From the IMG/VR virus record IMGVR_UViG_3300001598_000039, positions 1-64,000 of that record: 64,000 nucleotides of DNA, one strand, 5' to 3'. Source of the DNA: a virus (taxonomy: Duplodnaviria; Heunggongvirae; Uroviricota; Caudoviricetes). How positions within the stretch are numbered: position 1 is the first letter of the stretch; every line of letters starts with the position of its first letter. Under the pieces are notes generated by a model. That model did no database searches and was not told where the DNA came from. It was given only the letters and a program-made list of their open reading frames with translations. This document shows positions 1 to 64,000 of the stretch, piece after piece. The position numbers and the translations under genes were made by a program.

Positions 1-1
1 T

Positions 2-35
2 ATTATAACAAAAGGCCGCTGCTCTGTTAACTTAG
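2..35 (-). promoter_or_regulatory. Class I early promoter copy reading leftward out of the window
   Basis: RC reads CTAAGTTAACAG-N-TTTTGTTATAAT; same box as 26 other copies. Confidence 0.55.
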
Positions 36-220
36 AGCGGGCAGCCTTTCTTGAAGAGCGGGCATGCCTTGCAGTCATCGTAGAGGAGGCATCCCTTCTT
101 GGCCAAAAGCTCAAGCTCAGCCTTCGACTCATCGTAGCTGATGACTTCGTTGTACTCAGCCTTGCGGTACTCTTGGTTCCGCTTGACCTTGGCGTCGTCG
201 ATAGGGAGGGGATCTAGCAT
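32..220 (-). CDS. Small early protein (62 aa) with C-terminal CxxC...C cluster
   Basis: Track ORF; class I promoter and AAAGGAA RBS upstream. Confidence 0.6.
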   Translation of the reverse strand: MLDPLPIDDAKVKRNQEYRKAEYNEVISYDESKAELELLAKKGCLLYDDCKACPLFKKGCPL

Positions 221-251
221 GGCACCGTTCCTTTCTTTAGGTTACGGCGCT

Positions 252-286
252 ATTATAACAAAAGCCGCTAGCGCTGTTAACTTAAG
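252..286 (-). promoter_or_regulatory. Class I early promoter
   Basis: RC CTTAAGTTAACAGCGCTAGCGGCTTTTGTTATAAT upstream of ATG at 220 with AAAGGAA RBS. Confidence 0.7.
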
Positions 287-287
287 A

Positions 288-680
288 TCAGCGCCATTCG
301 TAGTGGCCAGGCTGCCAAGTCCTGATGATGACACCATTGACCAAAGTGTCAACATAACAGCCAGGAACCCAGACTTGGACAGGCGCCCTTACGACGCCCG
401 GAGCAGCAATGACTGGCGCTGGAGCAGGCGCAGGAGATGCAACGACAACAGTCTGTGGCTGTACAGCTTGGCCGACAATGGCGCCAACTGTCGCGCCCGC
501 AAGAAGTCCAAGGCCAAATCCTGCATGGACCTCATGATGCGGAGGGCGATGCGGCGCTGGATGCCAAGCATGTGGAGCTGGCCGAGGCGGAGGGCAATTG
601 CGCGGTCCAGGACCATGGCCAGGGTTAGCGGATGCAAGAGCTGCGCAAAGCAGCGAGACAGCAAATATGAGGCGTTTCAT
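288..680 (-). CDS. Secreted Pro/His-rich protein (~130 aa)
   Basis: Start moved to internal ATG MKRLIFAVSLLCAALASA (signal peptide, AXA site) placed 6 nt after TATAAT; track ORF 288..752. Confidence 0.55.
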   Translation of the reverse strand: MKRLIFAVSLLCAALASANPGHGPGPRNCPPPRPAPHAWHPAPHRPPHHEVHAGFGLGLLAGATVGAIVGQAVQPQTVVVASPAPAPAPVIAAPGVVRAPVQVWVPGCYVDTLVNGVIIRTWQPGHYEWR

Positions 681-686
681 GGGAGG

Positions 687-720
687 ATTATAACAAAGTC
701 TTGGATGCTTGTTAACGTAG
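687..720 (-). promoter_or_regulatory. Class I early promoter (variant box), leaderless spacing to ATG 680
   Basis: RC ...GTTAACAAGCATCCAAGACTTTGTTATAAT then CCTCCC then ATG. Confidence 0.6.
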
Positions 721-951
721 CGTCGTCGCGACCTTATGGAACTTCCAGTCACCTAGTGACTCCTCAGAGTTATAGAAGCCCATCCACTTGTCGACGTCCG
801 CCGCGACGAACTTCCTGGCGTCTTCAATGTCTTCGACGACCTTCAAGCCGTCCTTGCCGATGTAGCCGGTCTTCGTGTAATGCTCAGGGTCATCCTTGCC
901 CGGACAGCCAAAGAGGACATATCTTTTCTGGTCAGAGGTCGCCATAGCCAT
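712..951 (-). CDS. Hypothetical early protein (79 aa)
   Basis: GAGGAG RBS 9 nt before ATG; co-transcribed behind the small basic ORF. Confidence 0.55.
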   Translation of the reverse strand: MAMATSDQKRYVLFGCPGKDDPEHYTKTGYIGKDGLKVVEDIEDARKFVAADVDKWMGFYNSEESLGDWKFHKVATTLR

Positions 952-956
952 TATCC

Positions 957-1105
957 TACTCCTCTAGACTGCGCTTGAGGTCGAGCTTGAGGCGTTGGCG
1001 AGCTGAAGCCTTGTCCTTCTTGGTCTTGAAGACTTTGGACTTCATGTCCTTCGGCGCAATGAACCGAGGGAGCTTAGGTGCCTGCTTTCTTTTGAGCGTC
1101 TTCAT
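957..1105 (-). CDS. Small basic Lys/Arg-rich peptide (~49 aa)
   Basis: ATG directly after the class I TATAAT; not in the >=60-aa track; coordinates approximate. Confidence 0.35.
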
Positions 1106-1111
1106 GGCCAT

Positions 1112-1145
1112 ATTATAACAAAGCGGTTGCGCTCTGTTAACTTAG
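1112..1145 (-). promoter_or_regulatory. Class I early promoter
   Basis: RC CCTAAGTTAACAGAGCGCAACCGCTTTGTTATAAT immediately followed by ATG. Confidence 0.65.
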
Positions 1146-1246
1146 GACTCGGACGTCTCTTTGTCCTTGAAGGCTTCGAGGATTGGGCACTTGAGGCTGC
1201 ACGCTTTGTCGATGAACTGGCATTCGCCGTTAGTCACCTTGCACAT
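1142..1246 (-). CDS. 34-aa Cys-rich peptide (C-x7-C-x8-C-x3-C)
   Basis: Read by eye; preceded by a GTGGTAAATAG late-like motif; stop codon overlaps the next promoter box. Confidence 0.3.
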   Translation of the reverse strand: MCKVTNGECQFIDKACSLKCPILEAFKDKETSES

Positions 1247-1322
1247 AGGCTTGGTGCATGCCGTCAGATAGATCTAGAACTTGCACTTGTCCATAACAAG
1301 GCTATTTACCACTTCAGAGCGG

Positions 1323-1447
1323 TCACCAGCCAAGCTTGTCGAGGATCCAGCCTGTGATTGACTTGCTGCCAGTCAAGAAGAGCATGACATCAATGAAGGC
1401 CAGCACTCCAAGGACTTTAGGGGCTACTGTTGCGACTGACGCGAGCA
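1323..1447 (-). CDS. ~41-aa hydrophobic peptide
   Basis: AGAAAGGAAC RBS then ATG downstream of the class I promoter at 1486-1520; coordinates approximate. Confidence 0.3.
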
Positions 1448-1485
1448 TGCTCGTTCCAGCTTGTTCCTTTCTTACGTTCCGGCCA

Positions 1486-1520
1486 TATTATAACAAAAGC
1501 CCTAGGTCTTGTTAACCTAA
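1486..1520 (-). promoter_or_regulatory. Class I early promoter
   Basis: RC CCTTAGGTTAACAAGACCTAGGGCTTTTGTTATAAT. Confidence 0.65.
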
Positions 1521-1551
1521 GGCTTTCGGCTTGCTGCGAGGACCATTGCCA

Positions 1552-2238
1552 TCAGAGAGTGCGCTCGTTGGTCTCGGTCGAGATGAGCTTCGCCGACCAA
1601 GATCCCCAGACCGCGGCGTCATGCGTACGGACAGCTTCGCCGGTCTGGTAAGTCTGGATGCCACACGCATTGGCCTCGATCGTGTGGTCCCAACTTTCGT
1701 TGTCAGGACACTGGCAGTCGACGATGCCCGTGAAGTAGCCAGAAAGGCTCTTGACCTTGTTGCATGAAGGGACGCCATCACCGCAGAAGTCGCAGCCTGT
1801 GCCCTTGATGTACTTGAGTGCGCCGTTGCCAGCAAACATGAGGGAGATGAACTTCTCATGAGCCGACTGCGTCGTACCGACGATGTTGGTGTCAAAGCCA
1901 GTCCAACAGACAGTAGGGACGCTCCGGTATGCCTTGGAGGTCGTCTTGCCCATCATGTTGAGGATGCCTTCATCGATCCAAATGCGGTGCTCGACCTTCG
2001 TCTTGCTGTTCTTGACGTCGATGTAGACCTTTGAGGGGCCCGCTTCGGCGTCAGCGTATTCGACGACCATGGTGCCTTTGAGCGACTGGCTTGCGTAAGT
2101 ACGGACGCCTTTGCTCACAAACGGCATCTTCGCCGACATGGTGAAGCTGTAGGTGTCAACGACTTCAGGCTCAGGCTGGTAGCCGTAGGCCATAATGCTT
2201 GCAGCGCACAGAAGCGCCGCCATCAGGAGTTTCTTCAT
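1552..2238 (-). CDS. Secreted protein (228 aa), N-terminal signal peptide MKKLLMAALLCAASIMA
   Basis: Track ORF; class I plus class II promoters upstream; AGGAAG RBS. Confidence 0.7.
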   Translation of the reverse strand: MKKLLMAALLCAASIMAYGYQPEPEVVDTYSFTMSAKMPFVSKGVRTYASQSLKGTMVVEYADAEAGPSKVYIDVKNSKTKVEHRIWIDEGILNMMGKTTSKAYRSVPTVCWTGFDTNIVGTTQSAHEKFISLMFAGNGALKYIKGTGCDFCGDGVPSCNKVKSLSGYFTGIVDCQCPDNESWDHTIEANACGIQTYQTGEAVRTHDAAVWGSWSAKLISTETNERTL

Positions 2239-2305
2239 TTGTTTGGTTCTTCCTTGTTAGTTTGTCTGTTGCGGTCCTCGCAACATCTTCATATTGTACG
2301 CTACC

Positions 2306-2339
2306 ATTATAACAAAGCTTAGGCCATCTGTTAACTTAG
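2306..2339 (-). promoter_or_regulatory. Class I early promoter (followed by a class II TACAAT box at ~2292-2300)
   Basis: RC CCTAAGTTAACAGATGGCCTAAGCTTTGTTATAAT then GGTAGCGTACAATATG. Confidence 0.65.
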
Positions 2340-2350
2340 GCCATCTTGCT

Positions 2351-2390
2351 AAAAAACAGCTGGCCAGAGGTTTTGCCCTCTGGCCAGCTG
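2351..2390 (-). terminator. Rho-independent terminator (14-bp perfect stem CAGCTGGCCAGAGG / CCTCTGGCCAGCTG followed by T6 on the minus strand)
   Basis: Read directly from the sequence. Confidence 0.7.
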
Positions 2391-2451
2391 CCGATTGATC
2401 AGCGTATCGTTGATAGATTGAGCAAGCGTACGCCGTTCAGTCGTTATGTCC

Positions 2452-2958
2452 TTATTGTACCTTGCCCTTGGACAAGTTCTTGATGAGCTCAACGTCATCC
2501 AAGGCCTTCACCAGGTCTTCGTAGGCCAGTTCGTCAGCCTTGATGGTGCCGTCAGTGATCTTCTCCCGGACTAGGCCATCCAGCATGTCTTTGGATCGCT
2601 TGATGAAGTAGCTTGTGGCAGCGACATACCGGCGGAAGTCCTCAGTTGCGGCGATCTCATCCTTCTCCTCTTTGCTGACCTGTGCTGAAGGCGAGTCCTT
2701 GACCTCGATTCGGTAGGCCTTGTCCTTAGGCTTGAAGGTGACCATGTAGTCCATGTCTGAAGCGGCATTGTGGAAGTGCGCTTTGGATAGGCCATCCTTC
2801 TTGAAGTCCTTCAGCTCTTCGCCGAATGCCTTGTCGAACTTAGGCCCGAACTTCTGCTCCTTGGCCATCCGGTACCATAGGCCTTCTGAGTCGATTCCAA
2901 CACACCAGACTCCGATGAGCTCAATGGTGTCTTCCGTCTTGTTGTCCTTGTCGTTCAT
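2452..2958 (-). CDS. Hypothetical protein (168 aa)
   Basis: Track ORF; late-like GCAGTAAATAAGG motif 12 nt upstream of ATG. Confidence 0.6.
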   Translation of the reverse strand: MNDKDNKTEDTIELIGVWCVGIDSEGLWYRMAKEQKFGPKFDKAFGEELKDFKKDGLSKAHFHNAASDMDYMVTFKPKDKAYRIEVKDSPSAQVSKEEKDEIAATEDFRRYVAATSYFIKRSKDMLDGLVREKITDGTIKADELAYEDLVKALDDVELIKNLSKGKVQ

Positions 2959-2980
2959 AGCTAGACCTTATTTACTGCTG

Positions 2981-3009
2981 GCCGGCCGAGTGGGTCTGCT
3001 CGGCCGGCC
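2981..3009 (-). terminator. GC-rich hairpin (GGCCGGCCGAG...CTCGGCCGGCC) just downstream of gene 3019..3333
   Basis: 11-bp stem; no clear T-run. Confidence 0.45.
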
Positions 3010-3018
3010 GGTTGGATC

Positions 3019-3333
3019 TCAGTCGAAGGTGTACTTCTGGCCGGCGAAGCTGAGCTCTTTCACCGTACCGAGGTTCAAGGTCCGGTACTGGTGGCCAATG
3101 ACGCCGGGCTTCACCAGCTCTTCGACGACCATCATGTCGCGCTTCCGGAGGGTCTCATGGCGCTTAGCCGTCGCTTCCGGTTGGCTGAAGGTCCGGCTGT
3201 CCTCAAGCTTCTTGGAGCGGTGGATCTGCATTGTCCGCAGCTCGCCAGTCGTCTTCTTGATGAACTTGACCGTGAGGATCTTGTTGGCGATGTTCTCCTC
3301 GATGAGGTTCCTGACGAAGTCGATCTTGTCCAT
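3019..3333 (-). CDS. Hypothetical early protein (104 aa)
   Basis: Class I promoter and AAAGGAAG RBS upstream. Confidence 0.65.
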   Translation of the reverse strand: MDKIDFVRNLIEENIANKILTVKFIKKTTGELRTMQIHRSKKLEDSRTFSQPEATAKRHETLRKRDMMVVEELVKPGVIGHQYRTLNLGTVKELSFAGQKYTFD

Positions 3334-3367
3334 TGCGTTCTTCCTTTCTTTTAGGTTTGGTGAGTCT

Positions 3368-3402
3368 ATTATAACAAACTTCCTGCGTTCTGTTAACTTA
3401 AG
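3368..3402 (-). promoter_or_regulatory. Class I early promoter
   Basis: RC GGCTTAAGTTAACAGAACGCAGGAAGTTTGTTATAAT; leader with AAAGGAAG before ATG 3333. Confidence 0.7.
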
Positions 3403-3509
3403 CCTTATGGCTACGGAGGCTCGTCCGCTTCGTTGAGTTCGCCGAGGTCGTCGTACATGTAGCTGTTCATCTGCTGTTTCCTTTCTGCCGTTTGCCGGCT
3501 GACGGTGCT

Positions 3510-3544
3510 ATTATAACAAAAGCTGGCTTGCCTGTTAACTTAAG
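3510..3544 (-). promoter_or_regulatory. Class I early promoter, leftward member of divergent pair
   Basis: RC GCTTAAGTTAACAGGCAAGCCAGCTTTTGTTATAAT; 32 bp from rightward copy at 3577. Confidence 0.65.
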
Positions 3545-3576
3545 CTTTCTGCTTCCGCTGGAGCTTTGTGAGATGC

Positions 3577-3611
3577 CTTAAGTTAACGCGGCCCTGAGGC
3601 TTTGTTATAAT
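3577..3611 (+). promoter_or_regulatory. Class I early promoter, rightward member of divergent pair
   Basis: CTTAAGTTAACGCGGCCCTGAGGCTTTGTTATAAT; RBS AAAGGAAG; ATG 3651. Confidence 0.75.
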
Positions 3612-3650
3612 GTAGCCATCGGAAGCACCAATAAAGAAAGGAAGTTCAAG

Positions 3651-3935
3651 ATGCAGTTCGGACGCAAGATCAGCGACACCCTGGAAGAGCACAAGTATGG
3701 CTTCTCGTTCATGCGGGATGACACCGGCGGGCAGCGTGTTAAGGCCTTCACTGGCCGCGGAGTGAGTGCCGAGGCTGCCCTGGAGGATGCCAAGGCCAAA
3801 GCCCGCAGCTATCGGTCGAGCTACGCCGAGGAGCTGAACCGCAAGGCCCGCGACAAGGCTGCCGCTCGTGGTGACCGGTACCGTCCCTCGGAGATTCGAG
3901 TGAGCATCGTCGGCCGCAGCGAATGGCCCATGTGA
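3651..3935 (+). CDS. Hypothetical early protein (94 aa)
   Basis: Class I promoter, AAAGGAAG RBS, hairpin terminator at 3961-3996. Confidence 0.7.
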   Translation: MQFGRKISDTLEEHKYGFSFMRDDTGGQRVKAFTGRGVSAEAALEDAKAKARSYRSSYAEELNRKARDKAAARGDRYRPSEIRVSIVGRSEWPM

Positions 3936-3960
3936 CCTCGCTCGAGCTGAGTGCCTGAGT

Positions 3961-3996
3961 GGCCCGGCGGCATGCCAAGCGCAGCTGCCGGGCTTT
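3961..3996 (+). terminator. Hairpin terminator (GGCCCGGCGGC...GCTGCCGGGCTTTGC)
   Basis: Stem followed by TTTG. Confidence 0.5.
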
Positions 3997-4011
3997 GCAT
4001 CTTGGCCCAAC

Positions 4012-4046
4012 GCTTAAGTTAACAAGCTCCAGGAGCTTTGTTATAA
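4012..4046 (+). promoter_or_regulatory. Class I early promoter
   Basis: CTTAAGTTAACAAGCTCCAGGAGCTTTGTTATAAT. Confidence 0.75.
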
Positions 4047-4098
4047 TATAACCATCGGAAGCCAAACAGCAACCTAACTGAAAGAAAGGAAGTTCAAG

Positions 4099-4401
4099 AT
4101 GAGCAAGATCAGCAAAGCCCTCGCGGAAGAGTACGCCTCCCTCAAGAAGGACACGGACGCCAAGCTGGCCCGGATGAAGGAGATCAGCGCCCTGTTCCTC
4201 CAGGAGCACCAGGAGACTCAGGCTGAGCACCTCGACTTCGACGGCGTCCTCAAGTCCGCGTGGTTCGAGAAGACCACCAAGAAGCTGGACCTCGCCGCGG
4301 TTGAGGCCAAGTTCGGCATCAAGATCACCGAGGACTGCTACAAGTTCACCACGGCTAAGAGCCACAGCATGACTGTGGACCGGAAGCTCCTTCTTGGCTA
4401 A
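4099..4401 (+). CDS. Hypothetical early protein (100 aa)
   Basis: Class I promoter, AAAGGAAG RBS. Confidence 0.7.
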   Translation: MSKISKALAEEYASLKKDTDAKLARMKEISALFLQEHQETQAEHLDFDGVLKSAWFEKTTKKLDLAAVEAKFGIKITEDCYKFTTAKSHSMTVDRKLLLG

Positions 4402-4422
4402 GCGCCAGGCGAGCTCCGCGGT

Positions 4423-4458
4423 TGGCTGGAGGGCAACGGCTCTCCAGCCCGTTTTTGC
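4423..4458 (+). terminator. Rho-independent terminator (GGCTGGAG...CTCCAGCC followed by CGTTTTTGC)
   Basis: 8-bp stem plus T-run. Confidence 0.65.
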
Positions 4459-4475
4459 TTTCTGCGGCGCCAAGC

Positions 4476-4510
4476 CTTAAGTTAACAAGGCCGCGAGGCT
4501 TTGTTATAAT
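4476..4510 (+). promoter_or_regulatory. Class I early promoter
   Basis: CTTAAGTTAACAAGGCCGCGAGGCTTTGTTATAAT. Confidence 0.75.
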
Positions 4511-4542
4511 AGCCATGTCCAGAGGACAAAAGGAGAAAGCCA

Positions 4543-4701
4543 ATGAGGACCTACACTGTTGCCATGATTGACACCCGCAGGAACTTCCGCCGCCTCATCG
4601 CGGTCCAGGGCTACAGCTGCATCGACGCCGGCGCCGCTGCCAGGAAGGCGCTCGGCCCGGAGGGCTACGACCGTATCGAGTCCATCCGCTGCATCGGGTG
4701 A
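4543..4701 (+). CDS. 52-aa peptide
   Basis: AAAGGAGAAAG RBS downstream of the class I promoter; not in track. Confidence 0.45.
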   Translation: MRTYTVAMIDTRRNFRRLIAVQGYSCIDAGAAARKALGPEGYDRIESIRCIG

Positions 4702-4704
4702 AAG

Positions 4705-4739
4705 CTTAAGTTTACAAGCGCCAGCAGGTTTGTTATAAT
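4705..4739 (+). promoter_or_regulatory. Class I early promoter (TTTAC variant)
   Basis: CTTAAGTTTACAAGCGCCAGCAGGTTTGTTATAAT. Confidence 0.7.
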
Positions 4740-4762
4740 AGCCTCAAAAGGAGATCACCGAC

Positions 4763-4903
4763 ATGCCTGACAAAGAAGAGTTCCACTTCGTCCATTGCTC
4801 CCGCTGCGGCGCCAGCCTCTGCAAGGAGACCGACACCTACCGCTTCGGCGAGGATGGCGAGCCCGTCTGCTACGACTGTGCCGAAGAGCCTGACCGAGGC
4901 TAA
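4763..4903 (+). CDS. 46-aa zinc-ribbon-like peptide (CxxC...CxxC)
   Basis: AAAGGAGA RBS downstream of the class I promoter. Confidence 0.45.
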   Translation: MPDKEEFHFVHCSRCGASLCKETDTYRFGEDGEPVCYDCAEEPDRG

Positions 4904-4934
4904 AGTTAACAGAGGGCCATGGCTTTGTTATAAT
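4900..4934 (+). promoter_or_regulatory. Class I early promoter (CTAAAG variant)
   Basis: CTAAAGTTAACAGAGGGCCATGGCTTTGTTATAAT. Confidence 0.65.
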
Positions 4935-4964
4935 GGCCTCGTAACGCAAGAAAGGACCAACCAG

Positions 4965-5099
4965 ATGAAAGCGCTCATCAAGACCTGCACCGTCATCGGC
5001 ATCATCGTCTTCATCAACTTCCTCATGGCTCTTGGCTCGCCTGTCTTCCAGCTCACGGCGGCGATCATCCTCTTCTGCCTGCTCTACCGGGCAGTCTAA
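4965..5099 (+). CDS. 44-aa membrane peptide (single TM helix)
   Basis: AAGAAAGGA RBS; hydrophobic sequence. Confidence 0.45.
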   Translation: MKALIKTCTVIGIIVFINFLMALGSPVFQLTAAIILFCLLYRAV

Positions 5100-5129
5100 G
5101 TTAACAAGCGGCCTAGACTTTGTTATAAT
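5096..5129 (+). promoter_or_regulatory. Class I early promoter; leaderless spacing (ATG 5136 is 6 nt after TATAAT)
   Basis: CTAAGTTAACAAGCGGCCTAGACTTTGTTATAAT AGCCTC ATG. Confidence 0.7.
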
Positions 5130-5135
5130 AGCCTC

Positions 5136-5834
5136 ATGGACAAGCAAGAAGCAGAAGAGTACGCCAGCCAGTTGGACAGCATCACGCTGAGCTACTGGCA
5201 TGCCAAGGACTCCAAGGACAAGGCTTATTGGAAAGGCCAGTACCACCTGGTGTGGCTGGCCCTCAAGATGGCCGGGTATAGGGTCAAGCGGAAGAGCATC
5301 CGCGACGAGTCCAGGAGGCTTGTCCGGGTTGAGCATACGGCGATCTGCTTGGCTGAAGAGGCGGCTAAGCCGAAGCGTTGCCGCAAGAGCGAGTTCGTCA
5401 AGGTCGACATCAGGCCTGACGGCAAGTCCGGGAAGCAGCTGACTGGCCGAAGTGGAGACTGCACGGTCCGGGCCCTTACCTATGCCTTCAAGGGCAAGTA
5501 CACATACGAGCAGGTCTTCCGCAAGCAAGTGGCCAAGGCACGCCTGGTGTATGGCAACCCACGCAACTGGAACTGCGATGGGACTTGGAACGCTGTCCTT
5601 GTGGAGAACGGCTTCCGTCGGATCAAGCTGCACCCTCACATGTCTCAGGACCGCCTGGCGGGAGTCCTCCGGTCGGTTGAAGAGCCCATTGTGACCGTAT
5701 CAAACAGCCACGCCTCGATCCTCGAGCATGGCCGTACGGTTGACTCTTGGGACAGCCGAGCCAAGCGGATCCTGGAGATCTACGCCCCTGATGCCGTCGC
5801 TGACCGAGTCAGCCGGATCCTCTCCTTAAGTTAA
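5136..5834 (+). CDS. Hypothetical early protein (232 aa); C-terminal half has Cys...His spacing reminiscent of a papain-like fold (speculative)
   Basis: Leaderless start 6 nt after TATAAT. Confidence 0.65.
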   Translation: MDKQEAEEYASQLDSITLSYWHAKDSKDKAYWKGQYHLVWLALKMAGYRVKRKSIRDESRRLVRVEHTAICLAEEAAKPKRCRKSEFVKVDIRPDGKSGKQLTGRSGDCTVRALTYAFKGKYTYEQVFRKQVAKARLVYGNPRNWNCDGTWNAVLVENGFRRIKLHPHMSQDRLAGVLRSVEEPIVTVSNSHASILEHGRTVDSWDSRAKRILEIYAPDAVADRVSRILSLS

Positions 5835-5860
5835 CAGAGCGAGCGGACTTTGTTATAATA
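5826..5860 (+). promoter_or_regulatory. Class I early promoter
   Basis: CTTAAGTTAACAGAGCGAGCGGACTTTGTTATAAT; the upstream gene's stop codon lies inside the box. Confidence 0.75.
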
Positions 5861-5891
5861 GCCTTGTCAAACGACAGACAGGAACTAGAAG

Positions 5892-6128
5892 ATGCCTAAG
5901 AGCAAGACGCCGGCGGAAGCCAAAGCCAAGAAGAAGGAAGCAGCCATGGAGAAGAGCCTGACGGCCCTCAAGGAAGCCAAGAGCATGCTTGGCACTCTCC
6001 TTGACGAATGTGAGCGCTTCAACGATGAGGTCGCTGAGCCCGACTGGTACCTGCGAGAGGACTACGAGAAGGCGGTCAAGTGCATCGACTCAGCCCTGCG
6101 GGCGATCAGCCTTGTCCAGAAGGCCTAA
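5892..6128 (+). CDS. Hypothetical early protein (78 aa)
   Basis: Class I promoter, GGAAC RBS. Confidence 0.65.
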   Translation: MPKSKTPAEAKAKKKEAAMEKSLTALKEAKSMLGTLLDECERFNDEVAEPDWYLREDYEKAVKCIDSALRAISLVQKA

Positions 6129-6158
6129 GTTAACAAGAGGCCGGAAGTTTGTTATAAT
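6125..6158 (+). promoter_or_regulatory. Class I early promoter
   Basis: CTAAGTTAACAAGAGGCCGGAAGTTTGTTATAAT. Confidence 0.7.
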
Positions 6159-6212
6159 AGTCACGTCAGCCGGAATACGGCAAAAACCAACAAAAACAAG
6201 GAGAAAGCAGAG

Positions 6213-6407
6213 ATGAAGTTCTACAACATGGGCAAGAAGGCGCTCAAGCATGATGTCAAGTGCGGCACGAAGGTCGTGATCCCGGCCGGCACGAAGAACG
6301 TCAAGATCGCCTTCCGCCAGAGCCACCTGACCCGCATCGATGACGAGACCGGCAAGGTTGTGAACATGAACGTGTACATGGTTGGCAGCAAGGTGTTCCA
6401 CGCCTAA
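6213..6407 (+). CDS. Hypothetical early protein (64 aa)
   Basis: AAGGAGAAAG RBS; terminator downstream. Confidence 0.65.
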   Translation: MKFYNMGKKALKHDVKCGTKVVIPAGTKNVKIAFRQSHLTRIDDETGKVVNMNVYMVGSKVFHA

Positions 6408-6453
6408 GCCAAATACGCTTTCAAGCGACGAGGACGGCAACCCCTCGACTCAC

Positions 6454-6495
6454 GGCCCGCTAGCCAGACCATCCAGCTAGCGGGCCATTTATGTC
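6454..6495 (+). terminator. Rho-independent terminator (GGCCCGCTAGC...GCTAGCGGGCC then ATTTATGTCTC), followed by a (CT)6 microsatellite
   Basis: 11-bp perfect stem. Confidence 0.65.
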
Positions 6496-6518
6496 TCTCT
6501 CTCTCTCCTTCCAGGCGC

Positions 6519-6553
6519 CTTAAGTTAACACGGCCGCGCTCTTTTGTTATAAT
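6519..6553 (+). promoter_or_regulatory. Class I early promoter
   Basis: CTTAAGTTAACACGGCCGCGCTCTTTTGTTATAAT. Confidence 0.7.
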
Positions 6554-6600
6554 AGCACTGTCCGCCGGAAACGGCAAACCAAGCAAAAAGGAGAAAGCCA

Positions 6601-6705
6601 ATGCCTAGCAACAAGACCGGAACGATTGCTGACTACTACCGTGACATGACCCCTGAGCAGGCCAAGCGCGAGCTTGAGGCCCTGTATGCCGGGAAAGCTG
6701 TATAA
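6601..6705 (+). CDS. 34-aa peptide
   Basis: AAAGGAGAAAG RBS after the class I promoter. Confidence 0.4.
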   Translation: MPSNKTGTIADYYRDMTPEQAKRELEALYAGKAV

Positions 6706-6764
6706 TAGACCATGACGCCGGTGATGGCGTTACGCTGACAAAAAGCCACCAGTTCGCAGCGGAT

Positions 6765-6808
6765 AGCCAGTCGGAGTACACGAACCACTCCGGCTGGCTT
6801 CTTTTTTG
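6765..6808 (+). terminator. Rho-independent terminator (AGCCAGTCGGAGT...ACTCCGGCTGGCT then T7)
   Basis: 13-bp stem plus T-run. Confidence 0.7.
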
Positions 6809-6822
6809 CTTCCAGCCCAAAG

Positions 6823-6857
6823 CTTAAGTTTACAGGAGCCAGCGGCTTTGTTATAAT
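6823..6857 (+). promoter_or_regulatory. Class I early promoter (TTTAC variant), leaderless to ATG 6864; duplicate of the 8292 copy
   Basis: CTTAAGTTTACAGGAGCCAGCGGCTTTGTTATAAT GGCCTC ATG. Confidence 0.7.
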
Positions 6858-6863
6858 GGCCTC

Positions 6864-7157
6864 ATGAGAGCGAACGTCAAAGAAGCCAACAAGCACCTCC
6901 TCAAGGCCATGAAGCCTTGCTACTTCGACCACATCCCGGTCGCCGAGATCCAGGCTGTCCTGAAGGAGCACCAGATCATGCTGGTGAATGAGGACGGAAC
7001 ACCATTTGAAGCCATCTTCTGCGGCCGCTCCGGACATACCCTGATTGACCTAGCGATCTGCGGTGTGTGCGGCGCCGTAGTTGACAACCACAAGCTCTTC
7101 CTCAGCTGGTACACCATGCCGAGCGGGCGCTATGAGATCACCACTTACCTGAGCTGA
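6864..7157 (+). CDS. Hypothetical early protein (97 aa), Cys-rich C-terminus
   Basis: Leaderless. Confidence 0.65.
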   Translation: MRANVKEANKHLLKAMKPCYFDHIPVAEIQAVLKEHQIMLVNEDGTPFEAIFCGRSGHTLIDLAICGVCGAVVDNHKLFLSWYTMPSGRYEITTYLS

Positions 7158-7161
7158 GCGG

Positions 7162-7196
7162 CTTAAGTTAACGCCGTCACCAGACTTTGTTATAAT
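7162..7196 (+). promoter_or_regulatory. Class I early promoter
   Basis: CTTAAGTTAACGCCGTCACCAGACTTTGTTATAAT. Confidence 0.7.
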
Positions 7197-7231
7197 GCTG
7201 CTGTCAACCGAAACTGAAAGGAAACATTAAA

Positions 7232-7426
7232 ATGCTTCGCAAGTACACGAACGAACTGCTAGAGAGAGTTGAAGCTGGAGAGCTGACCGCGGACGAAGTC
7301 CTGCGCTCGCTTGTCGATTTCCTGCCTGAGGACACCGTCGAGGAGTTCTGCATCAACGGCGACTACGCCGAGCTCTTCGAGGATGAGGAGGACGAGGACA
7401 TCGAAGAGGCCGACGACGAGGAATAG
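7232..7426 (+). CDS. Highly acidic 64-aa protein (C-terminal EDEEDEDIEEADDEE); DNA-mimic candidate
   Basis: Track ORF; own promoter; TAG stop. Confidence 0.6.
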   Translation: MLRKYTNELLERVEAGELTADEVLRSLVDFLPEDTVEEFCINGDYAELFEDEEDEDIEEADDEE

Positions 7427-7432
7427 CCCAAG

Positions 7433-7467
7433 CTTAAGTTAACGTCAGCTCGGCGACTTGATATAAT
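7433..7467 (+). promoter_or_regulatory. Class I early promoter (-10 region TTGATATAAT)
   Basis: CTTAAGTTAACGTCAGCTCGGCGACTTGATATAAT. Confidence 0.65.
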
Positions 7468-7502
7468 CATCTCATCGGACGAACCAAACAAAAGGCCAAC
7501 CA

Positions 7503-7700
7503 ATGAACCTCAGCAAGACCGACAAGTTCAACTTCATCTGCTACGGCTTCTGCGCCCTGACCGCACTTGCAGCGCTCATCTGCCATCTGGCGAACGGCGG
7601 AAGCATCACCAGCACCGGGCATCTCAGCGCGGCATGCGGCTGGGTCGTCGCGATTGCTGAGTCGCTCCATCGCATTGCCGACCGGAATGATGAGCCTTAA
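7503..7700 (+). CDS. 65-aa putative membrane protein
   Basis: Track ORF; hydrophobic core. Confidence 0.55.
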   Translation: MNLSKTDKFNFICYGFCALTALAALICHLANGGSITSTGHLSAACGWVVAIAESLHRIADRNDEP

Positions 7701-7730
7701 GTTAACGCCAACGCGCCAGTTTGTTATAAT
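7696..7730 (+). promoter_or_regulatory. Class I early promoter
   Basis: CTTAAGTTAACGCCAACGCGCCAGTTTGTTATAAT. Confidence 0.7.
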
Positions 7731-7802
7731 AGCAACGTAACGGAACACAAGAGCAACACTGAAACAACAAATCACAAACCCAACCGAAAGGAACGAAAGA
7801 CA

Positions 7803-8222
7803 ATGAACGAGACGAACACGAACGAGACCACCCAGAAGCAGACGAACAATGAGGTCTGGAAGCAGATCCGGGCCCTTGGCAAGGAGAAGAAGGCGAAGCG
7901 CGCCGAGGTCGTCAAGGCCGTCGACAAGCTCTGGGCCGACTATGCCAAGTGGCGCGACGAGGAGTGCGCCACGAAGATCGCGGAGCTCCGCAAGTTCATC
8001 ACAGACCGCCATGACGAGCGCGTCGCCAAGCGGGCCAACCGCGAGGCTGACAAGGCCAAGAAGGCCGAGGAGAAGGAGGCCAAGGCCAAGGAGCGCGCCG
8101 AGAAGAAGGCGAAGCGCGAGGCTGAGAAGGCTGCCAAGGCTGCCGAGAAGGCCGCGGCCAAGGCTAAGAAGGCGGAGGAGAAGGCTGCTGCCAAGGCCGC
8201 TAAGGCTGCCGAGGCCAAGTAA
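7803..8222 (+). CDS. Histone H1-like Lys/Ala/Glu-rich protein (139 aa) with AKKAEEKAAAKA repeats
   Basis: Composition resembles H1/Hc1/AlgP-type KA repeats; terminator downstream. Confidence 0.65.
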   Translation: MNETNTNETTQKQTNNEVWKQIRALGKEKKAKRAEVVKAVDKLWADYAKWRDEECATKIAELRKFITDRHDERVAKRANREADKAKKAEEKEAKAKERAEKKAKREAEKAAKAAEKAAAKAKKAEEKAAAKAAKAAEAK

Positions 8223-8250
8223 GACGCCAACCTGACCACATGTTTCCTAT

Positions 8251-8279
8251 GGCCGGTCCGCAAGGACCGGCTTTCTTTG
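8251..8279 (+). terminator. Terminator hairpin (CCGGTCC...GGACCGG then CTTTCTTTG)
   Basis: Stem plus T-rich tail. Confidence 0.55.
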
Positions 8280-8291
8280 CCTCTGCCAAAG

Positions 8292-8326
8292 CTTAAGTTT
8301 ACAGGAGCCAGCGGCTTTGTTATAAT
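8292..8326 (+). promoter_or_regulatory. Class I early promoter (identical over ~45 bp to the 6823 copy)
   Basis: CCAAAGCTTAAGTTTACAGGAGCCAGCGGCTTTGTTATAAT. Confidence 0.7.
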
Positions 8327-8350
8327 AGCCACAGAAACGGAGATCCCAAC

Positions 8351-8632
8351 ATGCCAGACAAGGTCTACTTCATCTCGAACGACAGCGGCTTCCTCATGCG
8401 GAAGGGAACGCCCAAAGGCAAGCCCATGTTCAGGCAATGCTCGAACCCGGAGAAGGCATGGTGCACAGCCAACCGTGACGAAGCCGAGACCAAGGCCGCT
8501 GAGCTGCGTCGCAAAGGCTACATCAACAAGTGGCGCGACGGAGACGGCATCTGCGAGGTCAACAACAGCGACCATATCTTCGACGACTGCCTCGCCCTTA
8601 ACCAGCCCGCCAATGAGCCGAGCCACTCATGA
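8351..8632 (+). CDS. Hypothetical early protein (93 aa)
   Basis: Track ORF with GGAG RBS. Confidence 0.65.
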   Translation: MPDKVYFISNDSGFLMRKGTPKGKPMFRQCSNPEKAWCTANRDEAETKAAELRRKGYINKWRDGDGICEVNNSDHIFDDCLALNQPANEPSHS

Positions 8633-8722
8633 GCGCCAAGCCAATGGAGCTAACATCCGCCGGCCAAGTGAGGGCCTCATGAGCTCCAAGGCAAGTCTAG
8701 ATGAAAGCCAAAGCTGAGCGGC

Positions 8723-8757
8723 CTTAAGTTAACGCAAGCCAAGACCTTTGTTATAAT
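8723..8757 (+). promoter_or_regulatory. Class I early promoter
   Basis: CTTAAGTTAACGCAAGCCAAGACCTTTGTTATAAT. Confidence 0.7.
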
Positions 8758-8790
8758 AGCGCTGTCACAAACCTCCAGAAGGAGAACGAA

Positions 8791-9000
8791 ATGCCAAACA
8801 CCAAAGCCAAGCCCGCAGACCTCAAGCGCCAGCAAGCCAACAAAGCCATTGTCGCCAAGCTCGCCGAAATGGTTGAAGCCCATCCTGAGCTCCGCTTCCA
8901 ACAGATCCTCCAGGACATGGACATCATCAAGCCTAGCGAGGACCGCTTCTATGAGGAGCCGGACGTCACGCTCTCCCGAATGCTCGACTTCATCGCTTAG
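8791..9000 (+). CDS. Hypothetical early protein (69 aa)
   Basis: AAGGAGAAC RBS. Confidence 0.65.
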   Translation: MPNTKAKPADLKRQQANKAIVAKLAEMVEAHPELRFQQILQDMDIIKPSEDRFYEEPDVTLSRMLDFIA

Positions 9001-9013
9001 CCTGGACAGCAGA

Positions 9014-9048
9014 CTTAAGTTAACGAAGCCAAGAAGCTTTGTTATAAT
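9014..9048 (+). promoter_or_regulatory. Class I early promoter
   Basis: CTTAAGTTAACGAAGCCAAGAAGCTTTGTTATAAT. Confidence 0.7.
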
Positions 9049-9086
9049 CTTGCCAGAAACGGCAACCTAACTGAAAGGATGAAACA

Positions 9087-9203
9087 ATGCTGAAGCTCAT
9101 AGACCGAATCTTCTCCGGAATCCAAGACCTGGCGCAGTCCTGTCCCGAGTCCGCTAAGGCAGTCGACTTCATGTTCTCCTCAACATCTCACAACTTTGCC
9201 TGA
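9087..9203 (+). CDS. 38-aa peptide
   Basis: AAAGGATGAAAC RBS; not in track. Confidence 0.4.
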   Translation: MLKLIDRIFSGIQDLAQSCPESAKAVDFMFSSTSHNFA

Positions 9204-9207
9204 ACCA

Positions 9208-9435
9208 ATGAAAGCCATCATCCTCATAGCCATTCTAGCCGTCGCCGGCTTCCTGCTGTCGAACCGCTACAACCATGCTGACCTCCATCAAGACCATGAG
9301 GCGCTAGCAAGCCATGTCTTCGCGCTCGAGGCTATCGCCGAAGACACGAATGCCAGAGTCCGCGACAACCAAGCCAAACTCACCAAACTCCTGCAGATCG
9401 CCGAATCCTGCCGGAACCAAGACCTTGACCGCTAA
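9208..9435 (+). CDS. 75-aa N-terminally membrane-anchored protein
   Basis: Internal ATG of track ORF 9196..9435; MKAIILIAILAVAGFLL. Confidence 0.5.
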   Translation: MKAIILIAILAVAGFLLSNRYNHADLHQDHEALASHVFALEAIAEDTNARVRDNQAKLTKLLQIAESCRNQDLDR

Positions 9436-9465
9436 GCCTAGACTTCCAATTTCTCCTTGCCCGTG

Positions 9466-9668
9466 CATCCACGCCTGCGTGGCGCGCGCCTGCGCGCGTT
9501 CTAGGAATATCTATCTAGGTTTAAGATATAATAGGAGAAGATAGGATAGGATCTTATTATTTTTAGAAGTCTAGGTTTAGAATCTAGATTTTTTAAGAAT
9601 CTAGGTCTTAAGAATCTAAACTTAAAGTCTTTAGAAGTTTAACGCATGCGAGCACGCCTGCGCGCGTA
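9466..9668. repeat. AT-rich (~25% GC) 143-bp island carrying TCTAGG / AGAATCTAG iterons, bounded by GC-rich direct repeats CACGCCTGCGCGCG
   Basis: Seen directly; no ORF. Confidence 0.6.
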
Positions 9669-9671
9669 AGG

Positions 9672-9706
9672 CCTAAGTTAACAGAAGCCGGACAGTTTGT
9701 TATAAT
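9672..9706 (+). promoter_or_regulatory. Class I early promoter
   Basis: CCTAAGTTAACAGAAGCCGGACAGTTTGTTATAAT. Confidence 0.7.
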
Positions 9707-9751
9707 CCTACTGTCGCAAACCTCTGGAACTTAGTGAAAGGACTAAAGCCA

Positions 9752-10189
9752 ATGTCGGAGAACCACGCCCATTATTTGCCCGCCAATCTCCCGCCTAGCA
9801 TCAAGGCCAAGCTCGATGCCGGCGAGCGCCTTTCTGGACCACTCTTCGTCGGCCAAGGCTTCACCCACTCCGTTGGATCTGACTCCTATGGCGGCTACGT
9901 CGTCTCCATCGCTACCCTCCCGAACCGCAAGCCTATCGTCGGCCTTGTCTCCGCCGACAGCGTCATGCACGGCGACTGGACCGAAGGCACGATGGACAAC
10001 AGCGTTGACCTCGCCCAAGCCAAGCCCGAACAATGGATCACCACCTACGGCAAGAACAAAATCACAGGCGCGCCCAAGTGGTGGTTCTGCAGCGCAACCG
10101 GCGACCGCAAGAATCCTGTTGGCTACCGCATCGGCAAGTGCGGCTACTCCTGGAACGGCGCCTACTCCTACCGCGACCCCTCTTTCTGA
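9752..10189 (+). CDS. Hypothetical early protein (145 aa)
   Basis: ATG with AAAGGA RBS; the track start at 9734 is GTG. Confidence 0.6.
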   Translation: MSENHAHYLPANLPPSIKAKLDAGERLSGPLFVGQGFTHSVGSDSYGGYVVSIATLPNRKPIVGLVSADSVMHGDWTEGTMDNSVDLAQAKPEQWITTYGKNKITGAPKWWFCSATGDRKNPVGYRIGKCGYSWNGAYSYRDPSF

Positions 10190-10201
10190 GGCCAACCGCC
10201 G

Positions 10202-10230
10202 GGCTTCCGAGGCCCTCACCTTCGGAAGCC
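10202..10230 (+). terminator. Hairpin (GGCTTCCGA...TCGGAAGCC)
   Basis: 9-bp stem. Confidence 0.45.
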
Positions 10231-10361
10231 AATAATTCTATCATCCCACCCGCTCCTAATCCGCTCGGCTTCTCCAGCCAACCTTCCGTGCAACCCAATC
10301 CTAAGGCCGGCGAATGCAAAGCCAAACCTTGCGCGCCTGCGTAGCGCGCCCGAGCGCGAAG

Positions 10362-10396
10362 CCTAAGTTAACGAGACCCCATGCCTTTGTTATAAT
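10362..10396 (+). promoter_or_regulatory. Class I early promoter
   Basis: CCTAAGTTAACGAGACCCCATGCCTTTGTTATAAT. Confidence 0.7.
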
Positions 10397-10441
10397 AGCA
10401 CTGTCATCAAGCTCCAGAACTTAATGAAAGGACCAAACCAA

Positions 10442-10558
10442 ATGGACAACCCCTACCGCACCAACTATGCCCTCCTCTTCCTCGCCGGCCTTGCAACCGC
10501 GGTCCTCGTAAACCTGACTGCCTTCCTCATCGGCATGTCCGTCATCCTCGCCCGCTAA
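10442..10558 (+). CDS. 38-aa membrane peptide
   Basis: AAAGGACCAAAC RBS; hydrophobic. Confidence 0.4.
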   Translation: MDNPYRTNYALLFLAGLATAVLVNLTAFLIGMSVILAR

Positions 10559-10577
10559 CCAACAAGGAATCTAGACC

Positions 10578-10829
10578 ATGACCACTACCCCTACTCCCAT
10601 CGCCCTTCCCGTAGGCCTTCTTGCCCTCGAATCCACCTCGTCCATAGGCCGCACCTGCATCACCACTCCAGGCCGAGCGCTGACTGGCTGGGACATCTTC
10701 TTCCGCCTCGCCGACGCCTCTGGCATGCAGCCCAACGACTTCGGCAACGCCTACGATCCCCTTGTCTGCTGCGACCATGTCATGCTCGACACGCGCCTGC
10801 TAGCGCCTACGACACGCCCGAGCGCATAA
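10578..10829 (+). CDS. Hypothetical protein (83 aa)
   Basis: AAGGAA RBS. Confidence 0.5.
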   Translation: MTTTPTPIALPVGLLALESTSSIGRTCITTPGRALTGWDIFFRLADASGMQPNDFGNAYDPLVCCDHVMLDTRLLAPTTRPSA

Positions 10830-10902
10830 CGACGCGCGACAGGCCTTCCTCGGCTGCCAGCCAAGCCATCCTTCAACCTAGCCAGGCAGCTAGGCGACAG
10901 GC

Positions 10903-10937
10903 GCTAAGTTAACAAAAAGCACCAGGCATGTTATAAT
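10903..10937 (+). promoter_or_regulatory. Class I early promoter (degenerate -10 region CATGTTATAAT), leaderless spacing to ATG 10944
   Basis: GCTAAGTTAACAAAAAGCACCAGGCATGTTATAAT. Confidence 0.55.
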
Positions 10938-10943
10938 ACAAGC

Positions 10944-11186
10944 ATGCAGGACAGCCACATCCAAACCTATGAGGCCACTAGCCGGACCCTAGACCCTACC
11001 CGGCTATACCAAGCCTTGCGAGCCAGGCAGCTAGCCAACGATCCAGAGGCCAAGCAGTCAAGCTCGCCGGACAGCCTAGCGCCAGACCCTAGCCTGCTGC
11101 CCGAGGCCAACCTGTCAGCCAGCCAACCGCGGGTCCTAGGGCCTGGCCGACAGCCCGGCGACCGGTCCGAGGGCTTGTTAACTTAA
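10944..11186 (+). CDS. Doubtful ORF (80 aa, low complexity, CTAG-rich); may be a non-coding early transcript
   Basis: Repeats AGCCAGGCAGCTAG; ends at the 30-bp palindrome. Confidence 0.25.
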   Translation: MQDSHIQTYEATSRTLDPTRLYQALRARQLANDPEAKQSSSPDSLAPDPSLLPEANLSASQPRVLGPGRQPGDRSEGLLT

Positions 11187-11203
11187 GGCCTTAAGTTAAC
11201 AAG
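11174..11203. repeat. 30-bp perfect palindrome CTTGTTAACTTAAGG|CCTTAAGTTAACAAG, i.e. two facing class I -35 boxes; a third box without a -10 sits at ~11230-11247
   Basis: Seen directly. Confidence 0.8.
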
Positions 11204-11299
11204 GCATGTGCCAGGTGAGCCGAAAGCCTAAGTTAACAAGGCCATCCGGGCTGTGCCCGGCTAGCCAGGTGCCCGGGTGACGCGGGTTATAGGGCTGGC

Positions 11300-11520
11300 G
11301 CCAGGTGTCCTGGACTGGTCGTGGTGTCCAGGAGGTGTCCAGGGGGTGTCCAGTGGTTAGAGTCTGGCGTAGTTGGATGGTCGCGTATGGCGTATGGTGT
11401 ATGGTGTGTCTCGCGCTTAGCGCTTAGAGAGAGAGTCTGATGTGCAAGTGTATGGCGCCTAGTGTCTAGCATCTGGAGTATGGCTTAGCGCTTAGCGGCA
11501 TCAATGGCTTTCTACATAGT
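11300..11520. repeat. Short tandem repeat cluster: GGTGTCC(A/T)G x4, (C/T)GTATGG x3, CGCTTAG x2 (twice), (AG)5
   Basis: Seen directly inside a ~930-bp non-coding GT-skewed region 11190-12125. Confidence 0.7.
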
Positions 11521-12111
11521 ATTGGCCTAGTCTCTGCATGTGTCCGTCTGTGTATGCTTGCCTGCGTAGGCGATCTTTTTAGTCAGGCCTTGTTTGTAAG
11601 CCTTTGCCTTCAGTTGCTAGCATGAGTCTAGATCACTAGCATGTCTTTGGTGTATGCTTCTATGTCTGCTATGGCCTATGTTGTCTAGTGTGTTTCCCTG
11701 GGTAGCGGGCATTCCTCCAGGCCTATACCTAGTACCTCTCTGGCGAGGTTCTTCAATTGGGCCTAGTCTTGGCGTGAAGTGGTCATCCTTCTTTTTGCTA
11801 TGGGCCTTTTCACTGCTGTTGGTTTGGTTTCGGCCCTGGACTGGGAAGCCTGAATTTGAAGTTTGGGGTTTCTTGGCATGGGACAGCTGGCTTGCGTTAA
11901 ATAAAGTCTAGCAAGGAAAGGCTAGCTTATGAGGATCAAGGAGTATTTGAACGCGGGTGGGTTTCGGCTGGAGAAGGTTGCGGTTGACTTGGACAAGGTT
12001 GACTGCATCTAGAAGCCATTAGAAGATGGCATTGGCTGCATTGTCGTCATCTAGGGCCAGAAGTACCCGGTACGAGAGAGCTATGAGGCGGTCTTGAGGG
12101 ACTTGGCTGGC

Positions 12112-12122
12112 GAGGGTAAATA
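12112..12122 (+). promoter_or_regulatory. Class III late-like motif GAGGGTAAATAA, 5 nt before ATG 12128
   Basis: Consensus (A/G)(A/G)GTAAATA(G/A) shared by 8 sites. Confidence 0.5.
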
Positions 12123-12127
12123 ATGGC

Positions 12128-13045
12128 ATGATGACGCAACAGCAGTTGAACTACGCCTATTGGCAGAGGATGCGGCAGCAGGAGCTGTACCGCAGGTATC
12201 GTGCTACGATGATGGGAGGGCAGTCGGCGCCTGAAAGGTATGTGAAGGTCGCGTTTGCGATGTCTGGCGGAGAAGGCCAGATCATGTGCGAGGGCGTAGA
12301 TGTGGGGACATCGGGCAAGATGGTCGCGGTTGGTGGAAGTGTGACTGTCGAGGCGAAGCCGGCGCCTGGGTATCGGTTTGTGCGGTGGAAAGATGATGCT
12401 AGCGCTGGTGCGGTGAGGACGTTCAGCAATGTCGTCGAGGACACGTCGGCGGAAGTCGAGCTGGAGTACACGCAGTCTGAGGCTGGGCTTTGGACGGAGA
12501 CTTGGGAGGGCGTGACACGGATCTTTGAGCGGCATCCAGGATGCAGAGACAACTGGGAGCTGCTGAAGTCCGACGGGTCGCATGACCCAATGACATGCGT
12601 CGTCTACAACCCATCGCGCGGAGCGTGGATGTATGAGGATGCTGGGTCTCCTTACCATTCGGCGGAGGCCAAGCGGACGGACCGGGCGTTTGACGTCGAT
12701 GTCCCAGAGGGAGAAGGACGAGTCGCTCGGACGATCCATTTCGTCTGGACGGCTACGCCGGACGCTGCGATGCTGACAGTCAAGGCATTTGAGGATGGCC
12801 ATCAGGCTGAGTCTGAGGACTTGGTCTTGGAGAACATCCGATATGACGAGGGCGACCCGAAGCGCAGGCTCAGCTACAACACGCCGTGGCTGATGCAGAA
12901 GGGCCAGGAAGTGACGTTGAAGGCTTCGGGCAAGAATGGCATGCAGTTCAGCCATTGGGAAGACAGCAGCACGTCGCCGACGCGTGACGTCACAATGGAC
13001 AGCGCCAAGTCTTTGGAAGCGCACTTCGTCTACAGGAAGCCGTAA
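12128..13045 (+). CDS. Late protein (305 aa) with N-terminal leader MMTQQQLNYAYWQRMRQQELYRRY shared with the gene at 35970
   Basis: Track ORF; paralogous N-terminus. Confidence 0.7.
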   Translation: MMTQQQLNYAYWQRMRQQELYRRYRATMMGGQSAPERYVKVAFAMSGGEGQIMCEGVDVGTSGKMVAVGGSVTVEAKPAPGYRFVRWKDDASAGAVRTFSNVVEDTSAEVELEYTQSEAGLWTETWEGVTRIFERHPGCRDNWELLKSDGSHDPMTCVVYNPSRGAWMYEDAGSPYHSAEAKRTDRAFDVDVPEGEGRVARTIHFVWTATPDAAMLTVKAFEDGHQAESEDLVLENIRYDEGDPKRRLSYNTPWLMQKGQEVTLKASGKNGMQFSHWEDSSTSPTRDVTMDSAKSLEAHFVYRKP

Positions 13046-13057
13046 GCTAGGCTGAGC

Positions 13058-13423
13058 TTACGCGCCGAAGTCCGGACGGACTTTGAATAGGGCCTTGAGG
13101 TAGTTGGCTATCAAGCCGAAGTACTGAGGCCCATATCTTTTGGCGTCATGCTCGAGGATGCTTGAGAAGGCTTCACGGCAGTCGATCGGGCCTATGGCTT
13201 TGAGGCCTTTGAGCGAGAGGTCTAGGAAAGCTTGGGCTGCGGTCTGGAAGCCTTGCTGCCGAGGGCAGGAGAGGATGTAGGCGGAATGCGGCCAGCCGGC
13301 GTCATTCTTGACGTAGGTGAAGGCGAGGAAAGGCACATGGCCAGGCATAGAGGTGAAGTCGACGACTACGGCTTGGCATGGCGGCTTGGCGCAGAGAGTA
13401 GACAGCTGGATGTTGGCGCTCAT
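13058..13423 (-). CDS. Hypothetical protein (~121 aa), last gene of a 7-gene coupled operon
   Basis: Start at internal ATG overlapping the upstream stop (ATGA). Confidence 0.5.
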   Translation of the reverse strand: MSANIQLSTLCAKPPCQAVVVDFTSMPGHVPFLAFTYVKNDAGWPHSAYILSCPRQQGFQTAAQAFLDLSLKGLKAIGPIDCREAFSSILEHDAKRYGPQYFGLIANYLKALFKVRPDFGA

Positions 13424-13953
13424 AGACTTGTTTCGGCAGCGAGGGTTGCGAGTTCGGCGTGCAGGTTCTGGCAAGCAAGGGCGGCTGATGCCCATGGCAC
13501 GTCTTCAGCTTGGTAGGAATGGATGGCTTTGGATGCGTCGACGCCATAGAGCATGGAGCATTCGAGGCACGACTTGGCGTAGGCGCTGTGCGTTGCGCAT
13601 GTGAGGAGCGTAGCTGCATAGAAGCTATGCGGCATGGTGGTGCCATAGTCATCTTTGCATGCGGTGCAGGATTCATAGTTGGCATAGCCGAAGAGCAGGG
13701 TGAACGGCGAAGTAGGGTGCTTGCAGTGGATGGCGAATGGCGCAGCTTGAGTGGCGGTGTAGCGCTGCACTGGAGAGACGGCGTCCCAAGTCCGCTTGAC
13801 TGACATGAACTCTTGGCGCGCCTTGAAGATCGTGCTGCTCTGCTCCCAGGTCAGGCTTTCGGCGGAGATCTTCCCATCACGCTCGGCTGGAGTGAAGTGG
13901 CTGCCGGCGATCTCCCATCCAAGCAGCTGGAATGGCTGGATTGCGATGCTCAT
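13420..13953 (-). CDS. Hypothetical Cys-rich protein (177 aa)
   Basis: ATGA overlap coupling. Confidence 0.55.
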   Translation of the reverse strand: MSIAIQPFQLLGWEIAGSHFTPAERDGKISAESLTWEQSSTIFKARQEFMSVKRTWDAVSPVQRYTATQAAPFAIHCKHPTSPFTLLFGYANYESCTACKDDYGTTMPHSFYAATLLTCATHSAYAKSCLECSMLYGVDASKAIHSYQAEDVPWASAALACQNLHAELATLAAETSL

Positions 13954-14420
13954 CTGCCGAATGCCCTCTCAATAGCGTGGACGGCTGAACGCGCAGCATC
14001 ATGCAGGGCGTCGATGATTGTTTGGCGAAGCAATCCAGTGTTGGCATACATGCAACCATCATTGAACTTTTTGGTGTGGACAGCTGCAACTAGCGCTTCT
14101 TCTTTGCTCTTCTTGACGTACTGCTCAGTCGTGACTACTGGCAAGTTTGGGTCTTCGCCTCTCACTGACAGCTCCATGCGCAACTGCGCGATGCTTGACC
14201 ATACCTTTGCCATGTCTGGCACAGCGCTGTAGCCAATGCCGTCGAGCGACTTTGACGTCGCTTGGTAGGTGCAGATGCAGGCATAGCCGCTTGCGTCAAG
14301 CAGAATGAACGGGCTCAGCTCAGAGTCCGAGTGGAGTGGCGGGACGGCCGATGATGACGGCATGCGCGACGTCTGGGTTGCGCTTGGTGATGGCGGCTGC
14401 TGTCTGCTAGTCTGCTGCAT
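13950..14420 (-). CDS. Hypothetical protein (156 aa)
   Basis: Overlapping coupling. Confidence 0.5.
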   Translation of the reverse strand: MQQTSRQQPPSPSATQTSRMPSSSAVPPLHSDSELSPFILLDASGYACICTYQATSKSLDGIGYSAVPDMAKVWSSIAQLRMELSVRGEDPNLPVVTTEQYVKKSKEEALVAAVHTKKFNDGCMYANTGLLRQTIIDALHDAARSAVHAIERAFGR

Positions 14421-14877
14421 AGATGGCCTTCAGGCTCTTGCATTGGCTGAAGACGCCGTGTTCGGCCTCTTCAAGGTGTGGAGGGAGCTCGATGATCTCA
14501 AGAGCCGAGCAGTTGGCAAAGGCGTAGCAGCAGATCTTGGTGATGCTGTCTGGGAGCTTGACGAGCTTGAGCTTGGTGCAATGGGCAAAGATGAATGCCG
14601 GAAGCTCGGTGATGCGCGCTTTGACTGTTGCTCGCTGCAGTCGCCTACATCCGAGGAAAGCCTCTTGCCCGATGCTTTCAACTGTCTTCGGGATGGTGAC
14701 TGCCTGCAAGCCGCTGAACTTGGCGAGCGCGCCGTCTTCGAGGCGCTTGAGAGCAGCCGGGACCTTAGCGGACGTAGCTGCACGCTTGATGTCATCTGAT
14801 GTCGCGTACCGGCTTAGGCTAGCCGTGCTGCCAAGCACTTGTGCCAGCACTTCGTTTGGAGTCTGCATCTTAGGCAT
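14407..14877 (-). CDS. Leucine-rich-repeat protein (BspA-type LRR)
   Basis: Repeats of the type AFANCSALEIIELP / VFSQCKSLKAI. Confidence 0.6.
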   Translation of the reverse strand: MPKMQTPNEVLAQVLGSTASLSRYATSDDIKRAATSAKVPAALKRLEDGALAKFSGLQAVTIPKTVESIGQEAFLGCRRLQRATVKARITELPAFIFAHCTKLKLVKLPDSITKICCYAFANCSALEIIELPPHLEEAEHGVFSQCKSLKAIYAAD

Positions 14878-15430
14878 TATTTACGTCCTGGAGCTGGTGC
14901 ATCTTCACTGCTAGGTTAGACAGGCGGTCAGAAAGGCGGAAGTCAGAGAGGACTGCTTCTGCCCATAAGATTTCTGGCACTTGGTGCTGCTCGATGAAGT
15001 GGCTTGGGTCAAGGCCCGTCTTCAGTTGCGATGTGATGCAGGCCTTAGCGTACTCAGCTGGAGTGAAGGCGTCAATGAGGTGCATCTGGTAGAAGCTGCT
15101 TGTCATGTCAGCGTCATGCTCATCCTTGAACTTGCCACATGTGAAGACACTAGAGTCAGCGAAGAGCAGCATGTAAGGCATGACTGGATGGCCGACCTTG
15201 ACGATGAACGGCCTGCGCCTTGTCCTAGACCTCAACTGGACTGCTGAAGTCTTCCCATCATGGAGGCCGTACAACGGGCAGCTGAAGGCGTTAGAGCAGT
15301 CCAGCCACTCACGGTACATCTTGCCATAGAATGCCTTGTGCATGGCGCACTCATAGCTCTCGCAGTGCTCGTTCGTCACGAGGTCGACTTTGAAGCCGAA
15401 CAAGTGGAAGACCTTGCTTGAGCTATTCAT
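14870..15430 (-). CDS. Hypothetical protein (~186 aa)
   Basis: Start moved to ATG with AAGGAGAA RBS. Confidence 0.55.
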   Translation of the reverse strand: MNSSSKVFHLFGFKVDLVTNEHCESYECAMHKAFYGKMYREWLDCSNAFSCPLYGLHDGKTSAVQLRSRTRRRPFIVKVGHPVMPYMLLFADSSVFTCGKFKDEHDADMTSSFYQMHLIDAFTPAEYAKACITSQLKTGLDPSHFIEQHQVPEILWAEAVLSDFRLSDRLSNLAVKMHQLQDVNNA

Positions 15431-15713
15431 AGCAGTTCTCCTTGAACCAATACCTTCTGGCCAGATGTGTCTTGTTCCACGGATCAACGTGAGCAGGATT
15501 GATGCAGACGACATGCGGCCAACGCTCGACATCTTCCAAGTCAGCGCCATTTGCTGCAAGGAACTTCATGCACAGCTCGTCAGACGCAAAGTGCGCAACT
15601 GTCTCATAGATGCCGCTTGGCTCTCTTGCCTGGCGCAGCTCATATGCTTTAAGCGGCGCTTCGCTGCACCATCCGCAGACAATCCTGTATGTTCTGTACT
15701 TGTGCCTGATCAT
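15423..15713 (-). CDS. Hypothetical Cys-containing protein (96 aa)
   Basis: ATGA coupling. Confidence 0.5.
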   Translation of the reverse strand: MIRHKYRTYRIVCGWCSEAPLKAYELRQAREPSGIYETVAHFASDELCMKFLAANGADLEDVERWPHVVCINPAHVDPWNKTHLARRYWFKENCYE

Positions 15714-16264
15714 CGGCTGTGCAGAAGCAGCTCGACTGTTGGGTCAGCTGATATCGCGCCTTTGAAGATCCCTGAGGCTTTATGCAGCCGCTTCAGCTGG
15801 TTGATGTAATGGCGGTCAGACCTTCCAGCTGCTTTGCGGATGATTGCAAGCGCATGCTCAGGCGCAATGATGTCTGCTTGTCCCTTGATGCTGAGCGACA
15901 TGCACGCCTCTCCATAGGACTTGTATGGCTTCACTGCAGCAATGAACTGGCAGATGTCGTTGGCTTCCATCGCGAAGCTGATCAGGCTTGCGTCTTTCGG
16001 CGTAGCGACATACCTGTAGCTGCGCTTCGATGCGCCGTCTGGGTACTCCTCAAACTGGAGCTGGCGGATGTAGCGGCCTTCAACCAGGCCTTCGAATGAG
16101 GTCTTGCACTGGCCCGGCGGCGTATCAGGAAGGACGGTGTCATGCACATCTTTCCAGGTCACCGACTTCGGCCACGAGTCGACGACATACTTCAGCATCC
16201 GCATGTACAGGAGGTCAAGATGCTTATGGGCAAACTGGCTGGTGTCAATCTTGTCGCTAGTCAT
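15710..16264 (-). CDS. Hypothetical protein (~185 aa), first gene of the operon
   Basis: Leaderless ATG 6 nt after TATAAT; the track start 16309 is upstream of the promoter. Confidence 0.55.
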   Translation of the reverse strand: MTSDKIDTSQFAHKHLDLLYMRMLKYVVDSWPKSVTWKDVHDTVLPDTPPGQCKTSFEGLVEGRYIRQLQFEEYPDGASKRSYRYVATPKDASLISFAMEANDICQFIAAVKPYKSYGEACMSLSIKGQADIIAPEHALAIIRKAAGRSDRHYINQLKRLHKASGIFKGAISADPTVELLLHSR

Positions 16265-16270
16265 GACTCC

Positions 16271-16299
16271 ATTATACAACAACTGGGCGTTGTTGTCAA
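16271..16299 (-). promoter_or_regulatory. Consensus sigma70 promoter TTGACA-N17-TATAAT; its spacer contains the inverted repeat CAACAAC-GCCCA-GTTGTTG, which is also the hairpin just downstream of the PARP gene
   Basis: Seen directly on the minus strand. Confidence 0.7.
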
Positions 16300-16332
16300 C
16301 GCCCAGCATGCATCAGGTCTAGCTCAGTTGGA

Positions 16333-17562
16333 TCAGACCTTGAGCTCGACCAGGAAGTGGATCGTCGTCTGGTCTTCGCGATAGACCACCACCTCATCTT
16401 CACGGAGGTATGGGCCTTTATGGGCATGCACATGCGTTGTGCCAGGCTTGCGTTTTTGCAGCTTGTCCCATGTCATGCCGCTGCAGCTGCTGATCTCACT
16501 TCCGGTGCTGACGTTCAAGGCGCCCTTGTCTTCATCGACAGCGACGTCGAACACCGCCATCAGGCCGACATCAGACGTGCCACCTGACCAATACGAACCA
16601 CGAAGCGATGTGTAGTTGATGGACTTCGCCGCTTTTGGTGCAAAGTAAAGGCCCGCGCCCAACATTTTTCCAGTTACGTGGGCGTTGTTCTTGAGCAGCA
16701 GCCCATTCTTGATGATGTTCCACCAGTTCTCATTGCGCGAGCCGTGGAAGAACATCTTCGGCTCTTTGACGCCGTTGCTGCGGCAGAAGGCGTCAAACTT
16801 GTCCTGCGTCGTCTTGTTGATGATCCGCCAGGCCTGCTTGTAGCGAGAGCCAACCATGCCAAGGTGCTTGACGATCTGGTCTTTCTCCTGGTCGGTGACT
16901 TTGCGGAAGTCCAAGCCGAACTTCTCCAAGATCGTCTCTGTCTTTGACGAAGCGCCATCGCCGTTTGTCTTGGCCTTTGCAGCATTCGTCTCGAACTGCG
17001 TCTTGACGATGTTGAAGAGGTTCTGCTCGCGAGTCAAGATCGAAGGGATGTCGCTGTTGCTCTTGGCGAAGAACTTCGAGACGTCCGTCATCTTACGAGG
17101 CAGCGTACGGAAGAGCGTCATCAGCGTATCATTGAAGGACTTGTAGTCGCCGTCCTGCGTGTACAGCTTGTCGATCAGCTCTTGCGCCTTGTCGATCATG
17201 GTCTGCGTGATGTGGCCTTCATCAATGGTGTAGTTCTTCTTGATGACCTCATTGGCGTAGACACGCAGCTGCTTGACGAACTTGCGGACATCGACGTCTT
17301 GGATGTCGGCAAAGCCATCTGCACCGGTGCTGACTGAGCCATCGTCCTTCTTGACGAGCTCAGTCTGGTCGACGTAGCCTTTCTTCAGCTTGTTCTTCAG
17401 GATGCGGTCATACTCTTTGGCGTCATAGTGCTGGGTCGAAGGGTTCTGCCCGCCAATGCGCCCGTACTTCACCATGAAGCCGTTTCCGTCGGTGTCTGGC
17501 TGGATCTCATAGAACTTGTTGTTGTTGGCGCTTGTGACGCAGACTAAGTACTTGGCTTCCAT
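16333..17562 (-). CDS. Poly(ADP-ribose) polymerase-like protein (WGR domain plus PARP catalytic domain)
   Basis: N-terminal WGR (KYGRIGG); catalytic FFHGSRNENWWNIIKNGLL...GAGLYFAPKAAKSINYT. Confidence 0.8.
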   Translation of the reverse strand: MEAKYLVCVTSANNNKFYEIQPDTDGNGFMVKYGRIGGQNPSTQHYDAKEYDRILKNKLKKGYVDQTELVKKDDGSVSTGADGFADIQDVDVRKFVKQLRVYANEVIKKNYTIDEGHITQTMIDKAQELIDKLYTQDGDYKSFNDTLMTLFRTLPRKMTDVSKFFAKSNSDIPSILTREQNLFNIVKTQFETNAAKAKTNGDGASSKTETILEKFGLDFRKVTDQEKDQIVKHLGMVGSRYKQAWRIINKTTQDKFDAFCRSNGVKEPKMFFHGSRNENWWNIIKNGLLLKNNAHVTGKMLGAGLYFAPKAAKSINYTSLRGSYWSGGTSDVGLMAVFDVAVDEDKGALNVSTGSEISSCSGMTWDKLQKRKPGTTHVHAHKGPYLREDEVVVYREDQTTIHFLVELKV

Positions 17563-17597
17563 TTGTTAGGTCTTTCTGTATGTCAGGTGGTATGCTG

Positions 17598-17609
17598 CTA
17601 TTTACTTCT
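17598..17609 (-). promoter_or_regulatory. Class III late-like motif GAAGTAAATAG upstream of the PARP gene (35-nt leader)
   Basis: Matches the class III consensus. Confidence 0.5.
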
Positions 17610-18107
17610 TCAGTGGAACGCTTGCTGATGCTCAGGATTGCTGGCATTGAGCTTGTCGTACTTGAGGACAAGACAGTTGATGATGGAGTCTGAGACGAAC
17701 GATGGTGTCGTGAAGCTGCTGCTCAGCGCCATGACTTTGGTAATGACTTCATACTGCTTGAGGAAGTGGTCGTACTGCGACGACTCAACAAGGTCAGTCA
17801 AGAACCATACTTTGGTTGGAGGCATGAGCTTGAACTTGACTAGTGACTCATATGACCATGTCCGCCAGTGCGCGTTTGCCTGGTATCGCTTGCATGCTCT
17901 GATGTATTGGGCGACCAAGTCGACAAAGCCATCTGCGTCGAGTCCGCCTGCCAAAGAGACGTACAGCGACACTTCAGCTCTAGACTCAAACGTCAGCTGT
18001 GCCACTTTTGAGCCTCGCTCTCTTCTTCTCGATCTCCTGGAGCGCTCGCTCAAAGTATGCCGTCCGAGCACGGTCTCCGCCATCCCATATGAGCTTCTTC
18101 TCCTCAC
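17610..18107 (-). CDS. Hypothetical protein, C-terminal part; possibly the +1-frame continuation of 17986..18426
   Basis: Protein-like only downstream of the overlap; the Arg-rich N-terminus is probably not translated. Confidence 0.4.
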   Translation of the reverse strand: MRRRSSYGMAETVLGRHTLSERSRRSRRRERGSKVAQLTFESRAEVSLYVSLAGGLDADGFVDLVAQYIRACKRYQANAHWRTWSYESLVKFKLMPPTKVWFLTDLVESSQYDHFLKQYEVITKVMALSSSFTTPSFVSDSIINCLVLKYDKLNASNPEHQQAFH

Positions 18108-18426
18108 GGAGCATGCTCTTGAAGATGTTCAGGAACTTCACTCCGCTGATCAAAAGGTCAAAGAAGTCTGTCTCGAGAGCCGTCTGCAGCAAGTACTCAT
18201 TGTTGTCCGGCATGACCTCTTTGTACTGTATCGCCTGCGCATCGCGCTCTTTGACACGCTGGTCAGTGTAGGCCTTGAACTCCCGCGAGTACTTCGCCTG
18301 CTCTCTGAAGAAGCCAACAAGCTCGAGTGCGGAGAACAGAGGCGCACCAGCAAGAGCATACCTCATGCTGAACTCAGGCATAGACTTGCTGCTAGTCAGG
18401 TGCTCGTAGAGTTGGCGGTTCTTCAT
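17986..18426 (-). CDS. Hypothetical protein (146 aa), leaderless
   Basis: TGATACAAT ATGCCAT ATG architecture. Confidence 0.6.
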   Translation of the reverse strand: MKNRQLYEHLTSSKSMPEFSMRYALAGAPLFSALELVGFFREQAKYSREFKAYTDQRVKERDAQAIQYKEVMPDNNEYLLQTALETDFFDLLISGVKFLNIFKSMLREEKKLIWDGGDRARTAYFERALQEIEKKRARLKSGTADV

Positions 18427-18453
18427 ATGGCATATTGTATCACGCGGGCGCGT

Positions 18454-18465
18454 AGAAGTAAATAG
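18454..18465 (+). promoter_or_regulatory. Class III late-like motif TAGAAGTAAATAG, 8 nt before ATG 18473
   Basis: Consensus match. Confidence 0.5.
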
Positions 18466-18472
18466 TCCTACT

Positions 18473-19003
18473 ATGGCAAAGTCACGCTACTTCAAGTTCT
18501 ACAACGCCAACCCATTTGGCAAAGCTCTTCCAGACTGTGCAATCCGCAGCACCAGCTTAGGCCTGAACATCCCTTATGCTGAAGTCTGCAAGCGCCTACA
18601 CTGCCGGTTCAAAGATGGACAAGGGCTTGTACGTGACACCGGAGTCGACCTCTACAAGATCCAGGACACCTTCGACAAGTACTTCGAGGAAGTGGAGAAC
18701 TTTGACTCTGAGCTGAACCGCCCGCCTGAGTTTGATGACTTCGTTGACCCATTCTACGACACCGGCGAGTTTGAGGACATCAGCAACCAGCCTACGCTTG
18801 AAGAGTGGATCGAGCAGTATGAAGGAACAGGCCCTTATCTGGTGAGCCTTGATTCGCCAAAGCGTGACAGCGGCCATCTGGTCTACGTCTGTACCAACAC
18901 GCCATGCTTCTATGACACATGGGACTGCTCTAAGCTCCATGTTGATGCCTTCATGCGGATCAAAGGGATCCGCGACAACGAGGCGACGAAGAACTACCGC
19001 TGA
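18473..19003 (+). CDS. Hypothetical acidic protein (176 aa)
   Basis: Track ORF. Confidence 0.6.
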   Translation: MAKSRYFKFYNANPFGKALPDCAIRSTSLGLNIPYAEVCKRLHCRFKDGQGLVRDTGVDLYKIQDTFDKYFEEVENFDSELNRPPEFDDFVDPFYDTGEFEDISNQPTLEEWIEQYEGTGPYLVSLDSPKRDSGHLVYVCTNTPCFYDTWDCSKLHVDAFMRIKGIRDNEATKNYR

Positions 19004-19332
19004 CCGAGTTCGGCTAAGAACTTTGACGCCTTTGTGCTGATCACCGACGTGCCGCCAGTCTCAAGGTCCCATGTCTTGAACAGGCCTTGAAGTTGGATGA
19101 GGCTGTCTATGACCATTCCTTTGCTGAGGCCATGCTTAGTGCTCATCAGCATAGCATATTCCGCAGCAGTCTCGCAGTCAAGCACCGACTTGAAGACATC
19201 ACAGACTTCCATTGTGATAGCGCTGCCATCGCCACTCAAGCGCGGCTCATGGACTGGAACTTCGCCAATGTCTCTGGCATAGTTGCGCGTGGCGACATGC
19301 CTCCAATCAGCTGGCTTGAAGTCAGAGCTCAA
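18994..19332 (-). CDS. Hypothetical protein (112 aa)
   Basis: Track ORF; coupled to the upstream gene. Confidence 0.55.
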   Translation of the reverse strand: MSSDFKPADWRHVATRNYARDIGEVPVHEPRLSGDGSAITMEVCDVFKSVLDCETAAEYAMLMSTKHGLSKGMVIDSLIQLQGLFKTWDLETGGTSVISTKASKFLAELGQR

Positions 19333-19804
19333 TCCGCTGCTCCTTTGGAAGCGCCCAGACTTTCCTCCTGATCTTCAGCAGTTCAGGAAGCTCAATTGAA
19401 GTCTTGCCAGTTGCATAGGCGAACTTCAGCATCTTTTGGCCTACTTTTGATGTTGGGTCGTTCTTGAGCACATAGTCCTGCAGCTTTGTGTAGATGCCAT
19501 TAGGGTCACTGAGCATGCCATACTCGACCATCGCTTCGCACATGATGGCGGCGTGCTCGTCAGCAGATGGCTTCAAGAACTTCAGTTGGTTGAGCGCGGC
19601 GAAGAAGTGATTGACATAGTCTATGTTGAGATGCGCAAGCCCGGCGAACAGGTGCGCCAAGAAGCTCTTGTCTTGGAATGAGCATGTGACTCCATTCAAG
19701 CTGCACGTCATCTTGTACTTGGTGACGCTCATGTTGTGGTCCAAGTCTTCAGCTTGGGCAATGATGTCTCTGATGAGCCTGTTGATGTGCTGTTTGGCAG
19801 TCAT
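19322..19804 (-). CDS. Hypothetical protein (160 aa), leaderless (TGTTATAAT TGGAAC ATG)
   Basis: Extended -10 placed 6 nt before ATG. Confidence 0.6.
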   Translation of the reverse strand: MTAKQHINRLIRDIIAQAEDLDHNMSVTKYKMTCSLNGVTCSFQDKSFLAHLFAGLAHLNIDYVNHFFAALNQLKFLKPSADEHAAIMCEAMVEYGMLSDPNGIYTKLQDYVLKNDPTSKVGQKMLKFAYATGKTSIELPELLKIRRKVWALPKEQRIEL

Positions 19805-19893
19805 GTTCCAATTATAACACAGGCGCAGCTAGGTGTTCTGCCTAATTGCGCCGTTCACTTGTGACTATATGCCTAGTGCTCTTGGCGAGTGTC

Positions 19894-20166
19894 TCAGCCT
19901 TTACTCTCAGGCGGAACTTCTTTTGGCCGTGCCTTGATGGCGTTGATCTCATCCTGGATGTAGAAGATCGCCTTCTCCAGGTCTTCGACCGGATTCCACT
20001 TCGAGTCGTACCGGGCTAGGTACTTGATTGCGGAGCCGATGGAGAAGTTAGACTTCCATGCTCTGATCACTTTGATTGGCTCGTACGTCATGTCATCCAT
20101 GCGGTAGTGTGCTGGATGGTTGACCATGTCTGCTTTAGTCTCGTTGCTCTTGCTCTTCATAGGCAT
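19894..20166 (-). CDS. DUF3310-family phage protein
   Basis: VNHPAHY...IKVIRAW...GSAIKYLARY...VEDLEKAIFYI matches the DUF3310 signature. Confidence 0.65.
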   Translation of the reverse strand: MPMKSKSNETKADMVNHPAHYRMDDMTYEPIKVIRAWKSNFSIGSAIKYLARYDSKWNPVEDLEKAIFYIQDEINAIKARPKEVPPESKG

Positions 20167-20177
20167 ATCATACCACT

Positions 20178-20783
20178 TCAACGGATGAACTTCGCCTGCG
20201 CAAGCAAGTCTGTCTTCTGCTTCCAGATGGTGTAGCCAATCTTGATGAGGGTCTCATTTGAAGTTCCAAGCAGCTTGCTTACCAGCCATGTGACGAACCG
20301 GTTGTCCTGGTCATGCAGGATCATCTCTCGCCTATGGGCATCATAGCACCTAATGATCGCAGGCAGGTTGCTCTCGGCGACCCTGGCGAATGCCTCGAAC
20401 ACCGACTTCCGGATCTCATCCTTAGCTTCCCAGCCGTTTGTCATTGGCATGGACTTGTACAGCTTGAACATGACAGTTGGTGTCACAAGATGCCGGTACT
20501 TCCTGAAGATGTCCTTGAAGATTGTCCTGACTTCGGCATAGCTGAAGTTCAAGACGATGAAGCTCAGCAAGAATGCGAACGCGCCTTCATTCAGCTCGAT
20601 TCCCTCGACATCAAGCCGCATCTGCAGCTGGGCATAGCTCTTCAAGCTGTGCCAGTCAAATGCCTCGACGAAGTCGGCGAAGCTGTCACCAAGCGCATGC
20701 TTCCTTGCGTCATCATTGAACCTGATGTTCGCTTCATCTAGCAGAAGCCAGTCTGGGATGTTGTATTGGCCAAACTCTATCAT
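20178..20783 (-). CDS. Hypothetical protein (201 aa)
   Basis: ATGA coupling with the upstream gene. Confidence 0.6.
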   Translation of the reverse strand: MIEFGQYNIPDWLLLDEANIRFNDDARKHALGDSFADFVEAFDWHSLKSYAQLQMRLDVEGIELNEGAFAFLLSFIVLNFSYAEVRTIFKDIFRKYRHLVTPTVMFKLYKSMPMTNGWEAKDEIRKSVFEAFARVAESNLPAIIRCYDAHRREMILHDQDNRFVTWLVSKLLGTSNETLIKIGYTIWKQKTDLLAQAKFIR

Positions 20784-21751
20784 AAGGCGTCACCGCAGCG
20801 CATTACACGATTGAGGACATCTGGGCGCTTGGCCGCAATGTCTCTGACGACATCAGCCTTGTTGGCAGACTCAAGCAGGTACAAGATGCAGTCTTCATCT
20901 AGCTCTAGGCCAGCGATTGCCATCCGCATCAGCAGCTCGCTTGCAGTCTTGGCTTCATCAAGCATGAGCGTCAGCTCTTTGAACTGATCTGCGCCAGCGT
21001 AGAGCCATTCTGTTGCCTGTTTGAGGCCGCATCTGCTGCAGCAAGAGTAGACGACCGTTCCATAATGCTCCATGACGAACTTCGCCATGTACCTCTTCTC
21101 TTCGATGAGGTCGCTGTCTAGCAGCTGCTTTATGAAGTTCGTCCTAGTCCTGCCAGCAGTGGCGTCAATCTTGGCAAGCATCAAGTACTTGGTCTTCGCT
21201 GAAAGCTGCCTGAAGAAGTCAAGCTGCCAGATGCGGTCGTCAAACAAGCTGTACGGCGCCATCCCATGGATTGGAAGCGACGCGACTGTGCGGCCTTCAG
21301 CAAAGCTCGCATCACCGATCAGCATGCTTGGAACTTTGGAGAAGTCGCATTCGCCGCTAGATAGCTGCTCCAAGAAGCGAGAGTCGAGGAACTGCTGGGT
21401 GCTCTGCGACATCTTCGACTTGTATGGATGGCTCTCCACCTTATGGTTCTTCAAGAAGCGCCTGAACGGATTCTTCACTCGTTCATGCACCGGCGCAATG
21501 CACATCTGCCAAGCGAACTTTGCCGCCTGCTGGTGGTTCATATGCTCCAGCAGCTTGGCCATGCGTTCGACATGTTGCTCTTTTGCCTTGCATGCAACAT
21601 CCGCTTGGAAGAGCCTTCCACTGAGCCAGCTCTTAGCTAGGACATCAACAACCTGCCGGTCTGTCAAGTTCCCCAAGAACCAGAAGACAGAGTCCAAATT
21701 GGCTCCATCTTCAATGATGCGGTCTAGTGTACGGTGCAATGGCATGTCCAT
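20780..21751 (-). CDS. Hypothetical protein (~324 aa), leaderless (TGGTATAAT GGCGTC ATG)
   Basis: Start moved to the ATG after the -10; the track start is TTG. Confidence 0.6.
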   Translation of the reverse strand: MDMPLHRTLDRIIEDGANLDSVFWFLGNLTDRQVVDVLAKSWLSGRLFQADVACKAKEQHVERMAKLLEHMNHQQAAKFAWQMCIAPVHERVKNPFRRFLKNHKVESHPYKSKMSQSTQQFLDSRFLEQLSSGECDFSKVPSMLIGDASFAEGRTVASLPIHGMAPYSLFDDRIWQLDFFRQLSAKTKYLMLAKIDATAGRTRTNFIKQLLDSDLIEEKRYMAKFVMEHYGTVVYSCCSRCGLKQATEWLYAGADQFKELTLMLDEAKTASELLMRMAIAGLELDEDCILYLLESANKADVVRDIAAKRPDVLNRVMRCGDAL

Positions 21752-21782
21752 GACGCCATTATACCACAATCAGCAGTTCTTG

Positions 21783-22703
21783 TCAATAGGTGTTCATGGA
21801 GTAGTACTGCCTGTCATTGCAGTACAGCTCTCCGAGGCCGTCAAACTCGCCGACGCCATGGTACTTGCGCATCTGGTACGGCCAAAGCGACCTGTAGTCG
21901 AACTCTGTCCGGTCGCCATCTTTGAGGTATGCTCTAAGGCGCTCTCTGATCGCAGCCGGGTCATGGCTTGCAAGCAGGTCAAACTCCTCTTTCCGAACTT
22001 CGGTGGTGAGAGTCTGCGGGTTGACGATCAACTTGAAAGCCTCGCCATTCAGCACCTTGCAGCGACTGCTTGGCTTACGGTCAGGAACGTCTACACACTT
22101 GAGGTGGAAGAAGCCATGCACGGCGTCGCGATGCCTGCTGAGGCCAACACTTCCTTTGACAGGCACGCAGATGCTGAACTCCTTGTCTCCGTCGCTGAAC
22201 GTCAAGTCAATGTAGTCAGCGTACTCGCTCTCGTCGAACTTCAAGTCAACGCAGTTGAACTTCTTGTAGACTGGATCGCTGTCATCAAAGAAGAGCGGCC
22301 TGACTTCCATGATGAAGTCTCGTACGAGCTTGGACTTGAAGTCGTGCTCATCATACGCCCGATGCAGCTTGTCAAAGCGCTCAACTGACAGGCATCCGAC
22401 TTCTATGCTCTTGTTCACCTCACTGGCGCAAAGGCTCAAGTAGTGCTCATGCAAGCCGCGGAGAAGAGTCTCATGGCGTTCCAGCAAGTCAACGCACTTC
22501 CTAAGGTCGTCGATCCTGTCAAGTACTGAGACCTTGTCATCAAGCAGCTCAGACTCTGCTTTCCAGGTGTCGTGTATGAAGCCTTCACAAAGTCGGTTGA
22601 CCTTGCTTGAGGCAAGGCCATCTGCAGTCTTTGTCACCGCATCAGCTGCTTCACTGAACATCCTGTTGATAGACCCACAATCAATCACACGGCTGCTCGT
22701 CAT
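21783..22703 (-). CDS. Hypothetical protein (306 aa)
   Basis: GGAG RBS. Confidence 0.6.
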   Translation of the reverse strand: MTSSRVIDCGSINRMFSEAADAVTKTADGLASSKVNRLCEGFIHDTWKAESELLDDKVSVLDRIDDLRKCVDLLERHETLLRGLHEHYLSLCASEVNKSIEVGCLSVERFDKLHRAYDEHDFKSKLVRDFIMEVRPLFFDDSDPVYKKFNCVDLKFDESEYADYIDLTFSDGDKEFSICVPVKGSVGLSRHRDAVHGFFHLKCVDVPDRKPSSRCKVLNGEAFKLIVNPQTLTTEVRKEEFDLLASHDPAAIRERLRAYLKDGDRTEFDYRSLWPYQMRKYHGVGEFDGLGELYCNDRQYYSMNTY

Positions 22704-23067
22704 AGTTGTCTCCAGGCTTCATCCACTTGCAGTACCGCCCATGATGATGGCGGTCAAAGAACACAAACTTCCATCCTTGCTTGAACTCCATCACAGCTCG
22801 GACTGGACGATGCTCATTCTTGATCCCAGCCGCGCCAGCCACTATCCACCAGCTGTCAGTAAGCGGCTCAGGCTTGTAGGAGTCGTCACCGCTGACAGAC
22901 GCCATCATCAGCTTCTTGGCGTCGTACTTTGGCTTCACTTTGTCTGCCACAAACTCCACTTCTTGCAGGCGAGTTACGACTTTCCCGTTAGCATCAAGCT
23001 CACGGTATGTAAGCTTGACTGGAGGGAACTTCAAAGATGGTGATGTCATCTGCTCAGTACTCATCAT
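22681..23067 (-). CDS. Hypothetical protein (~128 aa)
   Basis: Start at MMSTEQ with AAGGGA RBS; overlaps the stop of the vWA gene. Confidence 0.5.
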   Translation of the reverse strand: MMSTEQMTSPSLKFPPVKLTYRELDANGKVVTRLQEVEFVADKVKPKYDAKKLMMASVSGDDSYKPEPLTDSWWIVAGAAGIKNEHRPVRAVMEFKQGWKFVFFDRHHHGRYCKWMKPGDNYDEQPCD

Positions 23068-24577
23068 CACGTCCCTTGCTAGGCTTGAAACGCAGCTTCT
23101 GTCCCCACTTGCAGAAGTTCTCATTGCCATCTGCAGTGAGAATCCACAAAACCGGGTAAGGAGGAGGATTTTCCGGCGCGTCTCCAAAACTGTCCGTCAT
23201 GTAGATGAAACAATCACTCACGATGCCATGCTGCTTGACGTAGTCGAATGGCGGGCAGAATGACGTTCCGCCAAAGCCTTTCCACTTGAAGGACTTGACG
23301 TCATCAATGGGGAACGGGTTGGTGTCATCATACTCCTTGTAGTCCGACACTTCCGCATCACACTGGATGAGATGGAGCTCATAGCCACCAAATGTCTTGA
23401 GGAGAGACACAAGCTCACTCATGAACTTTGGGATGTCTCCAGTACAAGAACCAGACGTGTCGATCGCAACGGTGACATTGATGCGCTCTTGACGGCGGGA
23501 CTGCAAGTACAGGCCATTGTAGACATGCCTGCGGCTTGGAGGAAGCCAGCGCCGAGACCCGTTGTAGCATGAGGTCACAAACTGCGATAGGACTTCCTGC
23601 CAGCGGATCTCCGGCTTCTTGAGGTTGTCCACAATCTGGGAGATATGGCTAGGAAGATGCCCCTGGATGCGTTCACACTGCTGAGCGGCAGAGATCGCTG
23701 CCTCTCGCACCTTCTCAACCGTCGACTCGCTGATGCCAGGCTGGTAGTCAGGGTCGAAGCCGACGTCGCCGTATTTGTCCTTGATCGGCCATTCACCTTC
23801 ACCATTGCCATTGCCGCTGCTGCCAGACTTCTTCTGCTTCTTCTTGCCGCCGCTCTTGTTGTCGCCATCCTGGTCATCTTGATCGTCTTGGCCATTGCCA
23901 TCCTGCTGCTTCTTGCGAGGGTCCTTCGACTCTTCGGAGACATGCTCCTTGTGCAGATGCTTGTCGAACTGGCCAGAAAGCTGCTTGTGGCTCTTCTTGC
24001 TCTGAGACTCGCTGCTTCCATCGCCGTCATCAGAGTCGTCCGACCCATCTGATCCGCCAGAACTTCCTTCATTTGACTTGCCTGACAAGCCGGCAGCCTT
24101 CATCATCTGCTTGCGGCCGCCCTTCTTCTGCTGCTGGAGAAGCCACTCATAGCACTCTTCTGCCGACTTTCCACGAAGCTCTGGAGGCTGCACGACGCCA
24201 TCTTCAGGCATCTTGAGCTTGTCTTGTGACAGGAGGTTGTTGACCTCCATGTCAGTTGCGATGTTGAAGATCTCCTGCTCACGGTTCTGCAAACGGGCAA
24301 AATGCATCAGGATGCAGTGCCAAGTCTCATGGGCAAGGACGAACTCCTGCTCGTCTGGCGTAAGGCCAGACCAGAAGGCGATGTCACAGTAGATGTTGGT
24401 GCCATCGGTGCAAGCCGTCCTGACTCGCATGTCTCGGACAGGAACAAGGTCCATCCGCATCAAGACGCCGCCGGTGAACGGGTACTTGAGAAGCAGCTTC
24501 TGCCGGTTGACTGCCAGCAGAGACCGCATCTTCGACTTCAGCTCTTTCAGCTCTTCAGCGCTAAGTTGTTTTGCCAT
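23054..24577 (-). CDS. Zn-metallopeptidase (HExxH: LAHETWHCILMH) fused to a vWA/MIDAS domain (DTSGS); DUF2201-like partner of MoxR
   Basis: Motifs read directly; start moved to MAKQLSAEEL with AAAGGACAA RBS; own TAGTACAAT promoter. Confidence 0.75.
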   Translation of the reverse strand: MAKQLSAEELKELKSKMRSLLAVNRQKLLLKYPFTGGVLMRMDLVPVRDMRVRTACTDGTNIYCDIAFWSGLTPDEQEFVLAHETWHCILMHFARLQNREQEIFNIATDMEVNNLLSQDKLKMPEDGVVQPPELRGKSAEECYEWLLQQQKKGGRKQMMKAAGLSGKSNEGSSGGSDGSDDSDDGDGSSESQSKKSHKQLSGQFDKHLHKEHVSEESKDPRKKQQDGNGQDDQDDQDGDNKSGGKKKQKKSGSSGNGNGEGEWPIKDKYGDVGFDPDYQPGISESTVEKVREAAISAAQQCERIQGHLPSHISQIVDNLKKPEIRWQEVLSQFVTSCYNGSRRWLPPSRRHVYNGLYLQSRRQERINVTVAIDTSGSCTGDIPKFMSELVSLLKTFGGYELHLIQCDAEVSDYKEYDDTNPFPIDDVKSFKWKGFGGTSFCPPFDYVKQHGIVSDCFIYMTDSFGDAPENPPPYPVLWILTADGNENFCKWGQKLRFKPSKGRDDEY

Positions 24578-24696
24578 AAAGCGGGTTGTCCTTTGATTGG
24601 TGTACGGTGCTATTGTACTACATGCAAGGCTAAATGTTAACCCGGCATGGCGCACTCGCGCCAGAGGCCGGGAGAACAACTACAAATCAGAGCCGC

Positions 24697-25845
24697 TTAG
24701 AAGCGGTAGCGCTGGCGGAGCGCCTTGCCATGGGCATCGGACCACTGCTGGTACATCTTGTGCTGGAAGAGGTACTCGCAGGCCTGGTCGCCAGGGAAGC
24801 TCTTCGTGCCCTGCATAGCAGCCATCATCGCCATCGACGCGAAGTCGGAGGAGAGCGCCATGCAGATGCGGTAGAAGCCATCAACGCGACGTGCCTGGTC
24901 ATCGTCATTCTCGCCGCGCCAGACGAGGTACGTCATGGCAGAGCAGAGGGCGTAGATTCGGTCAGGCTGTGTCGGGATGACGATCTTCGCCTTGGGGTCA
25001 GTCATCATCTGGAGCACCGAGCCGAAGTTCTTGTTGATCTTGTGGAACTCGACGAACTCAACCCCAGCACGGTTGCCGACAAGGCCATACACCAGCGAGC
25101 GGATGAGGCTTTCGTCAGAGCCATGGAAGATGTTCAGCATACGGCTGACGCGCTCCCAAGCGCGAGGCGTCGGCCAACCACGCTCCAAGTTCTCGCCTTC
25201 CTGGTGGAACAGGTAGTTCGGACGGAATGCGATGAAGCCGGTGACAGACGGGTGGATGTCGTTCTTCTGCGCCCAACGAGACCACTGCTCCCAGTTGGAC
25301 TCAAGCTCGACGTGCATGAAGCGGTTTGCAAGAGCCGCAGACATCGTGGTGGCGACCGCACGGTCTTCGACACGGTTGCCGGCGCCGACGATGTACCAGC
25401 CATCAGGGATCTTGTAGTTCTCACCAAGACGGCGGTCGAGGATGAGCTCATACGCAGCGACCTGCAGCGAACGGTCAGCGGCGGTGATCTCATCGAACAG
25501 GATGATGCCACGAGACTTAGGGTCACGAGGAAGGTCGCCAGTGATGAACCACTCGACGGACTTGTCCTCTTTGTTAGGGACAGGCAGTCCCTTGAGGTCA
25601 ACCGGCTCGCGCTGTGCCAAGCGGATGTCAATGAAGCCGATGCCAAGCTGCTGGGCGACCGACTTGATGACTGTCGACTTGCCGCAGCCGGGAGCTCCCC
25701 AGACCATCAGCGGCGGAATGGTAGCCGCATCTTCTGGATGCTCGGCCAAGGCGTTGCAGTTCATCTTCAGGATGAGGCCGAGCTGCTCAGCCCAGATGCA
25801 GTTGTGGTTGTCGATCGCGGTTGCGCTCTTCTCTGTCTTGCTCAT
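24697..25845 (-). CDS. MoxR-family AAA+ ATPase
   Basis: Walker A GAPGCGKST, Walker B ILFDEI, sensor region; MoxR/AAA_5-like. Confidence 0.8.
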   Translation of the reverse strand: MSKTEKSATAIDNHNCIWAEQLGLILKMNCNALAEHPEDAATIPPLMVWGAPGCGKSTVIKSVAQQLGIGFIDIRLAQREPVDLKGLPVPNKEDKSVEWFITGDLPRDPKSRGIILFDEITAADRSLQVAAYELILDRRLGENYKIPDGWYIVGAGNRVEDRAVATTMSAALANRFMHVELESNWEQWSRWAQKNDIHPSVTGFIAFRPNYLFHQEGENLERGWPTPRAWERVSRMLNIFHGSDESLIRSLVYGLVGNRAGVEFVEFHKINKNFGSVLQMMTDPKAKIVIPTQPDRIYALCSAMTYLVWRGENDDDQARRVDGFYRICMALSSDFASMAMMAAMQGTKSFPGDQACEYLFQHKMYQQWSDAHGKALRQRYRF

Positions 25846-25886
25846 AGTGTTCCTTGTTTGTAGTTGTTCTGTAGCTTGATGGAGAC

Positions 25887-25915
25887 ATTATACAACGTGC
25901 CGCGGTTCTTGTAAA
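25887..25915 (-). promoter_or_regulatory. Sigma70-like promoter TTTACA-N17-TATAAT for the MoxR gene, preceded by a terminator hairpin at 25919-25945
   Basis: Seen directly. Confidence 0.65.
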
Positions 25916-25972
25916 CTTAAAAGGCGCCGTCCTTCCGGAGGCGCCTCAATTGAGCTCAGCTCTAGCTTGTCC

Positions 25973-26236
25973 TTAGCGCGGTGGCAGCCAGATCTGGCAG
26001 CAGTTGACCTCATAGCCAAACTTCCTGGTCAAGAAGTTGTACACAAACGTCTCGACGACGTCATAGTAGTCAGCTTTGCCTTCCTGCGACCAGATTGCCT
26101 CCGGCAGGTCCAGCGTGAACTGTCGTGGAAGCTGGTCCGCGTACTCATGACGCCCACGGTAGGACCGGACCGGCGTCCCGTCGAAGGCGATGTTGGTGAT
26201 CAAGGCCTGATAGCCCTGTTCAGTGTCTGTCATCAT
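25973..26236 (-). CDS. Hypothetical protein (87 aa)
   Basis: AGGAGAGAGCA RBS; TGTACAATAT -10. Confidence 0.6.
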   Translation of the reverse strand: MMTDTEQGYQALITNIAFDGTPVRSYRGRHEYADQLPRQFTLDLPEAIWSQEGKADYYDVVETFVYNFLTRKFGYEVNCCQIWLPPR

Positions 26237-26304
26237 TGCTCTCTCCTGATGGAAAGTTGGCGATATGCCACGGACGCCCGCGGCTAGTTGATATTGTACA
26301 TGCC

Positions 26305-26898
26305 TCAGCCGATGTTCTTGACCCGGAACTTCTTGAAGAAGTCATTAGTCCGCAGGAACTTGAGCAAGTACTCGATCAGCTCTTGCTCAGAGACGATCTT
26401 GTAGTTCCATAAGTCAACGCCGACGTTCAGGTTCAAGACACGGTGCTCTTCGTCAATGGTTATGACCTTGCCAGAATGCCTGTGCCCATGGACATGGATG
26501 TCACCAACTTTGAATGTTCCAGCTGCCCTAGAGTCATAGGATGGGTAGTGTGACACCGAGACGTCAGGGAACAGCTTCCCAAGGCTTGTCCGCATGCTCT
26601 TGCACAGGCATGGCGTCTTGTTGTTCAGGTCGTGGTTGCCTTGCAGGTTGACGAATGTTGGCTTGATCTGCTTGATGTACTCTGCTGGGTTGACCTTCAT
26701 GCCTTCGACGCCGCGGTCATCGCCATACTGGCAGAAGTCGCCGACATGGATGATGATGTCTTCTTCCTTGGCGCGCTCATTGCAGCTCCTGACCAAGGCG
26801 GCGTTCATCTTCTCCACCGTCTTGAATGGGCGGTGGCTGTACTCGAGGATCTTGGACATACCAAGATGGAAGTCAGCTGTGAAGAAACGTCGTGCCAT
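26305..26898 (-). CDS. Calcineurin-like metallophosphoesterase
   Basis: GDFCQYGD, GNHD and HGH motifs; leaderless TGATACAAT ATGACCT ATG. Confidence 0.75.
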   Translation of the reverse strand: MARRFFTADFHLGMSKILEYSHRPFKTVEKMNAALVRSCNERAKEEDIIIHVGDFCQYGDDRGVEGMKVNPAEYIKQIKPTFVNLQGNHDLNNKTPCLCKSMRTSLGKLFPDVSVSHYPSYDSRAAGTFKVGDIHVHGHRHSGKVITIDEEHRVLNLNVGVDLWNYKIVSEQELIEYLLKFLRTNDFFKKFRVKNIG

Positions 26899-26911
26899 AG
26901 GTCATATTGTA

Positions 26912-28078
26912 TCACGCCTTGGAGCTGCTGTAAAACTCATCTGCCAGCTTCTTGTCTTTCGTTGAATCCACCAAGTTCTCCGGCTTGAGCGTCTTGTTGA
27001 GCTGCTCCAAAAGGCCTTTCTGCTCGGCGGTCAAGTTGGTCAACGGCTCAATTATGACTCTAGCCACTAGGTCGCCAACGCCTGAGGCACTCTTGATGCC
27101 GCCATAAGGTACTACAAGTGGATGCCCAGCGGTTGTGCCTGGGCTCATCTTGGCCTTCTTGTAGCCATACGCCGTAGGCACATCTACATCGCCGCCAAGC
27201 GATGCTAGCAGAGGCGATACATGCAAGACAGTCTGCAAGTCGTTGCCCGTTGTGCGCTTGAAGAGGCCAGACTCGTCTTCTCCTACGATGCAGACGATGT
27301 ACATGTTCCCATCGGCTCCTCCGCAAACTCCACACTCTCCTTTGCCGGCAAGCCTGAGGCGCGTTCCATCGGCTACTCCCTGTGGGATCTTGACTTCGAC
27401 ATCTTTACGGACTTTGAGGCGACGCTCTCCATTGCACTTCTTGCAGACATGCGCGCTGATTCCTGTTCCGCCGCAATGCCGGCATGTTGTGACTTGCTGC
27501 ATGAAGCCAAACGGCGTGCGCTGCTGAGAGACCTCTTGGCCAGACCCTCCACAATGAGGGCACTCTTCAAGCTTAGTCCCTTTCTCAATGCCAGTCCCGC
27601 CACAGCAGTCGCACGGCACAGTCGCACTGACTTCAAACTTCTTGGTGCAGCCATAGAGCATCTCTTTGAAGTTGATCTTCATGTGGAGCTGCATGTTCCG
27701 CCCATCTACTGGAGCATTGACATCTGGCATCTCCCGCTTAGGCTGCTCTCGATGCATTCCAAACGGGTCAAAGCCAAACCCTCTGAACTGCGATGCCTGG
27801 CGCCGCATGAAGTCGCGCAGGTCATCGTCATCCATTCCAAAGCCGTTTCCATGAGGCCCATCAAAGCCGAACTCATCGTACTGCTTCCGCTTCTCCGGGT
27901 CAGACAGCACTTCGTATGCCTCGCTGATGGCAGCAAACTTGTCTTTCGCAGCCGGGTCATCAGGATTGCGGTCAGGATGGTGCTTCATCGCGAGCTTGCG
28001 GTAGGCCTTTTTCAGGTCATCCGCACTCACGTCTTTGCTTACGCCAAGAGTCTTGTAGTAGTCTTCTTTCTGTGCCAT
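26912..28078 (-). CDS. dnaJ: DnaJ/Hsp40 co-chaperone (J domain with HPD, four CxxCxGxG zinc fingers, C-terminal domain)
   Basis: [13 protein letters not shown]...HPDRN; [32 protein letters not shown]. Confidence 0.85.
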
Positions 28079-28191
28079 GGCTTGCTTGCCCATTCAGTCT
28101 CAGTATGCCTATTCTACACCACCTGCCACCAAATGTTAAAGGCCGCCACCCGTAGGCAGTGGCCATCACCAACCACAAATTGGTCATTTCC

Positions 28192-29430
28192 TCACTTGGC
28201 AGCCGGCTTAGCGACTCCGTTGAGCTTCTCCAGCGTCATCGTGTTGATGAGCATGTTCAGCGGATTGGATGCAGCCTGACCATCGGCTCCACCAAGAGTC
28301 ATCATCGTCGGGAGCTTGAGGCCAGCAATGCCCTTGCCGAGGTTCTCCCACTTGGCCTTGGCAATTCCAAGCTCGAGGTCAAGCTGGGCACGCTGCAACT
28401 CAGTAATGGCGCCGCTCTTCTCAATGGCGATCTTCTTAGCCTCAGCCGTAGCGATCTGCTGTTCCGCTTTCAGCTTGATTGCCTCAAGGTTAGCCGCTTC
28501 AGTCTGCTTCTGGATCTCCGCGACCTCACGGAGCTTCTCCGCTTCGATCTTGGCGACTTCCTTCTGCTTCTGGACTTCAATCGAGGCGACTTCCTTCTCC
28601 TTAGCGGCCTTGATCAGCATCTCCTGCTTCTCAAGCTCCTGGACAGTCACTTTCTTCTGGGCAGCGATCTCCGCGAGCTTCTTCTCCTTTTCAGCAGCCT
28701 GGACAGCATTTGCCATTTCCGCCTCGGCCTTTCCTCGCTGCTCAGCGATCTGCATCTGGTAGTTCGCTTCGACTTTCACCTTCTCAGCTTCGAGCTTCTG
28801 CTGCTCAGCAAGAGCAAGGCGCTTGGCAAGGTCAGCTTCTTTCTGCTTGGCGAACTGCACCTGGGTCTCATTGTCGTACCGCGGCAGTCCAGCACAAGTG
28901 AAGCTCACAACATCGATGCCTTCAGCAAGCAGGTTAGGCTCATGGACGATCGCATCATGGATCTTCTTGGCGAACTCTGGGAACTTCTCCACAGACTCCG
29001 ACGGCGTGTACTGGGAAGCAATGCACTGGGCGACAGTCTGGAGTGATGTCCTCACCTTTGCCCAGATCTTCTCATCATCGCCTTCGACCTGCTGGTGGAG
29101 CCTGATGATCTGCTCGTCATTGGTCGAGTCGATCCGGTAGCCGATCTGGCAGTTGAGCCGCGCAGTCGTCTTGTTGCTGAACTGCATCTCGATGGCGTCG
29201 CGCTCTCCCTCATTGCAGATCTCCACACTGGCTTTCGGGTACTCCCAAATGCGCGGCCAGGGCCTAGCATACCAGCCACCATCGCGACGGACCTCAATGC
29301 CGCCATCGACATTCTGGATGATCTGAAGGTTCTGGACGTCGTTGACATGAAGCATCTTGAAGAACCCAATAAGCGCGAGGATCCCACAAAGGATCACCGT
29401 GATGAACACTCCTGCGAATCTGTTAGTCAT
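28192..29430 (-). CDS. SPFH/band-7 (stomatin/prohibitin-like) membrane protein with a long coiled-coil
   Basis: N-terminal TM helix, SPFH core, KAEAE repeat-rich coiled coil. Confidence 0.7.
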   Translation of the reverse strand: MTNRFAGVFITVILCGILALIGFFKMLHVNDVQNLQIIQNVDGGIEVRRDGGWYARPWPRIWEYPKASVEICNEGERDAIEMQFSNKTTARLNCQIGYRIDSTNDEQIIRLHQQVEGDDEKIWAKVRTSLQTVAQCIASQYTPSESVEKFPEFAKKIHDAIVHEPNLLAEGIDVVSFTCAGLPRYDNETQVQFAKQKEADLAKRLALAEQQKLEAEKVKVEANYQMQIAEQRGKAEAEMANAVQAAEKEKKLAEIAAQKKVTVQELEKQEMLIKAAKEKEVASIEVQKQKEVAKIEAEKLREVAEIQKQTEAANLEAIKLKAEQQIATAEAKKIAIEKSGAITELQRAQLDLELGIAKAKWENLGKGIAGLKLPTMMTLGGADGQAASNPLNMLINTMTLEKLNGVAKPAAK

Positions 29431-29472
29431 AGTCTCTGTTGTCTTTCTGTTTGGTGTGGTTGGTTAGTTTGG

Positions 29473-29622
29473 TCAGTTGCTGCCCTTTTCTGCCTTGCTG
29501 GTGTCCTTGCCGTGGATGCGGAAGAACTCCTTTATGCCAAGGTAGATCACCTGGGCAGCGAAATAGATGAATCCGGCGCTGAATACGGCCAACGCCAAGC
29601 CGATGATGATGCGTGCTAGCAT
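29473..29622 (-). CDS. 49-aa membrane peptide
   Basis: Internal ATG with AAGGA RBS. Confidence 0.4.
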   Translation of the reverse strand: MLARIIIGLALAVFSAGFIYFAAQVIYLGIKEFFRIHGKDTSKAEKGSN

Positions 29623-29623
29623 G

Positions 29624-29794
29624 TCAGTCCTTGTGGTTTGTGGTGTAGATAGGCTTCGGAGTTGGAGTGACATCTTGGTAGCCCATCCTGTTGAAGAGCT
29701 TGTTGAGCTCCTTCAAGTCCTTCGCATAGATGAAGTCGCCATTTGGCATCTCGCAGCAGCAATGGGTCTTCTCCTCTGTCACTATAACTCTCAT
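29624..29794 (-). CDS. 56-aa peptide with a CCC motif, leaderless
   Basis: TATACAAT ... ATG; not in track. Confidence 0.3.
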   Translation of the reverse strand: MRVIVTEEKTHCCCEMPNGDFIYAKDLKELNKLFNRMGYQDVTPTPKPIYTTNHKD

Positions 29795-29826
29795 TGGTTC
29801 CATTGTATACCTCTTTAGAGCAGATG

Positions 29827-30270
29827 TTAAGCCAGAACTGAGGCCAGGTACTTCGATGCGGCGCTCATGTCCATGGACCCTCGGAATGGCGCCAAGGTCT
29901 TCATGGCTTGGCCCATGTTCTTCTTCACCTTCTCGATGCCGGCATCCTGGAGGGCCTTCTGGATTGCGGCCTCCATCTCTTCCTGCGTCATCTGCTTCGG
30001 AAGGTATGTCTTGAGGACTTCAAGCTCAGCCTTCTCCTTTGAGCTCAAGTCGGTCCGCCCAGCAGCATCAAACTGGCTGATGCTGTCTTGATGGCTCTTC
30101 ACAGCCTTCTGCACCGCCTTGATGCAGGCTTCAGACGTCACCGGCTTGCCAGCATTGATGGTTTGGTTCTTGATGTCGGACATCAGAGCGCGCAAGCAGT
30201 CCCGCTTGACCACGTCTTTGGCAAGCATGGCCGTCTTGATGTCGGATTGGATCTGGTCGTATAGTTCCAT
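29827..30270 (-). CDS. GatB/YqeY-domain protein
   Basis: Overall similarity to the YqeY family; TTAACT-N17-TATAAT promoter and AGGAGAGAACA RBS. Confidence 0.65.
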   Translation of the reverse strand: MELYDQIQSDIKTAMLAKDVVKRDCLRALMSDIKNQTINAGKPVTSEACIKAVQKAVKSHQDSISQFDAAGRTDLSSKEKAELEVLKTYLPKQMTQEEMEAAIQKALQDAGIEKVKKNMGQAMKTLAPFRGSMDMSAASKYLASVLA

Positions 30271-30486
30271 TGTTCTCTCCTATGAGGACATTATAATATG
30301 GAAGCAAGTAGAAGTTAAGCCGCCTAGCTGACAGGCGGCTCCTCGATGCCATCATTCTTTAGCCTCTGTCTGGTTGCTCAGCAAAGAGGGTGGCGCGCTA
30401 GTCCTTCCTGCTGCCGCACGCCGTAGCAGCACATGTTTCGTCATGGATGGTTAGTTTGGTTTGCAGTTTGGCATCTCAAATCTAGG

Positions 30487-32013
30487 TCAGGCCGCGAGGA
30501 CCTCAGAGACCTTTGCGTAGCGCGGCGTGTCAAGCATCTCCTTGAGCACCTGCCAGGGGTCAGTGCTGTTCGACATGACCATCTTGAGGACGTTCTGCGA
30601 GTAGCCGCTGACAAGGGCGACTCCAGCTTCGTTCTGCGTCAGAGGGATCGTGCCGGTCCGCGAAGCGACATTCCAATAGATCAGGCGAGGAAAAGCATAG
30701 CCAGCGGCCTTGAACTTACGGCCAATCTCCTTGAAGAGCGCGGTCTCATTTGCGCTGTAGCGGCCAGCTCCATAGCTGTAGGTGCCCTGATTGAACTCCA
30801 TATCGGAGACGATGAGCACATCAGGGATGTCTTCTTGCTTGAGCTGGTTGTCAACAGCAGTCTTCAAGATGAGGTCAAACACCGCGGCGATGTTGGTACT
30901 GCCGCCCCAATCCATGCGCTCGACCGTGTTGAGCTTCTGTGCAAGCGTCTTGCAGTTCTTGAGGCTGACAAGAGCAGGGCTGTCACTGAAAGTCATGACC
31001 TTGTCCGCGAACGGGCCAGTCAGGTGCTCAGACGTATAGATGCCAAGCGCGATCGAGACATCAATTGCACGCATCCTCGACTTGTTGTCGACCTGTGTCC
31101 ACATCGATCCAGACACATCAGCAACCGTAAGGAGGTTGCGCTCGAGGTTGACAGCTGGAAGCGCCTTCCAGAGAGCTTCGAGCGTCGCATCAGGGCGAGA
31201 CATTCCAGGAGTGCTGTACTTGTAGACGATGTCCGTAGGGAAGTTCGCTGCAGAGTTGATCTTGGCTTCGCCGGACTCGACCTTGTCAAGGAACTTCTGG
31301 CGACCCGCAGGGTCATGCTTCAGGAACGCATCCTTGTAGCGGATGTTGGCCTTTGAAGGGACGCTCTGGTAGTTGATGTCAGTCCACTTGTTGGCAGACA
31401 TCTTCTTCTCCACGACGTCGATCTTCGCGCGGAGCGAAGAGAGCGCCTTGCGGTAGTTCTTAGGCTGCATGCCGAACGCCTTGCAGAGCCTGTTTGCAAG
31501 CGCCCTAGTGGTATCGGACGAGGTGTTGATCGAAGGCATCCACTTGGCCAGCAGCGAGATGCTAGGCTTGCCATCAGCGAGGTCAGCAATGTCCTGGTGG
31601 AACTGCTTGCTGATGAACTGGATGACGTCATCTTCAAGCGAAGTGTCCATAAGGCAGAAGAGGTCATCATAGCGGCCGTACTCTGCAAGAAGAGGAATGA
31701 GCTTCAGCGCGTCTTCCTTGTCATACTGTGCCAGCCACTTGAACATGATGCGGAACGACCGGCGCTCACCAAGACCACCACGGACGTCACGGAGCATGAA
31801 CATCCAGCGGATAGCGTACTCTTTGTTCTCCGCGAACGCTTCTGCGAACTTGTGCTCGATCTCCTTCTCACCGAGCTTGCGCAGTGACGAGACTGCGAAG
31901 TTGAGGTCAAGCAGCTTCTTGCCTGAAGTTGCGTAGCCTACTGCGCCATTCTCCGTGATAGAGACTTCTGCTGCGAGCGTATTGTCCAGTGCCTTAGCGA
32001 ATGTGTCGTTCAT
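30487..32013 (-). CDS. vWA-domain protein of the TROVE/Ro60-like DUF2828 type
   Basis: MIDAS DVSGSM; N-terminal helical repeats; start moved to MNDTFAKAL with AAGGAA RBS and a 70-nt leader from GGTGTACAATAC. Confidence 0.55.
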   Translation of the reverse strand: MNDTFAKALDNTLAAEVSITENGAVGYATSGKKLLDLNFAVSSLRKLGEKEIEHKFAEAFAENKEYAIRWMFMLRDVRGGLGERRSFRIMFKWLAQYDKEDALKLIPLLAEYGRYDDLFCLMDTSLEDDVIQFISKQFHQDIADLADGKPSISLLAKWMPSINTSSDTTRALANRLCKAFGMQPKNYRKALSSLRAKIDVVEKKMSANKWTDINYQSVPSKANIRYKDAFLKHDPAGRQKFLDKVESGEAKINSAANFPTDIVYKYSTPGMSRPDATLEALWKALPAVNLERNLLTVADVSGSMWTQVDNKSRMRAIDVSIALGIYTSEHLTGPFADKVMTFSDSPALVSLKNCKTLAQKLNTVERMDWGGSTNIAAVFDLILKTAVDNQLKQEDIPDVLIVSDMEFNQGTYSYGAGRYSANETALFKEIGRKFKAAGYAFPRLIYWNVASRTGTIPLTQNEAGVALVSGYSQNVLKMVMSNSTDPWQVLKEMLDTPRYAKVSEVLAA

Positions 32014-32119
32014 ATCTGTTTCCTTTGTGCACGACGCGCTTGTTTTCCAGTGGTAGTGGGATTGTGTTCGTTGCTGGGTGCGTCGTATGGTTGTATTGTA
32101 CACCAGAAGCCAATTGAAG

Positions 32120-32467
32120 TTAAGCCAGCTTTCCAGAATGGAGGAGCTTAAGGGCGGAGTTGACTTTCGATGCGATGCCGTCCGCATTCTTGGCGTTCAG
32201 GTATGTGTAGATGACGTGCTTCCGGATGTCAGCATCAAGAGGTATCATGGCGCCATCAACATAGTTGCGCATGTCTAGGATCTCAAAGTAGAAGTACTGG
32301 CCGCCGCGCTTCTTGTTCACATACTTGCCGTACTCGATGTAGGGTGACATCTTGTCCTTCCCTCTGAAGCTGATGATGCTGACGTCGTCGATGTCGTCGT
32401 TCCCAACATTGGTCGGCTTGTAGTTGAGCTTCTTCAAGAAGTCTAGCTTGTCAATTGGTTCTGCCAT
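32120..32467 (-). CDS. Hypothetical protein (115 aa), leaderless
   Basis: GCGTACAAT ACTATAGTT ATG. Confidence 0.6.
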   Translation of the reverse strand: MAEPIDKLDFLKKLNYKPTNVGNDDIDDVSIISFRGKDKMSPYIEYGKYVNKKRGGQYFYFEILDMRNYVDGAMIPLDADIRKHVIYTYLNAKNADGIASKVNSALKLLHSGKLA

Positions 32468-32494
32468 AACTATAGTATTGTACGCGCCTGGGCG

Positions 32495-32506
32495 TAGGGT
32501 AAATAG
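32495..32506 (+). promoter_or_regulatory. Class III late-like motif TAGGGTAAATAG (32-nt leader, AAAGGAAG RBS)
   Basis: Consensus match. Confidence 0.5.
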
Positions 32507-32538
32507 GCCTAGACATCAGCATACAAAGGAAGCATACA

Positions 32539-33144
32539 ATGGCAGTTTCATTCAAAGAGGAGTTCAAAGACGTCCTTGAGCCTGAGCGCAAGATCACTAG
32601 CTTCGGCATCAGCCCACTAAACAACCTTCAAGAGCTCCGCTTCTACGCCGGCGGCCACAAGTTCAGCCAACTCTGCGGCTTCAAGTTCAAGTCGAAGTTT
32701 GACTCGCCTGTCGCTAAAGAAGACCCATACTTCCAAGTCTCCTTCGTATGCAAGCTCCGCTCTAAGATCTGGCGCGAGCAGAACACCAACACCTCTCGCT
32801 GGTATGTATTTGTCCGCACAAGCCCAGTGCAAGTGCGTGTCCTCAGCAAGAAGACGCTGCTTGAAGAGTACGGTTTTGACTTGGACAAGTTCTTCGACTC
32901 AGACCTCTTCAAGAAGTTTGTCCCTCAGTTCCAGAGCGCTGTGAAGAATGGTGTGGAGAAGATCATCCCAGAGTTCATCGACCGAGAGCTTGTCGCTAAG
33001 GGTGGCGAAGAGAAGAACAAGGTAGAGATCGACTTGGCAAAGAACTACCAGCGCGCCATCAGCGATTCGATCCCTTACATCGCCAAGACGTACGTTGAGG
33101 ACAAGAACTACACATTGAACGACCTTGACTTCAAGTGGAAGTGA
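32539..33144 (+). CDS. Hypothetical protein (201 aa)
   Basis: Track ORF; same frame as the next three ORFs. Confidence 0.6.
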   Translation: MAVSFKEEFKDVLEPERKITSFGISPLNNLQELRFYAGGHKFSQLCGFKFKSKFDSPVAKEDPYFQVSFVCKLRSKIWREQNTNTSRWYVFVRTSPVQVRVLSKKTLLEEYGFDLDKFFDSDLFKKFVPQFQSAVKNGVEKIIPEFIDRELVAKGGEEKNKVEIDLAKNYQRAISDSIPYIAKTYVEDKNYTLNDLDFKWK

Positions 33145-33147
33145 CCG

Positions 33148-34731
33148 ATGAACGAGTCGATCCTAGACAAGCCGCAAGACGGCCTTTGCCCAGAGATATG
33201 GGAAAAACAGCCTGATGGCAGTTGGACAATGCATGATGCCGTCCGCCAGAAGCTCATCGCTTTGGCAGTAAGCGTCCTTGAGTCTGCGCATCTGCCAACA
33301 CACAACATCATCTTGCGCTTGACCGGGTCGCTCACATCGAACTCCTACACACCGGTATCTGATGTTGATGTACACATTAGCGGCTTCAGAGTCAGGGAGT
33401 TCCAAGAGATGACATAGAAGCGCATCAGCGAAGTCCTAGATGCGATGAAAGCCGCTAGCCATGACGATGTCTTCATTGGCCAGCACCCGATTGAGCTCTA
33501 CTACCAAGTGAGCGAGTTCCAAGACTTCATGTCGGTTGGATGCTATGACCTACTTGAAGGACGCTGGGAAGTTGGCCCGGAGATGACCGACAAGGAGTTT
33601 GACCCGTACAGTGAGTACTTCGACGTCGACATGCGCGGAGTCAAGTCCATCATGGCGGACGTCCGCAACACTATCCTCCGGCCGTATGAGAAGCTGGTCG
33701 CCTACAAGAACAGCTCAGACCAAGACTTCAGAGATGAGCTTGCAGTCAAGATCACTGCAGACCTAGAAGAGGCGGTCAAGCTGTTCGAGTAGCTGCGGAA
33801 CTACAGGAAGGTGTACAGCAGCCCTAAGAGCAGAGAAGAAGCGCTGAAGCGCCGGAGCTCGATGAAATGGAAGGTAGCTGACTCAACATTCAAGCTGATG
33901 GACAAGTTCGGCTACCTTGGAATCATGCGGGCCTACAAGCAGGCCCTTAACTCAGGCATCCAGCCGGACCAGTTCCCAAAGTTGGCCGAGTGGTTGCTTG
34001 GAAAGATGAAAGAGACAACTATGAAAGCACTTAACGACAGTGAGTACAGCATAAGCCTTGATGAGTCACAAGTCGACGAAAGCGGCGACACCATCAAAGC
34101 AGCTGTGCTTGCGGCGCTTCTTGCCATCCCTGGCGTATGCGGAGCTGAGCAGATCAAGCCGGCTCTCAACAGCAAGCAGCCTCTAGCAGCAGTTGAGCAA
34201 GTCCGTGCCAAAGCAAGCCCTAAGGCATCCTATAGCGGCTACTCATACTCCCATGCCACCAACATTGTTGCGTTGACCCTCTTTTGGGAAGCCCAGAACC
34301 AAGGCAAAGAAGGAATTGACCGTGTTGCGTCAGTCCTCTTGAACCGCTGCGACGGAGATGAGAAGAAGCTCCCTCTCGCTTGCCTCAAGAACGCGTACAG
34401 CTCAAAGGCAAAGCGCTACGTCTGGCAGTTCAGCTGCTGGGATGAGAAGGGGATCCACAAGATCCAGCGATCGACGCAGCGTCCAGGCAACTACCGCATC
34501 TTCATCCCGCGTGAGGTGAAAGCTGGAAAGCAAGCCTCAATCGACGTCTGGAAGTACTGCAATGAAGTCGCAGTCAAGCTCTGCGACGGCAAGTTCAAGA
34601 CGCTCGGAGACTGGACTGAGTACTACAACCCCGCTAGAGTGACACCAACTTGGGCTGACGAGCTGACTTCGGTCGAGACCTTCGGCAACCACAAGTTTGG
34701 CATCCTCAAGCGCCATGCGGCTTACACCTGA
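33148..34731 (+). CDS. One reading frame interrupted by two TAG codons (33415-33417, 33790-33792). N-terminal minimal nucleotidyltransferase whose catalytic domain spans the first TAG, plus a C-terminal SleB-like cell-wall hydrolase
   Basis: GS...SDVDVHI before the TAG and HDDVFIGQ third-carboxylate strand after it; the downstream segments lack ATG and RBS; Hydrolase_2 signature TLFWEAQNQGKEGIDRVASVLLNR...QFSCW. Confidence 0.55.
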
Positions 34732-34889
34732 TGCACAAAGAAGAAGTAGACCGCCTGCTTGACCAACTGGAGTACGCCGTCAAGAGCGACTCCTATGTCC
34801 TGTCCTACAGTGACATTGACTCTATCATCAACAGGCTTGACCGCCTTAGAGAGCACATCAACGCAACCTATGGAGCAAGAGGAAGATGA
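34731..34889 (+). CDS. 52-aa coiled-coil peptide
   Basis: TGATG and ATGA overlaps on both sides. Confidence 0.4.
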   Translation: MHKEEVDRLLDQLEYAVKSDSYVLSYSDIDSIINRLDRLREHINATYGARGR

Positions 34890-35173
34890 GCGACCAGCTT
34901 TCAGCAGATCCGGCTCTAGATGAGCCATTGACACTCATGGACTTGCTCAAGACGCCTGATCCAATGCTCTCGGTCCTCTACCCGGATACGCCTCCATCCT
35001 ACTTTGCAGACAAGGGAGACGTCTTCACTAAGCCAAAGAACCCAATTGAGCGCTACCAAGACGCTCCGATCAAGCCTTACATCAAGACCCGTGACTTCAA
35101 CAACAGCGAGGACGAGCCATACCTCAACAAGCCAAAGCCTGGCATTGAGATCGGCATTAAGGTCTCGTTCTGA
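34886..35173 (+). CDS. Hypothetical Pro-rich protein (95 aa)
   Basis: GAGGAAG RBS. Confidence 0.55.
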   Translation: MSDQLSADPALDEPLTLMDLLKTPDPMLSVLYPDTPPSYFADKGDVFTKPKNPIERYQDAPIKPYIKTRDFNNSEDEPYLNKPKPGIEIGIKVSF

Positions 35174-35930
35174 GCAAATGGGCGATCATCATGTCCTTGA
35201 TCTCACTCTGCATGTCAGGGAGCTCAATGAGCTTTCCTGATGTTTCGGTGAGATGGTTCAAGTAGAGCTTGAACTTGGCGTACTGCGGAACATAATGCCC
35301 ATACTTCAGCAGGTACTCATAGAGGTTCAGCTGGAGTGCGTAGTGGAAGAAGTTGGTGTCGTCGACATGGTCAATGGGGTCTAGCCCATACTTGTCGTAC
35401 TTGTTCTCCGTGTCGATCGAGGCATTCGTCTTGTGGTCGATGATGATGTACGTCTCAGGGTCTTTCCTTGACTTGGCGAAGAGATCGATTGTTCCAGCTA
35501 TGCGAAGGTCAGGGTCAAAGACGATCTTCTCTACCCCAAGGATGTCTAGCTTGTTCCTGAATGCAGTCGCCATCTTGACAGCGTTCTTGAAAGTCGCAAC
35601 TTCCTTGGCATTCTCCGCGGTGTTCCGTATCTCCCGTCCTAGCTCAACGTCTTCGCAGACTTCGTGGCAGCGTGTGCCAAACTTGCATGACGCCGCTCCT
35701 TTGGCTTTCCATTTGGCCTGGATCTCTTCGACGGTCAAGCCTTCGCGCTTGGCGCATCGAGCGGTGATCTCGCCAGTCGGGTCGAATGGCTGGAAGAACT
35801 GGCCGATGAATCCGGTGCCACTAGTGTACTGGATCTCCTTGCCATTGATGGTTGACGTGTAGCGGTGGCTGAGCTCTTCAAAGATGATCTCGACTCCCGC
35901 AGGGTTCTTGGCTTTGCTGCATGCTGGCAT
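35157..35930 (-). CDS. PD-(D/E)XK nuclease (Cas4/YqaJ-like exonuclease fold)
   Basis: GTIDLF ... IIDHK motif; start moved to the leaderless ATG (TGGGTACAAT AAGACCATT ATG). Confidence 0.6.
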   Translation of the reverse strand: MPACSKAKNPAGVEIIFEELSHRYTSTINGKEIQYTSGTGFIGQFFQPFDPTGEITARCAKREGLTVEEIQAKWKAKGAASCKFGTRCHEVCEDVELGREIRNTAENAKEVATFKNAVKMATAFRNKLDILGVEKIVFDPDLRIAGTIDLFAKSRKDPETYIIIDHKTNASIDTENKYDKYGLDPIDHVDDTNFFHYALQLNLYEYLLKYGHYVPQYAKFKLYLNHLTETSGKLIELPDMQSEIKDMMIAHLLRTRP

Positions 35931-35952
35931 AATGGTCTTATTGTACCCAGAT

Positions 35953-35964
35953 GGAAGTAAATAG
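35953..35964 (+). promoter_or_regulatory. Class III late-like motif TGGAAGTAAATAG, 6 nt before ATG 35970
   Basis: Consensus match. Confidence 0.5.
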
Positions 35965-35969
35965 CCAAG

Positions 35970-37247
35970 ATGAACGCCCAACAACTCAACTATGCCTACT
36001 GGCAGCGCATGCGGCAACAGCAGCTGTACCGCGCCTATGTCGCAGGCGGATACGGCCAAGCACGCAACTCCTATGACAAGATCGCCAAGGTGTCGGATGA
36101 CTGGTTCTTGAACTACATCGAGTACGACGCCAAGAAGATCAGCCCGGACAAGGCTAATGCGGTGTTCAAGACTCAGCCAACTGCAGTTGCTGGAGGGATG
36201 TGCACAGGAGTCCATAAGGGCAGCATGCATCTCCGCCAGCTCGACTGGTACTACAATGAAGAGGCGGAGTTCATCATCCGGATGAAGAAGTGCGTTGAGA
36301 CTGGAGTCTTGTACGACAGCATCGGCGTCACAGCAGCATCTCCAAAGCTGACTTGGCAGACCGTCAAGGACAACATTGAGAGCAAGCGCTACAATGAGTA
36401 CTATGACATCCTCCCATATTTGACCGTCGATGGTGTGAACGAGCGAGGCATCTTTGCCCAAAGCAACGTCGTAGAAGTCAATGGGATCGAGCATATCAAC
36501 ATCAATCCAGGCAAGATTGACTGCTGTTGTTCAGTTATGCTCGTCCGCTTCATCCTTGACCATGTTGGGAGCATTGATGAGCTAGAGTCTTACCTCGGCA
36601 AGCTCCATCTCTACAACGCTCCGCGTGACAAGATCGCCTACAACAACCATGTGCTGGTAGCTGACAAGCTAGGCAACACCAAGATCATTGAGTTCAAGGA
36701 GTCAAGCTTTGAGGTCATCAGTGGCTTCAACGTCATGACGAACTTCAGGACGAATGGCGGCTTCCATACTGTTGGCTCTGGCGCTGCGATCAGCGCAGAC
36801 TGGTCATCCATCGAACCAAATGGCATCGGTGTTGAGCGTTGGGAAGCTGGCGCGCGCTTCGTCAACTACCGCCATAGTGGTGACCTTGAGAGCTTCAAGA
36901 ACCTGCGTAACGTCCTCAACTACACTAACGCCTACAGCAGGCCTGTTGTCAAAGGCCAAACTTGGCTGACAGACAACTTGTCTGGAGACTTGACCGTCAG
37001 CGATGCGCTTGACTACCATAACGGGACGATACTTCCTGAGCGGAAAGCCGTCTATGATGCCGCATTGGATGGCTACAGAGAGATGTATGACACCCGCTCC
37101 CGTACCGATGGGAACAAGACATGGCTCACCACTCATGGCGCCATCTATGACTTGGCGAACCTGTCATGCAACATCCAGACACAGCAAGACACCTGCTGGA
37201 ATGTCCAATTTGATGGGACGGTCACTAAAGACCAAACTGCAGCTTGA
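35970..37247 (+). CDS. Ntn-hydrolase of the choloylglycine hydrolase / penicillin V acylase type, with an N-terminal pro-leader shared with gene 12128
   Basis: CTGV...HLRQLDWYY (Cys nucleophile, Arg/Asp pair) after a ~77-aa leader starting MNAQQLNYAYWQRMRQQQLYRAY. Confidence 0.6.
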   Translation: MNAQQLNYAYWQRMRQQQLYRAYVAGGYGQARNSYDKIAKVSDDWFLNYIEYDAKKISPDKANAVFKTQPTAVAGGMCTGVHKGSMHLRQLDWYYNEEAEFIIRMKKCVETGVLYDSIGVTAASPKLTWQTVKDNIESKRYNEYYDILPYLTVDGVNERGIFAQSNVVEVNGIEHININPGKIDCCCSVMLVRFILDHVGSIDELESYLGKLHLYNAPRDKIAYNNHVLVADKLGNTKIIEFKESSFEVISGFNVMTNFRTNGGFHTVGSGAAISADWSSIEPNGIGVERWEAGARFVNYRHSGDLESFKNLRNVLNYTNAYSRPVVKGQTWLTDNLSGDLTVSDALDYHNGTILPERKAVYDAALDGYREMYDTRSRTDGNKTWLTTHGAIYDLANLSCNIQTQQDTCWNVQFDGTVTKDQTAA

Positions 37248-37249
37248 CA

Positions 37250-38032
37250 TCAGCTTGCGACTGAGAAGGCGAACTCCTTCTTCAGCTTAGGCAGCATGTC
37301 ACTAAGCACAAACTTTGTCCGCGAGTCTCGAGATGGGACTTTGAACTTCGATCCAGAGACATTGGCGTCATGCCTGTAGTAGATGAAGGCGCCAGGCCAG
37401 TTGAACTGTTTGAACTTGATGGCACATCCATAAGCGGCATTCACTTTCTTCAGGTGGTCAGCGACTTTGACGTGCGACATGGAGTATGGGTTGATGAAAC
37501 TAGTGTAAGGCAAGAAGCTGCTGTCTGCAATGAGTGACTGGAACAGTGCGATGTGGCCAACTGATCCGTAACTGTTCATGTAGTCATAGAGCTCTTTTGT
37601 CTTGGCGACGTAGACAAAGCCTGTAGTGTACCCGCATGCACCAAAGCCTTTCACTTCAGCAGCTTCAGCTTGCGCTTCAGCCGCAGCGCCACTCCAGATG
37701 AAGTCATCATCGTCGATGCGGGTTGCGATCATCTTTGACCCTGGCTGCCATCTTGCCTTCAGCTCTTGCTCAAGGCAGCTGTACCTGATGACGGATGCCT
37801 TGAATGGCATTGGAGCAAGAGCCTTCTGCAGAGCTTGGACTCGGTCTAGCGCCAGCCAATCATGAACCGCAAGAAGCAGCTCAAAGCTCTTGTTGGTCTG
37901 GTTGGCTAACGATGGAAGCAAGTTTGACTTAAGCAGCTGCAGGCGCTGCTTGTACATCTGGTCTGAGAGCAATGTGCCGACGTCGAATCCAAATGGCGTG
38001 CACAGGAACCTAGTTATGATGATGTGCTTCAT
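37250..38032 (-). CDS. Putative glycosyltransferase-like protein (260 aa)
   Basis: Gene context only; ATGA coupling to the GT2 gene. Confidence 0.4.
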   Translation of the reverse strand: MKHIIITRFLCTPFGFDVGTLLSDQMYKQRLQLLKSNLLPSLANQTNKSFELLLAVHDWLALDRVQALQKALAPMPFKASVIRYSCLEQELKARWQPGSKMIATRIDDDDFIWSGAAAEAQAEAAEVKGFGACGYTTGFVYVAKTKELYDYMNSYGSVGHIALFQSLIADSSFLPYTSFINPYSMSHVKVADHLKKVNAAYGCAIKFKQFNWPGAFIYYRHDANVSGSKFKVPSRDSRTKFVLSDMLPKLKKEFAFSVAS

Positions 38033-39546
38033 AGGTAGAAGTTGTTCTGCTTCAGGAGCTCAACCTTAGACTCGATGATCGCCAGCCTCTGCGCTTCAAC
38101 ACATGGCGTCTCATAGGACTCATGCATCAAGTCAGCGATGAGGTAGTAGACTGCTGCTTGGCGTGCTGTGTCGATCGCTGCATGTTGGCAGCTGTTCGGG
38201 TTGTCTCCAATGGTGTAGACGAAGAGCGGCTCATCCATGACAGCAAGCGACTTGCACTTGTCGTATGTCCTGAGGCTCCAGATGACGTCGTTGAACCTGA
38301 TGCGGTCTGGGATGAACTGCGGGCAAAGCTCCGTCTTAACACAACTAGTCGCCGGTTGGCATAGACGGACAACATCCTTGAGCGCATGCCCGTCAAATTT
38401 GGCAAGGCGCCGCACTCCATCACGGACATCATATCGGGCGCACTTCACCAAGTCAGGCGAACCGGATGCGATGATGAGCTTATGCAGATGCTCTAGAGCA
38501 GTGTCCGAGACATAGTAGTCGTCGCTGTCCAAGAACAACGTGTAGGCCGCTCCAGGAACATGCCTAAGTGCAACATTGCGTGCGCCTCCTCCATAGGCTT
38601 TCTTGTCTAGGAGCTCGTACTCGACTTTAGTTGGCCAGTTGGCTGCAATCTTCTTCAGCAACTCCGCCGTGCCATCAGTAGAAGCGTCGTCGACTAGCAC
38701 AACTTTGAAGTGCTTGAACGTCTGGCTCATGATGCTGTCTATGCACCGTTCCAGAAAGGCTTCGCTGTTGAAGGTCGGTATGATGATCCTGAAGAATGGA
38801 GAGTCATCACCAACCGCATACGGGACATTCAGCTTCCAGCCAACATAGGACTCAAGGTATCTGGCGCGCGACTGCATGCTCCTGTTGTCTGTGCAGAGGC
38901 CTCCATTTCTGCTGAACCTCAGGTTCTCCAGCAGCTTGACCCCGTCATTGGCGACTCTGACTAGCGGGACATTGTTCTCTTGCGCCCAAACAGCGGTTAT
39001 CTCGTCATCCCCAAAGTTCTTTGGCCTAGCAAGATACAATGACTTCCTCAAGCCAATCTCCTTAGGGCAGCACATCGCGACTCCCATGCCAACACGATGA
39101 CAAGGAAGGTCAGTGTCGTAGTCTAGCTGGAACAAGTGGACGGTTCGGTTCAAGAAGCTGATCCTGCCATTGGTGATGCCGTTGTAGACATGGCCATGGT
39201 ATGAGCAGATCGCCTTCCTCCCGTACTTGTCGACTTTGGCCTTCAAGCTTGCAATGTAGTTCGGCGGGTAGTCAATGTCGTCGTCCACAGTCGCGTAGTA
39301 GCCATCAAAGTCGCCGGCCCAGTACATCTTGTTGTTGCATCCAAGGTCTCTGATGCCAGTCTTTGCGTTCGCCAGGACAGTGATGATCTTCTTTGACTTA
39401 GGGAGCTCAGGAGGCACTTCGTCATAGCCATTCAGGCAGATGCAGAGCCTGTCGCACTGAGGCAAGAGCTCAGCTACAGCGTTCAGCAGTCCTTGCTTGC
39501 GCTGAGGTTGAGATGCGATCGCGACTGTGACTTCATTAGTGGCCAT
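38029..39546 (-). CDS. Two-domain glycosyltransferase (C-terminal GT2 domain)
   Basis: IIIPTFNSEAFLERCIDSIMSQTF...VVLVDDASTDGT. Confidence 0.75.
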   Translation of the reverse strand: MATNEVTVAIASQPQRKQGLLNAVAELLPQCDRLCICLNGYDEVPPELPKSKKIITVLANAKTGIRDLGCNNKMYWAGDFDGYYATVDDDIDYPPNYIASLKAKVDKYGRKAICSYHGHVYNGITNGRISFLNRTVHLFQLDYDTDLPCHRVGMGVAMCCPKEIGLRKSLYLARPKNFGDDEITAVWAQENNVPLVRVANDGVKLLENLRFSRNGGLCTDNRSMQSRARYLESYVGWKLNVPYAVGDDSPFFRIIIPTFNSEAFLERCIDSIMSQTFKHFKVVLVDDASTDGTAELLKKIAANWPTKVEYELLDKKAYGGGARNVALRHVPGAAYTLFLDSDDYYVSDTALEHLHKLIIASGSPDLVKCARYDVRDGVRRLAKFDGHALKDVVRLCQPATSCVKTELCPQFIPDRIRFNDVIWSLRTYDKCKSLAVMDEPLFVYTIGDNPNSCQHAAIDTARQAAVYYLIADLMHESYETPCVEAQRLAIIESKVELLKQNNFYL

Positions 39547-40207
39547 GGCAAGATATCCTGAAGAACTGGTTGTTGATGCTGAACTCCGATGTCAAGTAGC
39601 CAGGAGCAAAATGGCGCTTCCAGCAGGCATAGTTGAAGCTGAGCTGGTCACGATGGCTTCCTTTGATGAGCTCTGTTGCCCAAAGGTTGTCTAGCAGGAC
39701 GCAGTCCGAGTCATTGTGCCGCCGAAGCATGATGTTCGACTCAACCATCCCGAGGTCTTTTGGGTACCCTTCGGCTTGGTATCGTGCCATTTGGGATGAG
39801 ACTTCTTCCGCACTAGCCTTGCCAAGGTCAATGCATGCCTGCGCTTCGGCATAGATACAATGCCTGCTAGGATGGATCCTAGTGTAGAATGGTGTCCGCT
39901 CAAGGTTGTACTGCTTGATGAACTTTGAAAGATCACCAATGATAGATATATTCCCGTCTACCCAGATCGAAGTATCATACTCTCTTAGGTACCGGTGCGG
40001 ACAGATCTTCACAACACGCTGCTGCTTGACCAGCGAGAGGTACCGCAAGTCTTCTGGAATCTGGCGGAACTGCCAAACCGGCGCACATGCTGGTCTGTCG
40101 CTGAAGCAGATGAAGTCAATGCCTTCACACTCAGCTGGGACATGGAGCTTGTCATAGCCGCCAGTGATGCACGTGTAGCAGACGATGTTGTTCATGCCTT
40201 GTTCCAA
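39536..40207 (-). CDS. DUF616/TOD1-like putative glycosyltransferase; paralog of the gene at 59867
   Basis: NIVCYTCITGGYD signature. Confidence 0.5.
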   Translation of the reverse strand: MEQGMNNIVCYTCITGGYDKLHVPAECEGIDFICFSDRPACAPVWQFRQIPEDLRYLSLVKQQRVVKICPHRYLREYDTSIWVDGNISIIGDLSKFIKQYNLERTPFYTRIHPSRHCIYAEAQACIDLGKASAEEVSSQMARYQAEGYPKDLGMVESNIMLRRHNDSDCVLLDNLWATELIKGSHRDQLSFNYACWKRHFAPGYLTSEFSINNQFFRISCHGH

Positions 40208-41184
40208 ATCTGTTCACCGTACTGATCAAGGAACTTGAACAGGTCACACTTCCAGTTGTCCATATCACCATCGCCTTTGCGCAGCGACTCGGTGTTCTTG
40301 TCATAGCAGCTCAAAGCGGAGTTCAGCGGATAGTGTATTGGCTTGAACTCAGTCTTGATTGGGACAATTGTTGCATCGACAGGCACCACTCTGGTCATCT
40401 TTCCAGTGTACCAGTTGAGGATCATGTCAGCAAACTCAAACCGGCTTGCCATGTTAGGAATGCCTGTACAGCCACCACATATGTTCACAATGCCTCGCTT
40501 GCGCTGGTAGATTGCACGGAGAAGCATTGTGCAGAAGCGCTCGGTCGATGTTGGTATGGACATCTGGTCATCAGGAACAGCAAGCAGAGGGTTCTTTGTC
40601 CCAGGAACAAGCTCTCCAAGCGCTTTCTTCATGTTCCGGACGAACTTGTGGACAAAGGACTTAGACTTATGCTGGCCATAGAGCCACGACGTACGGGCAA
40701 TGCACCATCTTCCAGACGGCATCGCCAACCTTACGTTCTGCTCTCCTAAGAGCTTATGGAGGCCATACTGGTTCGTTGGGAACTCATCTCTGCGGAGCGT
40801 GTTGTCCTCGTGTTCGCTGAACTCAGAGAAGACATAGTCCGTCGAGACGTGGATGAGATGCGTCTTCTTGAACTCACAGGCTTCAGCAATGTACTTAGGC
40901 ACCAGCGCGTTCATGATGTAGGACTGGTGTTCACCATCTCCTTCCGCGGCAGTCGTGTCAGTGAACGCTGCACAGTTGATGCAGAAGTCATAGTGGATTG
41001 ACTTCATGAAGTACGCAGACAGAGCGTAAGGGACATCCAAAGAGATGTCCTTATGCGTCAGCCCGGTGACGACTCCAATCTTAGACTTTGGCGTAGCTGC
41101 CATCTTTGACAGCATCTCATGGACATCGTGCCCGAGCATCCCATCAGCACCAAGCACCAGTATGTCTAGCTTCTTGTTGAACAT
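40192..41184 (-). CDS. RmlD-like NAD(P)-dependent sugar reductase (dTDP-4-dehydrorhamnose reductase family)
   Basis: ILVLGADGMLG, VSTDYVF, YxxxK, RTSWLYG. Confidence 0.7.
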   Translation of the reverse strand: MFNKKLDILVLGADGMLGHDVHEMLSKMAATPKSKIGVVTGLTHKDISLDVPYALSAYFMKSIHYDFCINCAAFTDTTAAEGDGEHQSYIMNALVPKYIAEACEFKKTHLIHVSTDYVFSEFSEHEDNTLRRDEFPTNQYGLHKLLGEQNVRLAMPSGRWCIARTSWLYGQHKSKSFVHKFVRNMKKALGELVPGTKNPLLAVPDDQMSIPTSTERFCTMLLRAIYQRKRGIVNICGGCTGIPNMASRFEFADMILNWYTGKMTRVVPVDATIVPIKTEFKPIHYPLNSALSCYDKNTESLRKGDGDMDNWKCDLFKFLDQYGEQIWNKA

Positions 41185-41185
41185 G

Positions 41186-41521
41186 TCAGAACCTTATCAA
41201 CACATCTTGCGGCTTCAAGTCTCGCATCGAGCTTGCAAGCCATTCCTCAAGCTTCTCTTTCGACCCAAACCGACGTATGTCATTCTTCCGCGTCTCGCGT
41301 CGTTCCGCTGCAACCGTTCGGACAAGCCATCCAAGAGCATGCGGACTTTGTGCTTGCCATTCGCCAACGTTCGTCTCAAAGTAGCAGACAAGCGCATTTG
41401 GGTCGCACGTCTTCAGGTAGTCAATGAGCTTCTGCACAGTCAGCATGTTCTTGACACACCAAGCACGTTCTTCAGCCTTAGTCCTGAATGGCCAGCCGCG
41501 AGGCTTCTTGGCATCGCTCAT
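41186..41521 (-). CDS. Hypothetical protein (111 aa)
   Basis: Track ORF within the operon. Confidence 0.5.
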   Translation of the reverse strand: MSDAKKPRGWPFRTKAEERAWCVKNMLTVQKLIDYLKTCDPNALVCYFETNVGEWQAQSPHALGWLVRTVAAERRETRKNDIRRFGSKEKLEEWLASSMRDLKPQDVLIRF

Positions 41522-42249
41522 CGGTACCAGACCTTTCCTGTATCCTTGTAGGACTCTAACTGCTCTTCCATCCAGGTGTCATAGTCTGCACCATGCTCAT
41601 CCTTCTCTGACAGTAGGACGGTATCTTGGCCTTTAAGGAATGGCTCTAGCATCTTCGCCATGCCGCCGCCAGCAGCATAGTCGGCCTTAGCGGCTTCAAC
41701 AAACCGAGGCAAGACCGTCTTGATGCCAACACACACTTCGCTGTCTTTGTTGTATGCAGCACCACCAATGTAGTACTGGAAGATGTTCTTAGTCAAAGGC
41801 GTACCATCAACATATTCCGCCGGCGAGTAGAAGCCGTGCAAGAAGCCGCGAGGGATGAAGACTTTGTTTGCGACCTCGCCACTCAAAGCGAACAACTTCG
41901 CTGAACCGAACGTCTTTGAGTCTGGGCGTGCGTCGATGATGAAGTCATAAATCAGTCCAGAGACGCATTCGACGAACTTCGACTGGCAGTAGATGCCTTT
42001 CTGGGCATGCAAGCCACGGCAGACATTTGGGATGGACGTAGACCGATTGATCTGCCTAAGCCAATGGAGGTCAGCAAACCAGATCGGGATGTTGTCAACC
42101 GGCCATTGCCCAAAAGACTTCATGACCTCGGTGAACGAGCCTCTGCTGTCCGCATTTACCTTGGGCATGATAGAAAACACTTGCGACATCTCGTCGCCCT
42201 CAACAGCAGCGAACTCCGTGCAGTAGTGGATGAACTCAGAACTAGCCAT
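41518..42249 (-). CDS. RmlC-like cupin (dTDP-4-dehydrorhamnose 3,5-epimerase family)
   Basis: HAQKGIYCQSKFVECVSGLIYDFIIDARPDSKTFG...IPRGFLHGF; leaderless promoter GATGTACAAT inside the end of the NAD kinase gene. Confidence 0.65.
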   Translation of the reverse strand: MASSEFIHYCTEFAAVEGDEMSQVFSIMPKVNADSRGSFTEVMKSFGQWPVDNIPIWFADLHWLRQINRSTSIPNVCRGLHAQKGIYCQSKFVECVSGLIYDFIIDARPDSKTFGSAKLFALSGEVANKVFIPRGFLHGFYSPAEYVDGTPLTKNIFQYYIGGAAYNKDSEVCVGIKTVLPRFVEAAKADYAAGGGMAKMLEPFLKGQDTVLLSEKDEHGADYDTWMEEQLESYKDTGKVWYR

Positions 42250-42263
42250 GGCCATATTGTACA

Positions 42264-42986
42264 TCAGCCAAGGTACTGGTCATTCACCATCGTGCTGTTC
42301 CTGAGCTTGCGGCATTCTGGGCACATGAATGCGTCGTACCCAACGACAGACATGTTCTGGCAGGCGCTCTCTATGGTCACGCTCTGGCCAGCCTTAACCT
42401 TGACCTCTTTCACCAGCTTGTCGAATGTAAGCTGGACGTCAAAGTCTCGCCGGAAGATGACTTCTGCCTTGTCCTGCTGCCTGATGACCAAGTTGTTGAT
42501 GCCATACGTAGGAGCAATGAACCCTATGCCAATACCTTCGGTGAAGATGAGCCTAGCGACAGACTTGAAGTAGGCGTGGCTTCCAAGAGGAGTTGCAGCA
42601 ATGAGGCCATCTGCCATGACATTCTCCATGTACAGGCGGCCATTCACTTTGAGGTCAAACCTAAGGCATGACGTCAAGTCTAAGTTCTTCAAGGTGAGCT
42701 CAGACATAGCCACTTCAGACCAATCTAGCCCTCCAACCTGGCACCTGATGAGTGGCTGGACAGTGATCTTGAAGCTCGCATCAGCCTTTCCAGTGCCAAG
42801 GAAGTCATTCAAGATGTTGGCATGCTTTTGGCACAGCCCATAGTTCCTGATTGGAGCTATGGCTTTCTTGAAGTTCTTTGCTCTTGCCTTAGAGAGAAGC
42901 GTTCCGTCGCCGCCATATGCGATGGCAATGGACTTGTTCTGCTCTTCGAACTTCTTGATCAGGCTTTCTGCGGTATCACTCATCAT
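42264..42986 (-). CDS. NAD+ kinase
   Basis: GGDGT and DGLIAATPLGSHAY motifs. Confidence 0.75.
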   Translation of the reverse strand: MMSDTAESLIKKFEEQNKSIAIAYGGDGTLLSKARAKNFKKAIAPIRNYGLCQKHANILNDFLGTGKADASFKITVQPLIRCQVGGLDWSEVAMSELTLKNLDLTSCLRFDLKVNGRLYMENVMADGLIAATPLGSHAYFKSVARLIFTEGIGIGFIAPTYGINNLVIRQQDKAEVIFRRDFDVQLTFDKLVKEVKVKAGQSVTIESACQNMSVVGYDAFMCPECRKLRNSTMVNDQYLG

Positions 42987-43848
42987 CGCTGTAGTAGAGG
43001 AGGCTCATGTCATCGTGGTGCATCCAGCCTGTGATGTCTGTCTTGCAGTGCGCTCGGACATCAGCGACAGCCTTTGCTCCTAAGATCTGCTCAATCGCCT
43101 TCTCTAGGCGCTTGCAGTCGCATGGATCCGTCTTCAGGAACTCAATGCTCTCCCAGTCCGGCTTCTGGAGAGTGCCTTTAGCCGTAAGCCAACCAGCAAC
43201 ATATCCCCATTTGTAGCCCTTCTTGACTCCTTTGAAGGCCATAGGGAATTGCTCGTTCAGCGCCTTCGAGTCGATCGGACGAAGGACAATATGCCAGCCA
43301 TTCCTTGTAGGGACTAGGAACGCGTCGTCCGGTGTCTTTCCACAGGCGACTAGCGCATCCTTGACATAGTTGAAGACATCATCCTTGGTGACGCCATACA
43401 TCTCATCATTGTCCAGGTCGATGATCCACTTCTTGTCGCGGCTCTTGTGCATGCGGCACAGCGCTGACCTGAGGATGTGCTGGAACTTGATCGTAGGATT
43501 GTCCAAGCTGTCAAGGCAGAGCTTCAGCAAGTCAATCATGCAGTCTCTGACGGACCTAACCTGCGGCAAGATGTATGCGCGGGCATGATTTGACCTGCAG
43601 AGGTCGATGATAGTTGAGCGCTTCTTGTCATAGTACTCAACCGAAGACACCTCATACGTCTTGATCAGCCGGTTGGTCTCATTTGATCCATACTCAGTCC
43701 CGCGGACGTCTTTAGCACGGCGCAGGATCTGGATGATGTACCGGTCATAGGTGTCATTGATCTCCTTGCCGTCCTTCTTGCCACCGGTCTTGACTGCTTT
43801 CTTGAACTCAAGGTGTGGCCGAAACAAGTCAAAGTTGTCTATCGTCAT
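42976..43848 (-). CDS. Hypothetical protein (290 aa), leaderless (GGTGTAGAAT AGTTCC ATG)
   Basis: Track ORF. Confidence 0.6.
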   Translation of the reverse strand: MTIDNFDLFRPHLEFKKAVKTGGKKDGKEINDTYDRYIIQILRRAKDVRGTEYGSNETNRLIKTYEVSSVEYYDKKRSTIIDLCRSNHARAYILPQVRSVRDCMIDLLKLCLDSLDNPTIKFQHILRSALCRMHKSRDKKWIIDLDNDEMYGVTKDDVFNYVKDALVACGKTPDDAFLVPTRNGWHIVLRPIDSKALNEQFPMAFKGVKKGYKWGYVAGWLTAKGTLQKPDWESIEFLKTDPCDCKRLEKAIEQILGAKAVADVRAHCKTDITGWMHHDDMSLLYYSDDE

Positions 43849-43929
43849 GGAACTATTCTACACCGCCGGTGAGCAAAAGTTAAGCCGCACCCTTGCGAGC
43901 GCGGCTCTTTGATTCATAGAGGATAGCGC

Positions 43930-44850
43930 TTAGTCCCAAAGAGACAAAGCGTTGTCCTTCAGGTAGTTCATGACGCTATTCACCGCTACTTGGCAGCGCT
44001 GGCTGATCTTGTCGTACTGCAGACAGTCATATGTCCCAGGGTAGATCGGGAGAGGATAGTCTTTAGCCATGCCAACGGTATGGTCAGCTTTGTCCTCGAT
44101 GCCATGGTTGGTGTACCAAAGGACTAGCTTGCAGTTGAGGACAAGGCGTTCCAAGTCGGCTTTGTAGAGCTTCGAAGCGAGCTTGTCGACTTCATCCGGA
44201 TAGAGCTTCGCGAGCTGGCCATCGTCTTTGCCCTTTGCCTTCTTGGCGACGTCTGGGTTCTTCTTGTTGTACTCAGCTCTGGCGCGCTCGACGTACTGCA
44301 TTGGAAGGCCGTGCGAGTCGTAGAGATATGGGATGCGCTCGATCAAGTCCAAGAACAGCTGGTAGCCTTGGTTCCAAGTCACGCGGTCATCGTATCCTCT
44401 GAACATGCGCTGGAACGCCCACTTGATGGTGTACTTGAGGTCGCCGAGCATAATGAACGGCCGCTTGATTGCCCACCAGACAGTCTCATACCATGGCTCT
44501 TCATTGCGCCAAGCTTCGAGCTGCTCACTGAAGTCATCATACTCCTTGCGCTTGCCATCTTTGCCTTGGCAGATGATCCCACTGGCGTAGTCATAGTAGT
44601 ACTTGTACTGCTTGTTGGCCATGCGGATGTAGTCCTTCAGCTCCTTAAGAGCCTCCGGATGGCCTTTCGCCTTGAAGCGCTTCATTGTGACCTTCTTGGC
44701 CTTGCCGGTCTTAGCATCAGTCTCGATCCTGATGATCCGGAAGTCACGGAGATCTTGTTCACCGCGCTTCTTGGCCGCGGCAATGCTCTTCTTTGCTCGC
44801 TCAGTCTCTTCAGTGATGAACTTGGCGTCGCCTTCTGTCATGACTTTCAT
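43930..44850 (-). CDS. Hypothetical protein (306 aa)
   Basis: Track ORF. Confidence 0.6.
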   Translation of the reverse strand: MKVMTEGDAKFITEETERAKKSIAAAKKRGEQDLRDFRIIRIETDAKTGKAKKVTMKRFKAKGHPEALKELKDYIRMANKQYKYYYDYASGIICQGKDGKRKEYDDFSEQLEAWRNEEPWYETVWWAIKRPFIMLGDLKYTIKWAFQRMFRGYDDRVTWNQGYQLFLDLIERIPYLYDSHGLPMQYVERARAEYNKKNPDVAKKAKGKDDGQLAKLYPDEVDKLASKLYKADLERLVLNCKLVLWYTNHGIEDKADHTVGMAKDYPLPIYPGTYDCLQYDKISQRCQVAVNSVMNYLKDNALSLWD

Positions 44851-44865
44851 AAGTCTGTCCCTTGT

Positions 44866-45063
44866 TCAGCGGCGCAGCATTTGGCCGTTTGCCTTGTAGA
44901 CAACCGTCTTGCCGTTCCGCATGGTGATAGCAACCTTAGCATTGTTGCCTGATCCTGTCACTTGCGCATTGACGATCTCATCAGACACCCGAAAGCGGCG
45001 GATGATCTGCTTAGTGTCATTGTAGAGGTCGCAAGCTTTGCCTTTGAAGTTGGTGTAGTACAT
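44866..45063 (-). CDS. Hypothetical protein (65 aa)
   Basis: Track ORF. Confidence 0.5.
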   Translation of the reverse strand: MYYTNFKGKACDLYNDTKQIIRRFRVSDEIVNAQVTGSGNNAKVAITMRNGKTVVYKANGQMLRR

Positions 45064-45114
45064 AGTCTAGTGTCCTCAGTCTACTTACTGTTCAGTCCTT
45101 GCTCAAATTGTACC

Positions 45115-46089
45115 TCAGCAGATGAAGCATGAAGCTATCGCCAAGTCAATCTCCTTCGCCCGTTTCTTCATCTTCGCCTCTTGGCTTTTCGTCAATGGGT
45201 CTTTCACAAGCTCCCATGTATCGGTGTCAAGATAAGTGTTTGGGTTGAAGGTTGTGTCTTCAAAGTAGCCGCAGTAGCCGCGGGCATTCATGACGACCAA
45301 ACATGTTGACCCATCTTTGCGCTCAATTGGGATCGCCTTCTGGTCATGGATGTGGCCGCAACACCAAGCTTTGATCGACGGATGCTTCTCTATAAACCAC
45401 TCTAGTTGGCTGACATAGGACGCATTGACGCAGCTGTCTCGGTACGATGACTGAATGCAGCGGTCAGTCGGGCAATGATGAGTAAGGATCACAACAGGCT
45501 TTGGTTGGTCGCCAGCTTCATTAGCCGCAAGCTCCTCTTCAAAGCGCTCTATTGTCCGGTTGAACCAGCGGAGGTAGTGCTCAGGCGAAAGCTTGGTGTA
45601 GGTGAACTGGTCATCCTGGCCAAGGAAAGGCGCCTTTGCGTATGGAGCGAAGTGCCAATCATTCATCCCTCGATGTGGATGGACTGCAAGCCGCATGTTC
45701 AGCTGTTGGTCGTTCTCGCTTGGAGTCGCGCAGTATGGGAGCTTGTAATCTGTGTAGAGTGTGCTTCCCAAGAAGATGATGCCATTGACTTCCTTCTTGT
45801 AGACTCCAACATTGACATCGAGGTAGGTGATCGCCGACTCAGCTGGAAATGCCGCTGACAACTCATTCTTGAGATCCTGGATGCAGACTCCAGACCGGCG
45901 AGTGTAAGCAAGATGGTTGCCTGAGACAATCAGCCCATTCTGAATGTTCTTTTTTGCCCATTTGATGACCTGCGCGGTGTCTCCTGACGTATCGCCGCAC
46001 AGGACAGTGAAAACATCATTGTTCCTGAGACTGAACGAATGGGCGGCGTTCACATCGAGATGCAAGTCTGAAAGCACACGGATCTTCAT
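45115..46089 (-). CDS. Calcineurin-like metallophosphoesterase (324 aa)
   Basis: GDTSGD, GNH and GHIHD motifs; leaderless GCATGATATAAT AGGCTT ATG. Confidence 0.7.
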   Translation of the reverse strand: MKIRVLSDLHLDVNAAHSFSLRNNDVFTVLCGDTSGDTAQVIKWAKKNIQNGLIVSGNHLAYTRRSGVCIQDLKNELSAAFPAESAITYLDVNVGVYKKEVNGIIFLGSTLYTDYKLPYCATPSENDQQLNMRLAVHPHRGMNDWHFAPYAKAPFLGQDDQFTYTKLSPEHYLRWFNRTIERFEEELAANEAGDQPKPVVILTHHCPTDRCIQSSYRDSCVNASYVSQLEWFIEKHPSIKAWCCGHIHDQKAIPIERKDGSTCLVVMNARGYCGYFEDTTFNPNTYLDTDTWELVKDPLTKSQEAKMKKRAKEIDLAIASCFIC

Positions 46090-46101
46090 AAGCCTATTAT
46101 A

Positions 46102-46596
46102 TCATGCTTGTGGCTTGCGGTCAAAGTCCCAATCTTGCCATGGCCCAGGATAGCTCTTCCATTCATGGTAGGTGTCAATCTCATACTCTGCGGTGAAACG
46201 AGTGTTTTCCTCGAAAGAGAGCATGATTGTATGCCCGTCATAGCCGTACTTCTCCAAGACGCTGTACATGTAGCCAACAATCAGCACTCTGCATGCCTCA
46301 TTGAACATCTCTCGTTCCTCGCGGTCAAACATCTGGCCGTACTTGCTGTCAATGATGGTCTTGCACAGCTCTTTCCAGCCTTGCTCTTTGATGTAGGTGT
46401 CGCGATGCTTGTTTCCAGCGCAAGTCACATAGCTCCTGTCAAGGCAGATTTCCCTCGAAAGCCCTTTGACCAGAGTCTTGAGCTTGTCAAACTCCTCTTC
46501 AGTATAGTCCTCCTCATCAACTGTGCAGTCTAGGCAGACATGCTTGAACGTGATGACCAAGTCTGGATATGCTGTTGTCTTGCGCCTACGAGGCAT
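46102..46596 (-). CDS. Hypothetical protein (164 aa)
   Basis: Track ORF. Confidence 0.55.
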   Translation of the reverse strand: MPRRRKTTAYPDLVITFKHVCLDCTVDEEDYTEEEFDKLKTLVKGLSREICLDRSYVTCAGNKHRDTYIKEQGWKELCKTIIDSKYGQMFDREEREMFNEACRVLIVGYMYSVLEKYGYDGHTIMLSFEENTRFTAEYEIDTYHEWKSYPGPWQDWDFDRKPQA

Positions 46597-46597
46597 T

Positions 46598-46837
46598 TCA
46601 GTTTCCCTTCTTCCTAGAGAATGTCTGCATCAGGAGTATGGCAATGCACCATACGAAGCATGAGGCGAAGTAGACTTCAACAACAAGCGCCAATGGCAGC
46701 CAAAGCGGCGAAAGTACCCAAATCCAAGGCCAGGTAAGTATACCTAACAGCTTGAAGGCAACAAAATGGACCGCAAGCAATGCGGAGAACAAGAAGTTTG
46801 GCCCAGTTATGCTCCATTTTGATGGTGTAGAATGCAT
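46598..46837 (-). CDS. 79-aa membrane protein with 2-3 TM helices (holin-like candidate), leaderless
   Basis: GGGTATAAT GTTGCT ATG; hydrophobic. Confidence 0.5.
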   Translation of the reverse strand: MHSTPSKWSITGPNFLFSALLAVHFVAFKLLGILTWPWIWVLSPLWLPLALVVEVYFASCFVWCIAILLMQTFSRKKGN

Positions 46838-46864
46838 AGCAACATTATACCCGTGGGCGATAGG

Positions 46865-46876
46865 CGAAGTAAATAA
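46865..46876 (+). promoter_or_regulatory. Class III late-like motif GCGAAGTAAATAA ahead of the fibre genes
   Basis: Consensus match; GAAGGG RBS before ATG 46907. Confidence 0.5.
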
Positions 46877-46906
46877 AAACACGCCACGAACGAAGGGCCT
46901 AACGAA

Positions 46907-49900
46907 CATGTCTACATACACAGATCTTCACAACAGAGTCAAAGAAACGCTCAACGTTGACTTCCACTCACGCATTACGCCCCAACGCGCTCGCTTCCTG
47001 AACGAGGAGAATGAGTACTGGGGAACTTTCTCCGGAACGCTCTCAGCGGATGACATCGACGTCAATGGCGGAACTCTCACCAATGTGAAGGTCAACCATG
47101 CGACACTTAGCGACGTCACACTGAAGACAAGCGACGGAACTTCGATCGACATGAACTCGCTGGCGAATGACGTCCAGCAGATCTCCGCTGTCGCTTACAC
47201 AGAGATCCCTAAGATCTACGGCGACATCCGCTACCTTTCAGGCCAGATCAGCTCATCTGACACTAAGTTCGAGGAGTTCAAAGCTGAGACGAACGGCAAG
47301 TTCGACTATGTGAGCGCAGCGATCAGCAACGAGGTCGCAGATAGAATCAGCGCCGATACAGCTATCTATGAGACGGTTGATTCAGTCTCATGCAAGCTCT
47401 CTACAGACTATGTTGCCCGCATCGCCACCGAGAAGAGCGAGCGAGTCGCCTTCGACAACCAGCTTGACACCAAGATCGACCAGCGCGTTGATGCGGAAGC
47501 AGCCGCTCGTGCAGCGGCTGACACAGAGCTTTCAGACAGCTTCCTGTCTGCGCTCTACCATGACAAGCACTACACGCTGAACCCAGTCGACACGACGGTC
47601 TACCCATACGTCACGAAGGAGTTCGCCGTCAACATCATCACCAACAAGCTTGCAGATGCGCTAGTCTATGACCAAGTCAATGGCAAGCAAGTCGGCAAGA
47701 TTGAAGGCGACGTTGATTCGTTCACTTTCACCGCTTTCGGCAACATTGATGAAGAGTACAAAGTTGGCCTTGTTCCTGGATATGGCTATGACTTCAAGAA
47801 CGGCGTCACCCAGCTCTACACAATCAATGGCTACCAGCTCGTCGTTGAGAAGGGCACAACCCTCACTTCAACTAAGATCACTCTCAAGCCAACGGCGACT
47901 GAGTACTATAAGCTCAATTGGGACAAGACTGCAGAAGAACGCCTGATGCTTGGCCGCATCACCGCTGCATACGCAAACCCAGCGAACAAGGTGCTCAGCG
48001 GCTTCGTCACGGTCAACACGACTGACTCGACGATGGCGGCATTCAACGTCCAGTACGCTGAGTTCAACAACACAACAAAGACGGACATCAGCGTCACCAA
48101 CAGCGACGTCATCACCTACAACGGTGACAACACCTTCGACTTCAAGAAGAACATCGCTGACTACAAGTACATCTCCCTCAGCAACACTTTGGCTGAAGGC
48201 GCTCCTATCTTCGGCAAGGTCTACGAGATCGACGTCGACAAGGAAGGCGAGACATTGAAGTCTGTCCGAGTCAAGCTTCTGGACAAGGTTGACAAGGTTG
48301 AGCTCACTCAGGAGAACGGCTTCAAGGCTGAAGTCTCTGGTGACCTCTCAAGCACCACTTACCTCAGTGCATCTGACAGCCTGGTGTTCCATGAGCGCAA
48401 GGAGGCGATCCGCTACAAGTACGGCTTCTATGATGAGACCGACACATCTTTCGCAACTCCAGTCGGCTACATCGCAATCACAGACCTCAACACCAAGATG
48501 TCTGATGACTTCGACTGCACGCTCAGTGCTGACTTGACGACGATCGAGAAGATCCCTGAGCTCAAGCGCAAGTTCGAGCTCACCCGTACGCCTGGCACAA
48601 GCAAATGGACAACCGGCCAGACGGTTGAGGGCAATGTCATCACCATCGAGTTCGACAAGGAAGCAAAGACCTTTGACTACACGATCGTCACAGCGGTCCA
48701 CCACAAAGTCATTCAGGCGAGCTTCATCACCAACAACACGACGGTGTTCGTCGATGAGGACTTCTCCGAGGACATCGCGAAGTCGCAAGCAGTTGTGCTT
48801 GACTTCACTGGTTCGCCGCATGAGCTGATCCCAGAGAAGACCTTCCGCGTCAACGTCGGAGAGAAGGTCACCGAAGTTGGCCCAACCTGGGTGTTTGACC
48901 CTAAGACGGCCGGTATGGATGTCGTCAAGATGGTTGTCCCCAACAAGAAGGCGGACGACATCAGCCGCGAAGAGGTCATCGTCACCAAGTTTGAGACTGG
49001 AACGCTTGGTGGAAGCGTCCAGGTGAAGTTCATTGATGAGCTTGGCCGTGACATCCGGGTCTACAATGAGAAGAGCCTCACTTATCGCGTCCCAACCAAC
49101 ACTTACACGACCTTCAAGATCCAAGAGGTCCAGCCTGACATCTTCTTGCTGGTGGACCTCAATGAGAACTCTCAGGAAGGCCGCCTCGCAAAGCTGCGCG
49201 AGGACCTCAACAATGAGATCAGTGCCCGCAAGGATGACTCTGAGTTCCTCTCAGCAGGACTTAGCGGACTCAGCGGCCAAGTTGAAGACCTCAGCGCCGA
49301 AGTCTCAGGCATCATTACGCGCGACCGCAAGGACCTTACGTACTTCGGTGAGCTCAACTATGTCGACGACACGGTTGACAAGCACCTGAGCTGCTTCCTC
49401 CGCAACCAGTCGCGTTGGTACGGCCAGGATGACTACAAGTTCCACTACGGCTTCATGTACCGCCTGTCAGCCGAGCAGTCGCACTTGATTGACTCGACTG
49501 GAGCAACTAACTACCTCGGCGTCAACGACTACATCATCTTCAACAAGGAGCGCACGCTCAGCGACGTCACCTTCAACGACATGGTGATGATCCGCGACGC
49601 CGCGGGTGAAGCTGCAGCAATGCAGAAGTGGGTGTGTGACAACTTCGTCACTCTCAGCGGTGGTAATGAGATCCGCGGCACAAATACATTCACTGGAGTA
49701 CTTTCAGCTAAGGATGCCAAAGTCGACTACCTCAGCGCGGCAAAGGTAGATGTGGTCAACCTCAGCGGCTCCTACTACGACTTCACCAGCGGAAAGATCC
49801 ACGACCTCGAGGTCACTGGAAAGCTGACAGTCCATGAGACTGAGACCGAAGCCGACATCGACAAGCTCTCAGCGAACACCGCAATGATCACTTCAGCTGG

Positions 49901-50042
49901 CATCAGCGTCGAAGTGGTTGGCAAGTCGACAGTCACATCTGCTGAAGTCACAAACCTCACCGCGACAGCAGCTAAGGTCACAAACCTAACGGCTGACTCG
50001 CTCAACAACATCTACATTGGAGACCGCAGCAAGACTCTCTAG
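46907..50042 (+). CDS. Large tail-fibre-like protein (1045 aa); ends at an in-frame TAG
   Basis: Track ORF from the internal ATG MSTYTDL; 25-aa LSxGLSGxxxDLSAEVSG-type repeats near the C-terminus. Confidence 0.7.
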
Positions 50043-51278
50043 AGCATCATCGACCTGTCAGTTGACAACCTCAGCGCGCAGATCAGTGCAACGTCATGTG
50101 ACCTCTCCAATTGGCTCAACAACCTTCAGCTCAGTGTTGGAGGAGTCAGCGCCATTGTTGATGCGCTGAGCACGGGGCTTTCAGGAAAGATCGATGCGCT
50201 TGAACTGAGCGTCAATGGAGTCTCCGGCTTGGTTGACCAACTCAGCGGAGAGCTCAATACGACATCTGGACTCCTCAGCAACCAAATCACCGCTCTCTGG
50301 GCGGATGTGAAAGGTGGAGTCAACTACAAAGGCCACCTCAAGTCCTACCGCGACGCTGAAGAGAAGACTGTTGACCTGTCAGCGATCTACCTCCACAGCT
50401 TCAGCGAGTACACACCAGGGACGCTCCTGAACAATGGCTGGATGTACTGCTTCACAACGGAAGAGGCTACGAAGAAGTACACGACGAAGGATGGCATTGC
50501 TCTTGAAGACCGTGACTACATCATCGTCCACAGCCATAGCGACCTCTCGGCAGTCCCAGTCTCAGCAATTGGCCGCTCGACGATTGACATCATCGACGCA
50601 GCTGATGATGACTATGTCCGCATCGACCTCCTCGCTAAGGTCTCCGCTGACCTGTCAACAGACTACAGCGGCAAGATCAACAACCTGACGCTCAGCGTCA
50701 GCGGCATCAGCGGAGTTGTCAACAGCCTTTCCGCTGGACTCTCCGGCAAGATCGACAGCCTCGAGCTGAGCGTCAATGGAGTCAGCGCGGTAGTCAATGC
50801 TCTCAGCAATGGCCTCTCTGTCAAGATTGACGCATTGGAGCTCAGTGCAAACGGCATCAGCAATGTGGTTGATGCGGTCAGCGCCGGGCTTTCGACGAAG
50901 ATCGATGCCCTTGAGCTCAGTGCAAATGGCATCAGTGGCATCATCGATGCCCTCAGCGCAGGATTGAGCGGCAAGATCGACGCGCTTGAGCTCAGCACAA
51001 ACGGCATCTCCGGCGTAGTTGATGCGTTGAGCGCCGGCCTCTCTGGAAAGATTGACCAGCTCGAGCTCAGCGTCGCAGGAATCAGCTCGCGGTTTGATGG
51101 CCTCAGCGACCACCTCTCATTCACCCTCAGCGGAATCAGCAGGGAGAAGGATGCGGTCCATGACATCAGCTCGGACAACCTGATCATCACTGACGAGCAG
51201 GTCTCTCCTGGACATGTCCACAACCGCTACTACATGACCTTCCTCAGCGGAACTTTGGTGCTGAACCCAATCGCATAA
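50043..51278 (+). CDS. Fibre segment in the same frame as 46907..50042, separated only by TAG 50040-50042. It carries a 25-aa (75-bp) tandem repeat array, and coding continues upstream of the first possible start (TTG 50229)
   Basis: Repeat unit ELSVNGVSAVVNALSNGLSVKIDAL x>=7; no in-frame ATG or GTG between the TAG and 50229. Confidence 0.55.
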   Translation, partial: SIIDLSVDNLSAQISATSCDLSNWLNNLQLSVGGVSAIVDALSTGLSGKIDALELSVNGVSGLVDQLSGELNTTSGLLSNQITALWADVKGGVNYKGHLKSYRDAEEKTVDLSAIYLHSFSEYTPGTLLNNGWMYCFTTEEATKKYTTKDGIALEDRDYIIVHSHSDLSAVPVSAIGRSTIDIIDAADDDYVRIDLLAKVSADLSTDYSGKINNLTLSVSGISGVVNSLSAGLSGKIDSLELSVNGVSAVVNALSNGLSVKIDALELSANGISNVVDAVSAGLSTKIDALELSANGISGIIDALSAGLSGKIDALELSTNGISGVVDALSAGLSGKIDQLELSVAGISSRFDGLSDHLSFTLSGISREKDAVHDISSDNLIITDEQVSPGHVHNRYYMTFLSGTLVLNPIA

Positions 51279-51316
51279 CCAGGGCAAACGACAGAATCTA
51301 AAAGGTAAGTAAGAAC

Positions 51317-54300
51317 ATGAGCACATACACGCAGGAACAACCAAACATCTTCATCCTGAACGACAAGAACATTGTCCATGGGCTGAATGGTGATACGCCG
51401 CTTGGCCATAACCCAATCCCATCCCTGAGCTTGCATGTTGAGTCGTACAAGACTCTCAGCGGAATGGCAGATGGCATCAGCGCAGTGGTTGATTCGCTCT
51501 CATCAGGCCTCAGCGGAAAGATTGACCAGCTTGAACTCAGTGCGAACGGCATCAGTGGATACGTTGACAAGCTGGAGCTTAGCGCTTCTGGCATCAGCGG
51601 AATCGTCAATAGCCTTAGTGCTGGCCTCAGCGGAAAGATTGACGCCTTAGAGCTCTCAGTCAAAGGCGTAAGTGCAGTTGTTGATGCTCTAAGTGCTGGC
51701 CTCAGTGGAAAGATCGATGCAGTCCAGCTCTCTGTTGCTGGACTCTCTAACTACACCAAAGACCTTGCACTCAGTGCAACCGGACTCAGCGACAGCATCT
51801 CAGCGTTGGCGCTCAGCGTCAACGGAGTGAGCGGAGTCGTAGATGCCAACAAGGCTGCTTCAGAGCAGCGCGATGTGTATCTCTCAGGAGTCATCTCCAA
51901 CATCATCTCAGCTGACCTCTATGCCCTGAGTGGGGAAGTTTCTGCAGTTTCAAGCGCTCTTGACCTCAAGATCGAGACACTTTCGACTGACCTCAGCGAT
52001 ACTGTGAACAAGCAGTTTGTCCACATCAGTGGCGACACGATTGGTGGATCGCTCTCTGTTTCTGGCACAACGACAATCAGCAGCGACCTGATCGCGAAGA
52101 AGTCACTCTACGTCGGAACAAATGTGACTACGACCGAGGACGTCAACACAATCGTCCTTGGCGACCGCACTTCTCCTGCTGGCCGTGATTCCTTCGTGTG
52201 GAACGGCAACAACGGCGCGGTCTATGATGTCACAACTCATGGCACACACGGCACGTTCAACATCAATCCTGAAGGCGGACTCAATGGCCTCTACATTGGC
52301 CAAGAGACTCTGTCGACAACGTTCAGCAAGTACCAGCTTACTGCAACAATGCCAACAGACCTCAGCGACTTCACTAATGGCGCTGGATATGCGCTTTCGG
52401 CTGATGTCCCAACTAAGGTCTCCCAGGTCGAGAACGACGCCGCATTCCTGAGTGCCGAAGACTTTGACCTCAGCTCAGACACCACAAACCACAAGATCAT
52501 CCTTGTTGCTGGAGACAAGACATACTCTATCGACACGACAGACTTCATCAAGTCCCGGATGATCTACAAGGCGCAGATCACCACAAACCTCTCTGGTGAG
52601 AAGGTCCTCCGCCTTTGGTTCAGCGCTTCTGAGACAGACTTCATTGACATCGTCCTCACAGACCTCGTCAAGATCTACACAGCCGGCTACGGCATCAGCG
52701 TGGACAACGAGTACCGCATCCATGTCACAGACGTCATCGCCAAGAAAGTTGACCTTGATGCAGTGAGCGGCGCAGTCGACACAATCAACAACTCGACGGT
52801 GCCTTACCTCAGCGGAGTCATCAGCGGAACGCTCAGTGACATCACTGACCTCCGCCTCTATGCTGACAGCCTCAGCAACACGACGGTCATCGATCCTGGC
52901 GAGAAGTACCCAACTTACAAGGGAACGATCCCAACGCTCTCAAGTGCGATCGCCAAGCTCCGTGATGAGATCGGCAGCGGAATGACGCTTGCTGGCCACA
53001 TCCAGCTTGCACGCAACACAAGCAGCCCTTACGTCCCAACTTACAATGATGACACGCTCTCTGGCATCTTCCGCTACTTCAACCTTGCTGAACAAGGCAA
53101 GCTCCGCAGCGGAAACGTCTATGAGGTGAGCATCACTGGCCTCGACTACACAAGCACGACCGACCTGCAGAACTCCTTCTTCATGACGAAGGACGCAACA
53201 CCAATCAAGCTTGCGCATCGTGACCACATCATCATCCACAGCCATGACGGTGGTGACATCCGCCTTGAAGACGTCGCCAACTACATGGAGGTCATCCCGG
53301 CGGTCCGCTACTTTGAGTACTACAGACTGAGCGGCGCTACTGACGCTCTCTGTGCAGCGGTCGACTACCTCTCAGGAACGCCGTCTAACAAGGTGATGAT
53401 CAGCACAGACTGCACTCTCGAAGCGCTCTCAGCTGAAGGCTATCCTTACAACACCGGCGACATCCTGATCATCAAGAGCACGATTCTCCCATCGATCGGG
53501 ACGAATCCGGCCAAGTACCAGCATACCGCATACGTCTACGACGATGAAGTTGATGACTTCAAGCAGATGGATGACAACTATGCTCTTGACCATGTCTACG
53601 TCAACAATGAGTTCACATACTCTGGCCCATGGACGAAGATCGGCAACATCGACAAGCAGAGCACAGACATCATCTCTGTTGCAACGACACAATGCTCGCT
53701 GACGGACATGTTCAAGCAGATCTTCTCTAAGAAGGAAGCTCCAACAAAGACCAAGACTCCTGCTGAGACGCTGACAGTCAAGAACGGCACTGCGACATTG
53801 AACTCCTACTATGAAGCAGGAACAACAATCACGCCGGCACTCACAGCGAACATCAGCCGTGGCTGCTTCACTCCATGGCATGTCCTCAGCAGTGGCCTTG
53901 ACACATATCGCCAGAATCCAACTGGCCTGTCTGACTTCACACTCCAGATCACTGACACCTATGGCCAGTCTGTGACAAGCAGCTACACATCAGCCGACAC
54001 CCGCACTGGAGCACAGCTTACTGGTGAGACCAACAACTACAACATGCTTTCGACGTTGACACCGGTCAAACTGGTCATCGACAAGGACTATGTTGCTACA
54101 GCTAAGGTCACTTACAACACCAGCAACTTCGCTTTGGACAATGAGGGTGAGACGACTACACTCAAGTTCGATGGAACTACGCTGACGAAGACCTCTGGTA
54201 CGGTCATCCCATACTACAAGGTGTTCTACGGCACAAAGACTTCGAAGGCGCAGGACATGTCGACTTGCGACTCAGCGTACATCCGTGGAACAGGCATGGC

Positions 54301-54580
54301 ATCTACGACTTCGACTGCTGGTAACGGCACAAAGGTCACTATCAGCTTGCCAGTCGGAACGCTCCGCGTCGTAATCGCCTACCCAAGCCGCTTCACAAGC
54401 AACCTTGCATCCGTTACGGACAAGAACGGCATGGGAGCAAACGTCCGCAGCGCGTTCAATGCATCTCCAATCCTCCGCACAGTGAAGGACGCCGGCAACA
54501 GCGATGTTGAGTACAAAGTCTTCTACACAGACTTCGCATCTCCAACGGACAAGGCTAATGAGTACACCGCAACAATCTAA
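51317..54580 (+). CDS. Large tail-fibre-like protein (1087 aa) with the same 25-aa repeats at its N-terminus
   Basis: Track ORF; AAAAGGTAAG RBS. Confidence 0.7.
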   Translation: MSTYTQEQPNIFILNDKNIVHGLNGDTPLGHNPIPSLSLHVESYKTLSGMADGISAVVDSLSSGLSGKIDQLELSANGISGYVDKLELSASGISGIVNSLSAGLSGKIDALELSVKGVSAVVDALSAGLSGKIDAVQLSVAGLSNYTKDLALSATGLSDSISALALSVNGVSGVVDANKAASEQRDVYLSGVISNIISADLYALSGEVSAVSSALDLKIETLSTDLSDTVNKQFVHISGDTIGGSLSVSGTTTISSDLIAKKSLYVGTNVTTTEDVNTIVLGDRTSPAGRDSFVWNGNNGAVYDVTTHGTHGTFNINPEGGLNGLYIGQETLSTTFSKYQLTATMPTDLSDFTNGAGYALSADVPTKVSQVENDAAFLSAEDFDLSSDTTNHKIILVAGDKTYSIDTTDFIKSRMIYKAQITTNLSGEKVLRLWFSASETDFIDIVLTDLVKIYTAGYGISVDNEYRIHVTDVIAKKVDLDAVSGAVDTINNSTVPYLSGVISGTLSDITDLRLYADSLSNTTVIDPGEKYPTYKGTIPTLSSAIAKLRDEIGSGMTLAGHIQLARNTSSPYVPTYNDDTLSGIFRYFNLAEQGKLRSGNVYEVSITGLDYTSTTDLQNSFFMTKDATPIKLAHRDHIIIHSHDGGDIRLEDVANYMEVIPAVRYFEYYRLSGATDALCAAVDYLSGTPSNKVMISTDCTLEALSAEGYPYNTGDILIIKSTILPSIGTNPAKYQHTAYVYDDEVDDFKQMDDNYALDHVYVNNEFTYSGPWTKIGNIDKQSTDIISVATTQCSLTDMFKQIFSKKEAPTKTKTPAETLTVKNGTATLNSYYEAGTTITPALTANISRGCFTPWHVLSSGLDTYRQNPTGLSDFTLQITDTYGQSVTSSYTSADTRTGAQLTGETNNYNMLSTLTPVKLVIDKDYVATAKVTYNTSNFALDNEGETTTLKFDGTTLTKTSGTVIPYYKVFYGTKTSKAQDMSTCDSAYIRGTGMASTTSTAGNGTKVTISLPVGTLRVVIAYPSRFTSNLASVTDKNGMGANVRSAFNASPILRTVKDAGNSDVEYKVFYTDFASPTDKANEYTATI

Positions 54581-54593
54581 GGAACACTAAACT

Positions 54594-56612
54594 ATGGCAT
54601 TCACACCAGACAACCCGATCCCAACAACGCTGAGCTCGATTCCACGCCTCGACTTCGCGGTGGGATTTGCACCACAGACGGCGTTTCCGCTGAACGTGCT
54701 CGGGTACTTTGAACACTACAATGAGGCGCTTTCCGCTGCTGAAATGGCGAAAGACGCTGGATCTAGCGAATCGCGGTACTACATTGGCCAGCAACTGACG
54801 GTGTTTGACCGCACTACTGGCAAAGTGAAGACATACTACATCTCACCAGAGCATACCTTGGTAGAGCTTCCTGATGAGAAGACGATTGGTGACAACTTTG
54901 TCTGGCTCAGCGGCAACAACACCGCCGCCCGCAACCACCTAGTCTGCGGCAACAATGAGCTTAGCGGCAACAACCGCTTCATCTATGGCCAAACGGACAT
55001 CTCAGCCACGCAGGTTTCAGACTACTTCTACTTTGGCACGCCTGAATCCGGCCTAAGCGCGGTTAAGTCGACAGCAACACTCAGCTCCAACATGTTCGAC
55101 TTCACGCTGATGAATGCGGACGTCGCCAATGGCATGGGCGAGCTGAAGTCTAAGAACTACTCTCACGCTGAAGGCGATGCCACTAGTGCGCTTGGTATGT
55201 GCAGCCATGCTGAAGGTTGCTCAACTATCGCCAAGATGCCATACTCTCATGCCGAAGGTTTTGAGACAATGGCAGGTGATCCAACACAAGGATTCTCTGC
55301 AGGCCAAGCGAACCATGCTGAAGGCTACCAAACGAGTGCGTTTGGCGGTTCGGCAAACCACGCTGAAGGCTACAAGACATATGCTGACTCTGCCTATGCT
55401 GCTCACGCAGAAGGAATTGAGACAAGCGCAACTGGCTTGGCATCTCACGCTGCTGGCGTAAGTGCGGCGGTCTCAGCACAGTATGCCTATGGATGGAACG
55501 GCGACACTGGAGTCATTTACAAAGACCACGGCCAAGGCACGTTCAACCTTAACCCAATCGACGGCCTTAAGGGGATCTACATCGGTGACAAGACTCTCAG
55601 CGGAATCATCTCAGCGGAGATCAGCGCGGTCTCATCTCTCCTTGAACTGAGTTCGAACGGCATCAGTTCAGTCGTCAAAGCGCTCTCAACTGGTCTCTCT
55701 ACTGAACTCAGCAACCTTGAGCTGAGCGTCAGCGGCATCAGCTCAATCACCAATTCGCTCAGCACCGGCCTCTCAACCGCGATCGATGCTAAGGTTTGGG
55801 TCCTCGATCCTGAAGCGACATCAACTCCAATGTCAGCTGGAGCAAACACTGACCTCTCTATCATCAAGCTGACCGAGACTGAGTACGGCGCAATTGCATC
55901 TGATCCAACTCTCTCCGCGCAGCTCAATGACGGCAACAAGCTGTACATCATCTCCGCAGACTACATCAATGCCTACGGCGAGTCTATCCGCAACTTGGTG
56001 CTTCCAACTGATGCGACTGAAGACTATGCTGCAACAAAGGGCTATGTTGACACAACCGCAAGCCAGACTTCTGGAGCGCTCGAGCTCAGTGTTGGCGGCC
56101 TTTCAAACTACGTCAACCTGCTGGCACTGAGCGCAAACGGCATCAGCGGAGTTGTCAGTGCATTGGAGCTCAGCACAAATGGCATCAGTGCGGTGGTCAA
56201 GTCACTTAGTTCTGACCTGTCTGACGCAATCAACAGCAAGCTCTGGATCTACGACCCAGCCGCAATTGCATCACCAGTCTCAGCTGGAGCTGCAAGCAAC
56301 CTCTCAGTCATCAAGATTGACAAGGACAGCTACGATGAGATCATTGCTGACTCTACTCTGTCAACTCAGCTGCTCAGTGGCGACCGCCTCTACATTGTGG
56401 AGTCTGAGTACAACGACAGCTACGGCAAGCAGATCAAGAATGTCGGTGCTCCTACTGAAGATGATGATGCGGTGACGCTCTCGTATGTTGACACCAAGTT
56501 GGCGACATTCAAGAGCCTCTACACCCAGCTTACAGGAATCAGCCAAACGTCGCAGCTGTCTGACATTATCGACGCGGTGGTTGCAATCAAGAATGCTCTG
56601 AGCGACTTCTGA
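54594..56612 (+). CDS. Tail-fibre protein with xHAEG repeats and the 25-aa repeats
   Basis: YSHAEGDATSALGMCSHAEGCS...ANHAEGYQT...ANHAEGYKT...AAHAEGIET. Confidence 0.7.
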   Translation: MAFTPDNPIPTTLSSIPRLDFAVGFAPQTAFPLNVLGYFEHYNEALSAAEMAKDAGSSESRYYIGQQLTVFDRTTGKVKTYYISPEHTLVELPDEKTIGDNFVWLSGNNTAARNHLVCGNNELSGNNRFIYGQTDISATQVSDYFYFGTPESGLSAVKSTATLSSNMFDFTLMNADVANGMGELKSKNYSHAEGDATSALGMCSHAEGCSTIAKMPYSHAEGFETMAGDPTQGFSAGQANHAEGYQTSAFGGSANHAEGYKTYADSAYAAHAEGIETSATGLASHAAGVSAAVSAQYAYGWNGDTGVIYKDHGQGTFNLNPIDGLKGIYIGDKTLSGIISAEISAVSSLLELSSNGISSVVKALSTGLSTELSNLELSVSGISSITNSLSTGLSTAIDAKVWVLDPEATSTPMSAGANTDLSIIKLTETEYGAIASDPTLSAQLNDGNKLYIISADYINAYGESIRNLVLPTDATEDYAATKGYVDTTASQTSGALELSVGGLSNYVNLLALSANGISGVVSALELSTNGISAVVKSLSSDLSDAINSKLWIYDPAAIASPVSAGAASNLSVIKIDKDSYDEIIADSTLSTQLLSGDRLYIVESEYNDSYGKQIKNVGAPTEDDDAVTLSYVDTKLATFKSLYTQLTGISQTSQLSDIIDAVVAIKNALSDF

Positions 56613-56668
56613 TAAGCCGCCAACGTACGCAACAATGGCCAAGCTGCAAAGCTTGGCCATTTGTGTCT

Positions 56669-57307
56669 TCAGCGGATGGCTTGCGGTGATGGATCAGCTG
56701 CAACAAACCTGTCGTAGTTGGCATCAAAGAACTCTTTGTAGCCAGTCTTGGCGTCGCCATTTGGCGCGATGTTCTGGTAGTCTCCAAAGATTGTTGTGAT
56801 CGCACCGACTCTTTCGCTGTAGCCATCCAAATGCTGGACATTGGCGACTCGCACGCAGACGATAGTCCTTGTCAAGTATGGCCCAAGGCTAGATTTGAGC
56901 GCCCAAAGCTCGGAGTCTCTGAACCAAAGGTAGTCGTTCATGTCCAAGATGAAGACTAACGTATGCTTAGCTTCAATGAACTTATTGATTGTAGGCTCGA
57001 CCTCCTGCGTGAAGCTGTACAAGTTGTCCTTCTTAAGGTGACAGCGCCGCATGTTCAGCTTGAAGTTCAATGCCTGGATGTCACTCCCGTCCGTGACAAT
57101 AGTCCAATTGTTGGTGTTGCAGTAGAGTGACCTGAACTCACCGGGTGAGTCTAGAAAGAGCTTTACGGGCATCACTCCTGTCATGTAGTTAAGCACGCGG
57201 CTGCCATTGAACGGAGACTTGTAGACTTTGTACGGCTCAAGCCTAGACATGCTTAGGGCGTCATTTGCCCAGCATTCGGAGCCAAGAGGGAATATGAACT
57301 TAGACAT
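56669..57307 (-). CDS. Hypothetical protein (~212 aa) in the glycosyltransferase operon
   Basis: Start moved to MSKFIFPLGS, overlapping the upstream stop. Confidence 0.5.
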   Translation of the reverse strand: MSKFIFPLGSECWANDALSMSRLEPYKVYKSPFNGSRVLNYMTGVMPVKLFLDSPGEFRSLYCNTNNWTIVTDGSDIQALNFKLNMRRCHLKKDNLYSFTQEVEPTINKFIEAKHTLVFILDMNDYLWFRDSELWALKSSLGPYLTRTIVCVRVANVQHLDGYSERVGAITTIFGDYQNIAPNGDAKTGYKEFFDANYDRFVAADPSPQAIR

Positions 57308-58136
57308 GTTGGATCCTCCATAATGGGTTGAGGTGGTCAGCGACCGGGTCTTGGATCTGTGATTTTGGCCCGTGCCTGAAATAGCTAGGAACGAAGACAC
57401 GGTCATAGCTGTCAGGATGCCAAGCGTTTCCAATGAAGCCGGCCCAATAGCTGAATGTACTGTTGCATAGGACTTTGTGCTTGAACATCCCTAGCATCAG
57501 CAAGTCTTCATGTGCAGCTTGGCCTGATATGAAGTGGACTGCATCAAAGTGCTCTCCAAACAGCTTTCCATAGAGCTTGGCGTTCAGGGAATTGTCGTCT
57601 GACAGGACATAGAGGTCAGTCAGCTCATTAGAGTTCGACTGCTGCATCAGCTTAAAGCAGCGAGCAAAGTAGGTGCTTCGGTCAAAGTAGTCAAATGGGC
57701 TGTCTGGATTGATGTAGTCTCCATTGCGGATATGGATTGCTGCGGAATGGTCGAAGTCGAGGTAGATGTTCCTCTCTCTCATTCGCTTCCAAGCTGGAGA
57801 TTGGAGTATGGTCTCTTTGCAGAACTCCTCAACCATGTCCAACGTGAAGTCAAGTCCAAACCGTTGGTGGTAGCAGCTAGTGAAGTCCGTCACATTATGG
57901 CTTATGCTAGATGGCGGCGTAGGCTCGCTCGGATCAGCAATCAGATGATCTAAGCCAAGATCCACTAGAGCTGGCATTTGGTTGAAGTCATCGATCGCCT
58001 TGTTTCGCAGCATCTTCCAACCAGTGGTGTCTCCGCAGCGCTTGTCCGCCGCATAGGTGATCATCAATGGGTACAGCTGGTTAGCAAGACGGCCATAGAT
58101 GTTGTTGCACTCAAAGTATGCTAGCTGTCTCTTCAT
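57300..58136 (-). CDS. GT11-family alpha-1,2-fucosyltransferase-like glycosyltransferase
   Basis: HIRNGDY and NSTFSYWAGF motifs. Confidence 0.65.
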   Translation of the reverse strand: MKRQLAYFECNNIYGRLANQLYPLMITYAADKRCGDTTGWKMLRNKAIDDFNQMPALVDLGLDHLIADPSEPTPPSSISHNVTDFTSCYHQRFGLDFTLDMVEEFCKETILQSPAWKRMRERNIYLDFDHSAAIHIRNGDYINPDSPFDYFDRSTYFARCFKLMQQSNSNELTDLYVLSDDNSLNAKLYGKLFGEHFDAVHFISGQAAHEDLLMLGMFKHKVLCNSTFSYWAGFIGNAWHPDSYDRVFVPSYFRHGPKSQIQDPVADHLNPLWRIQHV

Positions 58137-59032
58137 GTCAAGTAGTCCTTCACCATCGCTTCAACATCGCATGCCATGCCGGTGTCAGCAGTATTGGTTG
58201 CACGATACGCTGGCTTTGCCTCGAAGTCCGCGACAACTAGCGGCAGATGCACAAAGTTCGCTCCAGAATGGATGAACGCCCAGATGATGCAAGACGTAAG
58301 GCGCTCAAGCAAGTAGCCTCCAACTCGACAGTTCATCTGCAACAAGCGGTCTCTTCCATATGTAGCGAGCAACGTCAGCATAGTTGGCTTGATGATGCTC
58401 CACCAGCACTCGAACAGTGACTTCCTCATGGTGAAGATTGTCCCAAAATGGACGGCTCGCTCAGCTAGTGCTTTCGACAAGCCGGCTTGAAGGTTGAGCG
58501 GGACATTCTGCCGCAAGATGCTGATCGCCGTCTTGACTTCGTCTAGAGTTATGCCTACGCCATCCTCTTCAAGCTGGATCCAAAAGTACTCCGCGATGTC
58601 AGATGGATTGTCATTGAAGTGCTTGCTGTTGCGATCTTGGCGGTAATGCTCGATGAATGGGCATGGCGCGAGGCCATCAACTTTGTGGTGTTCCATGAAT
58701 GCCAGCTGCTCGCTTGGACCAAAGACAATGCTTGGGTCAACTAGTTCGGTCTTGACCGGCAAGATCCCATGGTCGACCTTGGTTGTGAAGAACCGGCGGT
58801 AGTGGCAGAAGCCAACGTAGTCTGGGCGCCCAAAGTCATTTAGATGCTCAGCGACGTGCCAGACCGTGTTGAACTCACTTACAGGCAAGCCATACCGCTC
58901 AAATGATCCATCTGCTCGCCCTGCATGGAGAGCGGCGTTGCATTTTGGAGTCGTCCCAATCCTGATGAACGGCAGATGCCAATCGTCTCGTCGCTTGAAG
59001 TCCGTCGCGAAGACTTGGATTGTTGGTGCCAT
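58133..59032 (-). CDS. DUF4422-family putative glycosyltransferase
   Basis: GFCHYRRFF motif; paralog at 60654. Confidence 0.55.
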   Translation of the reverse strand: MAPTIQVFATDFKRRDDWHLPFIRIGTTPKCNAALHAGRADGSFERYGLPVSEFNTVWHVAEHLNDFGRPDYVGFCHYRRFFTTKVDHGILPVKTELVDPSIVFGPSEQLAFMEHHKVDGLAPCPFIEHYRQDRNSKHFNDNPSDIAEYFWIQLEEDGVGITLDEVKTAISILRQNVPLNLQAGLSKALAERAVHFGTIFTMRKSLFECWWSIIKPTMLTLLATYGRDRLLQMNCRVGGYLLERLTSCIIWAFIHSGANFVHLPLVVADFEAKPAYRATNTADTGMACDVEAMVKDYLT

Positions 59033-59033
59033 G

Positions 59034-59864
59034 TCAGCTTCTGCTCCAGATCAGGTCAGACGGGAAACAGCTGCTCTGTAGTTTGACTGCATCATATTTG
59101 GACGCATCTGCTCCAGCAACAAGCGACTTCATCTCTTCCATGGTGAAGATCTGCTTCTGCTGCGTGCCTTGTGTGCGCCCGCAGTCAAGCTCGCTGAACT
59201 GCTTCTTGGCATAGAGGCCTTTGAAGAAGTGCTCACAGTAGTTGCCATACAGCTCGTACTCGCTGATGATGCAGCTAGTCTCATTGTTCCCAGTATAGAC
59301 GGTGCTTTCAAATGTGAAGTCGGCGAACTGCTGCGGAGACATGCCGTACCGCTTCAGCATGTCATCTAAGATGCTCTTCTTGAACAGGCCAAGATCGGCA
59401 ATGTATGACTCTCCGGCTTCGCGCTGTACTTGGCCGCCAGTAAGCTTGCTGATGAAGTTGATGTAGTACTGGTTGTCATCCTTGCCGAGGTATTGGATCG
59501 GACGGCCATCTTCGCCAAACAACTTGAAGTCTCTGATGAACACCAAGTCAGAGTCGCAGATGAAGACGTACTCAGTCTTGGTCTTGTCTTGGAGCAGCTT
59601 TAGAAGCTGCTGGAGCACCCAATTTGGCCTGAACTTCGACTTCCTGAGGTCAACAAATGGAAGGACGTCTAGGTCGTTGAACAAGAAGACCTTATGGCCA
59701 GCGACTTCGCCATCTTTGGCTTCTCCTTTGTTCGGCATGGAGATGTAGAAGTCTCCGATTGCGTTCTGAGTTCCTGGAATGTCAATATACTTCAAGATGG
59801 ACTCAACTACGAGCCCAACCTTGTTCAGGTCTTTGATGGTTGTGGGGATGAATACGTCTGTCAT
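59034..59864 (-). CDS. Hypothetical protein (~277 aa) in the glycosyltransferase operon
   Basis: Start moved to MTDVFIPTT. Confidence 0.5.
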   Translation of the reverse strand: MTDVFIPTTIKDLNKVGLVVESILKYIDIPGTQNAIGDFYISMPNKGEAKDGEVAGHKVFLFNDLDVLPFVDLRKSKFRPNWVLQQLLKLLQDKTKTEYVFICDSDLVFIRDFKLFGEDGRPIQYLGKDDNQYYINFISKLTGGQVQREAGESYIADLGLFKKSILDDMLKRYGMSPQQFADFTFESTVYTGNNETSCIISEYELYGNYCEHFFKGLYAKKQFSELDCGRTQGTQQKQIFTMEEMKSLVAGADASKYDAVKLQSSCFPSDLIWSRS

Positions 59865-59866
59865 GG

Positions 59867-60661
59867 TCAGTCTTTCAGGTAGAGGCACTCCACTTGCTCG
59901 TTGAACATCCATTTGATGTCCGGCTTGGTGATGTCATAGAAGATGTTCATGTTTGGCGAATTTGGCCGGTTTGGGTTCCCGTTGTGCCAGTACCATTGCA
60001 TGTAGCTCGAGCGCAAGATCTGCTCACTTACCGGCAGTACCTTGATTTGGTTGAACCAGACGTTGAGCACATAGGTGTAGACAGTCTGGTCAAGGCGCTC
60101 GATCGCGGTCTCAGTCCCTAAGTACTTAAGGAACGCCATGCTAAGTGCTTCAAAGTCACTGTTCAGTTTGCCTCGACGGACAATCTTGAAGCAGCCTTGG
60201 AATAGCCCTCTGTAAGTAAGGTCGTAGTGAGAGTCCGCCAGCATCTTGAAGAACTTCTCCGCTTGGGCCAGCGGGTAGTTCCGTCCGGCAAGCCATGCAT
60301 TGTACTCTGGCGCGAACAGTGACCTCAGAGGATGAGGCATCAGGCACATGTCGTAGCCGCCGTCATCCATCAGTTTGACCAACTTTGCCAACGGGCGCTT
60401 CACTTCGATGTTGGCGTCGATGTAGATGCAGATGTCTGAAGTCACATACTTGAAGAGGTTGAAGCGGATCGCATAGCAGCGGTCAAAGACACTCATGCCA
60501 AGAAGGCTCTCGTCATAGACTACCTTCCAAGTAGACGACTTCAAGTTTGGGTCATCTGTGACAAGCACATACTCACAATTCGGGTCTTTCTCCTTGACTT
60601 CGTGGACGCACTCGTAACCATTGATGATGTAGCAGAGGATGCTGTACTTTGGCTTAGGCAT
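59867..60661 (-). CDS. DUF616/TOD1-like putative glycosyltransferase (paralog of 39536..40207)
   Basis: YSILCYIINGYE signature. Confidence 0.5.
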   Translation of the reverse strand: MPKPKYSILCYIINGYECVHEVKEKDPNCEYVLVTDDPNLKSSTWKVVYDESLLGMSVFDRCYAIRFNLFKYVTSDICIYIDANIEVKRPLAKLVKLMDDGGYDMCLMPHPLRSLFAPEYNAWLAGRNYPLAQAEKFFKMLADSHYDLTYRGLFQGCFKIVRRGKLNSDFEALSMAFLKYLGTETAIERLDQTVYTYVLNVWFNQIKVLPVSEQILRSSYMQWYWHNGNPNRPNSPNMNIFYDITKPDIKWMFNEQVECLYLKD

Positions 60662-61466
60662 TAGGCTTCTCCCATTTGATGTGCTTGCCGGCGTCGATGG
60701 TCATTAGCGGGAACTTGGTGAATTGCAGTCCGCTTGCTTCAAGACAATGGAAGAAGCATGACGTGTACCGCTCAAAGACGTACGCCAGCCAGTATGGATG
60801 CATCTTCTTCTGGTCAACTCCAGCATGGTCAAGCTCTTCTAGCAACTGTTTGGCTGCCGGGAATGCGATCGAGCCAAACAGCCTGAACAGCTCAGTCTTG
60901 CATGTGAAGATGTTGCATAGGTAGTTGGTGCTCTCTTTGAATGCCTCTTCCATCTTGGTCTTCAGCGTCTGAGGAGTGCACTCCAAGAAGATCTCAAATG
61001 CCCGCTGTGGCCATCCTTTAGGCAAGATGTCCTCTCTAGTCAAGAGCTCAATCTGCTCCCAAATGTAGGTAAATGGTGTCTTTGTCTTGTCTAGGACGTC
61101 GAATGCTGGATGCAGGATGCCATTGGTCTTAGACATCAAGATCGCTTGCAGTTGCTGTTCAGGAGTAAGGATGTAGTCTCGATCAAGCTGCTCAGCTTTG
61201 ATGTTCAACAGCGGTCCATTGACTTGCGCCGAAGTGAAGAAACGGCGGTACTGGCAATAACCAATGTAGTCACAGCCAAAGTCCTGCAAGTTGTACCACA
61301 ACCAGAAGAGCTTTGGTGTCTCATCTGGCCGCACAACTCGGTCAAAGATGAAGTTTTGACACTTGATGGCGCAGTCTGACTCTTGACCTCCAAACCGAAT
61401 GAACGGCAAGTTCCAGTCAACACCATGCCGGTGGTCGCATGCAAAGATCCTGATTGTAGGGTTCAT
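60654..61466 (-). CDS. DUF4422-family putative glycosyltransferase, leaderless (GCGTACAAT ATGCCTG ATG)
   Basis: IGYCQYRRFF motif; start moved from the GTG at 61487. Confidence 0.55.
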   Translation of the reverse strand: MNPTIRIFACDHRHGVDWNLPFIRFGGQESDCAIKCQNFIFDRVVRPDETPKLFWLWYNLQDFGCDYIGYCQYRRFFTSAQVNGPLLNIKAEQLDRDYILTPEQQLQAILMSKTNGILHPAFDVLDKTKTPFTYIWEQIELLTREDILPKGWPQRAFEIFLECTPQTLKTKMEEAFKESTNYLCNIFTCKTELFRLFGSIAFPAAKQLLEELDHAGVDQKKMHPYWLAYVFERYTSCFFHCLEASGLQFTKFPLMTIDAGKHIKWEKPNA

Positions 61467-61487
61467 CAGGCATATTGTACGCGGCAC

Positions 61488-63458
61488 TCAAAGGCTGTCA
61501 ATGCTCTCAACTGCACCTTCAGCATTGACCAACTTCATGAACTCGGCTCCAGTCAAGACCTTGATTCCAAGCTCCTTGGCCTTCCTGTTCTTCGAAGATC
61601 CGGACTCGGTGTCATCGGTCACTAGATAGGTCAGCTTCTTGTTGACTCCACTCTTGACTTCGTATCCAGCAGCCTCAGCCAAATGCTCAGCTTCAGACCG
61701 AGGAACAGAAAGCGACCCGGTGAAGCATACTGAGCCCTTCAGCGCAGGCTTTGCGCCAGACGTGTCTCCGGTGCACTCGGCGGGCTTGTATCTAGGGCTA
61801 TGAATGAACTTATTGAGGTCAGCAACGGCATCTCCAAGGTCATCTAGGAACCTGCTAAGAGCGCTGTCACCTACGCCATTCGGCAGGCCGAGCACTTTGA
61901 TAGATTCATCAAACCACACCGACATGTCTGTTCCAGCTTCGACCTGCTCTAAGATCTTGTCAAGGCCAAAATGGTCAACAATCTTACCAACCGTCGTCTC
62001 AGCAATGCCATGGAAGTTCAGTGAAGCAAAGATGTCCTTCTTCCGGCTAGTGAAGACCTTACTGTCAAGCTCATCGTAGAGGCCAACTTCAGATTTATGC
62101 TTGCTGTCCGGCTTGAAGGCTATCAGGTCATCATAGCTGAAGATCCCAAACCGCTCAAGAGTTGCAACTGAGCAGTTCTTGACATCAAGCCGCTTGATGA
62201 AATGCTCAATCTGCAGCAGTTTCTGGTCTTTGCAGCATTTGTTCTTGCACCGCAAGTTGACACCATCGCGCTCAAGCTTAGTTCCGCAACAGGTGCAGAA
62301 CTCTGGAACGGGGACATCAATGCACTGCGCGCCGCTTTCAACGACTCCAAGAAGCTTCGGTATGACGTCGCCTGATCGGCAGATCGAAACAATGCTTCCA
62401 AGCTTGACGCCTTTCTTAGCCATGAAGTCAAGGTTATGTAGTGTGCACTTGCCAACCATGACTCCACCAATCTCAATCGGGTCTAGGATGCCAACTGGGA
62501 CGTAGTAGCCATCTTTGCTTGGACCCTGGAACTCGACTTCAAGGAGTTTGGTGTCGAACCGCTGCAAGTTTGTCTTGAAGGCGACCTGCGCATCAGGACG
62601 GTAAGTGTCTTCATTGCGGTATGACCCATCAGAGATGACTAGACCATCAGTATCATAGGGGAAGTCTTGCGTCGCGAAGCTGAAGAGCTCATCAACAACA
62701 TCTTCTTTGACCGCAGGCACAAGCTTCTTGTTCTTCTTTCCCTTCTCCACGGAGTATCTGTAGGAGTCGATGTCATAGAAGATGTGCCATGCAGTCTCAA
62801 ACCCATTCTCCTCAAGGAAGGCAAACTGCTCATCCTTAGTGTACTTGTCTCCAAGCACGGTGTAAGCAACAAAAGAGACGTCTTGGATGTCCTTAGGATC
62901 CCAATCTCCTCGGTTGATCAGCCCAGCAACGACGTTTCGAGCAGCCTTCATGTTTCGCTGCTTCTGGATGTCTTTCTTAACTACCAATTCGCCGCGGATG
63001 TAGGTCTCTTCTTCAGCGTTGATCTTCTGCTTGAGGCCGTTGATGTAAGGAGCTTTGTCCGTGATGTCACTTCCAACCATGCCATCGCCACGCGTCGCAA
63101 AAGATACTAAGCTTCCTCCAACATACTTTGCGATGCCAGAGATGCCGTCGATCTTGGCTGAGACATTCACCTTGCCAGTAGTATGCTTCGCTAGGTACTT
63201 GCAAACCTTGTCAGGCTCTTCATACTTTAGCTTGTCGAGGCTGCCCGCAATCCAGCGATGGGTGACCTTCTTAGCAGAGCTGCTTTCGGCTGAGACATCG
63301 TTCAGCGCATCACGGAATGAGTCGTACTCCTCTGCGCTGATGTTTGCCTGAAGCTGCTCTAGAAGAGCATCGAACTCCTGGTCAGACATGGTTGGCGACC
63401 CGGCTCGGTAAGCCGCGTTTGCCGCAATGAGGTCTTCTTTGGCTTTGGTGATGTCCAT
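61488..63458 (-). CDS. ligA: NAD+-dependent DNA ligase (LigA)
   Basis: KxDG adenylation motif (SAKIDGISG), Cys4 zinc finger CTCCGTKLERDGVNLRC, HhH and C-terminal BRCT-like region; leaderless GGTATAGAAT AGACTC ATG. Confidence 0.8.
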   Translation of the reverse strand: MDITKAKEDLIAANAAYRAGSPTMSDQEFDALLEQLQANISAEEYDSFRDALNDVSAESSSAKKVTHRWIAGSLDKLKYEEPDKVCKYLAKHTTGKVNVSAKIDGISGIAKYVGGSLVSFATRGDGMVGSDITDKAPYINGLKQKINAEEETYIRGELVVKKDIQKQRNMKAARNVVAGLINRGDWDPKDIQDVSFVAYTVLGDKYTKDEQFAFLEENGFETAWHIFYDIDSYRYSVEKGKKNKKLVPAVKEDVVDELFSFATQDFPYDTDGLVISDGSYRNEDTYRPDAQVAFKTNLQRFDTKLLEVEFQGPSKDGYYVPVGILDPIEIGGVMVGKCTLHNLDFMAKKGVKLGSIVSICRSGDVIPKLLGVVESGAQCIDVPVPEFCTCCGTKLERDGVNLRCKNKCCKDQKLLQIEHFIKRLDVKNCSVATLERFGIFSYDDLIAFKPDSKHKSEVGLYDELDSKVFTSRKKDIFASLNFHGIAETTVGKIVDHFGLDKILEQVEAGTDMSVWFDESIKVLGLPNGVGDSALSRFLDDLGDAVADLNKFIHSPRYKPAECTGDTSGAKPALKGSVCFTGSLSVPRSEAEHLAEAAGYEVKSGVNKKLTYLVTDDTESGSSKNRKAKELGIKVLTGAEFMKLVNAEGAVESIDSL

Positions 63459-63476
63459 GAGTCTATTCTATACCAG

Positions 63477-63965
63477 TCAAGCGTTCTTGTTAACTTTGCT
63501 TTCGGCGAACTCTGTGAACTCCTTGAAGTAAGGAATCTGCTCAAGGAGGATGTCAATGAACTGGTGCCATTCGATGAGCTTGTGGTTCTTGCGCTGCCTG
63601 AACATATTGAGCAACACCTCGTAGTTCATCGAGCAGGTCGCTTTGTACAGATAGCCGGACGGGACATTCTGGCGGATCAAGCGGAAGGCACCATAGTCTT
63701 TAGTCTCGACGTAGGAGTCACGGACATCATTGAGCACCTCAGTCAGCTGAGCACGAGCCGCAATTAGACGTTCCTTCAACTCAGTTGGAATGTTGACATA
63801 CTCCAGGTCATCCATGCCAAAGTCCTTGTCTTCGTACGGCCTTGATGCTCCTTTGTGTTGGAAGCTGCATGAGTTACGGGTGACCGACTGCTTGTATGTG
63901 TCAAACTCAGCCCACCAGTAGAAAGGCGCAGTGATGTCCATCGTCACATGGATCTGGCGAAGCAT
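63477..63965 (-). CDS. Hypothetical protein (162 aa); the N-terminal boundary is uncertain near the window end
   Basis: Track ORF. Confidence 0.5.
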   Translation of the reverse strand: MLRQIHVTMDITAPFYWWAEFDTYKQSVTRNSCSFQHKGASRPYEDKDFGMDDLEYVNIPTELKERLIAARAQLTEVLNDVRDSYVETKDYGAFRLIRQNVPSGYLYKATCSMNYEVLLNMFRQRKNHKLIEWHQFIDILLEQIPYFKEFTEFAESKVNKNA

Positions 63966-64000
63966 CTTGCGGTGTTCAGACCCAGCGGTGATCAGCCGGC

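Follow-up and report, generated by a model that had tools for sequence, protein, structure and literature searches.

The early promoters of phage T4 carry GTTTAC at -36 to -31 together with TGn, and are of 'uber' strength (PMC1524935, PMC2988021); their published register, with a G at -36 and a base other than G at -33, is read by host RNA polymerase (PMC1524935). For small orphan early proteins, SPO1's module for host takeover provides a precedent (PMC6873191), while the PeSLs of RB49 and phi1 are promoter cassettes that act as points of cassette exchange and form mini-circles (PMC2839356). Here we describe a window of 64,000 nt (the whole stretch of DNA analysed) whose sequence geometry, together with the pattern of selection among strains, gives good support to a bidirectional array of strong promoters, each copy of which would drive small orphan genes of the early or host-takeover type.

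Number and arrangement of the promoter copies

A search for CTTAAGTTAAC-N13-TTTGTTATAAT allowing up to 3 mismatches identified 26 sites in 2-10396, compared with none in 100 shuffles, and a sigma-70 scan revealed a 27th copy at 10903-10937. A 28th copy, with a 123-aa gene, was found in the related contig L097, left of the window start. The copy number is therefore a lower bound of at least 28 (27 in the window and one in L097), bearing out the preliminary description, which had counted at least 27. The coordinates likewise agree with the eight leftward and 19 rightward copies described there as diverging from a 32-bp hub: the minus-strand copies span 2-36 to 3510-3544 and the plus-strand ones 3577-3611 to 10903-10937, and the sign of the AT skew reverses at the hub. 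Recurrence every 200-700 bp, on the other hand, was not upheld, as neighbouring copies lie 142-1062 bp apart. In the other 53 kb of the window (11.2-64 kb), neither half-motif was found as a promoter, and plus-strand TATAAT, GTTAAC and TTAACA all fall 5-10 fold short of mononucleotide expectation. The copies, all but the last from the motif search, are as follows.

2-36, minus: TCTAAGTTAAC-N13-TTTGTTATAAT; its 123-aa gene lies left of the window, in L097
252-286, minus: exact consensus
687-721, minus: weakest upstream box (GCTACGTTAAC); ATG 7 nt past -10
1112-1146, minus: ATG 7 nt past -10
1487-1521, minus: copy
2306-2340, minus: copy
3368-3402, minus: exact consensus
3510-3544, minus: left arm of hub
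3545-3576, no strand: divergent hub (from sequence), 32 bp between the two innermost -35 boxes
3577-3611, plus: right arm of hub
4013-4047, plus: copy
4476-4510, plus: copy
4705-4739, plus: GTTTAC subtype, the T4 -35 word
4900-4934, plus: box gives TAA stop to gene 4763-4903
5095-5129, plus: stop for 4965-5099; ATG 7 nt past -10 (leaderless 232-aa gene)
5825-5859, plus: the TAA in GTTAAC ends the 232-aa gene
6124-6158, plus: stop for 5892-6128
6519-6553, plus: copy
6823-6857, plus: GTTTAC subtype; ATG 7 nt past -10
7162-7196, plus: copy
7433-7467, plus: TGATATAAT variant
7696-7730, plus: stop for 7503-7700
8292-8326, plus: GTTTAC subtype, paralogue of 6823
8723-8757, plus: left breakpoint of a strain-specific 949-bp block
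9014-9048, plus: copy within the variable block
9672-9706, plus: right breakpoint of the variable block
10362-10396, plus: copy
10903-10937, plus: last and most divergent copy (CGCTAAGTTAAC...ATGTTATAAT), facing conserved non-coding DNA

All 27 copies possess a 17-bp spacer, TATAAT and TG at -15/-14, with TTAACA, TTTACA or TTAACG as the -35 hexamer, and in 26 of 26 copies a pyrimidine and a purine lie 6 and 7 nt past the -10 (-1/+1). Each copy aims at an ORF that starts either 20-75 nt downstream with a Shine-Dalgarno (SD) sequence or precisely 7 nt past the -10, and AAAGGA(G), a strong ribosome site, precedes most genes. Judged by sequence, every copy comes close to the consensus of a housekeeping-sigma promoter, with TTAACA as the -35, a spacer of 17 bp, and TGn ahead of TATAAT. 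The only hint of the host is a DnaJ whose identity to Kiritimatiellae MAGs is 41-43%. The six bases further upstream, CTTAAG (with GG ahead of them), are under a constraint equal to that on the -10 and beyond plain sigma-70 need. A G is present at -36 in the promoter register, and none of the 27 copies has a G at -33, despite an otherwise optimal -35.

Small genes, transcript ends and strain comparison

Strains from four other sequencing runs or metagenomes, ~94-96% identical, were compared with the window, the longest comparison being with L097 (96.2% identical). In L097, the 22 box positions vary at 1 of 385 sites, whereas the N13 spacer varies at 21 of 232 (9%) and intergenic DNA at 3.6%; an earlier pooled comparison gave 2/429 for the boxes versus 13/251 for the spacer (Fisher p = 9e-5). 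Within CTTAAG itself, 1 of 108 sites differs in L097 and 2 of 120 in the pooled set, where the spacer shows 9% and 5%. Coding positions 1, 2 and 3 vary by 0.84, 0.54 and 6.9% (L097), and gene by gene synonymous changes far exceed non-synonymous ones, in the 34-52-aa ORFs as well. As nearly all changes in the micro-ORFs fall on third codon positions, these are real genes, and both boxes and ORFs are under purifying selection. The genes are listed below, with synonymous/non-synonymous changes between strains given as n/n and other evidence named.

32-220, minus: 62 aa; stop within next box; 7/3
288-680, minus: 130-aa Pro/His-rich protein, signal peptide from leaderless ATG; 24/7
712-951, minus: 79 aa; stop within next box; 11/6
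956-1105, minus: 49-aa Lys-rich ORF from predicted +1; leaderless candidate with few variable sites
1142-1246, minus: 34-aa Cys-rich (CxxC) peptide; stop within next box; 6/2
1323-1448, minus: 41-aa hydrophobic peptide; 7/2
1552-2238, minus: 228-aa Cys-rich protein, signal-like N-terminal peptide; 30/1
2452-2958, minus: 168 aa, second in the 3368 unit; 14/1
3019-3333, minus: 104 aa, phrog_2267 (unknown function); 7/0
3411-3470, minus: 19-codon acidic micro-ORF with SD, putative coding; zero variable sites
3651-3935, plus: 94 aa; translation, strain comparison
4099-4401, plus: 100 aa; translation, strain comparison
4543-4701, plus: 52 aa; 7/0
4763-4903, plus: 46-aa CxxC...CxxC (zinc-ribbon-like) peptide; 8/2
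4965-5099, plus: 44-aa hydrophobic peptide; 4/0
5136-5834, plus: 232 aa, leaderless; 31/3
5892-6128, plus: 78 aa; 13/4
6213-6407, plus: 64 aa; translation, strain comparison
6601-6705, plus: 34 aa; translation, strain comparison
6864-7157, plus: 97-aa leaderless candidate; outside divergent-strain coverage
7232-7426, plus: 64-aa strongly acidic protein; translation
7503-7700, plus: 65-aa hydrophobic protein; translation
7803-8222, plus: 139-aa Lys/Ala/Glu-rich low-complexity protein; translation
8351-8632, plus: 93 aa; 4/0
9752-10189, plus: 145 aa; 14/6
10442-10558, plus: 38-aa hydrophobic peptide; translation, strain comparison
10578-10829, plus: 83 aa, second in the 10362 unit; translation, strain comparison

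The range of 34-232 aa given previously holds for these sizes, except that a 19-codon ORF is also present. The sequence traits behind the Pro/His-rich secreted, CxxC, membrane, H1-like and acidic product types noted before (in turn a signal peptide, CxxC motifs, hydrophobicity, Lys/Ala/Glu richness and acidity) are visible in the translations, as descriptive features. At least two genes, encoding the 232-aa and 130-aa proteins, are predicted from their sequence to be leaderless, starting at +1; their changes at codon positions 1/2/3 number 1/0/38 and 3/3/31, respectively. The 232-aa protein is an orphan among 5.8 billion proteins, and its C-terminal part matches phrog_3754. A search for functional matches to the array products found none and a single-sequence structure model reached a pLDDT of 35, so that a host-takeover role is proposed by analogy.

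The units had been taken as monocistronic, often with their own terminator. This fits about a third of them; a terminator-like hairpin plus T-run follows only ~6-7 of ~30 genes, and the next promoter box supplies the TAA stop of 8 genes, for which nested read-through transcripts are thus expected. The hairpins comprise:

2356-2391, minus: 15-bp stem, -32.9 kcal/mol, between A-run and T-run; could act both ways
2980-3009, minus: GC hairpin, -24.9 kcal/mol, no T tail, between two genes of one unit
3961-3994, plus: terminator-like, -26.8 kcal/mol, T-rich tail
4418-4452, plus: intrinsic-terminator-like, with TTTTGCTTT
6454-6486, plus: strong hairpin, -23.4 kcal/mol, weak T tail
6761-6802, plus: -24.4 kcal/mol, with TTTTTGCTT
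8251-8272, plus: -18.6 kcal/mol, with TTCTTTGCC

Beyond the last promoter, the box recurs without a -10, as had been reported near 11174-11247.

10944-11320, plus: conserved, highly structured non-coding DNA or RNA
11174-11237, no strand: three -35-type boxes without -10, at 11177-11187 (minus), 11190-11200 (plus) and 11227-11237 (plus)

The perfect palindrome TTGTTAACTTAAGGCCTTAAGTTAACAA at 11175-11202 holds the first two boxes. All three are identical in a variant strain that is 93.6% identical overall, and they are embedded in a larger inverted repeat, the whole of which is conserved. An 80-aa ORF in this stretch (10944-11186, 80 codons) was rejected as a gene, its 2/1/0 changes at codon positions 1/2/3 being unlike coding sequence.

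A variable cassette block

One strain, ERR11637157, lacks a three-gene block that is present in the window.

8758-9706, plus: 949-bp block with three genes and promoter 9014
8791-9000, plus: gene, 69 aa
9087-9203, plus: gene, 38 aa
9208-9435, plus: gene, 75 aa

The ERR11637157 junction consists of the spacer of promoter 8723 followed by the 5'UTR of promoter 9672, placing the breakpoint inside two promoter copies. Several 5'UTR families are common to different units: the 10362 promoter and 5'UTR share 75% identity with the 9672 unit in a stretch of 114 nt, and promoters 6823 and 8292 are identical across 36 nt, spacer included. These data, whose evidence for recombination is one event, suggest that the repeated promoters are also recombination points for cassette gain and loss. 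Where the preliminary description had set mobile-element remnants against functional promoters, the junction points to both together.

Interpretation and comparison with known systems

We favour, with a probability of about 0.82, the immediate-early region of an uncultivated large phage, in which at least 28 very strong promoters would be read by host housekeeping-sigma polymerase without a phage protein. Each promoter would combine a G at -36, TT(A/T)AC(A/G) from -35 to -30, a free spacer of 17 bp, TTTG-T-TATAAT (an extended -10 plus consensus -10) and a start at a purine 7 nt past the -10. On injection, host polymerase would be drawn to the array, and ~30 small proteins (secreted, membrane, Cys-rich, basic and acidic) would be expressed both ways from the central hub, each copy being followed directly by between one and three small genes, most of them orphan. 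By analogy, these proteins would act early and are presumed to be host-takeover or anti-defence effectors. Promoter/5'UTR units may double as homology patches at which recombination inserts, deletes or duplicates cassettes, and many boxes serve also as the TAA stop of the upstream gene.

Alternatively, though we consider this unlikely, the CTTAAG/GTTAAC composite box may be the operator of a dedicated factor, beside or in place of the sigma -35. Such a factor, virion-delivered or early-made, would boost all copies at a time, in the way of the Alt-modified alpha subunit at T4 early promoters, or shut all off at the early-to-middle switch, and the palindromic orphan boxes (11175-11237) would be a factor-bound boundary. 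The low variation of CTTAAG, the missing G at -33, the palindromic nature of both half-words and the unchanged boxes without a -10 are in line with this. So are the link between the T4 non-consensus -33 and an ADP-ribosylated alpha subunit (PMC1524935) and the phage's own WGR-PARP ADP-ribosyltransferase gene 5 kb away, homologues of which adjoin a T4-type portal gene in other large contigs. However, PARP-type enzymes belong to another class than Alt, and packaging of this one is putative; no DNA-binding candidate was found among the early proteins. The conserved bases abut the -35 hexamer, in a zone touched already by sigma region 4 and the alpha C-terminal domain, and TAA stop use in 8 genes and the recombination patch are other sources of constraint; the orphan boxes lie within the larger conserved inverted repeat. 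Moreover, T4 early promoters with the same register work with unmodified host polymerase (PMC2988021). The extra bases from which a dedicated factor had been proposed are truly conserved, but their match to the T4 early register makes such a factor possible, not required.

Two further readings appear less probable still. That the repeats are the recombination or mobility sites of an integron-like or PeSL-like cassette system, their promoter look being secondary, is improbable: the clean 949-bp block between two copies, the paralogous promoter-plus-5'UTR units and the mini-circles of PeSLs (PMC2839356) agree with it, but homology alone would not free a 13-bp spacer while fixing two boxes at sigma-70 spacing. 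It also leaves the pyrimidine/purine at -1/+1 and the orientation of every copy to an ORF with SD or +1 ATG unexplained, and the window yielded neither an integrase nor a recombinase. Since PeSLs are themselves functional promoters, mobility is better seen as a second role than as a true rival. Least credible is service to a sigma factor or RNA polymerase encoded by the phage, with middle/late or packaged-enzyme-dependent expression. With ~22 fixed positions over 35 bp, the information content is closer to that typical of phage-polymerase promoters, and such an enzyme could be encoded outside the window, the visible 64 kb being part of a larger genome. Against it, the bipartite -35/17 bp/TGnTATAAT is a housekeeping-sigma signature; the known promoters of phage single-subunit and non-canonical multisubunit polymerases are one contiguous motif each. 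The window search gave no sigma factor or polymerase hit, and neither structural nor RNA-polymerase genes were found in the 64 kb.

The host-polymerase reading also has precedents in described systems. Like T4 early promoters, the copies have a G at -36 and lack one at -33. Their small orphan proteins, encoded behind strong ribosome sites, match early modules such as that of SPO1, which argues further against a phage enzyme (PMC6873191), and promoter-bounded cassette exchange would be common to this phage and RB49/phi1 (PMC2839356). The layout is that of known phage early host takeover, of which this array appears to be a clear new example.

One predicted promoter copied across a putative early region

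A mismatch-tolerant search of the window identified 26 sites of the pattern CTTAAGTTAAC-N13-TTTGTTATAAT within 2-10396, with 0 sites in 100 dinucleotide-preserving shuffles, and a generic sigma-70 scan revealed a 27th, more divergent copy at 10903-10937. The minus strand has eight of the copies, from 2-36 to 3510-3544, and the plus strand has the other nineteen, from 3577-3611 to 10903-10937. The innermost copies are divergent, with their upstream boxes 32 bp apart, and the sign of the AT skew flips at this hub, as expected for divergent coding strands. The preliminary description of the array was accurate in these respects, with eight left-facing and nineteen right-facing copies, a 32-bp hub and boxes without a -10, but its copy spacing of 200-700 bp must be widened to the measured 142-1062 bp. 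The density is about one copy per roughly 400 bp. The contig L097, from a related strain, extends the array to the left of the window, where it carries a further leftward promoter and a 123-aa gene. Counting the 27 copies in the window and this one, the array has at least 28 copies.

Further promoter copy to the left of the window
L097 9-43, leftward: 28th promoter, ATTATAACAAA-N13-GTTAACTTAAG, left of window position 1 (L097 1-445)

Elsewhere in the window (53 kb), neither half-motif was found as a promoter. On the plus strand of 11251-64000, TATAAT occurs at 1 site, GTTAAC at 2 and TTAACA at 1, against about 9-11 expected from mononucleotide composition; this depletion of promoter words outside the early region would fit an avoidance of stray promoters, the expectation being a crude one. 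A k-mer search of 11.2-64 kb for a middle or late promoter motif returned coding repeats only. Scans of IMG/VR, JGI metagenome contigs and GTDB genomes with the promoter pattern gave single matches and no second array; these matches lie mostly in unrelated, often low-GC DNA and include T4-type GTTTAC promoters.

Aligned on the -10, the copies give the consensus aaGGCTTAAGTTAAC(a)-N12-cTTTGTTATAAT-agc.cY|R-T. The -10 hexamer is TATAAT, the extended -10 carries TG at -15/-14, and the -35/-10 spacer is exactly 17 bp, each in 27 of 27 copies. The -35 hexamer reads TTAACA, TTTACA or TTAACG, matching TTGACA at 4-5 of 6 positions, and the consensus G at its third position is absent throughout (27/27). 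Seen in a wider register, G occupies -36 in all 27 copies, followed by TT at -35/-34, A (24 copies) or T (three copies) at -33, and AC at -32/-31; the three copies with T have the exact T4 word GTTTAC. Upstream of this, the zone from -40 to -44 is not A-rich and reads (a)GGCTT, with the fixed word GGCTTAA. The fixed positions outside the consensus are A at -33 and CTTAAG at -41 to -36. No constraint is seen on the 13 bases in the middle of the spacer, whose G+C is 66%. In all 26 measurable copies a pyrimidine stands six bases 3' of the -10 and a purine seven bases 3' of it, which is the usual -1/+1 context; the predicted +1, 7 nt 3' of the -10, coincides exactly with an ATG in five copies. The copies carry what is expected for a housekeeping sigma factor: a -10 close to TATAAT, a -35 close to TTGACA within the 16-18 bp range, and the extended TGn, an optional enhancer.

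Constraint on promoters and micro-genes

Look-ups with exact proteins retrieved contigs of this phage from four other runs; contigs from one further run, SRR1221442, were identical to the window. Five of the related contigs (L003, L004, L095, L096 and L097) are ~96% identical to the window, and L098, from strain ERR11637157, is 93.6% identical. The comparison with L097 takes in 18 promoter copies.

Variable sites between L097 and the window
22 box positions: 1/385
N13 spacer: 21/232 (9.0%)
Other intergenic DNA: 3.6%
Codon positions 1/2/3: 0.84% / 0.54% / 6.9%

In line with these values, an earlier pooled comparison found 2/429 variable sites in the boxes versus 13/251 in the spacer (Fisher p = 9e-5), and the pooled variable sites were 2/120 for CTTAAG, 0/100 for TTAAC, 0/95 for TTTGT and 0/114 for TATAAT. 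Purifying selection on both boxes is thus strong, the 'extra' CTTAAG included, and the rate at which the spacer drifts is about that of silent sites.

The array is associated with about 30 genes of 19-232 aa, and every copy faces an ORF. Most of these ORFs have a strong Shine-Dalgarno sequence, AAAGGA(G), 8-12 nt 5' of the ATG. Synonymous changes far exceed non-synonymous ones even in the smallest ORFs, which indicates that these are real genes.

Synonymous to non-synonymous changes in micro-genes
34-aa gene: 6:2
41-aa gene: 7:2
44-aa gene: 4:0
46-aa gene: 8:2
52-aa gene: 7:0
228-aa gene: 30:1
232-aa gene: 31:3

Relative to L097, in-frame insertions of 12 bp and 9 bp separate the strains in two micro-genes, at 749 (gene 712-951) and 5928 (gene 5892-6128), so these small proteins tolerate variation in length.

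Two of the genes that begin at the predicted +1 show clear coding signatures. The 232-aa gene at 5136-5834 has 1/0/38 changes at codon positions 1/2/3, and the 130-aa gene at 288-680 has 3/3/31, with a signal peptide that begins at the ATG in question. The +1-ATG candidates of 97 aa (6864-7157) and 49 aa (956-1105) have too few variable sites for a coding verdict. The fifth, an 80-codon ORF at 10944-11186, has 2/1/0 changes and a divergence of 1.2% where that of the strain overall is 6.4%; it is conserved, but its pattern of change led to its rejection as coding.

A generic terminator scan found 11 terminators versus 12.7 in shuffles, thus no enrichment, and on this count we reject the proposal of one terminator per gene. 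When the gaps between each gene and the next promoter were folded individually, strong hairpins with T-rich tails did appear at ~6-7 places.

Hairpins from the gap folds (start positions)
3961, 4418, 6454 (weak tail), 6761 and 8251, plus strand: tailed hairpins
2391, minus strand: tailed hairpin
3009 (minus strand) and 10202: tail-less hairpins

Eight genes have their TAA stop codon within the next promoter box (CT[TAA]G or GT[TAA]C); another four end no more than 6 nt from it. Each gene would have its own promoter, yet on this arrangement many units must be read through from upstream. The units had been described as monocistronic and often with their own terminators; a monocistronic unit that ends in a terminator of its own is the case for roughly a third.

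As for the products, searching the ten largest early proteins against Pfam and PHROG yielded two families only, both of unknown function, and none of the ten resembles known phage families of the SPO1-type module. The 232-aa protein has no homologue among 5.8 billion proteins, and its AlphaFold model is unusable (pLDDT 35). A tblastn search with a 104-aa early protein gave one weak match only, to Salicola phage SCTP-2. No product had a functional match.

Cassette exchange, the array edge and the rest of the window

Several promoter units resemble one another beyond the boxes. The copies starting at 6823 and 8292 (P6823 and P8292) are identical across 36 nt including the spacer; together with the copy at 4705 they form the GTTTAC sub-family, and the first four codons (MPDK) are common to the genes behind 4705 and 8292. 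Several families of 5'UTR recur, among them one with the hairpin GCCGGAAACGGC, one with CATCGGAAG, and a 114-nt stretch that is 75% identical between the units at 9672 and 10362. The 5'UTRs of three units, at 3470-3510 (minus strand), 6159-6212 and 6554-6600, carry the small hairpin GCCGG(A/C)AA(A/T)CGGC right after the predicted start, and other units have CATCGGAAG in common; these may represent transcript-stabilising 5' structures duplicated together with the promoter.

A direct trace of exchange comes from L098, in which the window segment 8758-9706 (949 bp, with genes of 69, 38 and 75 aa and the promoter at 9014) is absent. At the junction, in the counterpart region L098 424-479, the -35 box, spacer and -10 of P8723 give way after 1-3 nt to the 5'UTR of P9672. 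This one event, which constitutes the evidence for cassette indels, bears the footprint of homologous exchange between two promoter units.

Beyond the last promoter, the upstream box recurs three times on its own.

Orphan boxes
11177-11187, minus strand: upstream box, no -10
11190-11200, plus strand: upstream box, no -10
11227-11237, plus strand: upstream box, no -10

The first two form a perfect palindrome, TTGTTAACTTAAGGCCTTAAGTTAACAA, and all three lie close to the midpoint of an imperfect inverted repeat some 260 nt long. The z-score for folding 10944-11320 as RNA is -5.2. Between strains, 10891-11317 is far better conserved than its surroundings, with the three boxes unchanged, and the conserved stretch 3' of the last promoter has no codon periodicity; it is followed at ~11318-11400 by a hypervariable, indel-rich repeat zone with the motifs GGTGTCCAG and GTATGG. 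The conserved stretch may be a boundary or insulator, a terminator, or an origin-like or packaging-related element, fed by the last promoter. Alternatively, it could hold relics of promoter recombination.

The remainder of the window is phage-like, and no close relative was found. Megablast with 1-12000 and tblastn with the 1087-aa protein against 50,697 phage records gave no match, and related loci sought with the 1087-aa protein were not found. The genome is 54% G+C. The window contains no structural, sigma-factor or RNA-polymerase genes, no integrase was seen in it, and it yielded neither Rfam matches nor tRNAs. No literature was found for the sample accessions. Its gene content includes a WGR-PARP, a full-length DnaJ, an NAD-dependent ligase, a MoxR-type ATPase with its DUF2201 partner, and a SleB-type hydrolase.

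Selected features of the remaining window
16333-17562, minus strand: protein with WGR and PARP catalytic domains
26912-28093, minus strand: type I DnaJ, full-length (J, zinc-finger and C-terminal domains)
30487-32187, minus strand: TROVE/DUF2828-DUF7788 (Ro-like) protein
37250-44850 and 57300-61487, minus strand: two sugar-modification clusters (RmlD-like reductase, dTDP-4-dehydrorhamnose epimerase, rhamnosyl and other glycosyltransferases, DUF4422)
46752-56612, plus strand: four consecutive large ORFs (1096, 349, 1087 and 672 aa), no Pfam family

Homologues of the PARP protein, at 50-55% identity, occur on contigs of 74-277 kb (L091-L093) directly upstream of the T4-type portal gene PF07230, an arrangement hinting that a group of large phages has an ADP-ribosyltransferase associated with the virion. 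With 33-43% GC and T4-type portals adjoining, these contigs were rejected as close relatives of the window. The best named DnaJ homologues, at 41-43% identity, come mostly from Kiritimatiellae MAGs, which offers a weak hint of Kiritimatiellae as the host lineage. The tblastn search with the TROVE-like protein matched 710 unrelated phages and was uninformative, and the window that encodes this Ro-like protein had no Y-RNA-like Rfam match anywhere. For two of the four large ORFs the only matches are weak ones, to PHROG families whose function is unknown, and the two largest proteins have no PDB sequence match; the large ORFs contain internal nucleotide repeats, such as CCTCAGCGGAA, with 4 copies at 51.1-51.6 kb. 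The sugar-gene clusters suggest surface or DNA glycosylation functions.

Interpretation and comparison with known systems

The reading of this region as an array of early promoters for the host polymerase, predicted to drive ~30 genuine micro-genes, is well supported; its timing, its host and the functions of its proteins are inferences. The array also documents the exchange of a cassette block between promoters, some of its genes are predicted to be leaderless, and certain boxes serve as stop codons too. As one 35-bp promoter copied at least 28 times, the array is an unusually clean natural phage early region in which population data reveal the functional promoter positions base by base. Its ~30 micro-proteins, mostly database orphans, are candidate host-takeover or anti-defence factors, and the promoter, being strong and compact with defined leaderless variants, could serve as a useful part. 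The fixed A(-33) and CTTAAG (-41 to -36) provide a handle on polymerase-promoter contacts in the host.

T4 early promoters are similar in several respects. Their word at -36 to -31 is GTTTAC, in which the G at -36 is strongly conserved and -33 has T rather than the sigma-70 G; the extended -10 is T/G-rich, the -10 itself is consensus, and dozens of copies precede novel ORFs (PMC1524935). Termed 'uber' promoters, they show conservation at additional positions outside the sigma-70 elements (PMC2988021). The present copies share the G at -36, the TT, the non-G at -33 and the AC in the same register, the T/G-rich extended -10 and the consensus -10, likewise stand in dozens before small novel ORFs, and would be expected to out-compete host promoters (PMC1524935, PMC2988021). 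They differ in preferring A over T at -33, in having no A-rich UP element at -40 to -44, and in being far more uniform and denser; some of their transcripts are also predicted to be leaderless, and the genome is 54% G+C. No T4 core genes were seen in the 64 kb, the only T4-type hint being the distant PARP homologues beside Portal_T4 in other contigs.

These parallels bear on the proposal, made in the preliminary description, that the extra conserved bases are a dedicated factor-binding site. Conservation beyond the hexamer in T4 provides a precedent for extra bases that need no dedicated DNA-binding factor, so that such a site is not required. A modifying factor is nevertheless conceivable, since in T4 a connection has been drawn between the -33 position and polymerase that the injected Alt enzyme has modified (PMC1524935). 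An extended form of this idea, which we regard as improbable, would make the 11-bp word CTTAAGTTAAC not just a -35 site but the common operator of a phage-delivered regulator or a phage-modified alpha subunit (for example with the WGR-PARP as an analogue of T4 Alt), switching the 28 or more units on or off and binding the palindromic boxes at 11175-11237 as an edge insulator; combined with promoter recombination, this would amount to a self-contained, integrase-free platform for counter-defence cassettes, in a phage whose host phylum has no cultured phages, possibly Kiritimatiellota.

The closest described behaviour is that of the PeSL (promoter-early stem-loop) cassettes of the T4-type phages RB49 and phi1, in which orphan ORFs are flanked by ~50 strong early promoters that carry stem-loops and the repeats mediate insertions and deletions between close relatives (PMC2839356). 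Both systems have strong sigma-70-like promoters directly upstream of orphan ORFs in a hyperplastic, variable region, and cassette indels between relatives with breakpoints that fall 3' of the -10 and before the start codon in two repeats. The defining stem-loop, however, is not part of the present unit: spacer palindromes are at chance level (4/27 vs 3.0 expected from shuffles), ruling out a PeSL-type stem-loop in the spacer, and strong hairpins lie upstream of only ~7 copies. A further difference is that the present boxes often supply the stop codon of the upstream gene. The observed indel supports the view that repeated early promoters drive modular gene shuffling, hitherto documented mainly in T4-type coliphages.

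In gene content, the closest functional analogue is SPO1's host-takeover module, in which about 12 kb contain two to three dozen small early genes that are transcribed in both directions and have strong ribosome sites and strong housekeeping-sigma promoters; acidic DNA mimics are among its products, as are other small effectors (PMC6873191). The present region is likewise a bidirectional cluster of small genes with strong promoters and ribosome sites, but SPO1 uses about a dozen promoters that drive operons, as opposed to one per gene here. Morons and integron cassettes are also self-contained units (promoter, gene and sometimes terminator) gained and lost in a tolerant region; morons, however, lack conserved flanking repeats, and integrons have an integrase, attC sites and a single common promoter, whereas the present repeat is the promoter itself. 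Set against these systems, the array is an unusually regular example of an already known early-region layout and involves no new principle.

Follow-up and report, generated by a model that had tools for sequence, protein, structure and literature searches.

Three families of predicted promoter motifs, one resembling T4 late promoters, in a 64-kb stretch of an uncultured phage

The stretch of DNA analysed here, referred to as the window, comprises 64,000 nucleotides of an uncultured phage of the Caudoviricetes (IMG/VR record IMGVR_UViG_3300001598_000039, positions 1 to 64,000). The gene content (PARP, MoxR, DnaJ, HSP20 and many orphans) suggests a large genome. Among its relatives no phage of comparable base composition was found; the sole relatives found were AT-rich, apparently read TAG as a sense codon and were without the boxes described below. 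Three promoter-like motif families, classes I, II and III, are predicted in the window, with counts far exceeding those in shuffled and composition-matched controls, and the families distinguished in a preliminary description are thus statistically strong, real and separable. The units headed by class II include genes for a ligase, an exonuclease, DnaJ, a MoxR-like protein, vWA proteins and the rhamnose pathway, and those headed by class III encode a cell-wall hydrolase and fibre-like proteins, one of which weakly matches a PHROG tail protein. The coordinates of all sites are given in the table.

Class I had been placed within 12047-63472, but its actual extent is 1-10,950. It consists of near-identical sigma70-type promoters with the consensus cTTAAGTTAAC(A/G)-N11-cTTTGTTATAATAgc, including TGn, and the spacer was 17 bp in all 27 copies. 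Sites were defined as TTAAC(A/G) or TTTACA, followed by 17 nt and TATAAT. The sigma70-type pattern search gave 33 hits against 4.9 expected, comprising the 27 class I sites, and an 18-base class I pattern had 20 exact matches where none was expected. Conservation across the copies reached beyond the hexamers (CTTAAG upstream, TTTGT, AGC downstream), and in strain variants of 96% identity the substitutions were found in the spacers while the hexamers were spared. Minus-strand copies occurred as far as 3541 and plus-strand copies from 3580 on, every copy lying upstream of a small ORF, and most of these ORFs had a strong Shine-Dalgarno (SD) sequence (AAGGAG, GAAAGGA). The 11-kb block looks like a host-takeover region, in which very strong promoters with TGn and a perfect TATAAT would drive small, SD-bearing genes. 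At 11175-11243, three CTTAAGTTAACAA boxes have no -10 beside them, which hints at a protein-binding role, for example in shut-off.

For class II, reported earlier at 18 or more minus-strand genes, 21 TA(C/T/G)AAT sites were found, all on the minus strand, 14 of leaderless type and 7 leadered. The sequence GTACAATA occurred nine times against 0.26 expected, and between 12 and 64 kb TA[CGT]AAT-N6/7-ATG was observed 13 times against 1.0 expected (sd 0.97; maximum 4 in 200 shuffles). At the leaderless-type sites the hexamer ended 6 nt (eight sites), 7 nt (four) or 9 nt (two) before the ATG. All 14 starts were ATG codons opening real ORFs, and the six starts already named (18426, 26898, 32467, 35930, 61466 and 63458) each began an ORF whose coding score was positive; GTG or TTG codons at the same distance, scanned for separately, yielded no gene start. 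Judged from this geometry, transcription would begin at or beside the first base of the ATG, so that the mRNAs would be leaderless, in agreement with the earlier reading. The label of a -35-less extended -10 promoter was rejected, because a TT(A/G/T)AC-type hexamer was present 16-18 bp from the -10 at 17 of 21 sites (at least 4/6 matching positions, found at 12% of random positions), and TGn at no more than about 5 of 18.

Classes I and II would accordingly appear, from their match to the consensus, to be ordinary -35/-10 promoters of the host's primary-sigma RNA polymerase. Class II would be the looser set (TACAAT, TATAAT or TAGAAT, with TT[A/G/T]AC at 17 bp), driving minus-strand genes of replication, repair, chaperones and sugar modification. 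As both classes would share the host holoenzyme, the sequence does not force different timing upon them, and they may form one temporal class used from the start, in a two-stage programme of host-type promoters followed by GTAAATA. This possible but doubtful alternative draws on their common architecture, TT(A/G/T)AC(A/T)-17-TAnAAT, on the perfect consensus of class II sites 16271-16299 and 21758-21786, and on the failure to detect an appropriator, MotA/AsiA-like or otherwise. Nevertheless, class I is restricted to a single block with copies conserved far past the hexamers, the -10-less CTTAAGTTAACAA boxes hint at a bound protein, and the translation signals differ sharply, with strong SD sequences in class I and leaderless starts in class II. 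The gene content, together with analogy to T4, SPO1 and AR9, would suggest the order I, II, III.

Class III is defined by the heptamer GTAAATA, which occurred nine times in the window against 1.19 expected, a count reached in 0 of 100 shuffles. Among its 105 same-letter permutations it ranked third in the whole window, below two class I words, and first between 12 and 64 kb (7 copies, mean 0.94), where it was also the most over-represented of all 7-mers. Although non-coding DNA makes up only 10.5% of the window, eight of the nine copies lay wholly within it; the box at 14878 overlaps the final codons of the upstream gene. All nine were oriented toward the downstream gene, and two further copies in the adjoining 7.4 kb were both in promoter positions. 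The full form is GRR-GTAAATA-R, in which -3 is G or A, -2 is A, -1 is A or G and +1 is R, the other positions being unconserved. The distance to the ATG was 5-10 nt at five sites in the window and about 31-56 nt, with an SD, at four. Between 12 and 71 kb there are six plus-strand units, each headed by GTAAATA. For the box at 1303, two strain variants of 96% identity had the core unchanged despite five substitutions in the 12 nt directly upstream. The eight class III genes listed previously all had confirmed sites, but the list was incomplete, lacking the box at 14878, and its start at about 1300 has to be moved, since the ATG 8 nt past the 1303 box opens six codons only and the real gene starts at 1246. 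Not classical late genes are those for PARP and HSP20 and the two within the early block, all of them under class III.

Table. Predicted promoter sites in the window; nt values give the distance between box or -10 hexamer and ATG
Class	Coordinates	Strand	Elements	Downstream start and remarks
I, block	2..10937	both	27 near-identical sigma70-type promoters	
II, leaderless	63465..63493	-	TTAACA-17-TAGAAT, 6 nt	63458, NAD-dependent DNA ligase
II, leaderless	61474..61501	-	TTGACA-16-TACAAT, 7 nt	61466, first gene of glycosyltransferase operon extending to 56669
II, leaderless	46844..46873	-	TTTACT-18-TATAAT, 6 nt	46837, 79 aa, 2-3 predicted membrane segments
II, leaderless	46096..46124	-	TTGACC-17-TGaTATAAT, 6 nt	46089, metallophosphoesterase
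II, leadered	45107..45112	-	TACAAT, 43-nt leader	45063; variant box GTAAGTA within leader, 45082-45088
II, leaderless	43855..43883	-	TTAACT-17-TAGAAT, 6 nt	43848; -35 overlaps 3' arm of terminator-like hairpin 43882-43907
II, leaderless	42256..42283	-	ATGACC-16-TACAAT, 6 nt	42249, dTDP-sugar epimerase, head of rhamnose/glycosyltransferase operon extending to 37250
II, leaderless	35940..35968	-	TTGGCT-17-TACAAT, 9 nt	35930, exonuclease
II, leaderless	32477..32482	-	TACAAT, 9 nt, -35 weak	32467
II, long leader	32095..32123	-	TTAACT-17-TACAAT	DUF2828/vWA gene (stop 30487)
II, leadered	30290..30318	-	TTAACT-17-TATAAT, SD AGGAGAG	30270, YqeY-like
II, leaderless	29802..29830	-	TTAACA-17-TACAAT, 7 nt	29794
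II, leadered	28111..28139	-	TTAACA-17-TAGAAT, 17-nt leader	28093, DnaJ
II, leaderless	26906..26934	-	TTTACA-17-TGaTACAAT, 7 nt	26898, phosphoesterase
II, leadered	26293..26298	-	TACAAT, 56-nt leader, SD GGAGAG	26236
II, leadered	25887..25915	-	TTTACA-17-TATAAT, 41-nt leader, SD	25845, MoxR-like AAA ATPase
II, leadered	24612..24640	-	TTAACA-17-TACAAT	DUF2201 metallopeptidase/vWA-like gene
II, leaderless	21758..21786	-	TTGACA-17-TATAAT (perfect consensus), 6 nt	21751
II, leaderless	19811..19816	-	TGtTATAAT, 6 nt, no clear -35	19804
II, leaderless	18434..18462	-	TTTACT-17-TGaTACAAT, 7 nt	18426
II, leaderless	16271..16299	-	TTGACA-17-TATAAT (perfect consensus), 6 nt	16264; -35 inside terminator-like hairpin 16282-16307
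III	46869..46875	+	GTAAATA, 31 nt	46907, head of 9.7-kb fibre/tail operon 46907-56612, ending at hairpin 56634-56661; back-to-back with II 46844..46873
III	35957..35963	+	GTAAATA, 6 nt	35970, 425 aa, choloylglycine-hydrolase-type Pfam domains in distant family relatives; back-to-back with II 35940..35968
III	32499..32505	+	GTAAATA, 33 nt, SD AAGGAAG	32539, operon 32539-35173 with SleB-type cell-wall hydrolase (33811-34731); back-to-back with II 32477..32482
III	18458..18464	+	GTAAATA, 8 nt	18473, 176 aa; back-to-back with II 18434..18462
III	12116..12122	+	GTAAATA, 5 nt	12128, InlB B-repeat protein, N-terminus paralogous to 35970 protein
III	17599..17605	-	GTAAATA, 36 nt	17562, PARP/WGR protein
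III	14878..14884	-	GTAAATA, 0 or 9 nt	14877 or 14868, BspA-type LRR protein
III	2969..2975	-	GTAAATA, 10 nt	2958; right after GC-rich hairpin, within early block
III	1303..1309	-	GTAAATA, ~56 nt	1246, 34-aa gene

The divergent intergenic regions 18427-18472, 35931-35969 and 32468-32538, of 39-71 nt, each contain a single class II -10 and a single GTAAATA, and thus leave no room for another promoter of the plus-strand genes. This bears on whether GTAAATA might be a translation or processing signal of the mRNA, standing in for the SD, instead of a promoter. Six of the 11 boxes are indeed 5-10 nt before the ATG, in the usual SD place, yet the other five lie 31-90 nt upstream and are followed by a separate SD, GTAAATA has no complementarity to the anti-SD, and regions of 39-46 nt are too small for a further promoter upstream of the box; such a role is very unlikely. 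It is scarcely credible that the box merely reflects a -35-like TTTAC of the class II promoter on the opposite strand, where its sequence reads TATTTAC. TTTACT does lie 17-18 bp from the opposite -10 in the pairs 18434/18458 and 46844/46869, but over the five pairs the spacing is 17, 15, 10, 18 and 22 bp and hence unconstrained, six of the 11 boxes have no divergent partner, and the invariant bases reach past TTTAC.

For primary sigma factors, the T that ends the -10 hexamer is nearly invariant. TAAATA is without it, which counts against class III as a weak or activator-dependent promoter at which the usual host holoenzyme would read TAAATA as a degenerate -10, helped by a DNA-binding activator in place of a new sigma. 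The distance from class III to the ATG equals that of the class II -10 hexamers, and of the five back-to-back pairs three have, just 5' of the box, a GGGCG-N0-2-TAG element that might bind an activator, but GGGCG is absent from 8 of the 11 sites. A degenerate -10 also leaves unexplained the preceding G and following A, invariant in all 11 copies, these sites having been chosen by exact heptamer match. One of nine class III sites matched the -35 hexamer at four or more of its six positions, a rate no better than that of random positions, which bears out the earlier statement that the class has no -35. We regard the host-holoenzyme explanation as unlikely.

Most likely, by analogy, class III is a promoter of the T4-late type, consisting of a -10 region only and read by the host polymerase in combination with a late specificity factor encoded by the phage. 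It would head every plus-strand unit (fibres, the cell-wall-hydrolase operon, surface-repeat proteins) and a few minus-strand genes, and where GTAAATA lies 5-10 nt before the ATG, the late mRNAs would be leaderless or have a very short leader. The preliminary description pointed to a late sigma or activator of the phage, but Pfam and PHROGs revealed no gene for sigma or other sigma-like protein, gp55, gp33, a gp45-like sliding clamp or RNA polymerase in the window and adjoining 7.4 kb (71 kb). The preliminary observation is confirmed and slightly extended, and its interpretation partly supported. Timed expression through three families follows the usual phage logic, a conventional though well-supported prediction. 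On balance we favour the view that the genes of this large, lytic phage are organised by three cis-element families, with class III of T4-late type and dependent on a phage-encoded specificity factor.

Class III might instead be read by an RNA polymerase that the phage itself encodes, either one with a single subunit or a non-virion multisubunit enzyme like those of phiKZ and AR9. Like the late motifs of AR9 (AACA-N6-TA/G) and phiKZ (TATG), it is short, AT-rich, start-proximal and without a -35 (PMC5312081); a large genome is suggested by the gene content, and 71 kb yielded no sigma-like gene. However, these 71 kb likewise yielded no RNA-polymerase gene or fragment, and GTAAATA is unlike any known phage-polymerase promoter while agreeing with the T4-family late box at six of seven positions, so that we give this origin a small chance only. 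The resemblance to T4 late promoters noted earlier holds in register as well: these carry TATAAATA at -13 to -6, and those of phage Aeh1 carry CTAAATA from -12 (PMC1524935). T4-late-like boxes have also been predicted in two unrelated phages, CBB, which has a gp55 homologue (PMC5259590), and rV5, which is without one (PMC3606486).

Three families of cis-elements could be separated by sequence in the window: class I, near-identical sigma70-type promoters in the small-ORF block at the left end; class II, TA(C/T/G)AAT promoters in the rest of the window; and class III, a GTAAATA box. The separation of the three classes, the leaderless geometry and the T4-late-like box without a -35 are supported by the sequence; the temporal order of the classes, like the type of trans-acting factor, we infer. 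The preliminary description had also proposed three promoter classes, and this division stands, with three corrections: class I has other coordinates, class III has one more site, and class II mostly has a -35.

The window had a G+C content of approximately 53% and was densely coding, with genes called by a self-trained codon model and compared with the public gene calls. The enzymes recognised were an NAD-dependent ligase, an exonuclease and a PARP/WGR protein, and a MoxR-like AAA ATPase, two vWA-type proteins (DUF2201 and DUF2828), DnaJ and YqeY were also found. Also encoded were a SleB-type cell-wall hydrolase, a cluster of dTDP-rhamnose and glycosyltransferase genes, and three large fibre-like proteins that matched no family. 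The PARP with a WGR domain, the MoxR-like ATPase with its two vWA-type partners and the full-length DnaJ are unusual auxiliary genes in a phage, and an HSP20 gene just past the window end is a further member of this set. The 7.4 kb past the right end, obtained from a Logan contig, encoded this HSP20 together with a DnaB-like helicase, a helicase loader and a UvsX-like fragment. The window appears to be part of an 87.7-kb JGI contig. As to the left end, L006, an independent Logan contig of 4065 nt, stops precisely at window base 1, within a class I promoter, and a strain-variant contig (L007) extends approximately 450 nt beyond that base; the break is probably an assembly artefact of the repeated promoters and not a genome end. 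The coordinates of the features are collected in the table.

Coordinates of features in and next to the window (window positions unless a contig is named)
Feature	Coordinates	Strand, basis or remark
Small-ORF block (~27 ORFs)	1-10,830	minus to 3333, plus from 3651; gene calls
Hairpin directly preceding a class III box	2976-3010	
AT-rich region with iteron-like repeats	9436-9733	flanked by GCGCGCCTGCGCGCG boxes
GCGCGCCTGCGCGCG boxes, recurrence	10338-10360	
Non-coding DNA, 1.3 kb	10,830-12,127	gene calls
CTTAAGTTAACAA, three copies	11161-11243	no -10 hexamer
CTTAAGTTAAC without -10	11175-11243	
Tandem repeat GGTGTCCAGGA x2.8	11323-11353	within 10830-12127
Tandem repeat GTATGGT x3.3	11385-11407	within 10830-12127
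Tandem repeat GCGCTTA		within 10830-12127
Mostly minus-strand region	12-64 kb	plus-strand islands 12128-13045, 18473-19003, 32539-35173, 35970-37247, 46907-56612
Common N-terminal segment of two class III genes	12128-12200, 35970-36040	
PARP with WGR domain, MoxR-like ATPase and two vWA-type partners, DnaJ	16333-17562, 23054-25845, 26912-28093, 30487-32050	
Start codons of leaderless-type class II genes	16264, 18426, 19804, 21751, 26898, 29794, 32467, 35930, 42249, 43848, 46089, 46837, 61466, 63458	minus
Hairpins fused to a class II -35	16282-16307, 43882-43907	
Similar fusions or adjacency	about 28140-28180, about 30318-30345, about 25915-25950	
GGGCG-N0-2-TAG	18440-18457, 32483-32498, 46850-46868	between paired promoters
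GTAAGTA variants	45082-45088, 46734-46740, 51305-51311	minus, plus, plus
HSP20 leader	L005 4696-4795	about 66.1-66.2 kb
In-frame TAG in relatives of the 35970 protein	L003 1103-1160, L016 445-500	

A consensus scan of positions 1-12,000 detected 33 sigma70-type sites (4.9 expected), of which 27 combined TTAAC(A/G) or TTTACA, a spacer of exactly 17 nt and a TATAAT with TG before it. In these 27 class I sites the two hexamers matched the consensus in 10-11 of 12 positions, the TG of the extended -10 was present in all (27/27), and the alignment gave the consensus cTTAAGTTAAC(A/G)-N11-cTTTGTTATAATAgc. The exact 18-base pattern had 20 matches against 0 expected, and a search of IMG/VR with the exact class I pattern returned one unrelated chance match. 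Most of the promoters were followed by leaders of 20-60 nt with a strong SD (AAGGAG, GAAAGGA); at three to five sites an ATG was located 6 nt past the hexamer. In the strain-variant contigs L007 and L008 (96% identity) the substitutions in class I were found in the spacers and the hexamers were kept. The near-consensus sigma70 early class reported before is thus real as a motif class, and lies wholly outside the interval 12047-63472 in which it had been placed.

The class I upstream word CTTAAGTTAACAA also occurred without a -10 hexamer in the non-coding DNA. It is composed of two overlapping palindromes, CTTAAG and GTTAAC, and two of its three copies there make a perfect palindrome, TTGTTAACTTAAGGCCTTAAGTTAACAA; besides being a -35, the word may bind a protein, one possible role being early shut-off. 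Upstream of this DNA, an AT-rich region with iteron-like repeats of 13-15 bp (TTTAGAATCTAGA, TCTAGGTTTAAGA) is bordered by GC-rich GCGCGCCTGCGCGCG boxes and is a possible origin of replication. The 1.3 kb of non-coding DNA itself contained no convincing ORF, displayed a strong skew of G over C and T over A on the plus strand and harboured tandem repeats; it had no match in Rfam, and may serve as a site of packaging or replication, or encode a non-coding RNA. No Rfam matches and no tRNA genes were found overall.

Class II comprised 21 sites, all on the minus strand. The word GTACAATA was present 9 times in the window (0.26 expected). A search for TA[CGT]AAT followed after 4-10 nt by an ATG opening an ORF with coding potential gave 14 sites in 12-64 kb, every one on the minus strand, at which the spacing from hexamer to ATG was 6 nt (eight sites), 7 nt (four) or 9 nt (two); the N6/7 form was observed 13 times as compared to 1.0 in dinucleotide shuffles. 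A separate scan found no GTG or TTG gene start with the same arrangement. The end of the -10 is located 6, 7 or 9 nt from the AUG, and the leaderless mRNAs previously proposed for class II fit this geometry at all 14 genes. The remaining sites (n = 7) had leaders with an SD and preceded the MoxR-like gene, DnaJ, YqeY, both vWA genes and two small genes, in agreement with the longer-leader versions earlier ascribed to MoxR, the vWA proteins and DnaJ.

A -35-like hexamer with at least 4 of 6 matches at 16-18 bp was found at 17 of the 21 class II sites (81%) compared to 12% of random positions, in the forms TTGACA, TTAACA, TTTACA, TTAACT and similar, and two sites were a perfect TTGACA-17-TATAAT (12/12); class II is in this respect a sigma70-type set with two hexamers. 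TGn was detected at 4 of 17 scanned sites and at the site 19811, approximately five in total. The hexamer was directly preceded by G at 14/21 sites and had C in the third position (TACAAT) at 11/21. The former designation of class II as extended -10 promoters could therefore not be maintained. Since a -35 is present, TGn is scarce and the geometry is as given, class II is best regarded as an ordinary host-type set positioned for transcripts to start at the start codon.

Terminator-like GC-rich hairpins were fused to the -35 of the following class II promoter at two positions, with similar fusions or adjacency at three more; the 3′ arm of the hairpin and the class II -35 form a compact terminator-promoter module. 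A comparable hairpin directly precedes one class III box. From the class II positions, gene starts were revised to 16264 for 16309, to 21751 for 21769 and to 29794 for 29803, and a new start at 46837 opened a 79-aa protein with 2-3 predicted membrane segments, and the fibre therefore starts at ATG 46907 and not at TTG 46752. The start of the last gene in the window was located 17 codons upstream of the public call.

The class III box, GTAAATA, occurred 9 times in the window where approximately 1.2 were expected. In 12-64 kb it was the top over-represented 7-mer, and among the 105 permutations of its letters it was the commonest, with 7 copies against a mean of 0.94. Although non-coding DNA makes up 10.5% of the window, 8/9 boxes were wholly non-coding and the ninth overlapped the last codons of a gene; the next gene downstream was co-oriented with the box at 9/9 sites. 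Two more copies, again in promoter positions, were present in the 7.4-kb extension. The eight class III sites listed in the preliminary description were all recovered, and the list was incomplete by one site in the window. Alignment of the 11 sites, whose invariant core follows from their selection by exact heptamer match, gave G/A, A, A/G, GTAAATA, A/G and no other conserved position. Only 1/9 window sites had a hexamer 16-18 bp away that matched the -35 in 4/6 positions or more, as did 12% of random positions, so that the lack of a -35 stated for class III holds. In the strain variants, 5 substitutions were found in the 12 nt immediately upstream of the box at 1303 and none in the box. The word GTAAGTA, with one mismatch to the box, was present five times, in three cases intergenic and upstream of genes; one word was within a class II leader, another 5 nt before the ATG of a 1087-aa protein. 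These intergenic words could represent weak forms of class III or have arisen by chance, and the ambiguous variants at 45082, 46734 and 51305 were excluded from the class III counts.

At 6 of the 11 sites the ATG followed the box after 5, 6, 6, 8, 9 or 10 nt, which is compatible with a transcription start 6 nt past the box; at the other five it was 31-90 nt downstream, behind a leader with its own SD. That GTAAATA might act as a substitute for the SD was rejected, as the distant sites have a separate SD and there is no space for another promoter. All plus-strand units in 12-71 kb (6/6) started with GTAAATA and none with a class II promoter. Five of the boxes were arranged back-to-back with an opposite-strand class II -10 in the order ATTGTA/ATTATA, 11-23 nt, GTAAATA, in intergenic regions down to 39-46 nt. 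Since these leave no room for another promoter upstream of the paired plus-strand genes, a promoter is the best reading of the box, in preference to a signal in the mRNA. Read in reverse complement, TATTTAC could imitate a -35 for the promoter on the other strand; in the five pairs the distances were 17, 15, 10, 18 and 22 bp, and six boxes had no partner. With spacing unconstrained and six boxes partnerless, -35 mimicry is not the main role of GTAAATA, and this explanation was rejected. Polymerase at one promoter of a pair would overlap the other, and one may speculate that the two are mutually exclusive. In 3/5 pairs GGGCG-N0-2-TAG was located between the promoters and could be a regulator site.

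Class III heads the fibre operon, the cell-wall-hydrolase operon and genes for surface-repeat proteins, and also PARP, HSP20 and two genes of the early block. These genes fit a late role only in part. Consistent with it are the fibre and hydrolase operons, an InlB-B-repeat protein, a BspA-LRR protein and the protein starting at 35970, which has distant relatives with choloylglycine-hydrolase-type domains and an N-terminus in common with the InlB-repeat protein. PARP, HSP20 and the two early-block genes do not fit, and could be expressed in more than one phase, as described for genes of phage AR9 (PMC5312081).

The N-terminal segment M..QQLNYAYWQRMRQQ.LYR.Y was common to the class III genes starting at 12128 and 35970, whose C-termini differ, being InlB B-repeats in the former and a family with distant choloylglycine-hydrolase-type members in the latter. 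Relatives carry the same N-terminus or a collagen/fibre-like one in its place, and the segment may be a virion-attachment module. In the HSP20 leader, GTAAATA is followed by a 9-bp stem (GCTTGCTAG...CTAGCAAGC) and then the SD; this leader could be regulatory, possibly a thermosensor.

No megablast or tblastn match to the structural genes was found in 50,697 phage records, T4-like phages included, where the widespread DUF2828 gave the only matches. Scans of IMG/VR with two class III proteins gave nothing useful. Relatives of the 35970 protein (26-72% identity) were on short contigs; those fetched were AT-rich, with TAG apparently a sense codon and without GTAAATA or TACAAT boxes upstream, and a single metagenome scan added relatives of 25-29% identity only. 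The closest (63-72%), also on AT-rich contigs, had an in-frame TAG opposite glutamine (MRQQQ in the window, MR*QQ in the relative), which suggests that in these related phages a stop codon has been recoded. DnaJ displayed 32-37% full-length identity to GTDB genomes of several phyla, with higher values only on two short N-terminal fragments.

The promoter map is a solid but conventional bioinformatic prediction: early, middle and late promoter motifs are predicted as a matter of routine for phage genomes, and there are precedents for T4-late-like boxes in phages that do not belong to the T4 group. Most unusual are the extent of the leaderless design, its contrast with the SD-using early genes and the way in which the two later classes are paired back-to-back. 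For a lineage without a cultured relative and with mostly orphan genes, the motifs provide a testable transcription map with 27 units of the early class, about 21 of host type, most of them leaderless, and 9-11 of late type, which revises gene starts (among others 16264, 21751, 46907, 46837 and that of the last window gene) and indicates orphan genes with likely virion or late functions. The most far-reaching reading, which we consider improbable, is an undescribed large-phage lineage that would run a T4-style late programme from GTAAATA through a late specificity factor with a sequence unrelated to gp55, with most middle and late mRNAs leaderless and early ones SD-led, as a programmed switch in translation mode, and with the back-to-back promoters (11-23 bp), each blocked when the other is occupied, as a physical middle-to-late switch. 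If confirmed, the promoter map itself would add to the T4-type late boxes one from a phage without detectable T4-like genes, and would be a clear case of a shift from SD to leaderless between early and later genes.

Strong clustered early promoters are exemplified by the SPO1 host-takeover module and the early promoters of T4 and T5. Class I resembles such clusters of large lytic phages in its many near-identical, near-consensus primary-sigma promoters, each ahead of a small gene whose ribosome-binding site is strong, and all in a single block close to the end of a contig. Unlike those of SPO1, T4 and T5, its -35 is TTAACA within a longer conserved word, CTTAAGTTAAC, that is also present without a -10. 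Among leaderless phage transcripts are lambda cI from PRM and middle as well as late genes in the Thermus phages phiYS40 and P23-45. Class II is similar to these in that the -10 ends approximately 6-7 nt before the AUG that would be the mRNA 5′ end, and differs in mostly having a good -35 and in the reliance of the early genes of the same phage on a strong SD. Phage transcripts are often leaderless (PMC5312081).

The T4 late promoter, TATAAATA at -13 to -6, is recognised by gp55 together with gp33 and the clamp, gp45; in relatives of T4 the first T is poorly conserved, and the Aeromonas phage Aeh1 has CTAAATA from -12 (PMC1524935). The late box of RB49, KVP40 and S-PM2 is (A/T)ATAAATA. GTAAATA is the Aeh1 box with G at -12 (6/7 bases the same) and has TAAATA in common with T4, so that the resemblance to T4 late promoters noticed earlier is borne out. 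Class III shares with this family a 7-8 bp A/T-rich box containing TAAATA, the lack of a -35 and, for part of its sites, a location immediately upstream of genes for virion or lysis functions, mostly on the other strand from the earlier genes. It differs in the G at the first position, the purine-rich GRR flank and the frequent distance of 5-10 nt from the ATG, which leaves the leader absent or very short; with a start 6 nt past the box, the distance known from T4, only 0-5 nt of leader would remain at the six close sites. Unlike in T4, no homologue of gp55, gp33 or gp45 was found in 71 kb, and the structural proteins tested had no detectable similarity to any phage of the collection, including those of the T4 type. 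Searches of essentially all ORFs of the window and the 7.4 kb against Pfam and PHROGs, in an incomplete genome of mostly orphan proteins, revealed no sigma factor, gp55, gp33, clamp or polymerase, and phmmer against PDB with four orphan class II gene products no late factor or polymerase. The phage-encoded late sigma or activator suggested before is plausible by analogy to T4, with no supporting gene within the 71 kb.

Outside the T4 group, an ATAAATA late box was predicted in the jumbo phages CBB and GAP32, where a gp55-like gene is present (PMC5259590), and a TggTAaAAtA late box in rV5, which is without gp55/33/45 (PMC3606486). Like these, class III is a computational late-box prediction resembling TATAAATA upstream of structural genes; it is set apart by another host, by the sequence GTAAATA and by its frequent back-to-back pairing with host-type promoters.

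Follow-up and report, generated by a model that had tools for sequence, protein, structure and literature searches.

In a window of 64,000 nucleotides (the whole stretch of phage DNA that was analysed), two genes whose products are otherwise unrelated begin with the same N-terminal peptide. This leader probably serves as a portable tag by which accessory proteins of several kinds are brought to the same partner. The virus particle is the likeliest such partner, and we lean towards a tag that docks or targets proteins to a virion component.

The leader in two genes of the window

The leader QQLNYAYWQRMRQQ[E/Q]LYR is common to the extreme N-termini of the genes at 12128-13045(+) and 35970-37247(+), hereafter genes 1 and 2, and 17 of the 18 residues are identical between them. 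Gene 1 encodes a product of 305 aa (N-terminus MMTQQQLNYAYWQRMRQQELYRRYRAT) and gene 2 a product of 425 aa (N-terminus MNAQQLNYAYWQRMRQQQLYRAYVAGG). The leader coding segments lie at 12128..12208(+) in gene 1 (M1-T27) and at 35970..36047(+) in gene 2 (M1-G26). A six-frame scan of the window with a leader HMM gave 53 bits for gene 2 and 51 bits for gene 1, and the next segment had 5.8 bits. A degenerate back-translated leader pattern matched exactly two sites in the window, those of the two genes, against 0.00 expected from shuffles. Past the leader the two proteins are unrelated, as protein 1 contains Flg_new_2/InlB B-repeat domains and protein 2 is an Ntn hydrolase. Thus, the shared leader of about 25 aa is real, both open reading frames are as originally described, and so is the unrelatedness of the remaining parts.

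At the DNA level, 39 of 45 positions of the leader core are identical between the two genes, and the 21 leader codons show seven synonymous and three non-synonymous differences. The DNA 5' of the leaders cannot be aligned except for a short GTAAATA motif. Each gene stands alone, one at 12.1 kb and the other at 36.0 kb; they have been described as oppositely oriented, and both coordinates are listed on the plus strand. A fuzzy six-frame search of the window found no third copy of the leader. No further copies were found beyond the window in an extension via the window-edge proteins, which reached only replication genes.

Distribution and conservation of the leader

A leader profile of 32 positions was searched against 1.84 billion representative proteins. 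Only five matches were found at E<=0.001, all of them from residue 1. Taken together, leader-bearing proteins carry five mutually unrelated types of cargo: an InlB B-repeat protein (P0012), a bile-salt-hydrolase-like Ntn hydrolase (P0006 and others), a small beta domain (P0013), a BspA-type LRR protein (P0015) and a domain of unknown type; P0014 is also among the leader proteins. The leader is not confined to the two proteins on which it was first noticed, being present on P0012 to P0015 as well; related phages have it on three or more further kinds of protein. Some of the cargoes measure only 121-154 aa. The cargo of P0013 is the C-terminal domain of the hydrolase orthologue P0007 (48% identity, E 7e-29); that is, one beta domain is fused to the hydrolase in P0007 and stands alone behind the leader in P0013. 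In P0015, the leader ends in ...AAG-C before a BspA-like domain, and the gene reads on through in-frame TAG codons into the LRR protein.

The leader consensus is M-T-x-Q-Q-[ML]-[QN]-Y-A-Y-W-Q-R-M-R-Q-Q-Q-L-Y-[RK]-x-Y-x-A-G. The peptide persists in contigs whose GC content ranges over 38-53%, where many of its codons have changed synonymously. In the more distant orthologues P0005 and P0008, the N-terminal helix has diverged and its length is unchanged. The five cargoes, the constant position at residue 1 and the conservation over this range of GC support the view, taken from sequence, that the leader is a shared, selectable and portable N-terminal signal and not a chance similarity, as had been proposed.

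The leader family is tiny. The degenerate DNA pattern had 0 matches in IMG/VR, the JGI metagenome subset and GTDB genomes; since the pattern works on the window, these collections lack the lineage. The leader had no tblastn match in GenBank phages (50,697 records), and neither protein 2 nor the 1077-aa protein had one there. Comparative power is low because of this small family size and these empty searches. As the genome search covered 185,579 bacterial and archaeal genomes and had no match, no host proteins use the leader. A blastn search with the region found nothing, and no significant match to the leader emerged from a profile search of the PDB.

Architecture of the leader

Leader-bearing proteins are built in the order of a helix (about residues 3-24), the conserved Y-x-A-G that ends the leader, a flexible linker and the cargo; protein 1 deviates in having R-A-T-M-M-G-G, without the A-G. 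In the AF2 model of protein 2, the leader forms a helix at residues 3-24 (pLDDT 54-62) that is detached from the domain, and linker residues 25-34 are disordered (pLDDT 38). Protein 1 has a helix at residues 4-29 in a low-confidence model (pLDDT 38; 2-sequence alignment). The only moderate confidence of the helix model and the low pLDDT of protein 1 count against docking. The linkers are rich in Pro, Thr, Gly and Gln.

The leader helix is basic, with a net charge of +3/+4, and contains many Tyr, Trp and Gln residues, five of its residues being aromatic. It is not amphipathic, because sticky residues lie nearly all round it, and a partner would likely grip the helix. An amphipathic or coiled-coil helix was ruled out by a hydrophobic moment of 0.03-0.07 and the lack of a heptad pattern. 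A signal peptide of the Sec, Tat or lipoprotein type was also ruled out, as the leader has no hydrophobic h-region. The Kyte-Doolittle maximum (15-residue mean over the first 80 aa) is 0.65-0.85 and lies at residues 64-65, in the domain and outside the leader. Nor does the leader contain a twin-arginine motif plus h-region.

The two cargo proteins and the cysteine residues

Gene 1 (12128..13045, +) encodes the leader, a linker and InlB B-repeat (Flg_new_2) domains that flank an unassigned middle; its product matches Pfam PF18998 in two stretches (E 1.1e-13). The gene probably starts at the second ATG, at 12131, judging from the sequence, because MTQQQL fits the family consensus MT[ND]QQ and the gene is called likewise in the 93%-identical contig L007. 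Comparison with L007 showed 45 synonymous and 12 non-synonymous codon differences. This indicates that gene 1 is under purifying selection. Its codon usage is typical of the phage. Stop-codon recoding was considered as the cause of the ORF-poor region at 10190-12127 and was rejected.

Gene 2 (35970..37247, +) encodes the leader, a linker and an Ntn hydrolase proenzyme that resembles choloylglycine hydrolases and C45 enzymes, as revealed by AF2, Foldseek and PDB profiles. The AF2 model (pLDDT 80, pTM 0.84) has an alpha-beta-beta-alpha Ntn fold. The top Foldseek matches in the PDB were bile salt hydrolases (BSH) and penicillin V acylases (PVA), with E values of 1e-11 to 1e-8 and a probability of 1.00; a BFVD fold search added nothing useful. 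Protein 2 also gave profile matches to PDB choloylglycine hydrolases, in which the VDGVNEkG and MTNF motifs align. Scores against curated families were lower than the cut-offs: 15.1 bits for Pfam AAT (cut-off 23.2), 23.7 for NCBIfam C45_proenzyme (cut-off 85) and 18.6 for bile_salt_hydro (cut-off 350). The distant homologues P0010 and P0011 pass the CBAH/AAT thresholds. In the hydrolase alignment, C78, R89 and D92 are near-invariant and N157 and N258 are invariant. Cys78 (codon TGC at 36201..36203, +; GGM-C78-TGV) opens strand 77-83 of the model and is the predicted N-terminal nucleophile. The fold, the conserved residues and the PDB matches thus uphold the earlier assignment of protein 2 as an Ntn hydrolase with this nucleophile.

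The disordered linker of protein 2 (residues 25-34) and a folded pro/alpha segment (residues 35-77) are encoded at 36048..36200(+). Residues 35-70 have pLDDT values of 81-90, and the segment NSYDKIAKVSD..FLNY.EY is retained in P0010 and P0011, which lack the leader. Residues from about 33 to 77 belong to the hydrolase module, because they are conserved in leader-less homologues and confidently folded. At the position of the leader, P0010 has a match to tail-fibre phrog_5073, P0011 has Phage_connect_2 (PF24829 / phrog_4247), and the hydrolase homologue on contig L005 has a fibrous N-terminus of 270 aa.

The original prediction also held that each leader is followed by a Cys and is removed to expose it. 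Cys54 of protein 1 (codon TGC at 12287..12289, +; QIM-C54-EGV) and Cys78 of protein 2 do exist as placed, but they lie 27 and 52 residues past the leader, and neither follows it immediately. Cys54 is an ordinary residue of the first B-repeat domain: PF18998 profile positions 14-65 correspond to residues 60-110 of protein 1, so that profile position 1 falls at about residue 47. Moreover, no Cys lies close to the leader in P0013 or P0014. Exposure of a Cys as a common feature of leader proteins is therefore not supported. A "M-C" cleavage motif was ruled out, as the residue before the hydrolase Cys varies (M/A/R/G). As Cys54 lies in a B-repeat, the pre-Cys residue is variable and residues 33-77 or so belong to the hydrolase module, the sequences suggest that exposure of Cys78 is the predicted autoprocessing of the hydrolase, a process that on its own would neither require nor define the leader.

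A promoter-like motif shared with tail-fibre-like genes

The GTAAATA motif occurs at nine sites in the window, against 1.2 expected, and eight of the nine are correctly oriented and placed 0-40 nt before the start of a gene. Immediately downstream of the ninth (1303-1309, minus) no gene is called, and there is just a short uncalled ATG 10 nt off. For gene 1, the motif is at 12116..12122(+), 5 nt upstream (8 nt if the start is 12131), and is conserved in L007. Gene 2 is preceded at a distance of 6 nt by a bipartite promoter-like element, ATTGTAC-N10-AAGTAAATA (35940..35963, +), and this form recurs at 18434, 32477 and 46844. GTAAATA also precedes the leader genes of contigs L001-L004 and the first gene of a tail-fibre-like block (46844..56612, +), which is led by ATTATAC..GTAAATA (46844-46875). 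In this block, the product of 54594-56612 matches annotated tail fibre/spike proteins over 100 aa, 51317-54580 encodes fibrous LSxGLSGKID repeats, and 50229-51278 encodes an LRR protein. Thus, the tagged genes appear, by their upstream motifs, to be expressed from the promoter type of the fibre genes, and the block is a candidate source of the docking partner of the leader. In a TAG-recoded relative, the leader gene itself has an in-frame TAG; in-frame TAG codons of recoded phages are reported to be most frequent in late and lytic genes (bioRxiv 10.1101/2021.08.26.457843). The description of the two products as late proteins is borne out only indirectly.

Possible roles of the leader

A virion-related role, which had been proposed at the outset, is plausible, as fibre or connector modules replace the leader in distant hydrolases and the promoter-like motif is common with the fibre cluster. 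The tag would be a portable protein-protein interaction module of a small clade of uncultivated large phages. Its common virion partner would most probably be the tail/fibre apparatus or the particle surface, where one site would accept exchangeable adhesin-like modules (B-repeat, LRR, small beta domain) as well as the amidase. Activation of protein 2 at Met77|Cys78 would be the Ntn autoproteolysis of the enzyme itself. Residues 35-77 would form one folded unit with the core, like the alpha chain in enzymes of the C45/IAT type, so that the tag would probably stay attached non-covalently after this cleavage. The divergence of the P0005 and P0008 helices is as expected if tag and partner co-evolve, and co-evolution of docking peptides has been reported for Klebsiella phages (PMC6872550). 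Against virion docking, the window has no recognisable capsid, portal, protease or T4gp10-like docking domain; the last was sought by Pfam, PHROGs and PDB sequence searches.

The tagged genes lie outside the fibre-like block (46.9-56.6 kb), and a fibre cluster is the usual site of docking-peptide receptor-binding proteins; this placement speaks against docking. So does the small size of some cargoes, which resemble T4 internal proteins more than trimeric receptor-binding proteins.

These cargoes bear on T4-type capsid targeting, in which binding of the leader to the scaffold or core would lead to packing of the cargo in the prohead; we regard this as rather unlikely. We give no better chance to the further steps of this reading, in which the prohead protease cuts, perhaps at Y-x-A|G, and the cargo is ejected with the DNA. 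Diverse cargo, a common part restricted to a short N-terminus and dispersed, variable genes are the pattern of T4 internal proteins (PMC3012670). Several cargoes are small in the same way, a basic and aromatic leader could suit binding to DNA or a scaffold core, and conserved small residues, A-G, close the leader. However, the InlB B-repeat, the BspA LRR and a hydrolase with fibre- or connector-fused homologues look extracellular or adhesive and not like injected effectors. In addition, the linkers are long and Pro/Thr-rich, a cleavage motif of the Glu type is absent, and the A-G is missing from protein 1. The window shows neither a prohead protease gene nor a scaffold gene, and GenBank phages contain nothing that resembles the leader in sequence.

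A more elaborate form of virion docking, which we consider unlikely, is that the leader is a hitherto unknown tag of a clade of gut-type large phages, transplantable and used for virion loading or display, with a built-in release switch in the hydrolase. With the tag, the Ntn proenzyme would enter the particle or be mounted on it in inactive form; autoproteolysis at Met77|Cys78 would then switch on the amidase and at the same time free the enzyme from its anchor. Internalin-like modules (B-repeat, LRR) exchanged on one docking site would amount to plug-and-play host range, in a system unrelated in sequence to the T4 CTS or T4gp10-type docking.

The leader might instead be a hetero-oligomerisation tag of a non-virion complex, for example a multi-subunit cell-wall-degrading or cell-wall-binding (lysis) complex made of the amidase and separate binding subunits. 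Some endolysins have extra free binding subunits, and the beta domain recalls these, since it occurs as a part of the hydrolase and also as the sole cargo of a leader. A SleB-like cell-wall hydrolase (33862-34731) is 1.2 kb from the hydrolase gene, and the L005 homologue adjoins an endolysin; this neighbourhood fits a lysis-related role too and weighs against docking. On the other hand, gene 1 is far from lysis genes, the distant hydrolase homologues are fused to virion modules and not to lysis modules, and there is no holin or export logic for proteins without a signal peptide. We therefore find a lysis complex quite improbable.

It is highly unlikely that the leader is a non-classical signal for export of the cargo from the infected cell or onto the cell surface: modules like those of the cargo are typically found in surface proteins of bacteria, and P0015, with its ...AAG-C before the BspA-like domain, looks as if the leader had replaced a lipoprotein signal peptide, but the leader lacks the hydrophobic segment and the twin-arginine plus h-region described above and has no match in bacterial or archaeal genomes. 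There is equally little to recommend the leader as a passenger, either the start of the hydrolase propeptide copied together with its promoter by illegitimate recombination or an element that acts at the level of the nucleic acid, for example an mRNA 5' signal. The leader always travels with GTAAATA, which in several cases lies within 5-10 nt of the ATG, suggesting near-leaderless mRNAs; yet synonymous substitutions dominate, the peptide is kept over a 15-point GC difference and on five cargo classes, other GTAAATA genes have no leader, and L001 and L002 keep the peptide despite untranslated leaders of 40-100 nt.

Comparison with known systems

The principle of an address label is known already, and what is new is the sequence of the leader. 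As in the T4 CTS of IPI, IPII, IPIII and Alt, a short peptide at the extreme N-terminus is the sole common part and the genes are dispersed. The T4 CTS is only about 10 residues long, and the prohead protease cleaves it off behind a Glu, whereas the leader has about 25 residues, no conserved Glu (only protein 1 has one, E19) and ends in Y-x-A-G plus a long linker. The two are unrelated in sequence, judging from the empty search of GenBank phages, and the cargo of the leader proteins looks like external modules of an adhesive or enzymatic kind. The T4 CTS acts as an address label on diverse, fast-evolving proteins and can be transplanted to foreign cargo (PMC3012670).

In docking-peptide receptor-binding proteins (K1-5, K1E, SP6, G7C; KP32, KP34, Menlow, PhiK64-1), a conserved N-terminal peptide plugs unrelated proteins into an anchor (PMC6872550; PMC13352976). 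These proteins are modular, with an anchor peptide, an enzymatic domain and a C-terminal domain; the docking peptides differ between phage groups, and truncated cargo with the peptide alone exists (PMC6872550; PMC13352976). A conserved N-terminal peptide on different proteins, with a lineage-specific sequence (diverged in P0005 and P0008), is seen here too. Docking-peptide proteins are large trimeric tailspikes or depolymerases in a structural cluster beside a T4gp10-like-domain protein, whereas the genes here are solitary and encode a basic, aromatic peptide ahead of small or non-beta-helical cargo. The leader is not homologous to the T4 CTS or to the docking peptides of Klebsiella phages, though it would probably work in a similar way.

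To our knowledge, the head propeptides of giant phages (phiKZ, 201phi2-1, SPN3US) do not share a single sequence. They are defined by the protease motif S/A/G-X-E, which is absent from the leader. Among the virion proteins of large phages, many have an N-terminal region with a role in assembly (PMC5694885).

Protein 2 matches the choloylglycine hydrolase (C59) and C45/IAT families in its fold, in the Cys that opens a beta strand and in three motifs, R-x-x-D, DG.NE.G and TN. Like C45 proenzymes, to which its match is sub-threshold, it has an N-terminal pro/alpha segment before the Cys. It differs from both families in scoring below the curated thresholds and in having a 77-residue extension with a detachable tag that is also found on non-hydrolases.

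The immediate impact is limited, since the function is putative and the family very small. If the leader is a true address label, otherwise unannotatable accessory proteins could be assigned to one assembly in an uncultivated phage lineage. Address-label modularity would then have evolved a further time from an unrelated sequence, here in combination with internalin-like adhesion modules and a bile-salt-hydrolase-like amidase, and amidase activity on a virion would itself be new. The leader would also offer a compact handle (about 25 aa) for loading or displaying foreign proteins on such phages, a use to which the T4 CTS and the Klebsiella-phage docking peptides have already been put.

Two genes with a common N-terminal leader

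Both ORFs of the original prediction were found as described and share an N-terminal leader of ~25 residues. Gene 1 (12128-13045, plus strand) encodes 305 aa starting MMTQQQLNYAYWQRMRQQELYRRYRAT, and gene 2 (35970-37247, plus strand) encodes 425 aa starting MNAQQLNYAYWQRMRQQQLYRAYVAGG. The leader core is identical at 17 of 18 residues and 39 of 45 nucleotides; 21 leader codons contain seven synonymous and only three non-synonymous differences. The DNA flanking the two leaders does not align beyond a short upstream motif. A degenerate back-translated pattern of the core matched the window twice, at gene 1 and gene 2 (0.00 expected from shuffles), and a leader HMM gave 53 and 51 bits at these sites but 5.8 bits at the next six-frame segment. 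Thus, the similarity is real, lies at the protein level and occurs in only two copies in the window.

Codon usage of both genes is that of the rest of the element. Gene 1 is genuine: relative to L007, a contig with 93% identity, 45 of its codons differ synonymously and 12 non-synonymously. Its true start is probably the second ATG, at 12131, in agreement with the family consensus MT[ND]QQ. In a close relative, a 46,446-bp Logan contig, the gene 1 homologue is recorded as separate 72-aa and 225-aa parts; possible explanations are an assembly error, a frameshift or strain-specific loss of function.

The two proteins and the cysteine

The gene 1 product carries Flg_new_2/InlB B-repeat domains (PF18998, E 1.1e-13, two stretches), and only one homologue, near-identical, was found among 5.8 billion proteins searched. 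The gene 2 product is an Ntn hydrolase of the choloylglycine-hydrolase/C45 kind. For its AF2 model (pLDDT 80, pTM 0.84), bile salt hydrolases and penicillin V acylases are structural matches at probability 1.00, and the VDGVNEkG and MTNF motifs of its family profile align to choloylglycine hydrolases in the PDB. Across 11 homologues, N157 and N258 never vary, and C78, R89 and D92 hardly do. Cys78 is located at the opening of a beta strand in the model, as a nucleophile should be. Fold, cysteine and motifs all support the predicted Ntn hydrolase with a Cys nucleophile. Its C45_proenzyme match is sub-threshold and no curated family threshold was reached, so the protein is a divergent relative of these enzymes.

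It had also been proposed that each leader is followed by a Cys, exposed by removal of the leader. As a general feature this does not hold: Cys54 of gene 1 sits inside the first B-repeat domain, and two further leader proteins, P0013 and P0014, have no Cys near the leader. Cys78, 52 residues past the tag, would be the hydrolase's own nucleophile; the residue preceding it varies among orthologues. In C45/IAT-type enzymes, the alpha chain is folded against the core. Since residues 35-77 are modelled as folded against the core in the same manner, the predicted autoproteolysis need not free the tag, which may stay with the enzyme.

In the AF2 model, residues 3-24 form a lone helix (pLDDT 54-62), residues 25-34 are disordered (pLDDT 38), and residues 35-76, conserved also in homologues lacking the leader, are confidently folded as part of the hydrolase core. 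The tag is followed by a conserved Y-[RK]-x-Y-x-A-G and this by a variable G/Q/P/T-rich linker. The helix is not amphipathic (hydrophobic moment 0.03-0.07) and has a net charge of +3/+4; five of its residues are aromatic, and seven or eight are Gln/Asn. As the modelled helix is sticky nearly all round, the simplest reading is that a partner grips it.

The leader on other proteins

The leader is kept in hydrolase orthologues from other metagenomic contigs (P0003, P0004, P0006 and P0009) in the form MT[DN]QQMQ[YF]AYWQR[MI]R..., and the more distant P0005 and P0008 have a diverged N-terminal helix of similar length. Among 1.84 billion representative proteins, a 32-position leader profile found five at E<=0.001, all matching from residue 1 and three carrying new cargo types. 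P0013 (121 aa) carries a ~95-aa domain that in P0007, a hydrolase orthologue, extends the C-terminus (48% identity, E 7e-29), and P0014 (154 aa) combines a PPPP linker with an unassigned beta-rich domain. For P0015, reading on through the in-frame TAGs of its contig leads into a BspA-type LRR protein. With the B-repeat protein and the hydrolase, at least five unrelated modules are headed by the same leader. The leader was not found in IMG/VR, the JGI metagenome set searched, GTDB genomes, GenBank phages or the PDB; it belongs to a small, rare lineage seen in a few sequencing runs, and the comparative sample was about ten short contigs.

In relatives (GC 41-42%), TAG is a sense codon (contig L009, 445-2019 and 3-401; contig L004, 1957-2782), whereas the window reads normally under table 11. 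In L009, one TAG takes the place of the leader's conserved Gln16, where P0003 has Q. The TAGs of the BspA-LRR gene lie at the same aligned position in L004 and L009. In this TAG-recoded lineage, the leader-LRR gene is followed 44 nt on by the leader-hydrolase gene, in tandem.

An upstream motif

GTAAATA occurs at nine sites in the window (1303, 2969, 12116, 14878, 17599, 18458, 32499, 35957 and 46869) against 1.2 expected. Eight are correctly oriented, with a gene starting 0-40 nt downstream; directly after the ninth, at 1303-1309 on the minus strand, no gene is called. An ATT[AG]TA element (ATTGTAC/ATTATAC; at 18434, 32477, 35940 and 46844) stands 8-30 nt further upstream of four sites. The genes behind the motif include both leader genes, the first gene of the fibre block, a PARP-like gene and an LRR_5 gene, and on contigs L001-L004 the leader genes are likewise preceded by it. 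This phage-specific, promoter-like motif resembles the T4 late promoter, TATAAATA; it often lies only 5-10 nt before the ATG, a spacing suggestive of near-leaderless mRNAs.

Possible role of the leader

With slightly better than even confidence, we read the leader proteins as late, virion-associated accessory proteins with one common docking or targeting tag, which would bring these varied proteins to a virion partner. Several observations point this way. Distant hydrolase homologues carry other N-terminal modules exactly at the leader's position: a tail-fibre module (phrog_5073) in P0010, a phage connector domain (PF24829/phrog_4247) in P0011, and a 270-aa fibrous N-terminal extension in contig L005. 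The remaining leader cargoes are binding modules of a kind typical for adhesins. A fibre-like structural block lies in the window at 46908-56612 (46.9-56.6 kb), with a classical LRR protein (50229-51278; best PDB sequence matches BRI1 and internalin B), a protein with tandem LSxGLSGKID-type fibrous repeats (51317-54580) and a protein sharing ~100 aa with annotated tail fibre/spike proteins (54594-56612). Besides the sharing of GTAAATA, a TAG-as-Gln relative has an in-frame TAG inside the leader gene itself, and an enrichment of such codons in late and lytic genes has been reported (bioRxiv 10.1101/2021.08.26.457843; PMC9523058). In the same block, the probable start of a 1077-aa ORF is near 46908 (MSTYT...), and MSTYT also opens a 1087-aa protein.

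Considerably less probable is a capsid-targeting sequence (CTS) like that of T4, which the prohead protease would remove. Its formal pattern agrees, as do the small size of the cargoes and the scattered, variable genes (PMC3012670); the cargo types, the linkers and the missing protease motif speak against it. In function, the leader would resemble the T4 CTS (PMC3012670) and also the N-terminal docking peptides of secondary receptor-binding proteins in K1-5/SP6/KP32-type phages (PMC6872550; PMC13352976). It belongs to neither family: it is unrelated to both in sequence, has no Glu-type cleavage site as in the T4 CTS, and, unlike docking peptides, is encoded outside the structural cluster, with no T4gp10-like anchor detected.

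A non-virion oligomerisation tag, for example of a lysis complex, is quite improbable, although a cell-wall hydrolase gene lies close to the hydrolase gene in the window (33862-34731 and 35970-37247) and an endolysin gene does in L005, an unrelated 146-kb IMG/VR phage contig (479-1006 and 1559-3415). This proximity in both hints at a cell-envelope substrate for the hydrolase. An export signal is unlikely, as no signal-peptide-like hydrophobic stretch was found in the leader and no match to it in GTDB genomes, and so is a passenger sequence or RNA-level element, given the excess of synonymous changes (7 vs 3).

Neighbouring regions

A second motif, TAAGTTAAC, has 33 matches against 4.0 expected, 30 of them within 1-11240, where almost all small genes have one copy in front of them; copies up to 3542 are on the minus strand, those from 3579 on the plus strand. 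This arrangement resembles a divergent set of early genes, each with its own promoter. Directly upstream of gene 1, the GC-rich stretch 10190-12127 (1.9 kb, 57-58% GC) has few ORFs; TAAGTTAAC occurs in it five times, and there is a 28-nt near-palindrome at 11161-11216. The stretch gave neither a tRNA nor an Rfam match, and no single stop-codon reassignment restores an ORF.

Four minus-strand ORFs lie end-to-end or overlap at 13420-15550, one of them (14407-14877) encoding a BspA-type LRR_5 protein with its own GTAAATA; together they may represent a larger surface-protein gene that is fragmented or frameshifted. Gene content unusual for a phage was observed at 16333-32187, 37250-44850 and 57300-63458, including a WGR+PARP-like protein, DnaJ, an NAD-dependent DNA ligase, a MoxR-type ATPase with a VWA/metallopeptidase partner, a DUF2828/DUF7788 VWA protein, and two clusters of glycosyltransferase and rhamnose-pathway genes.
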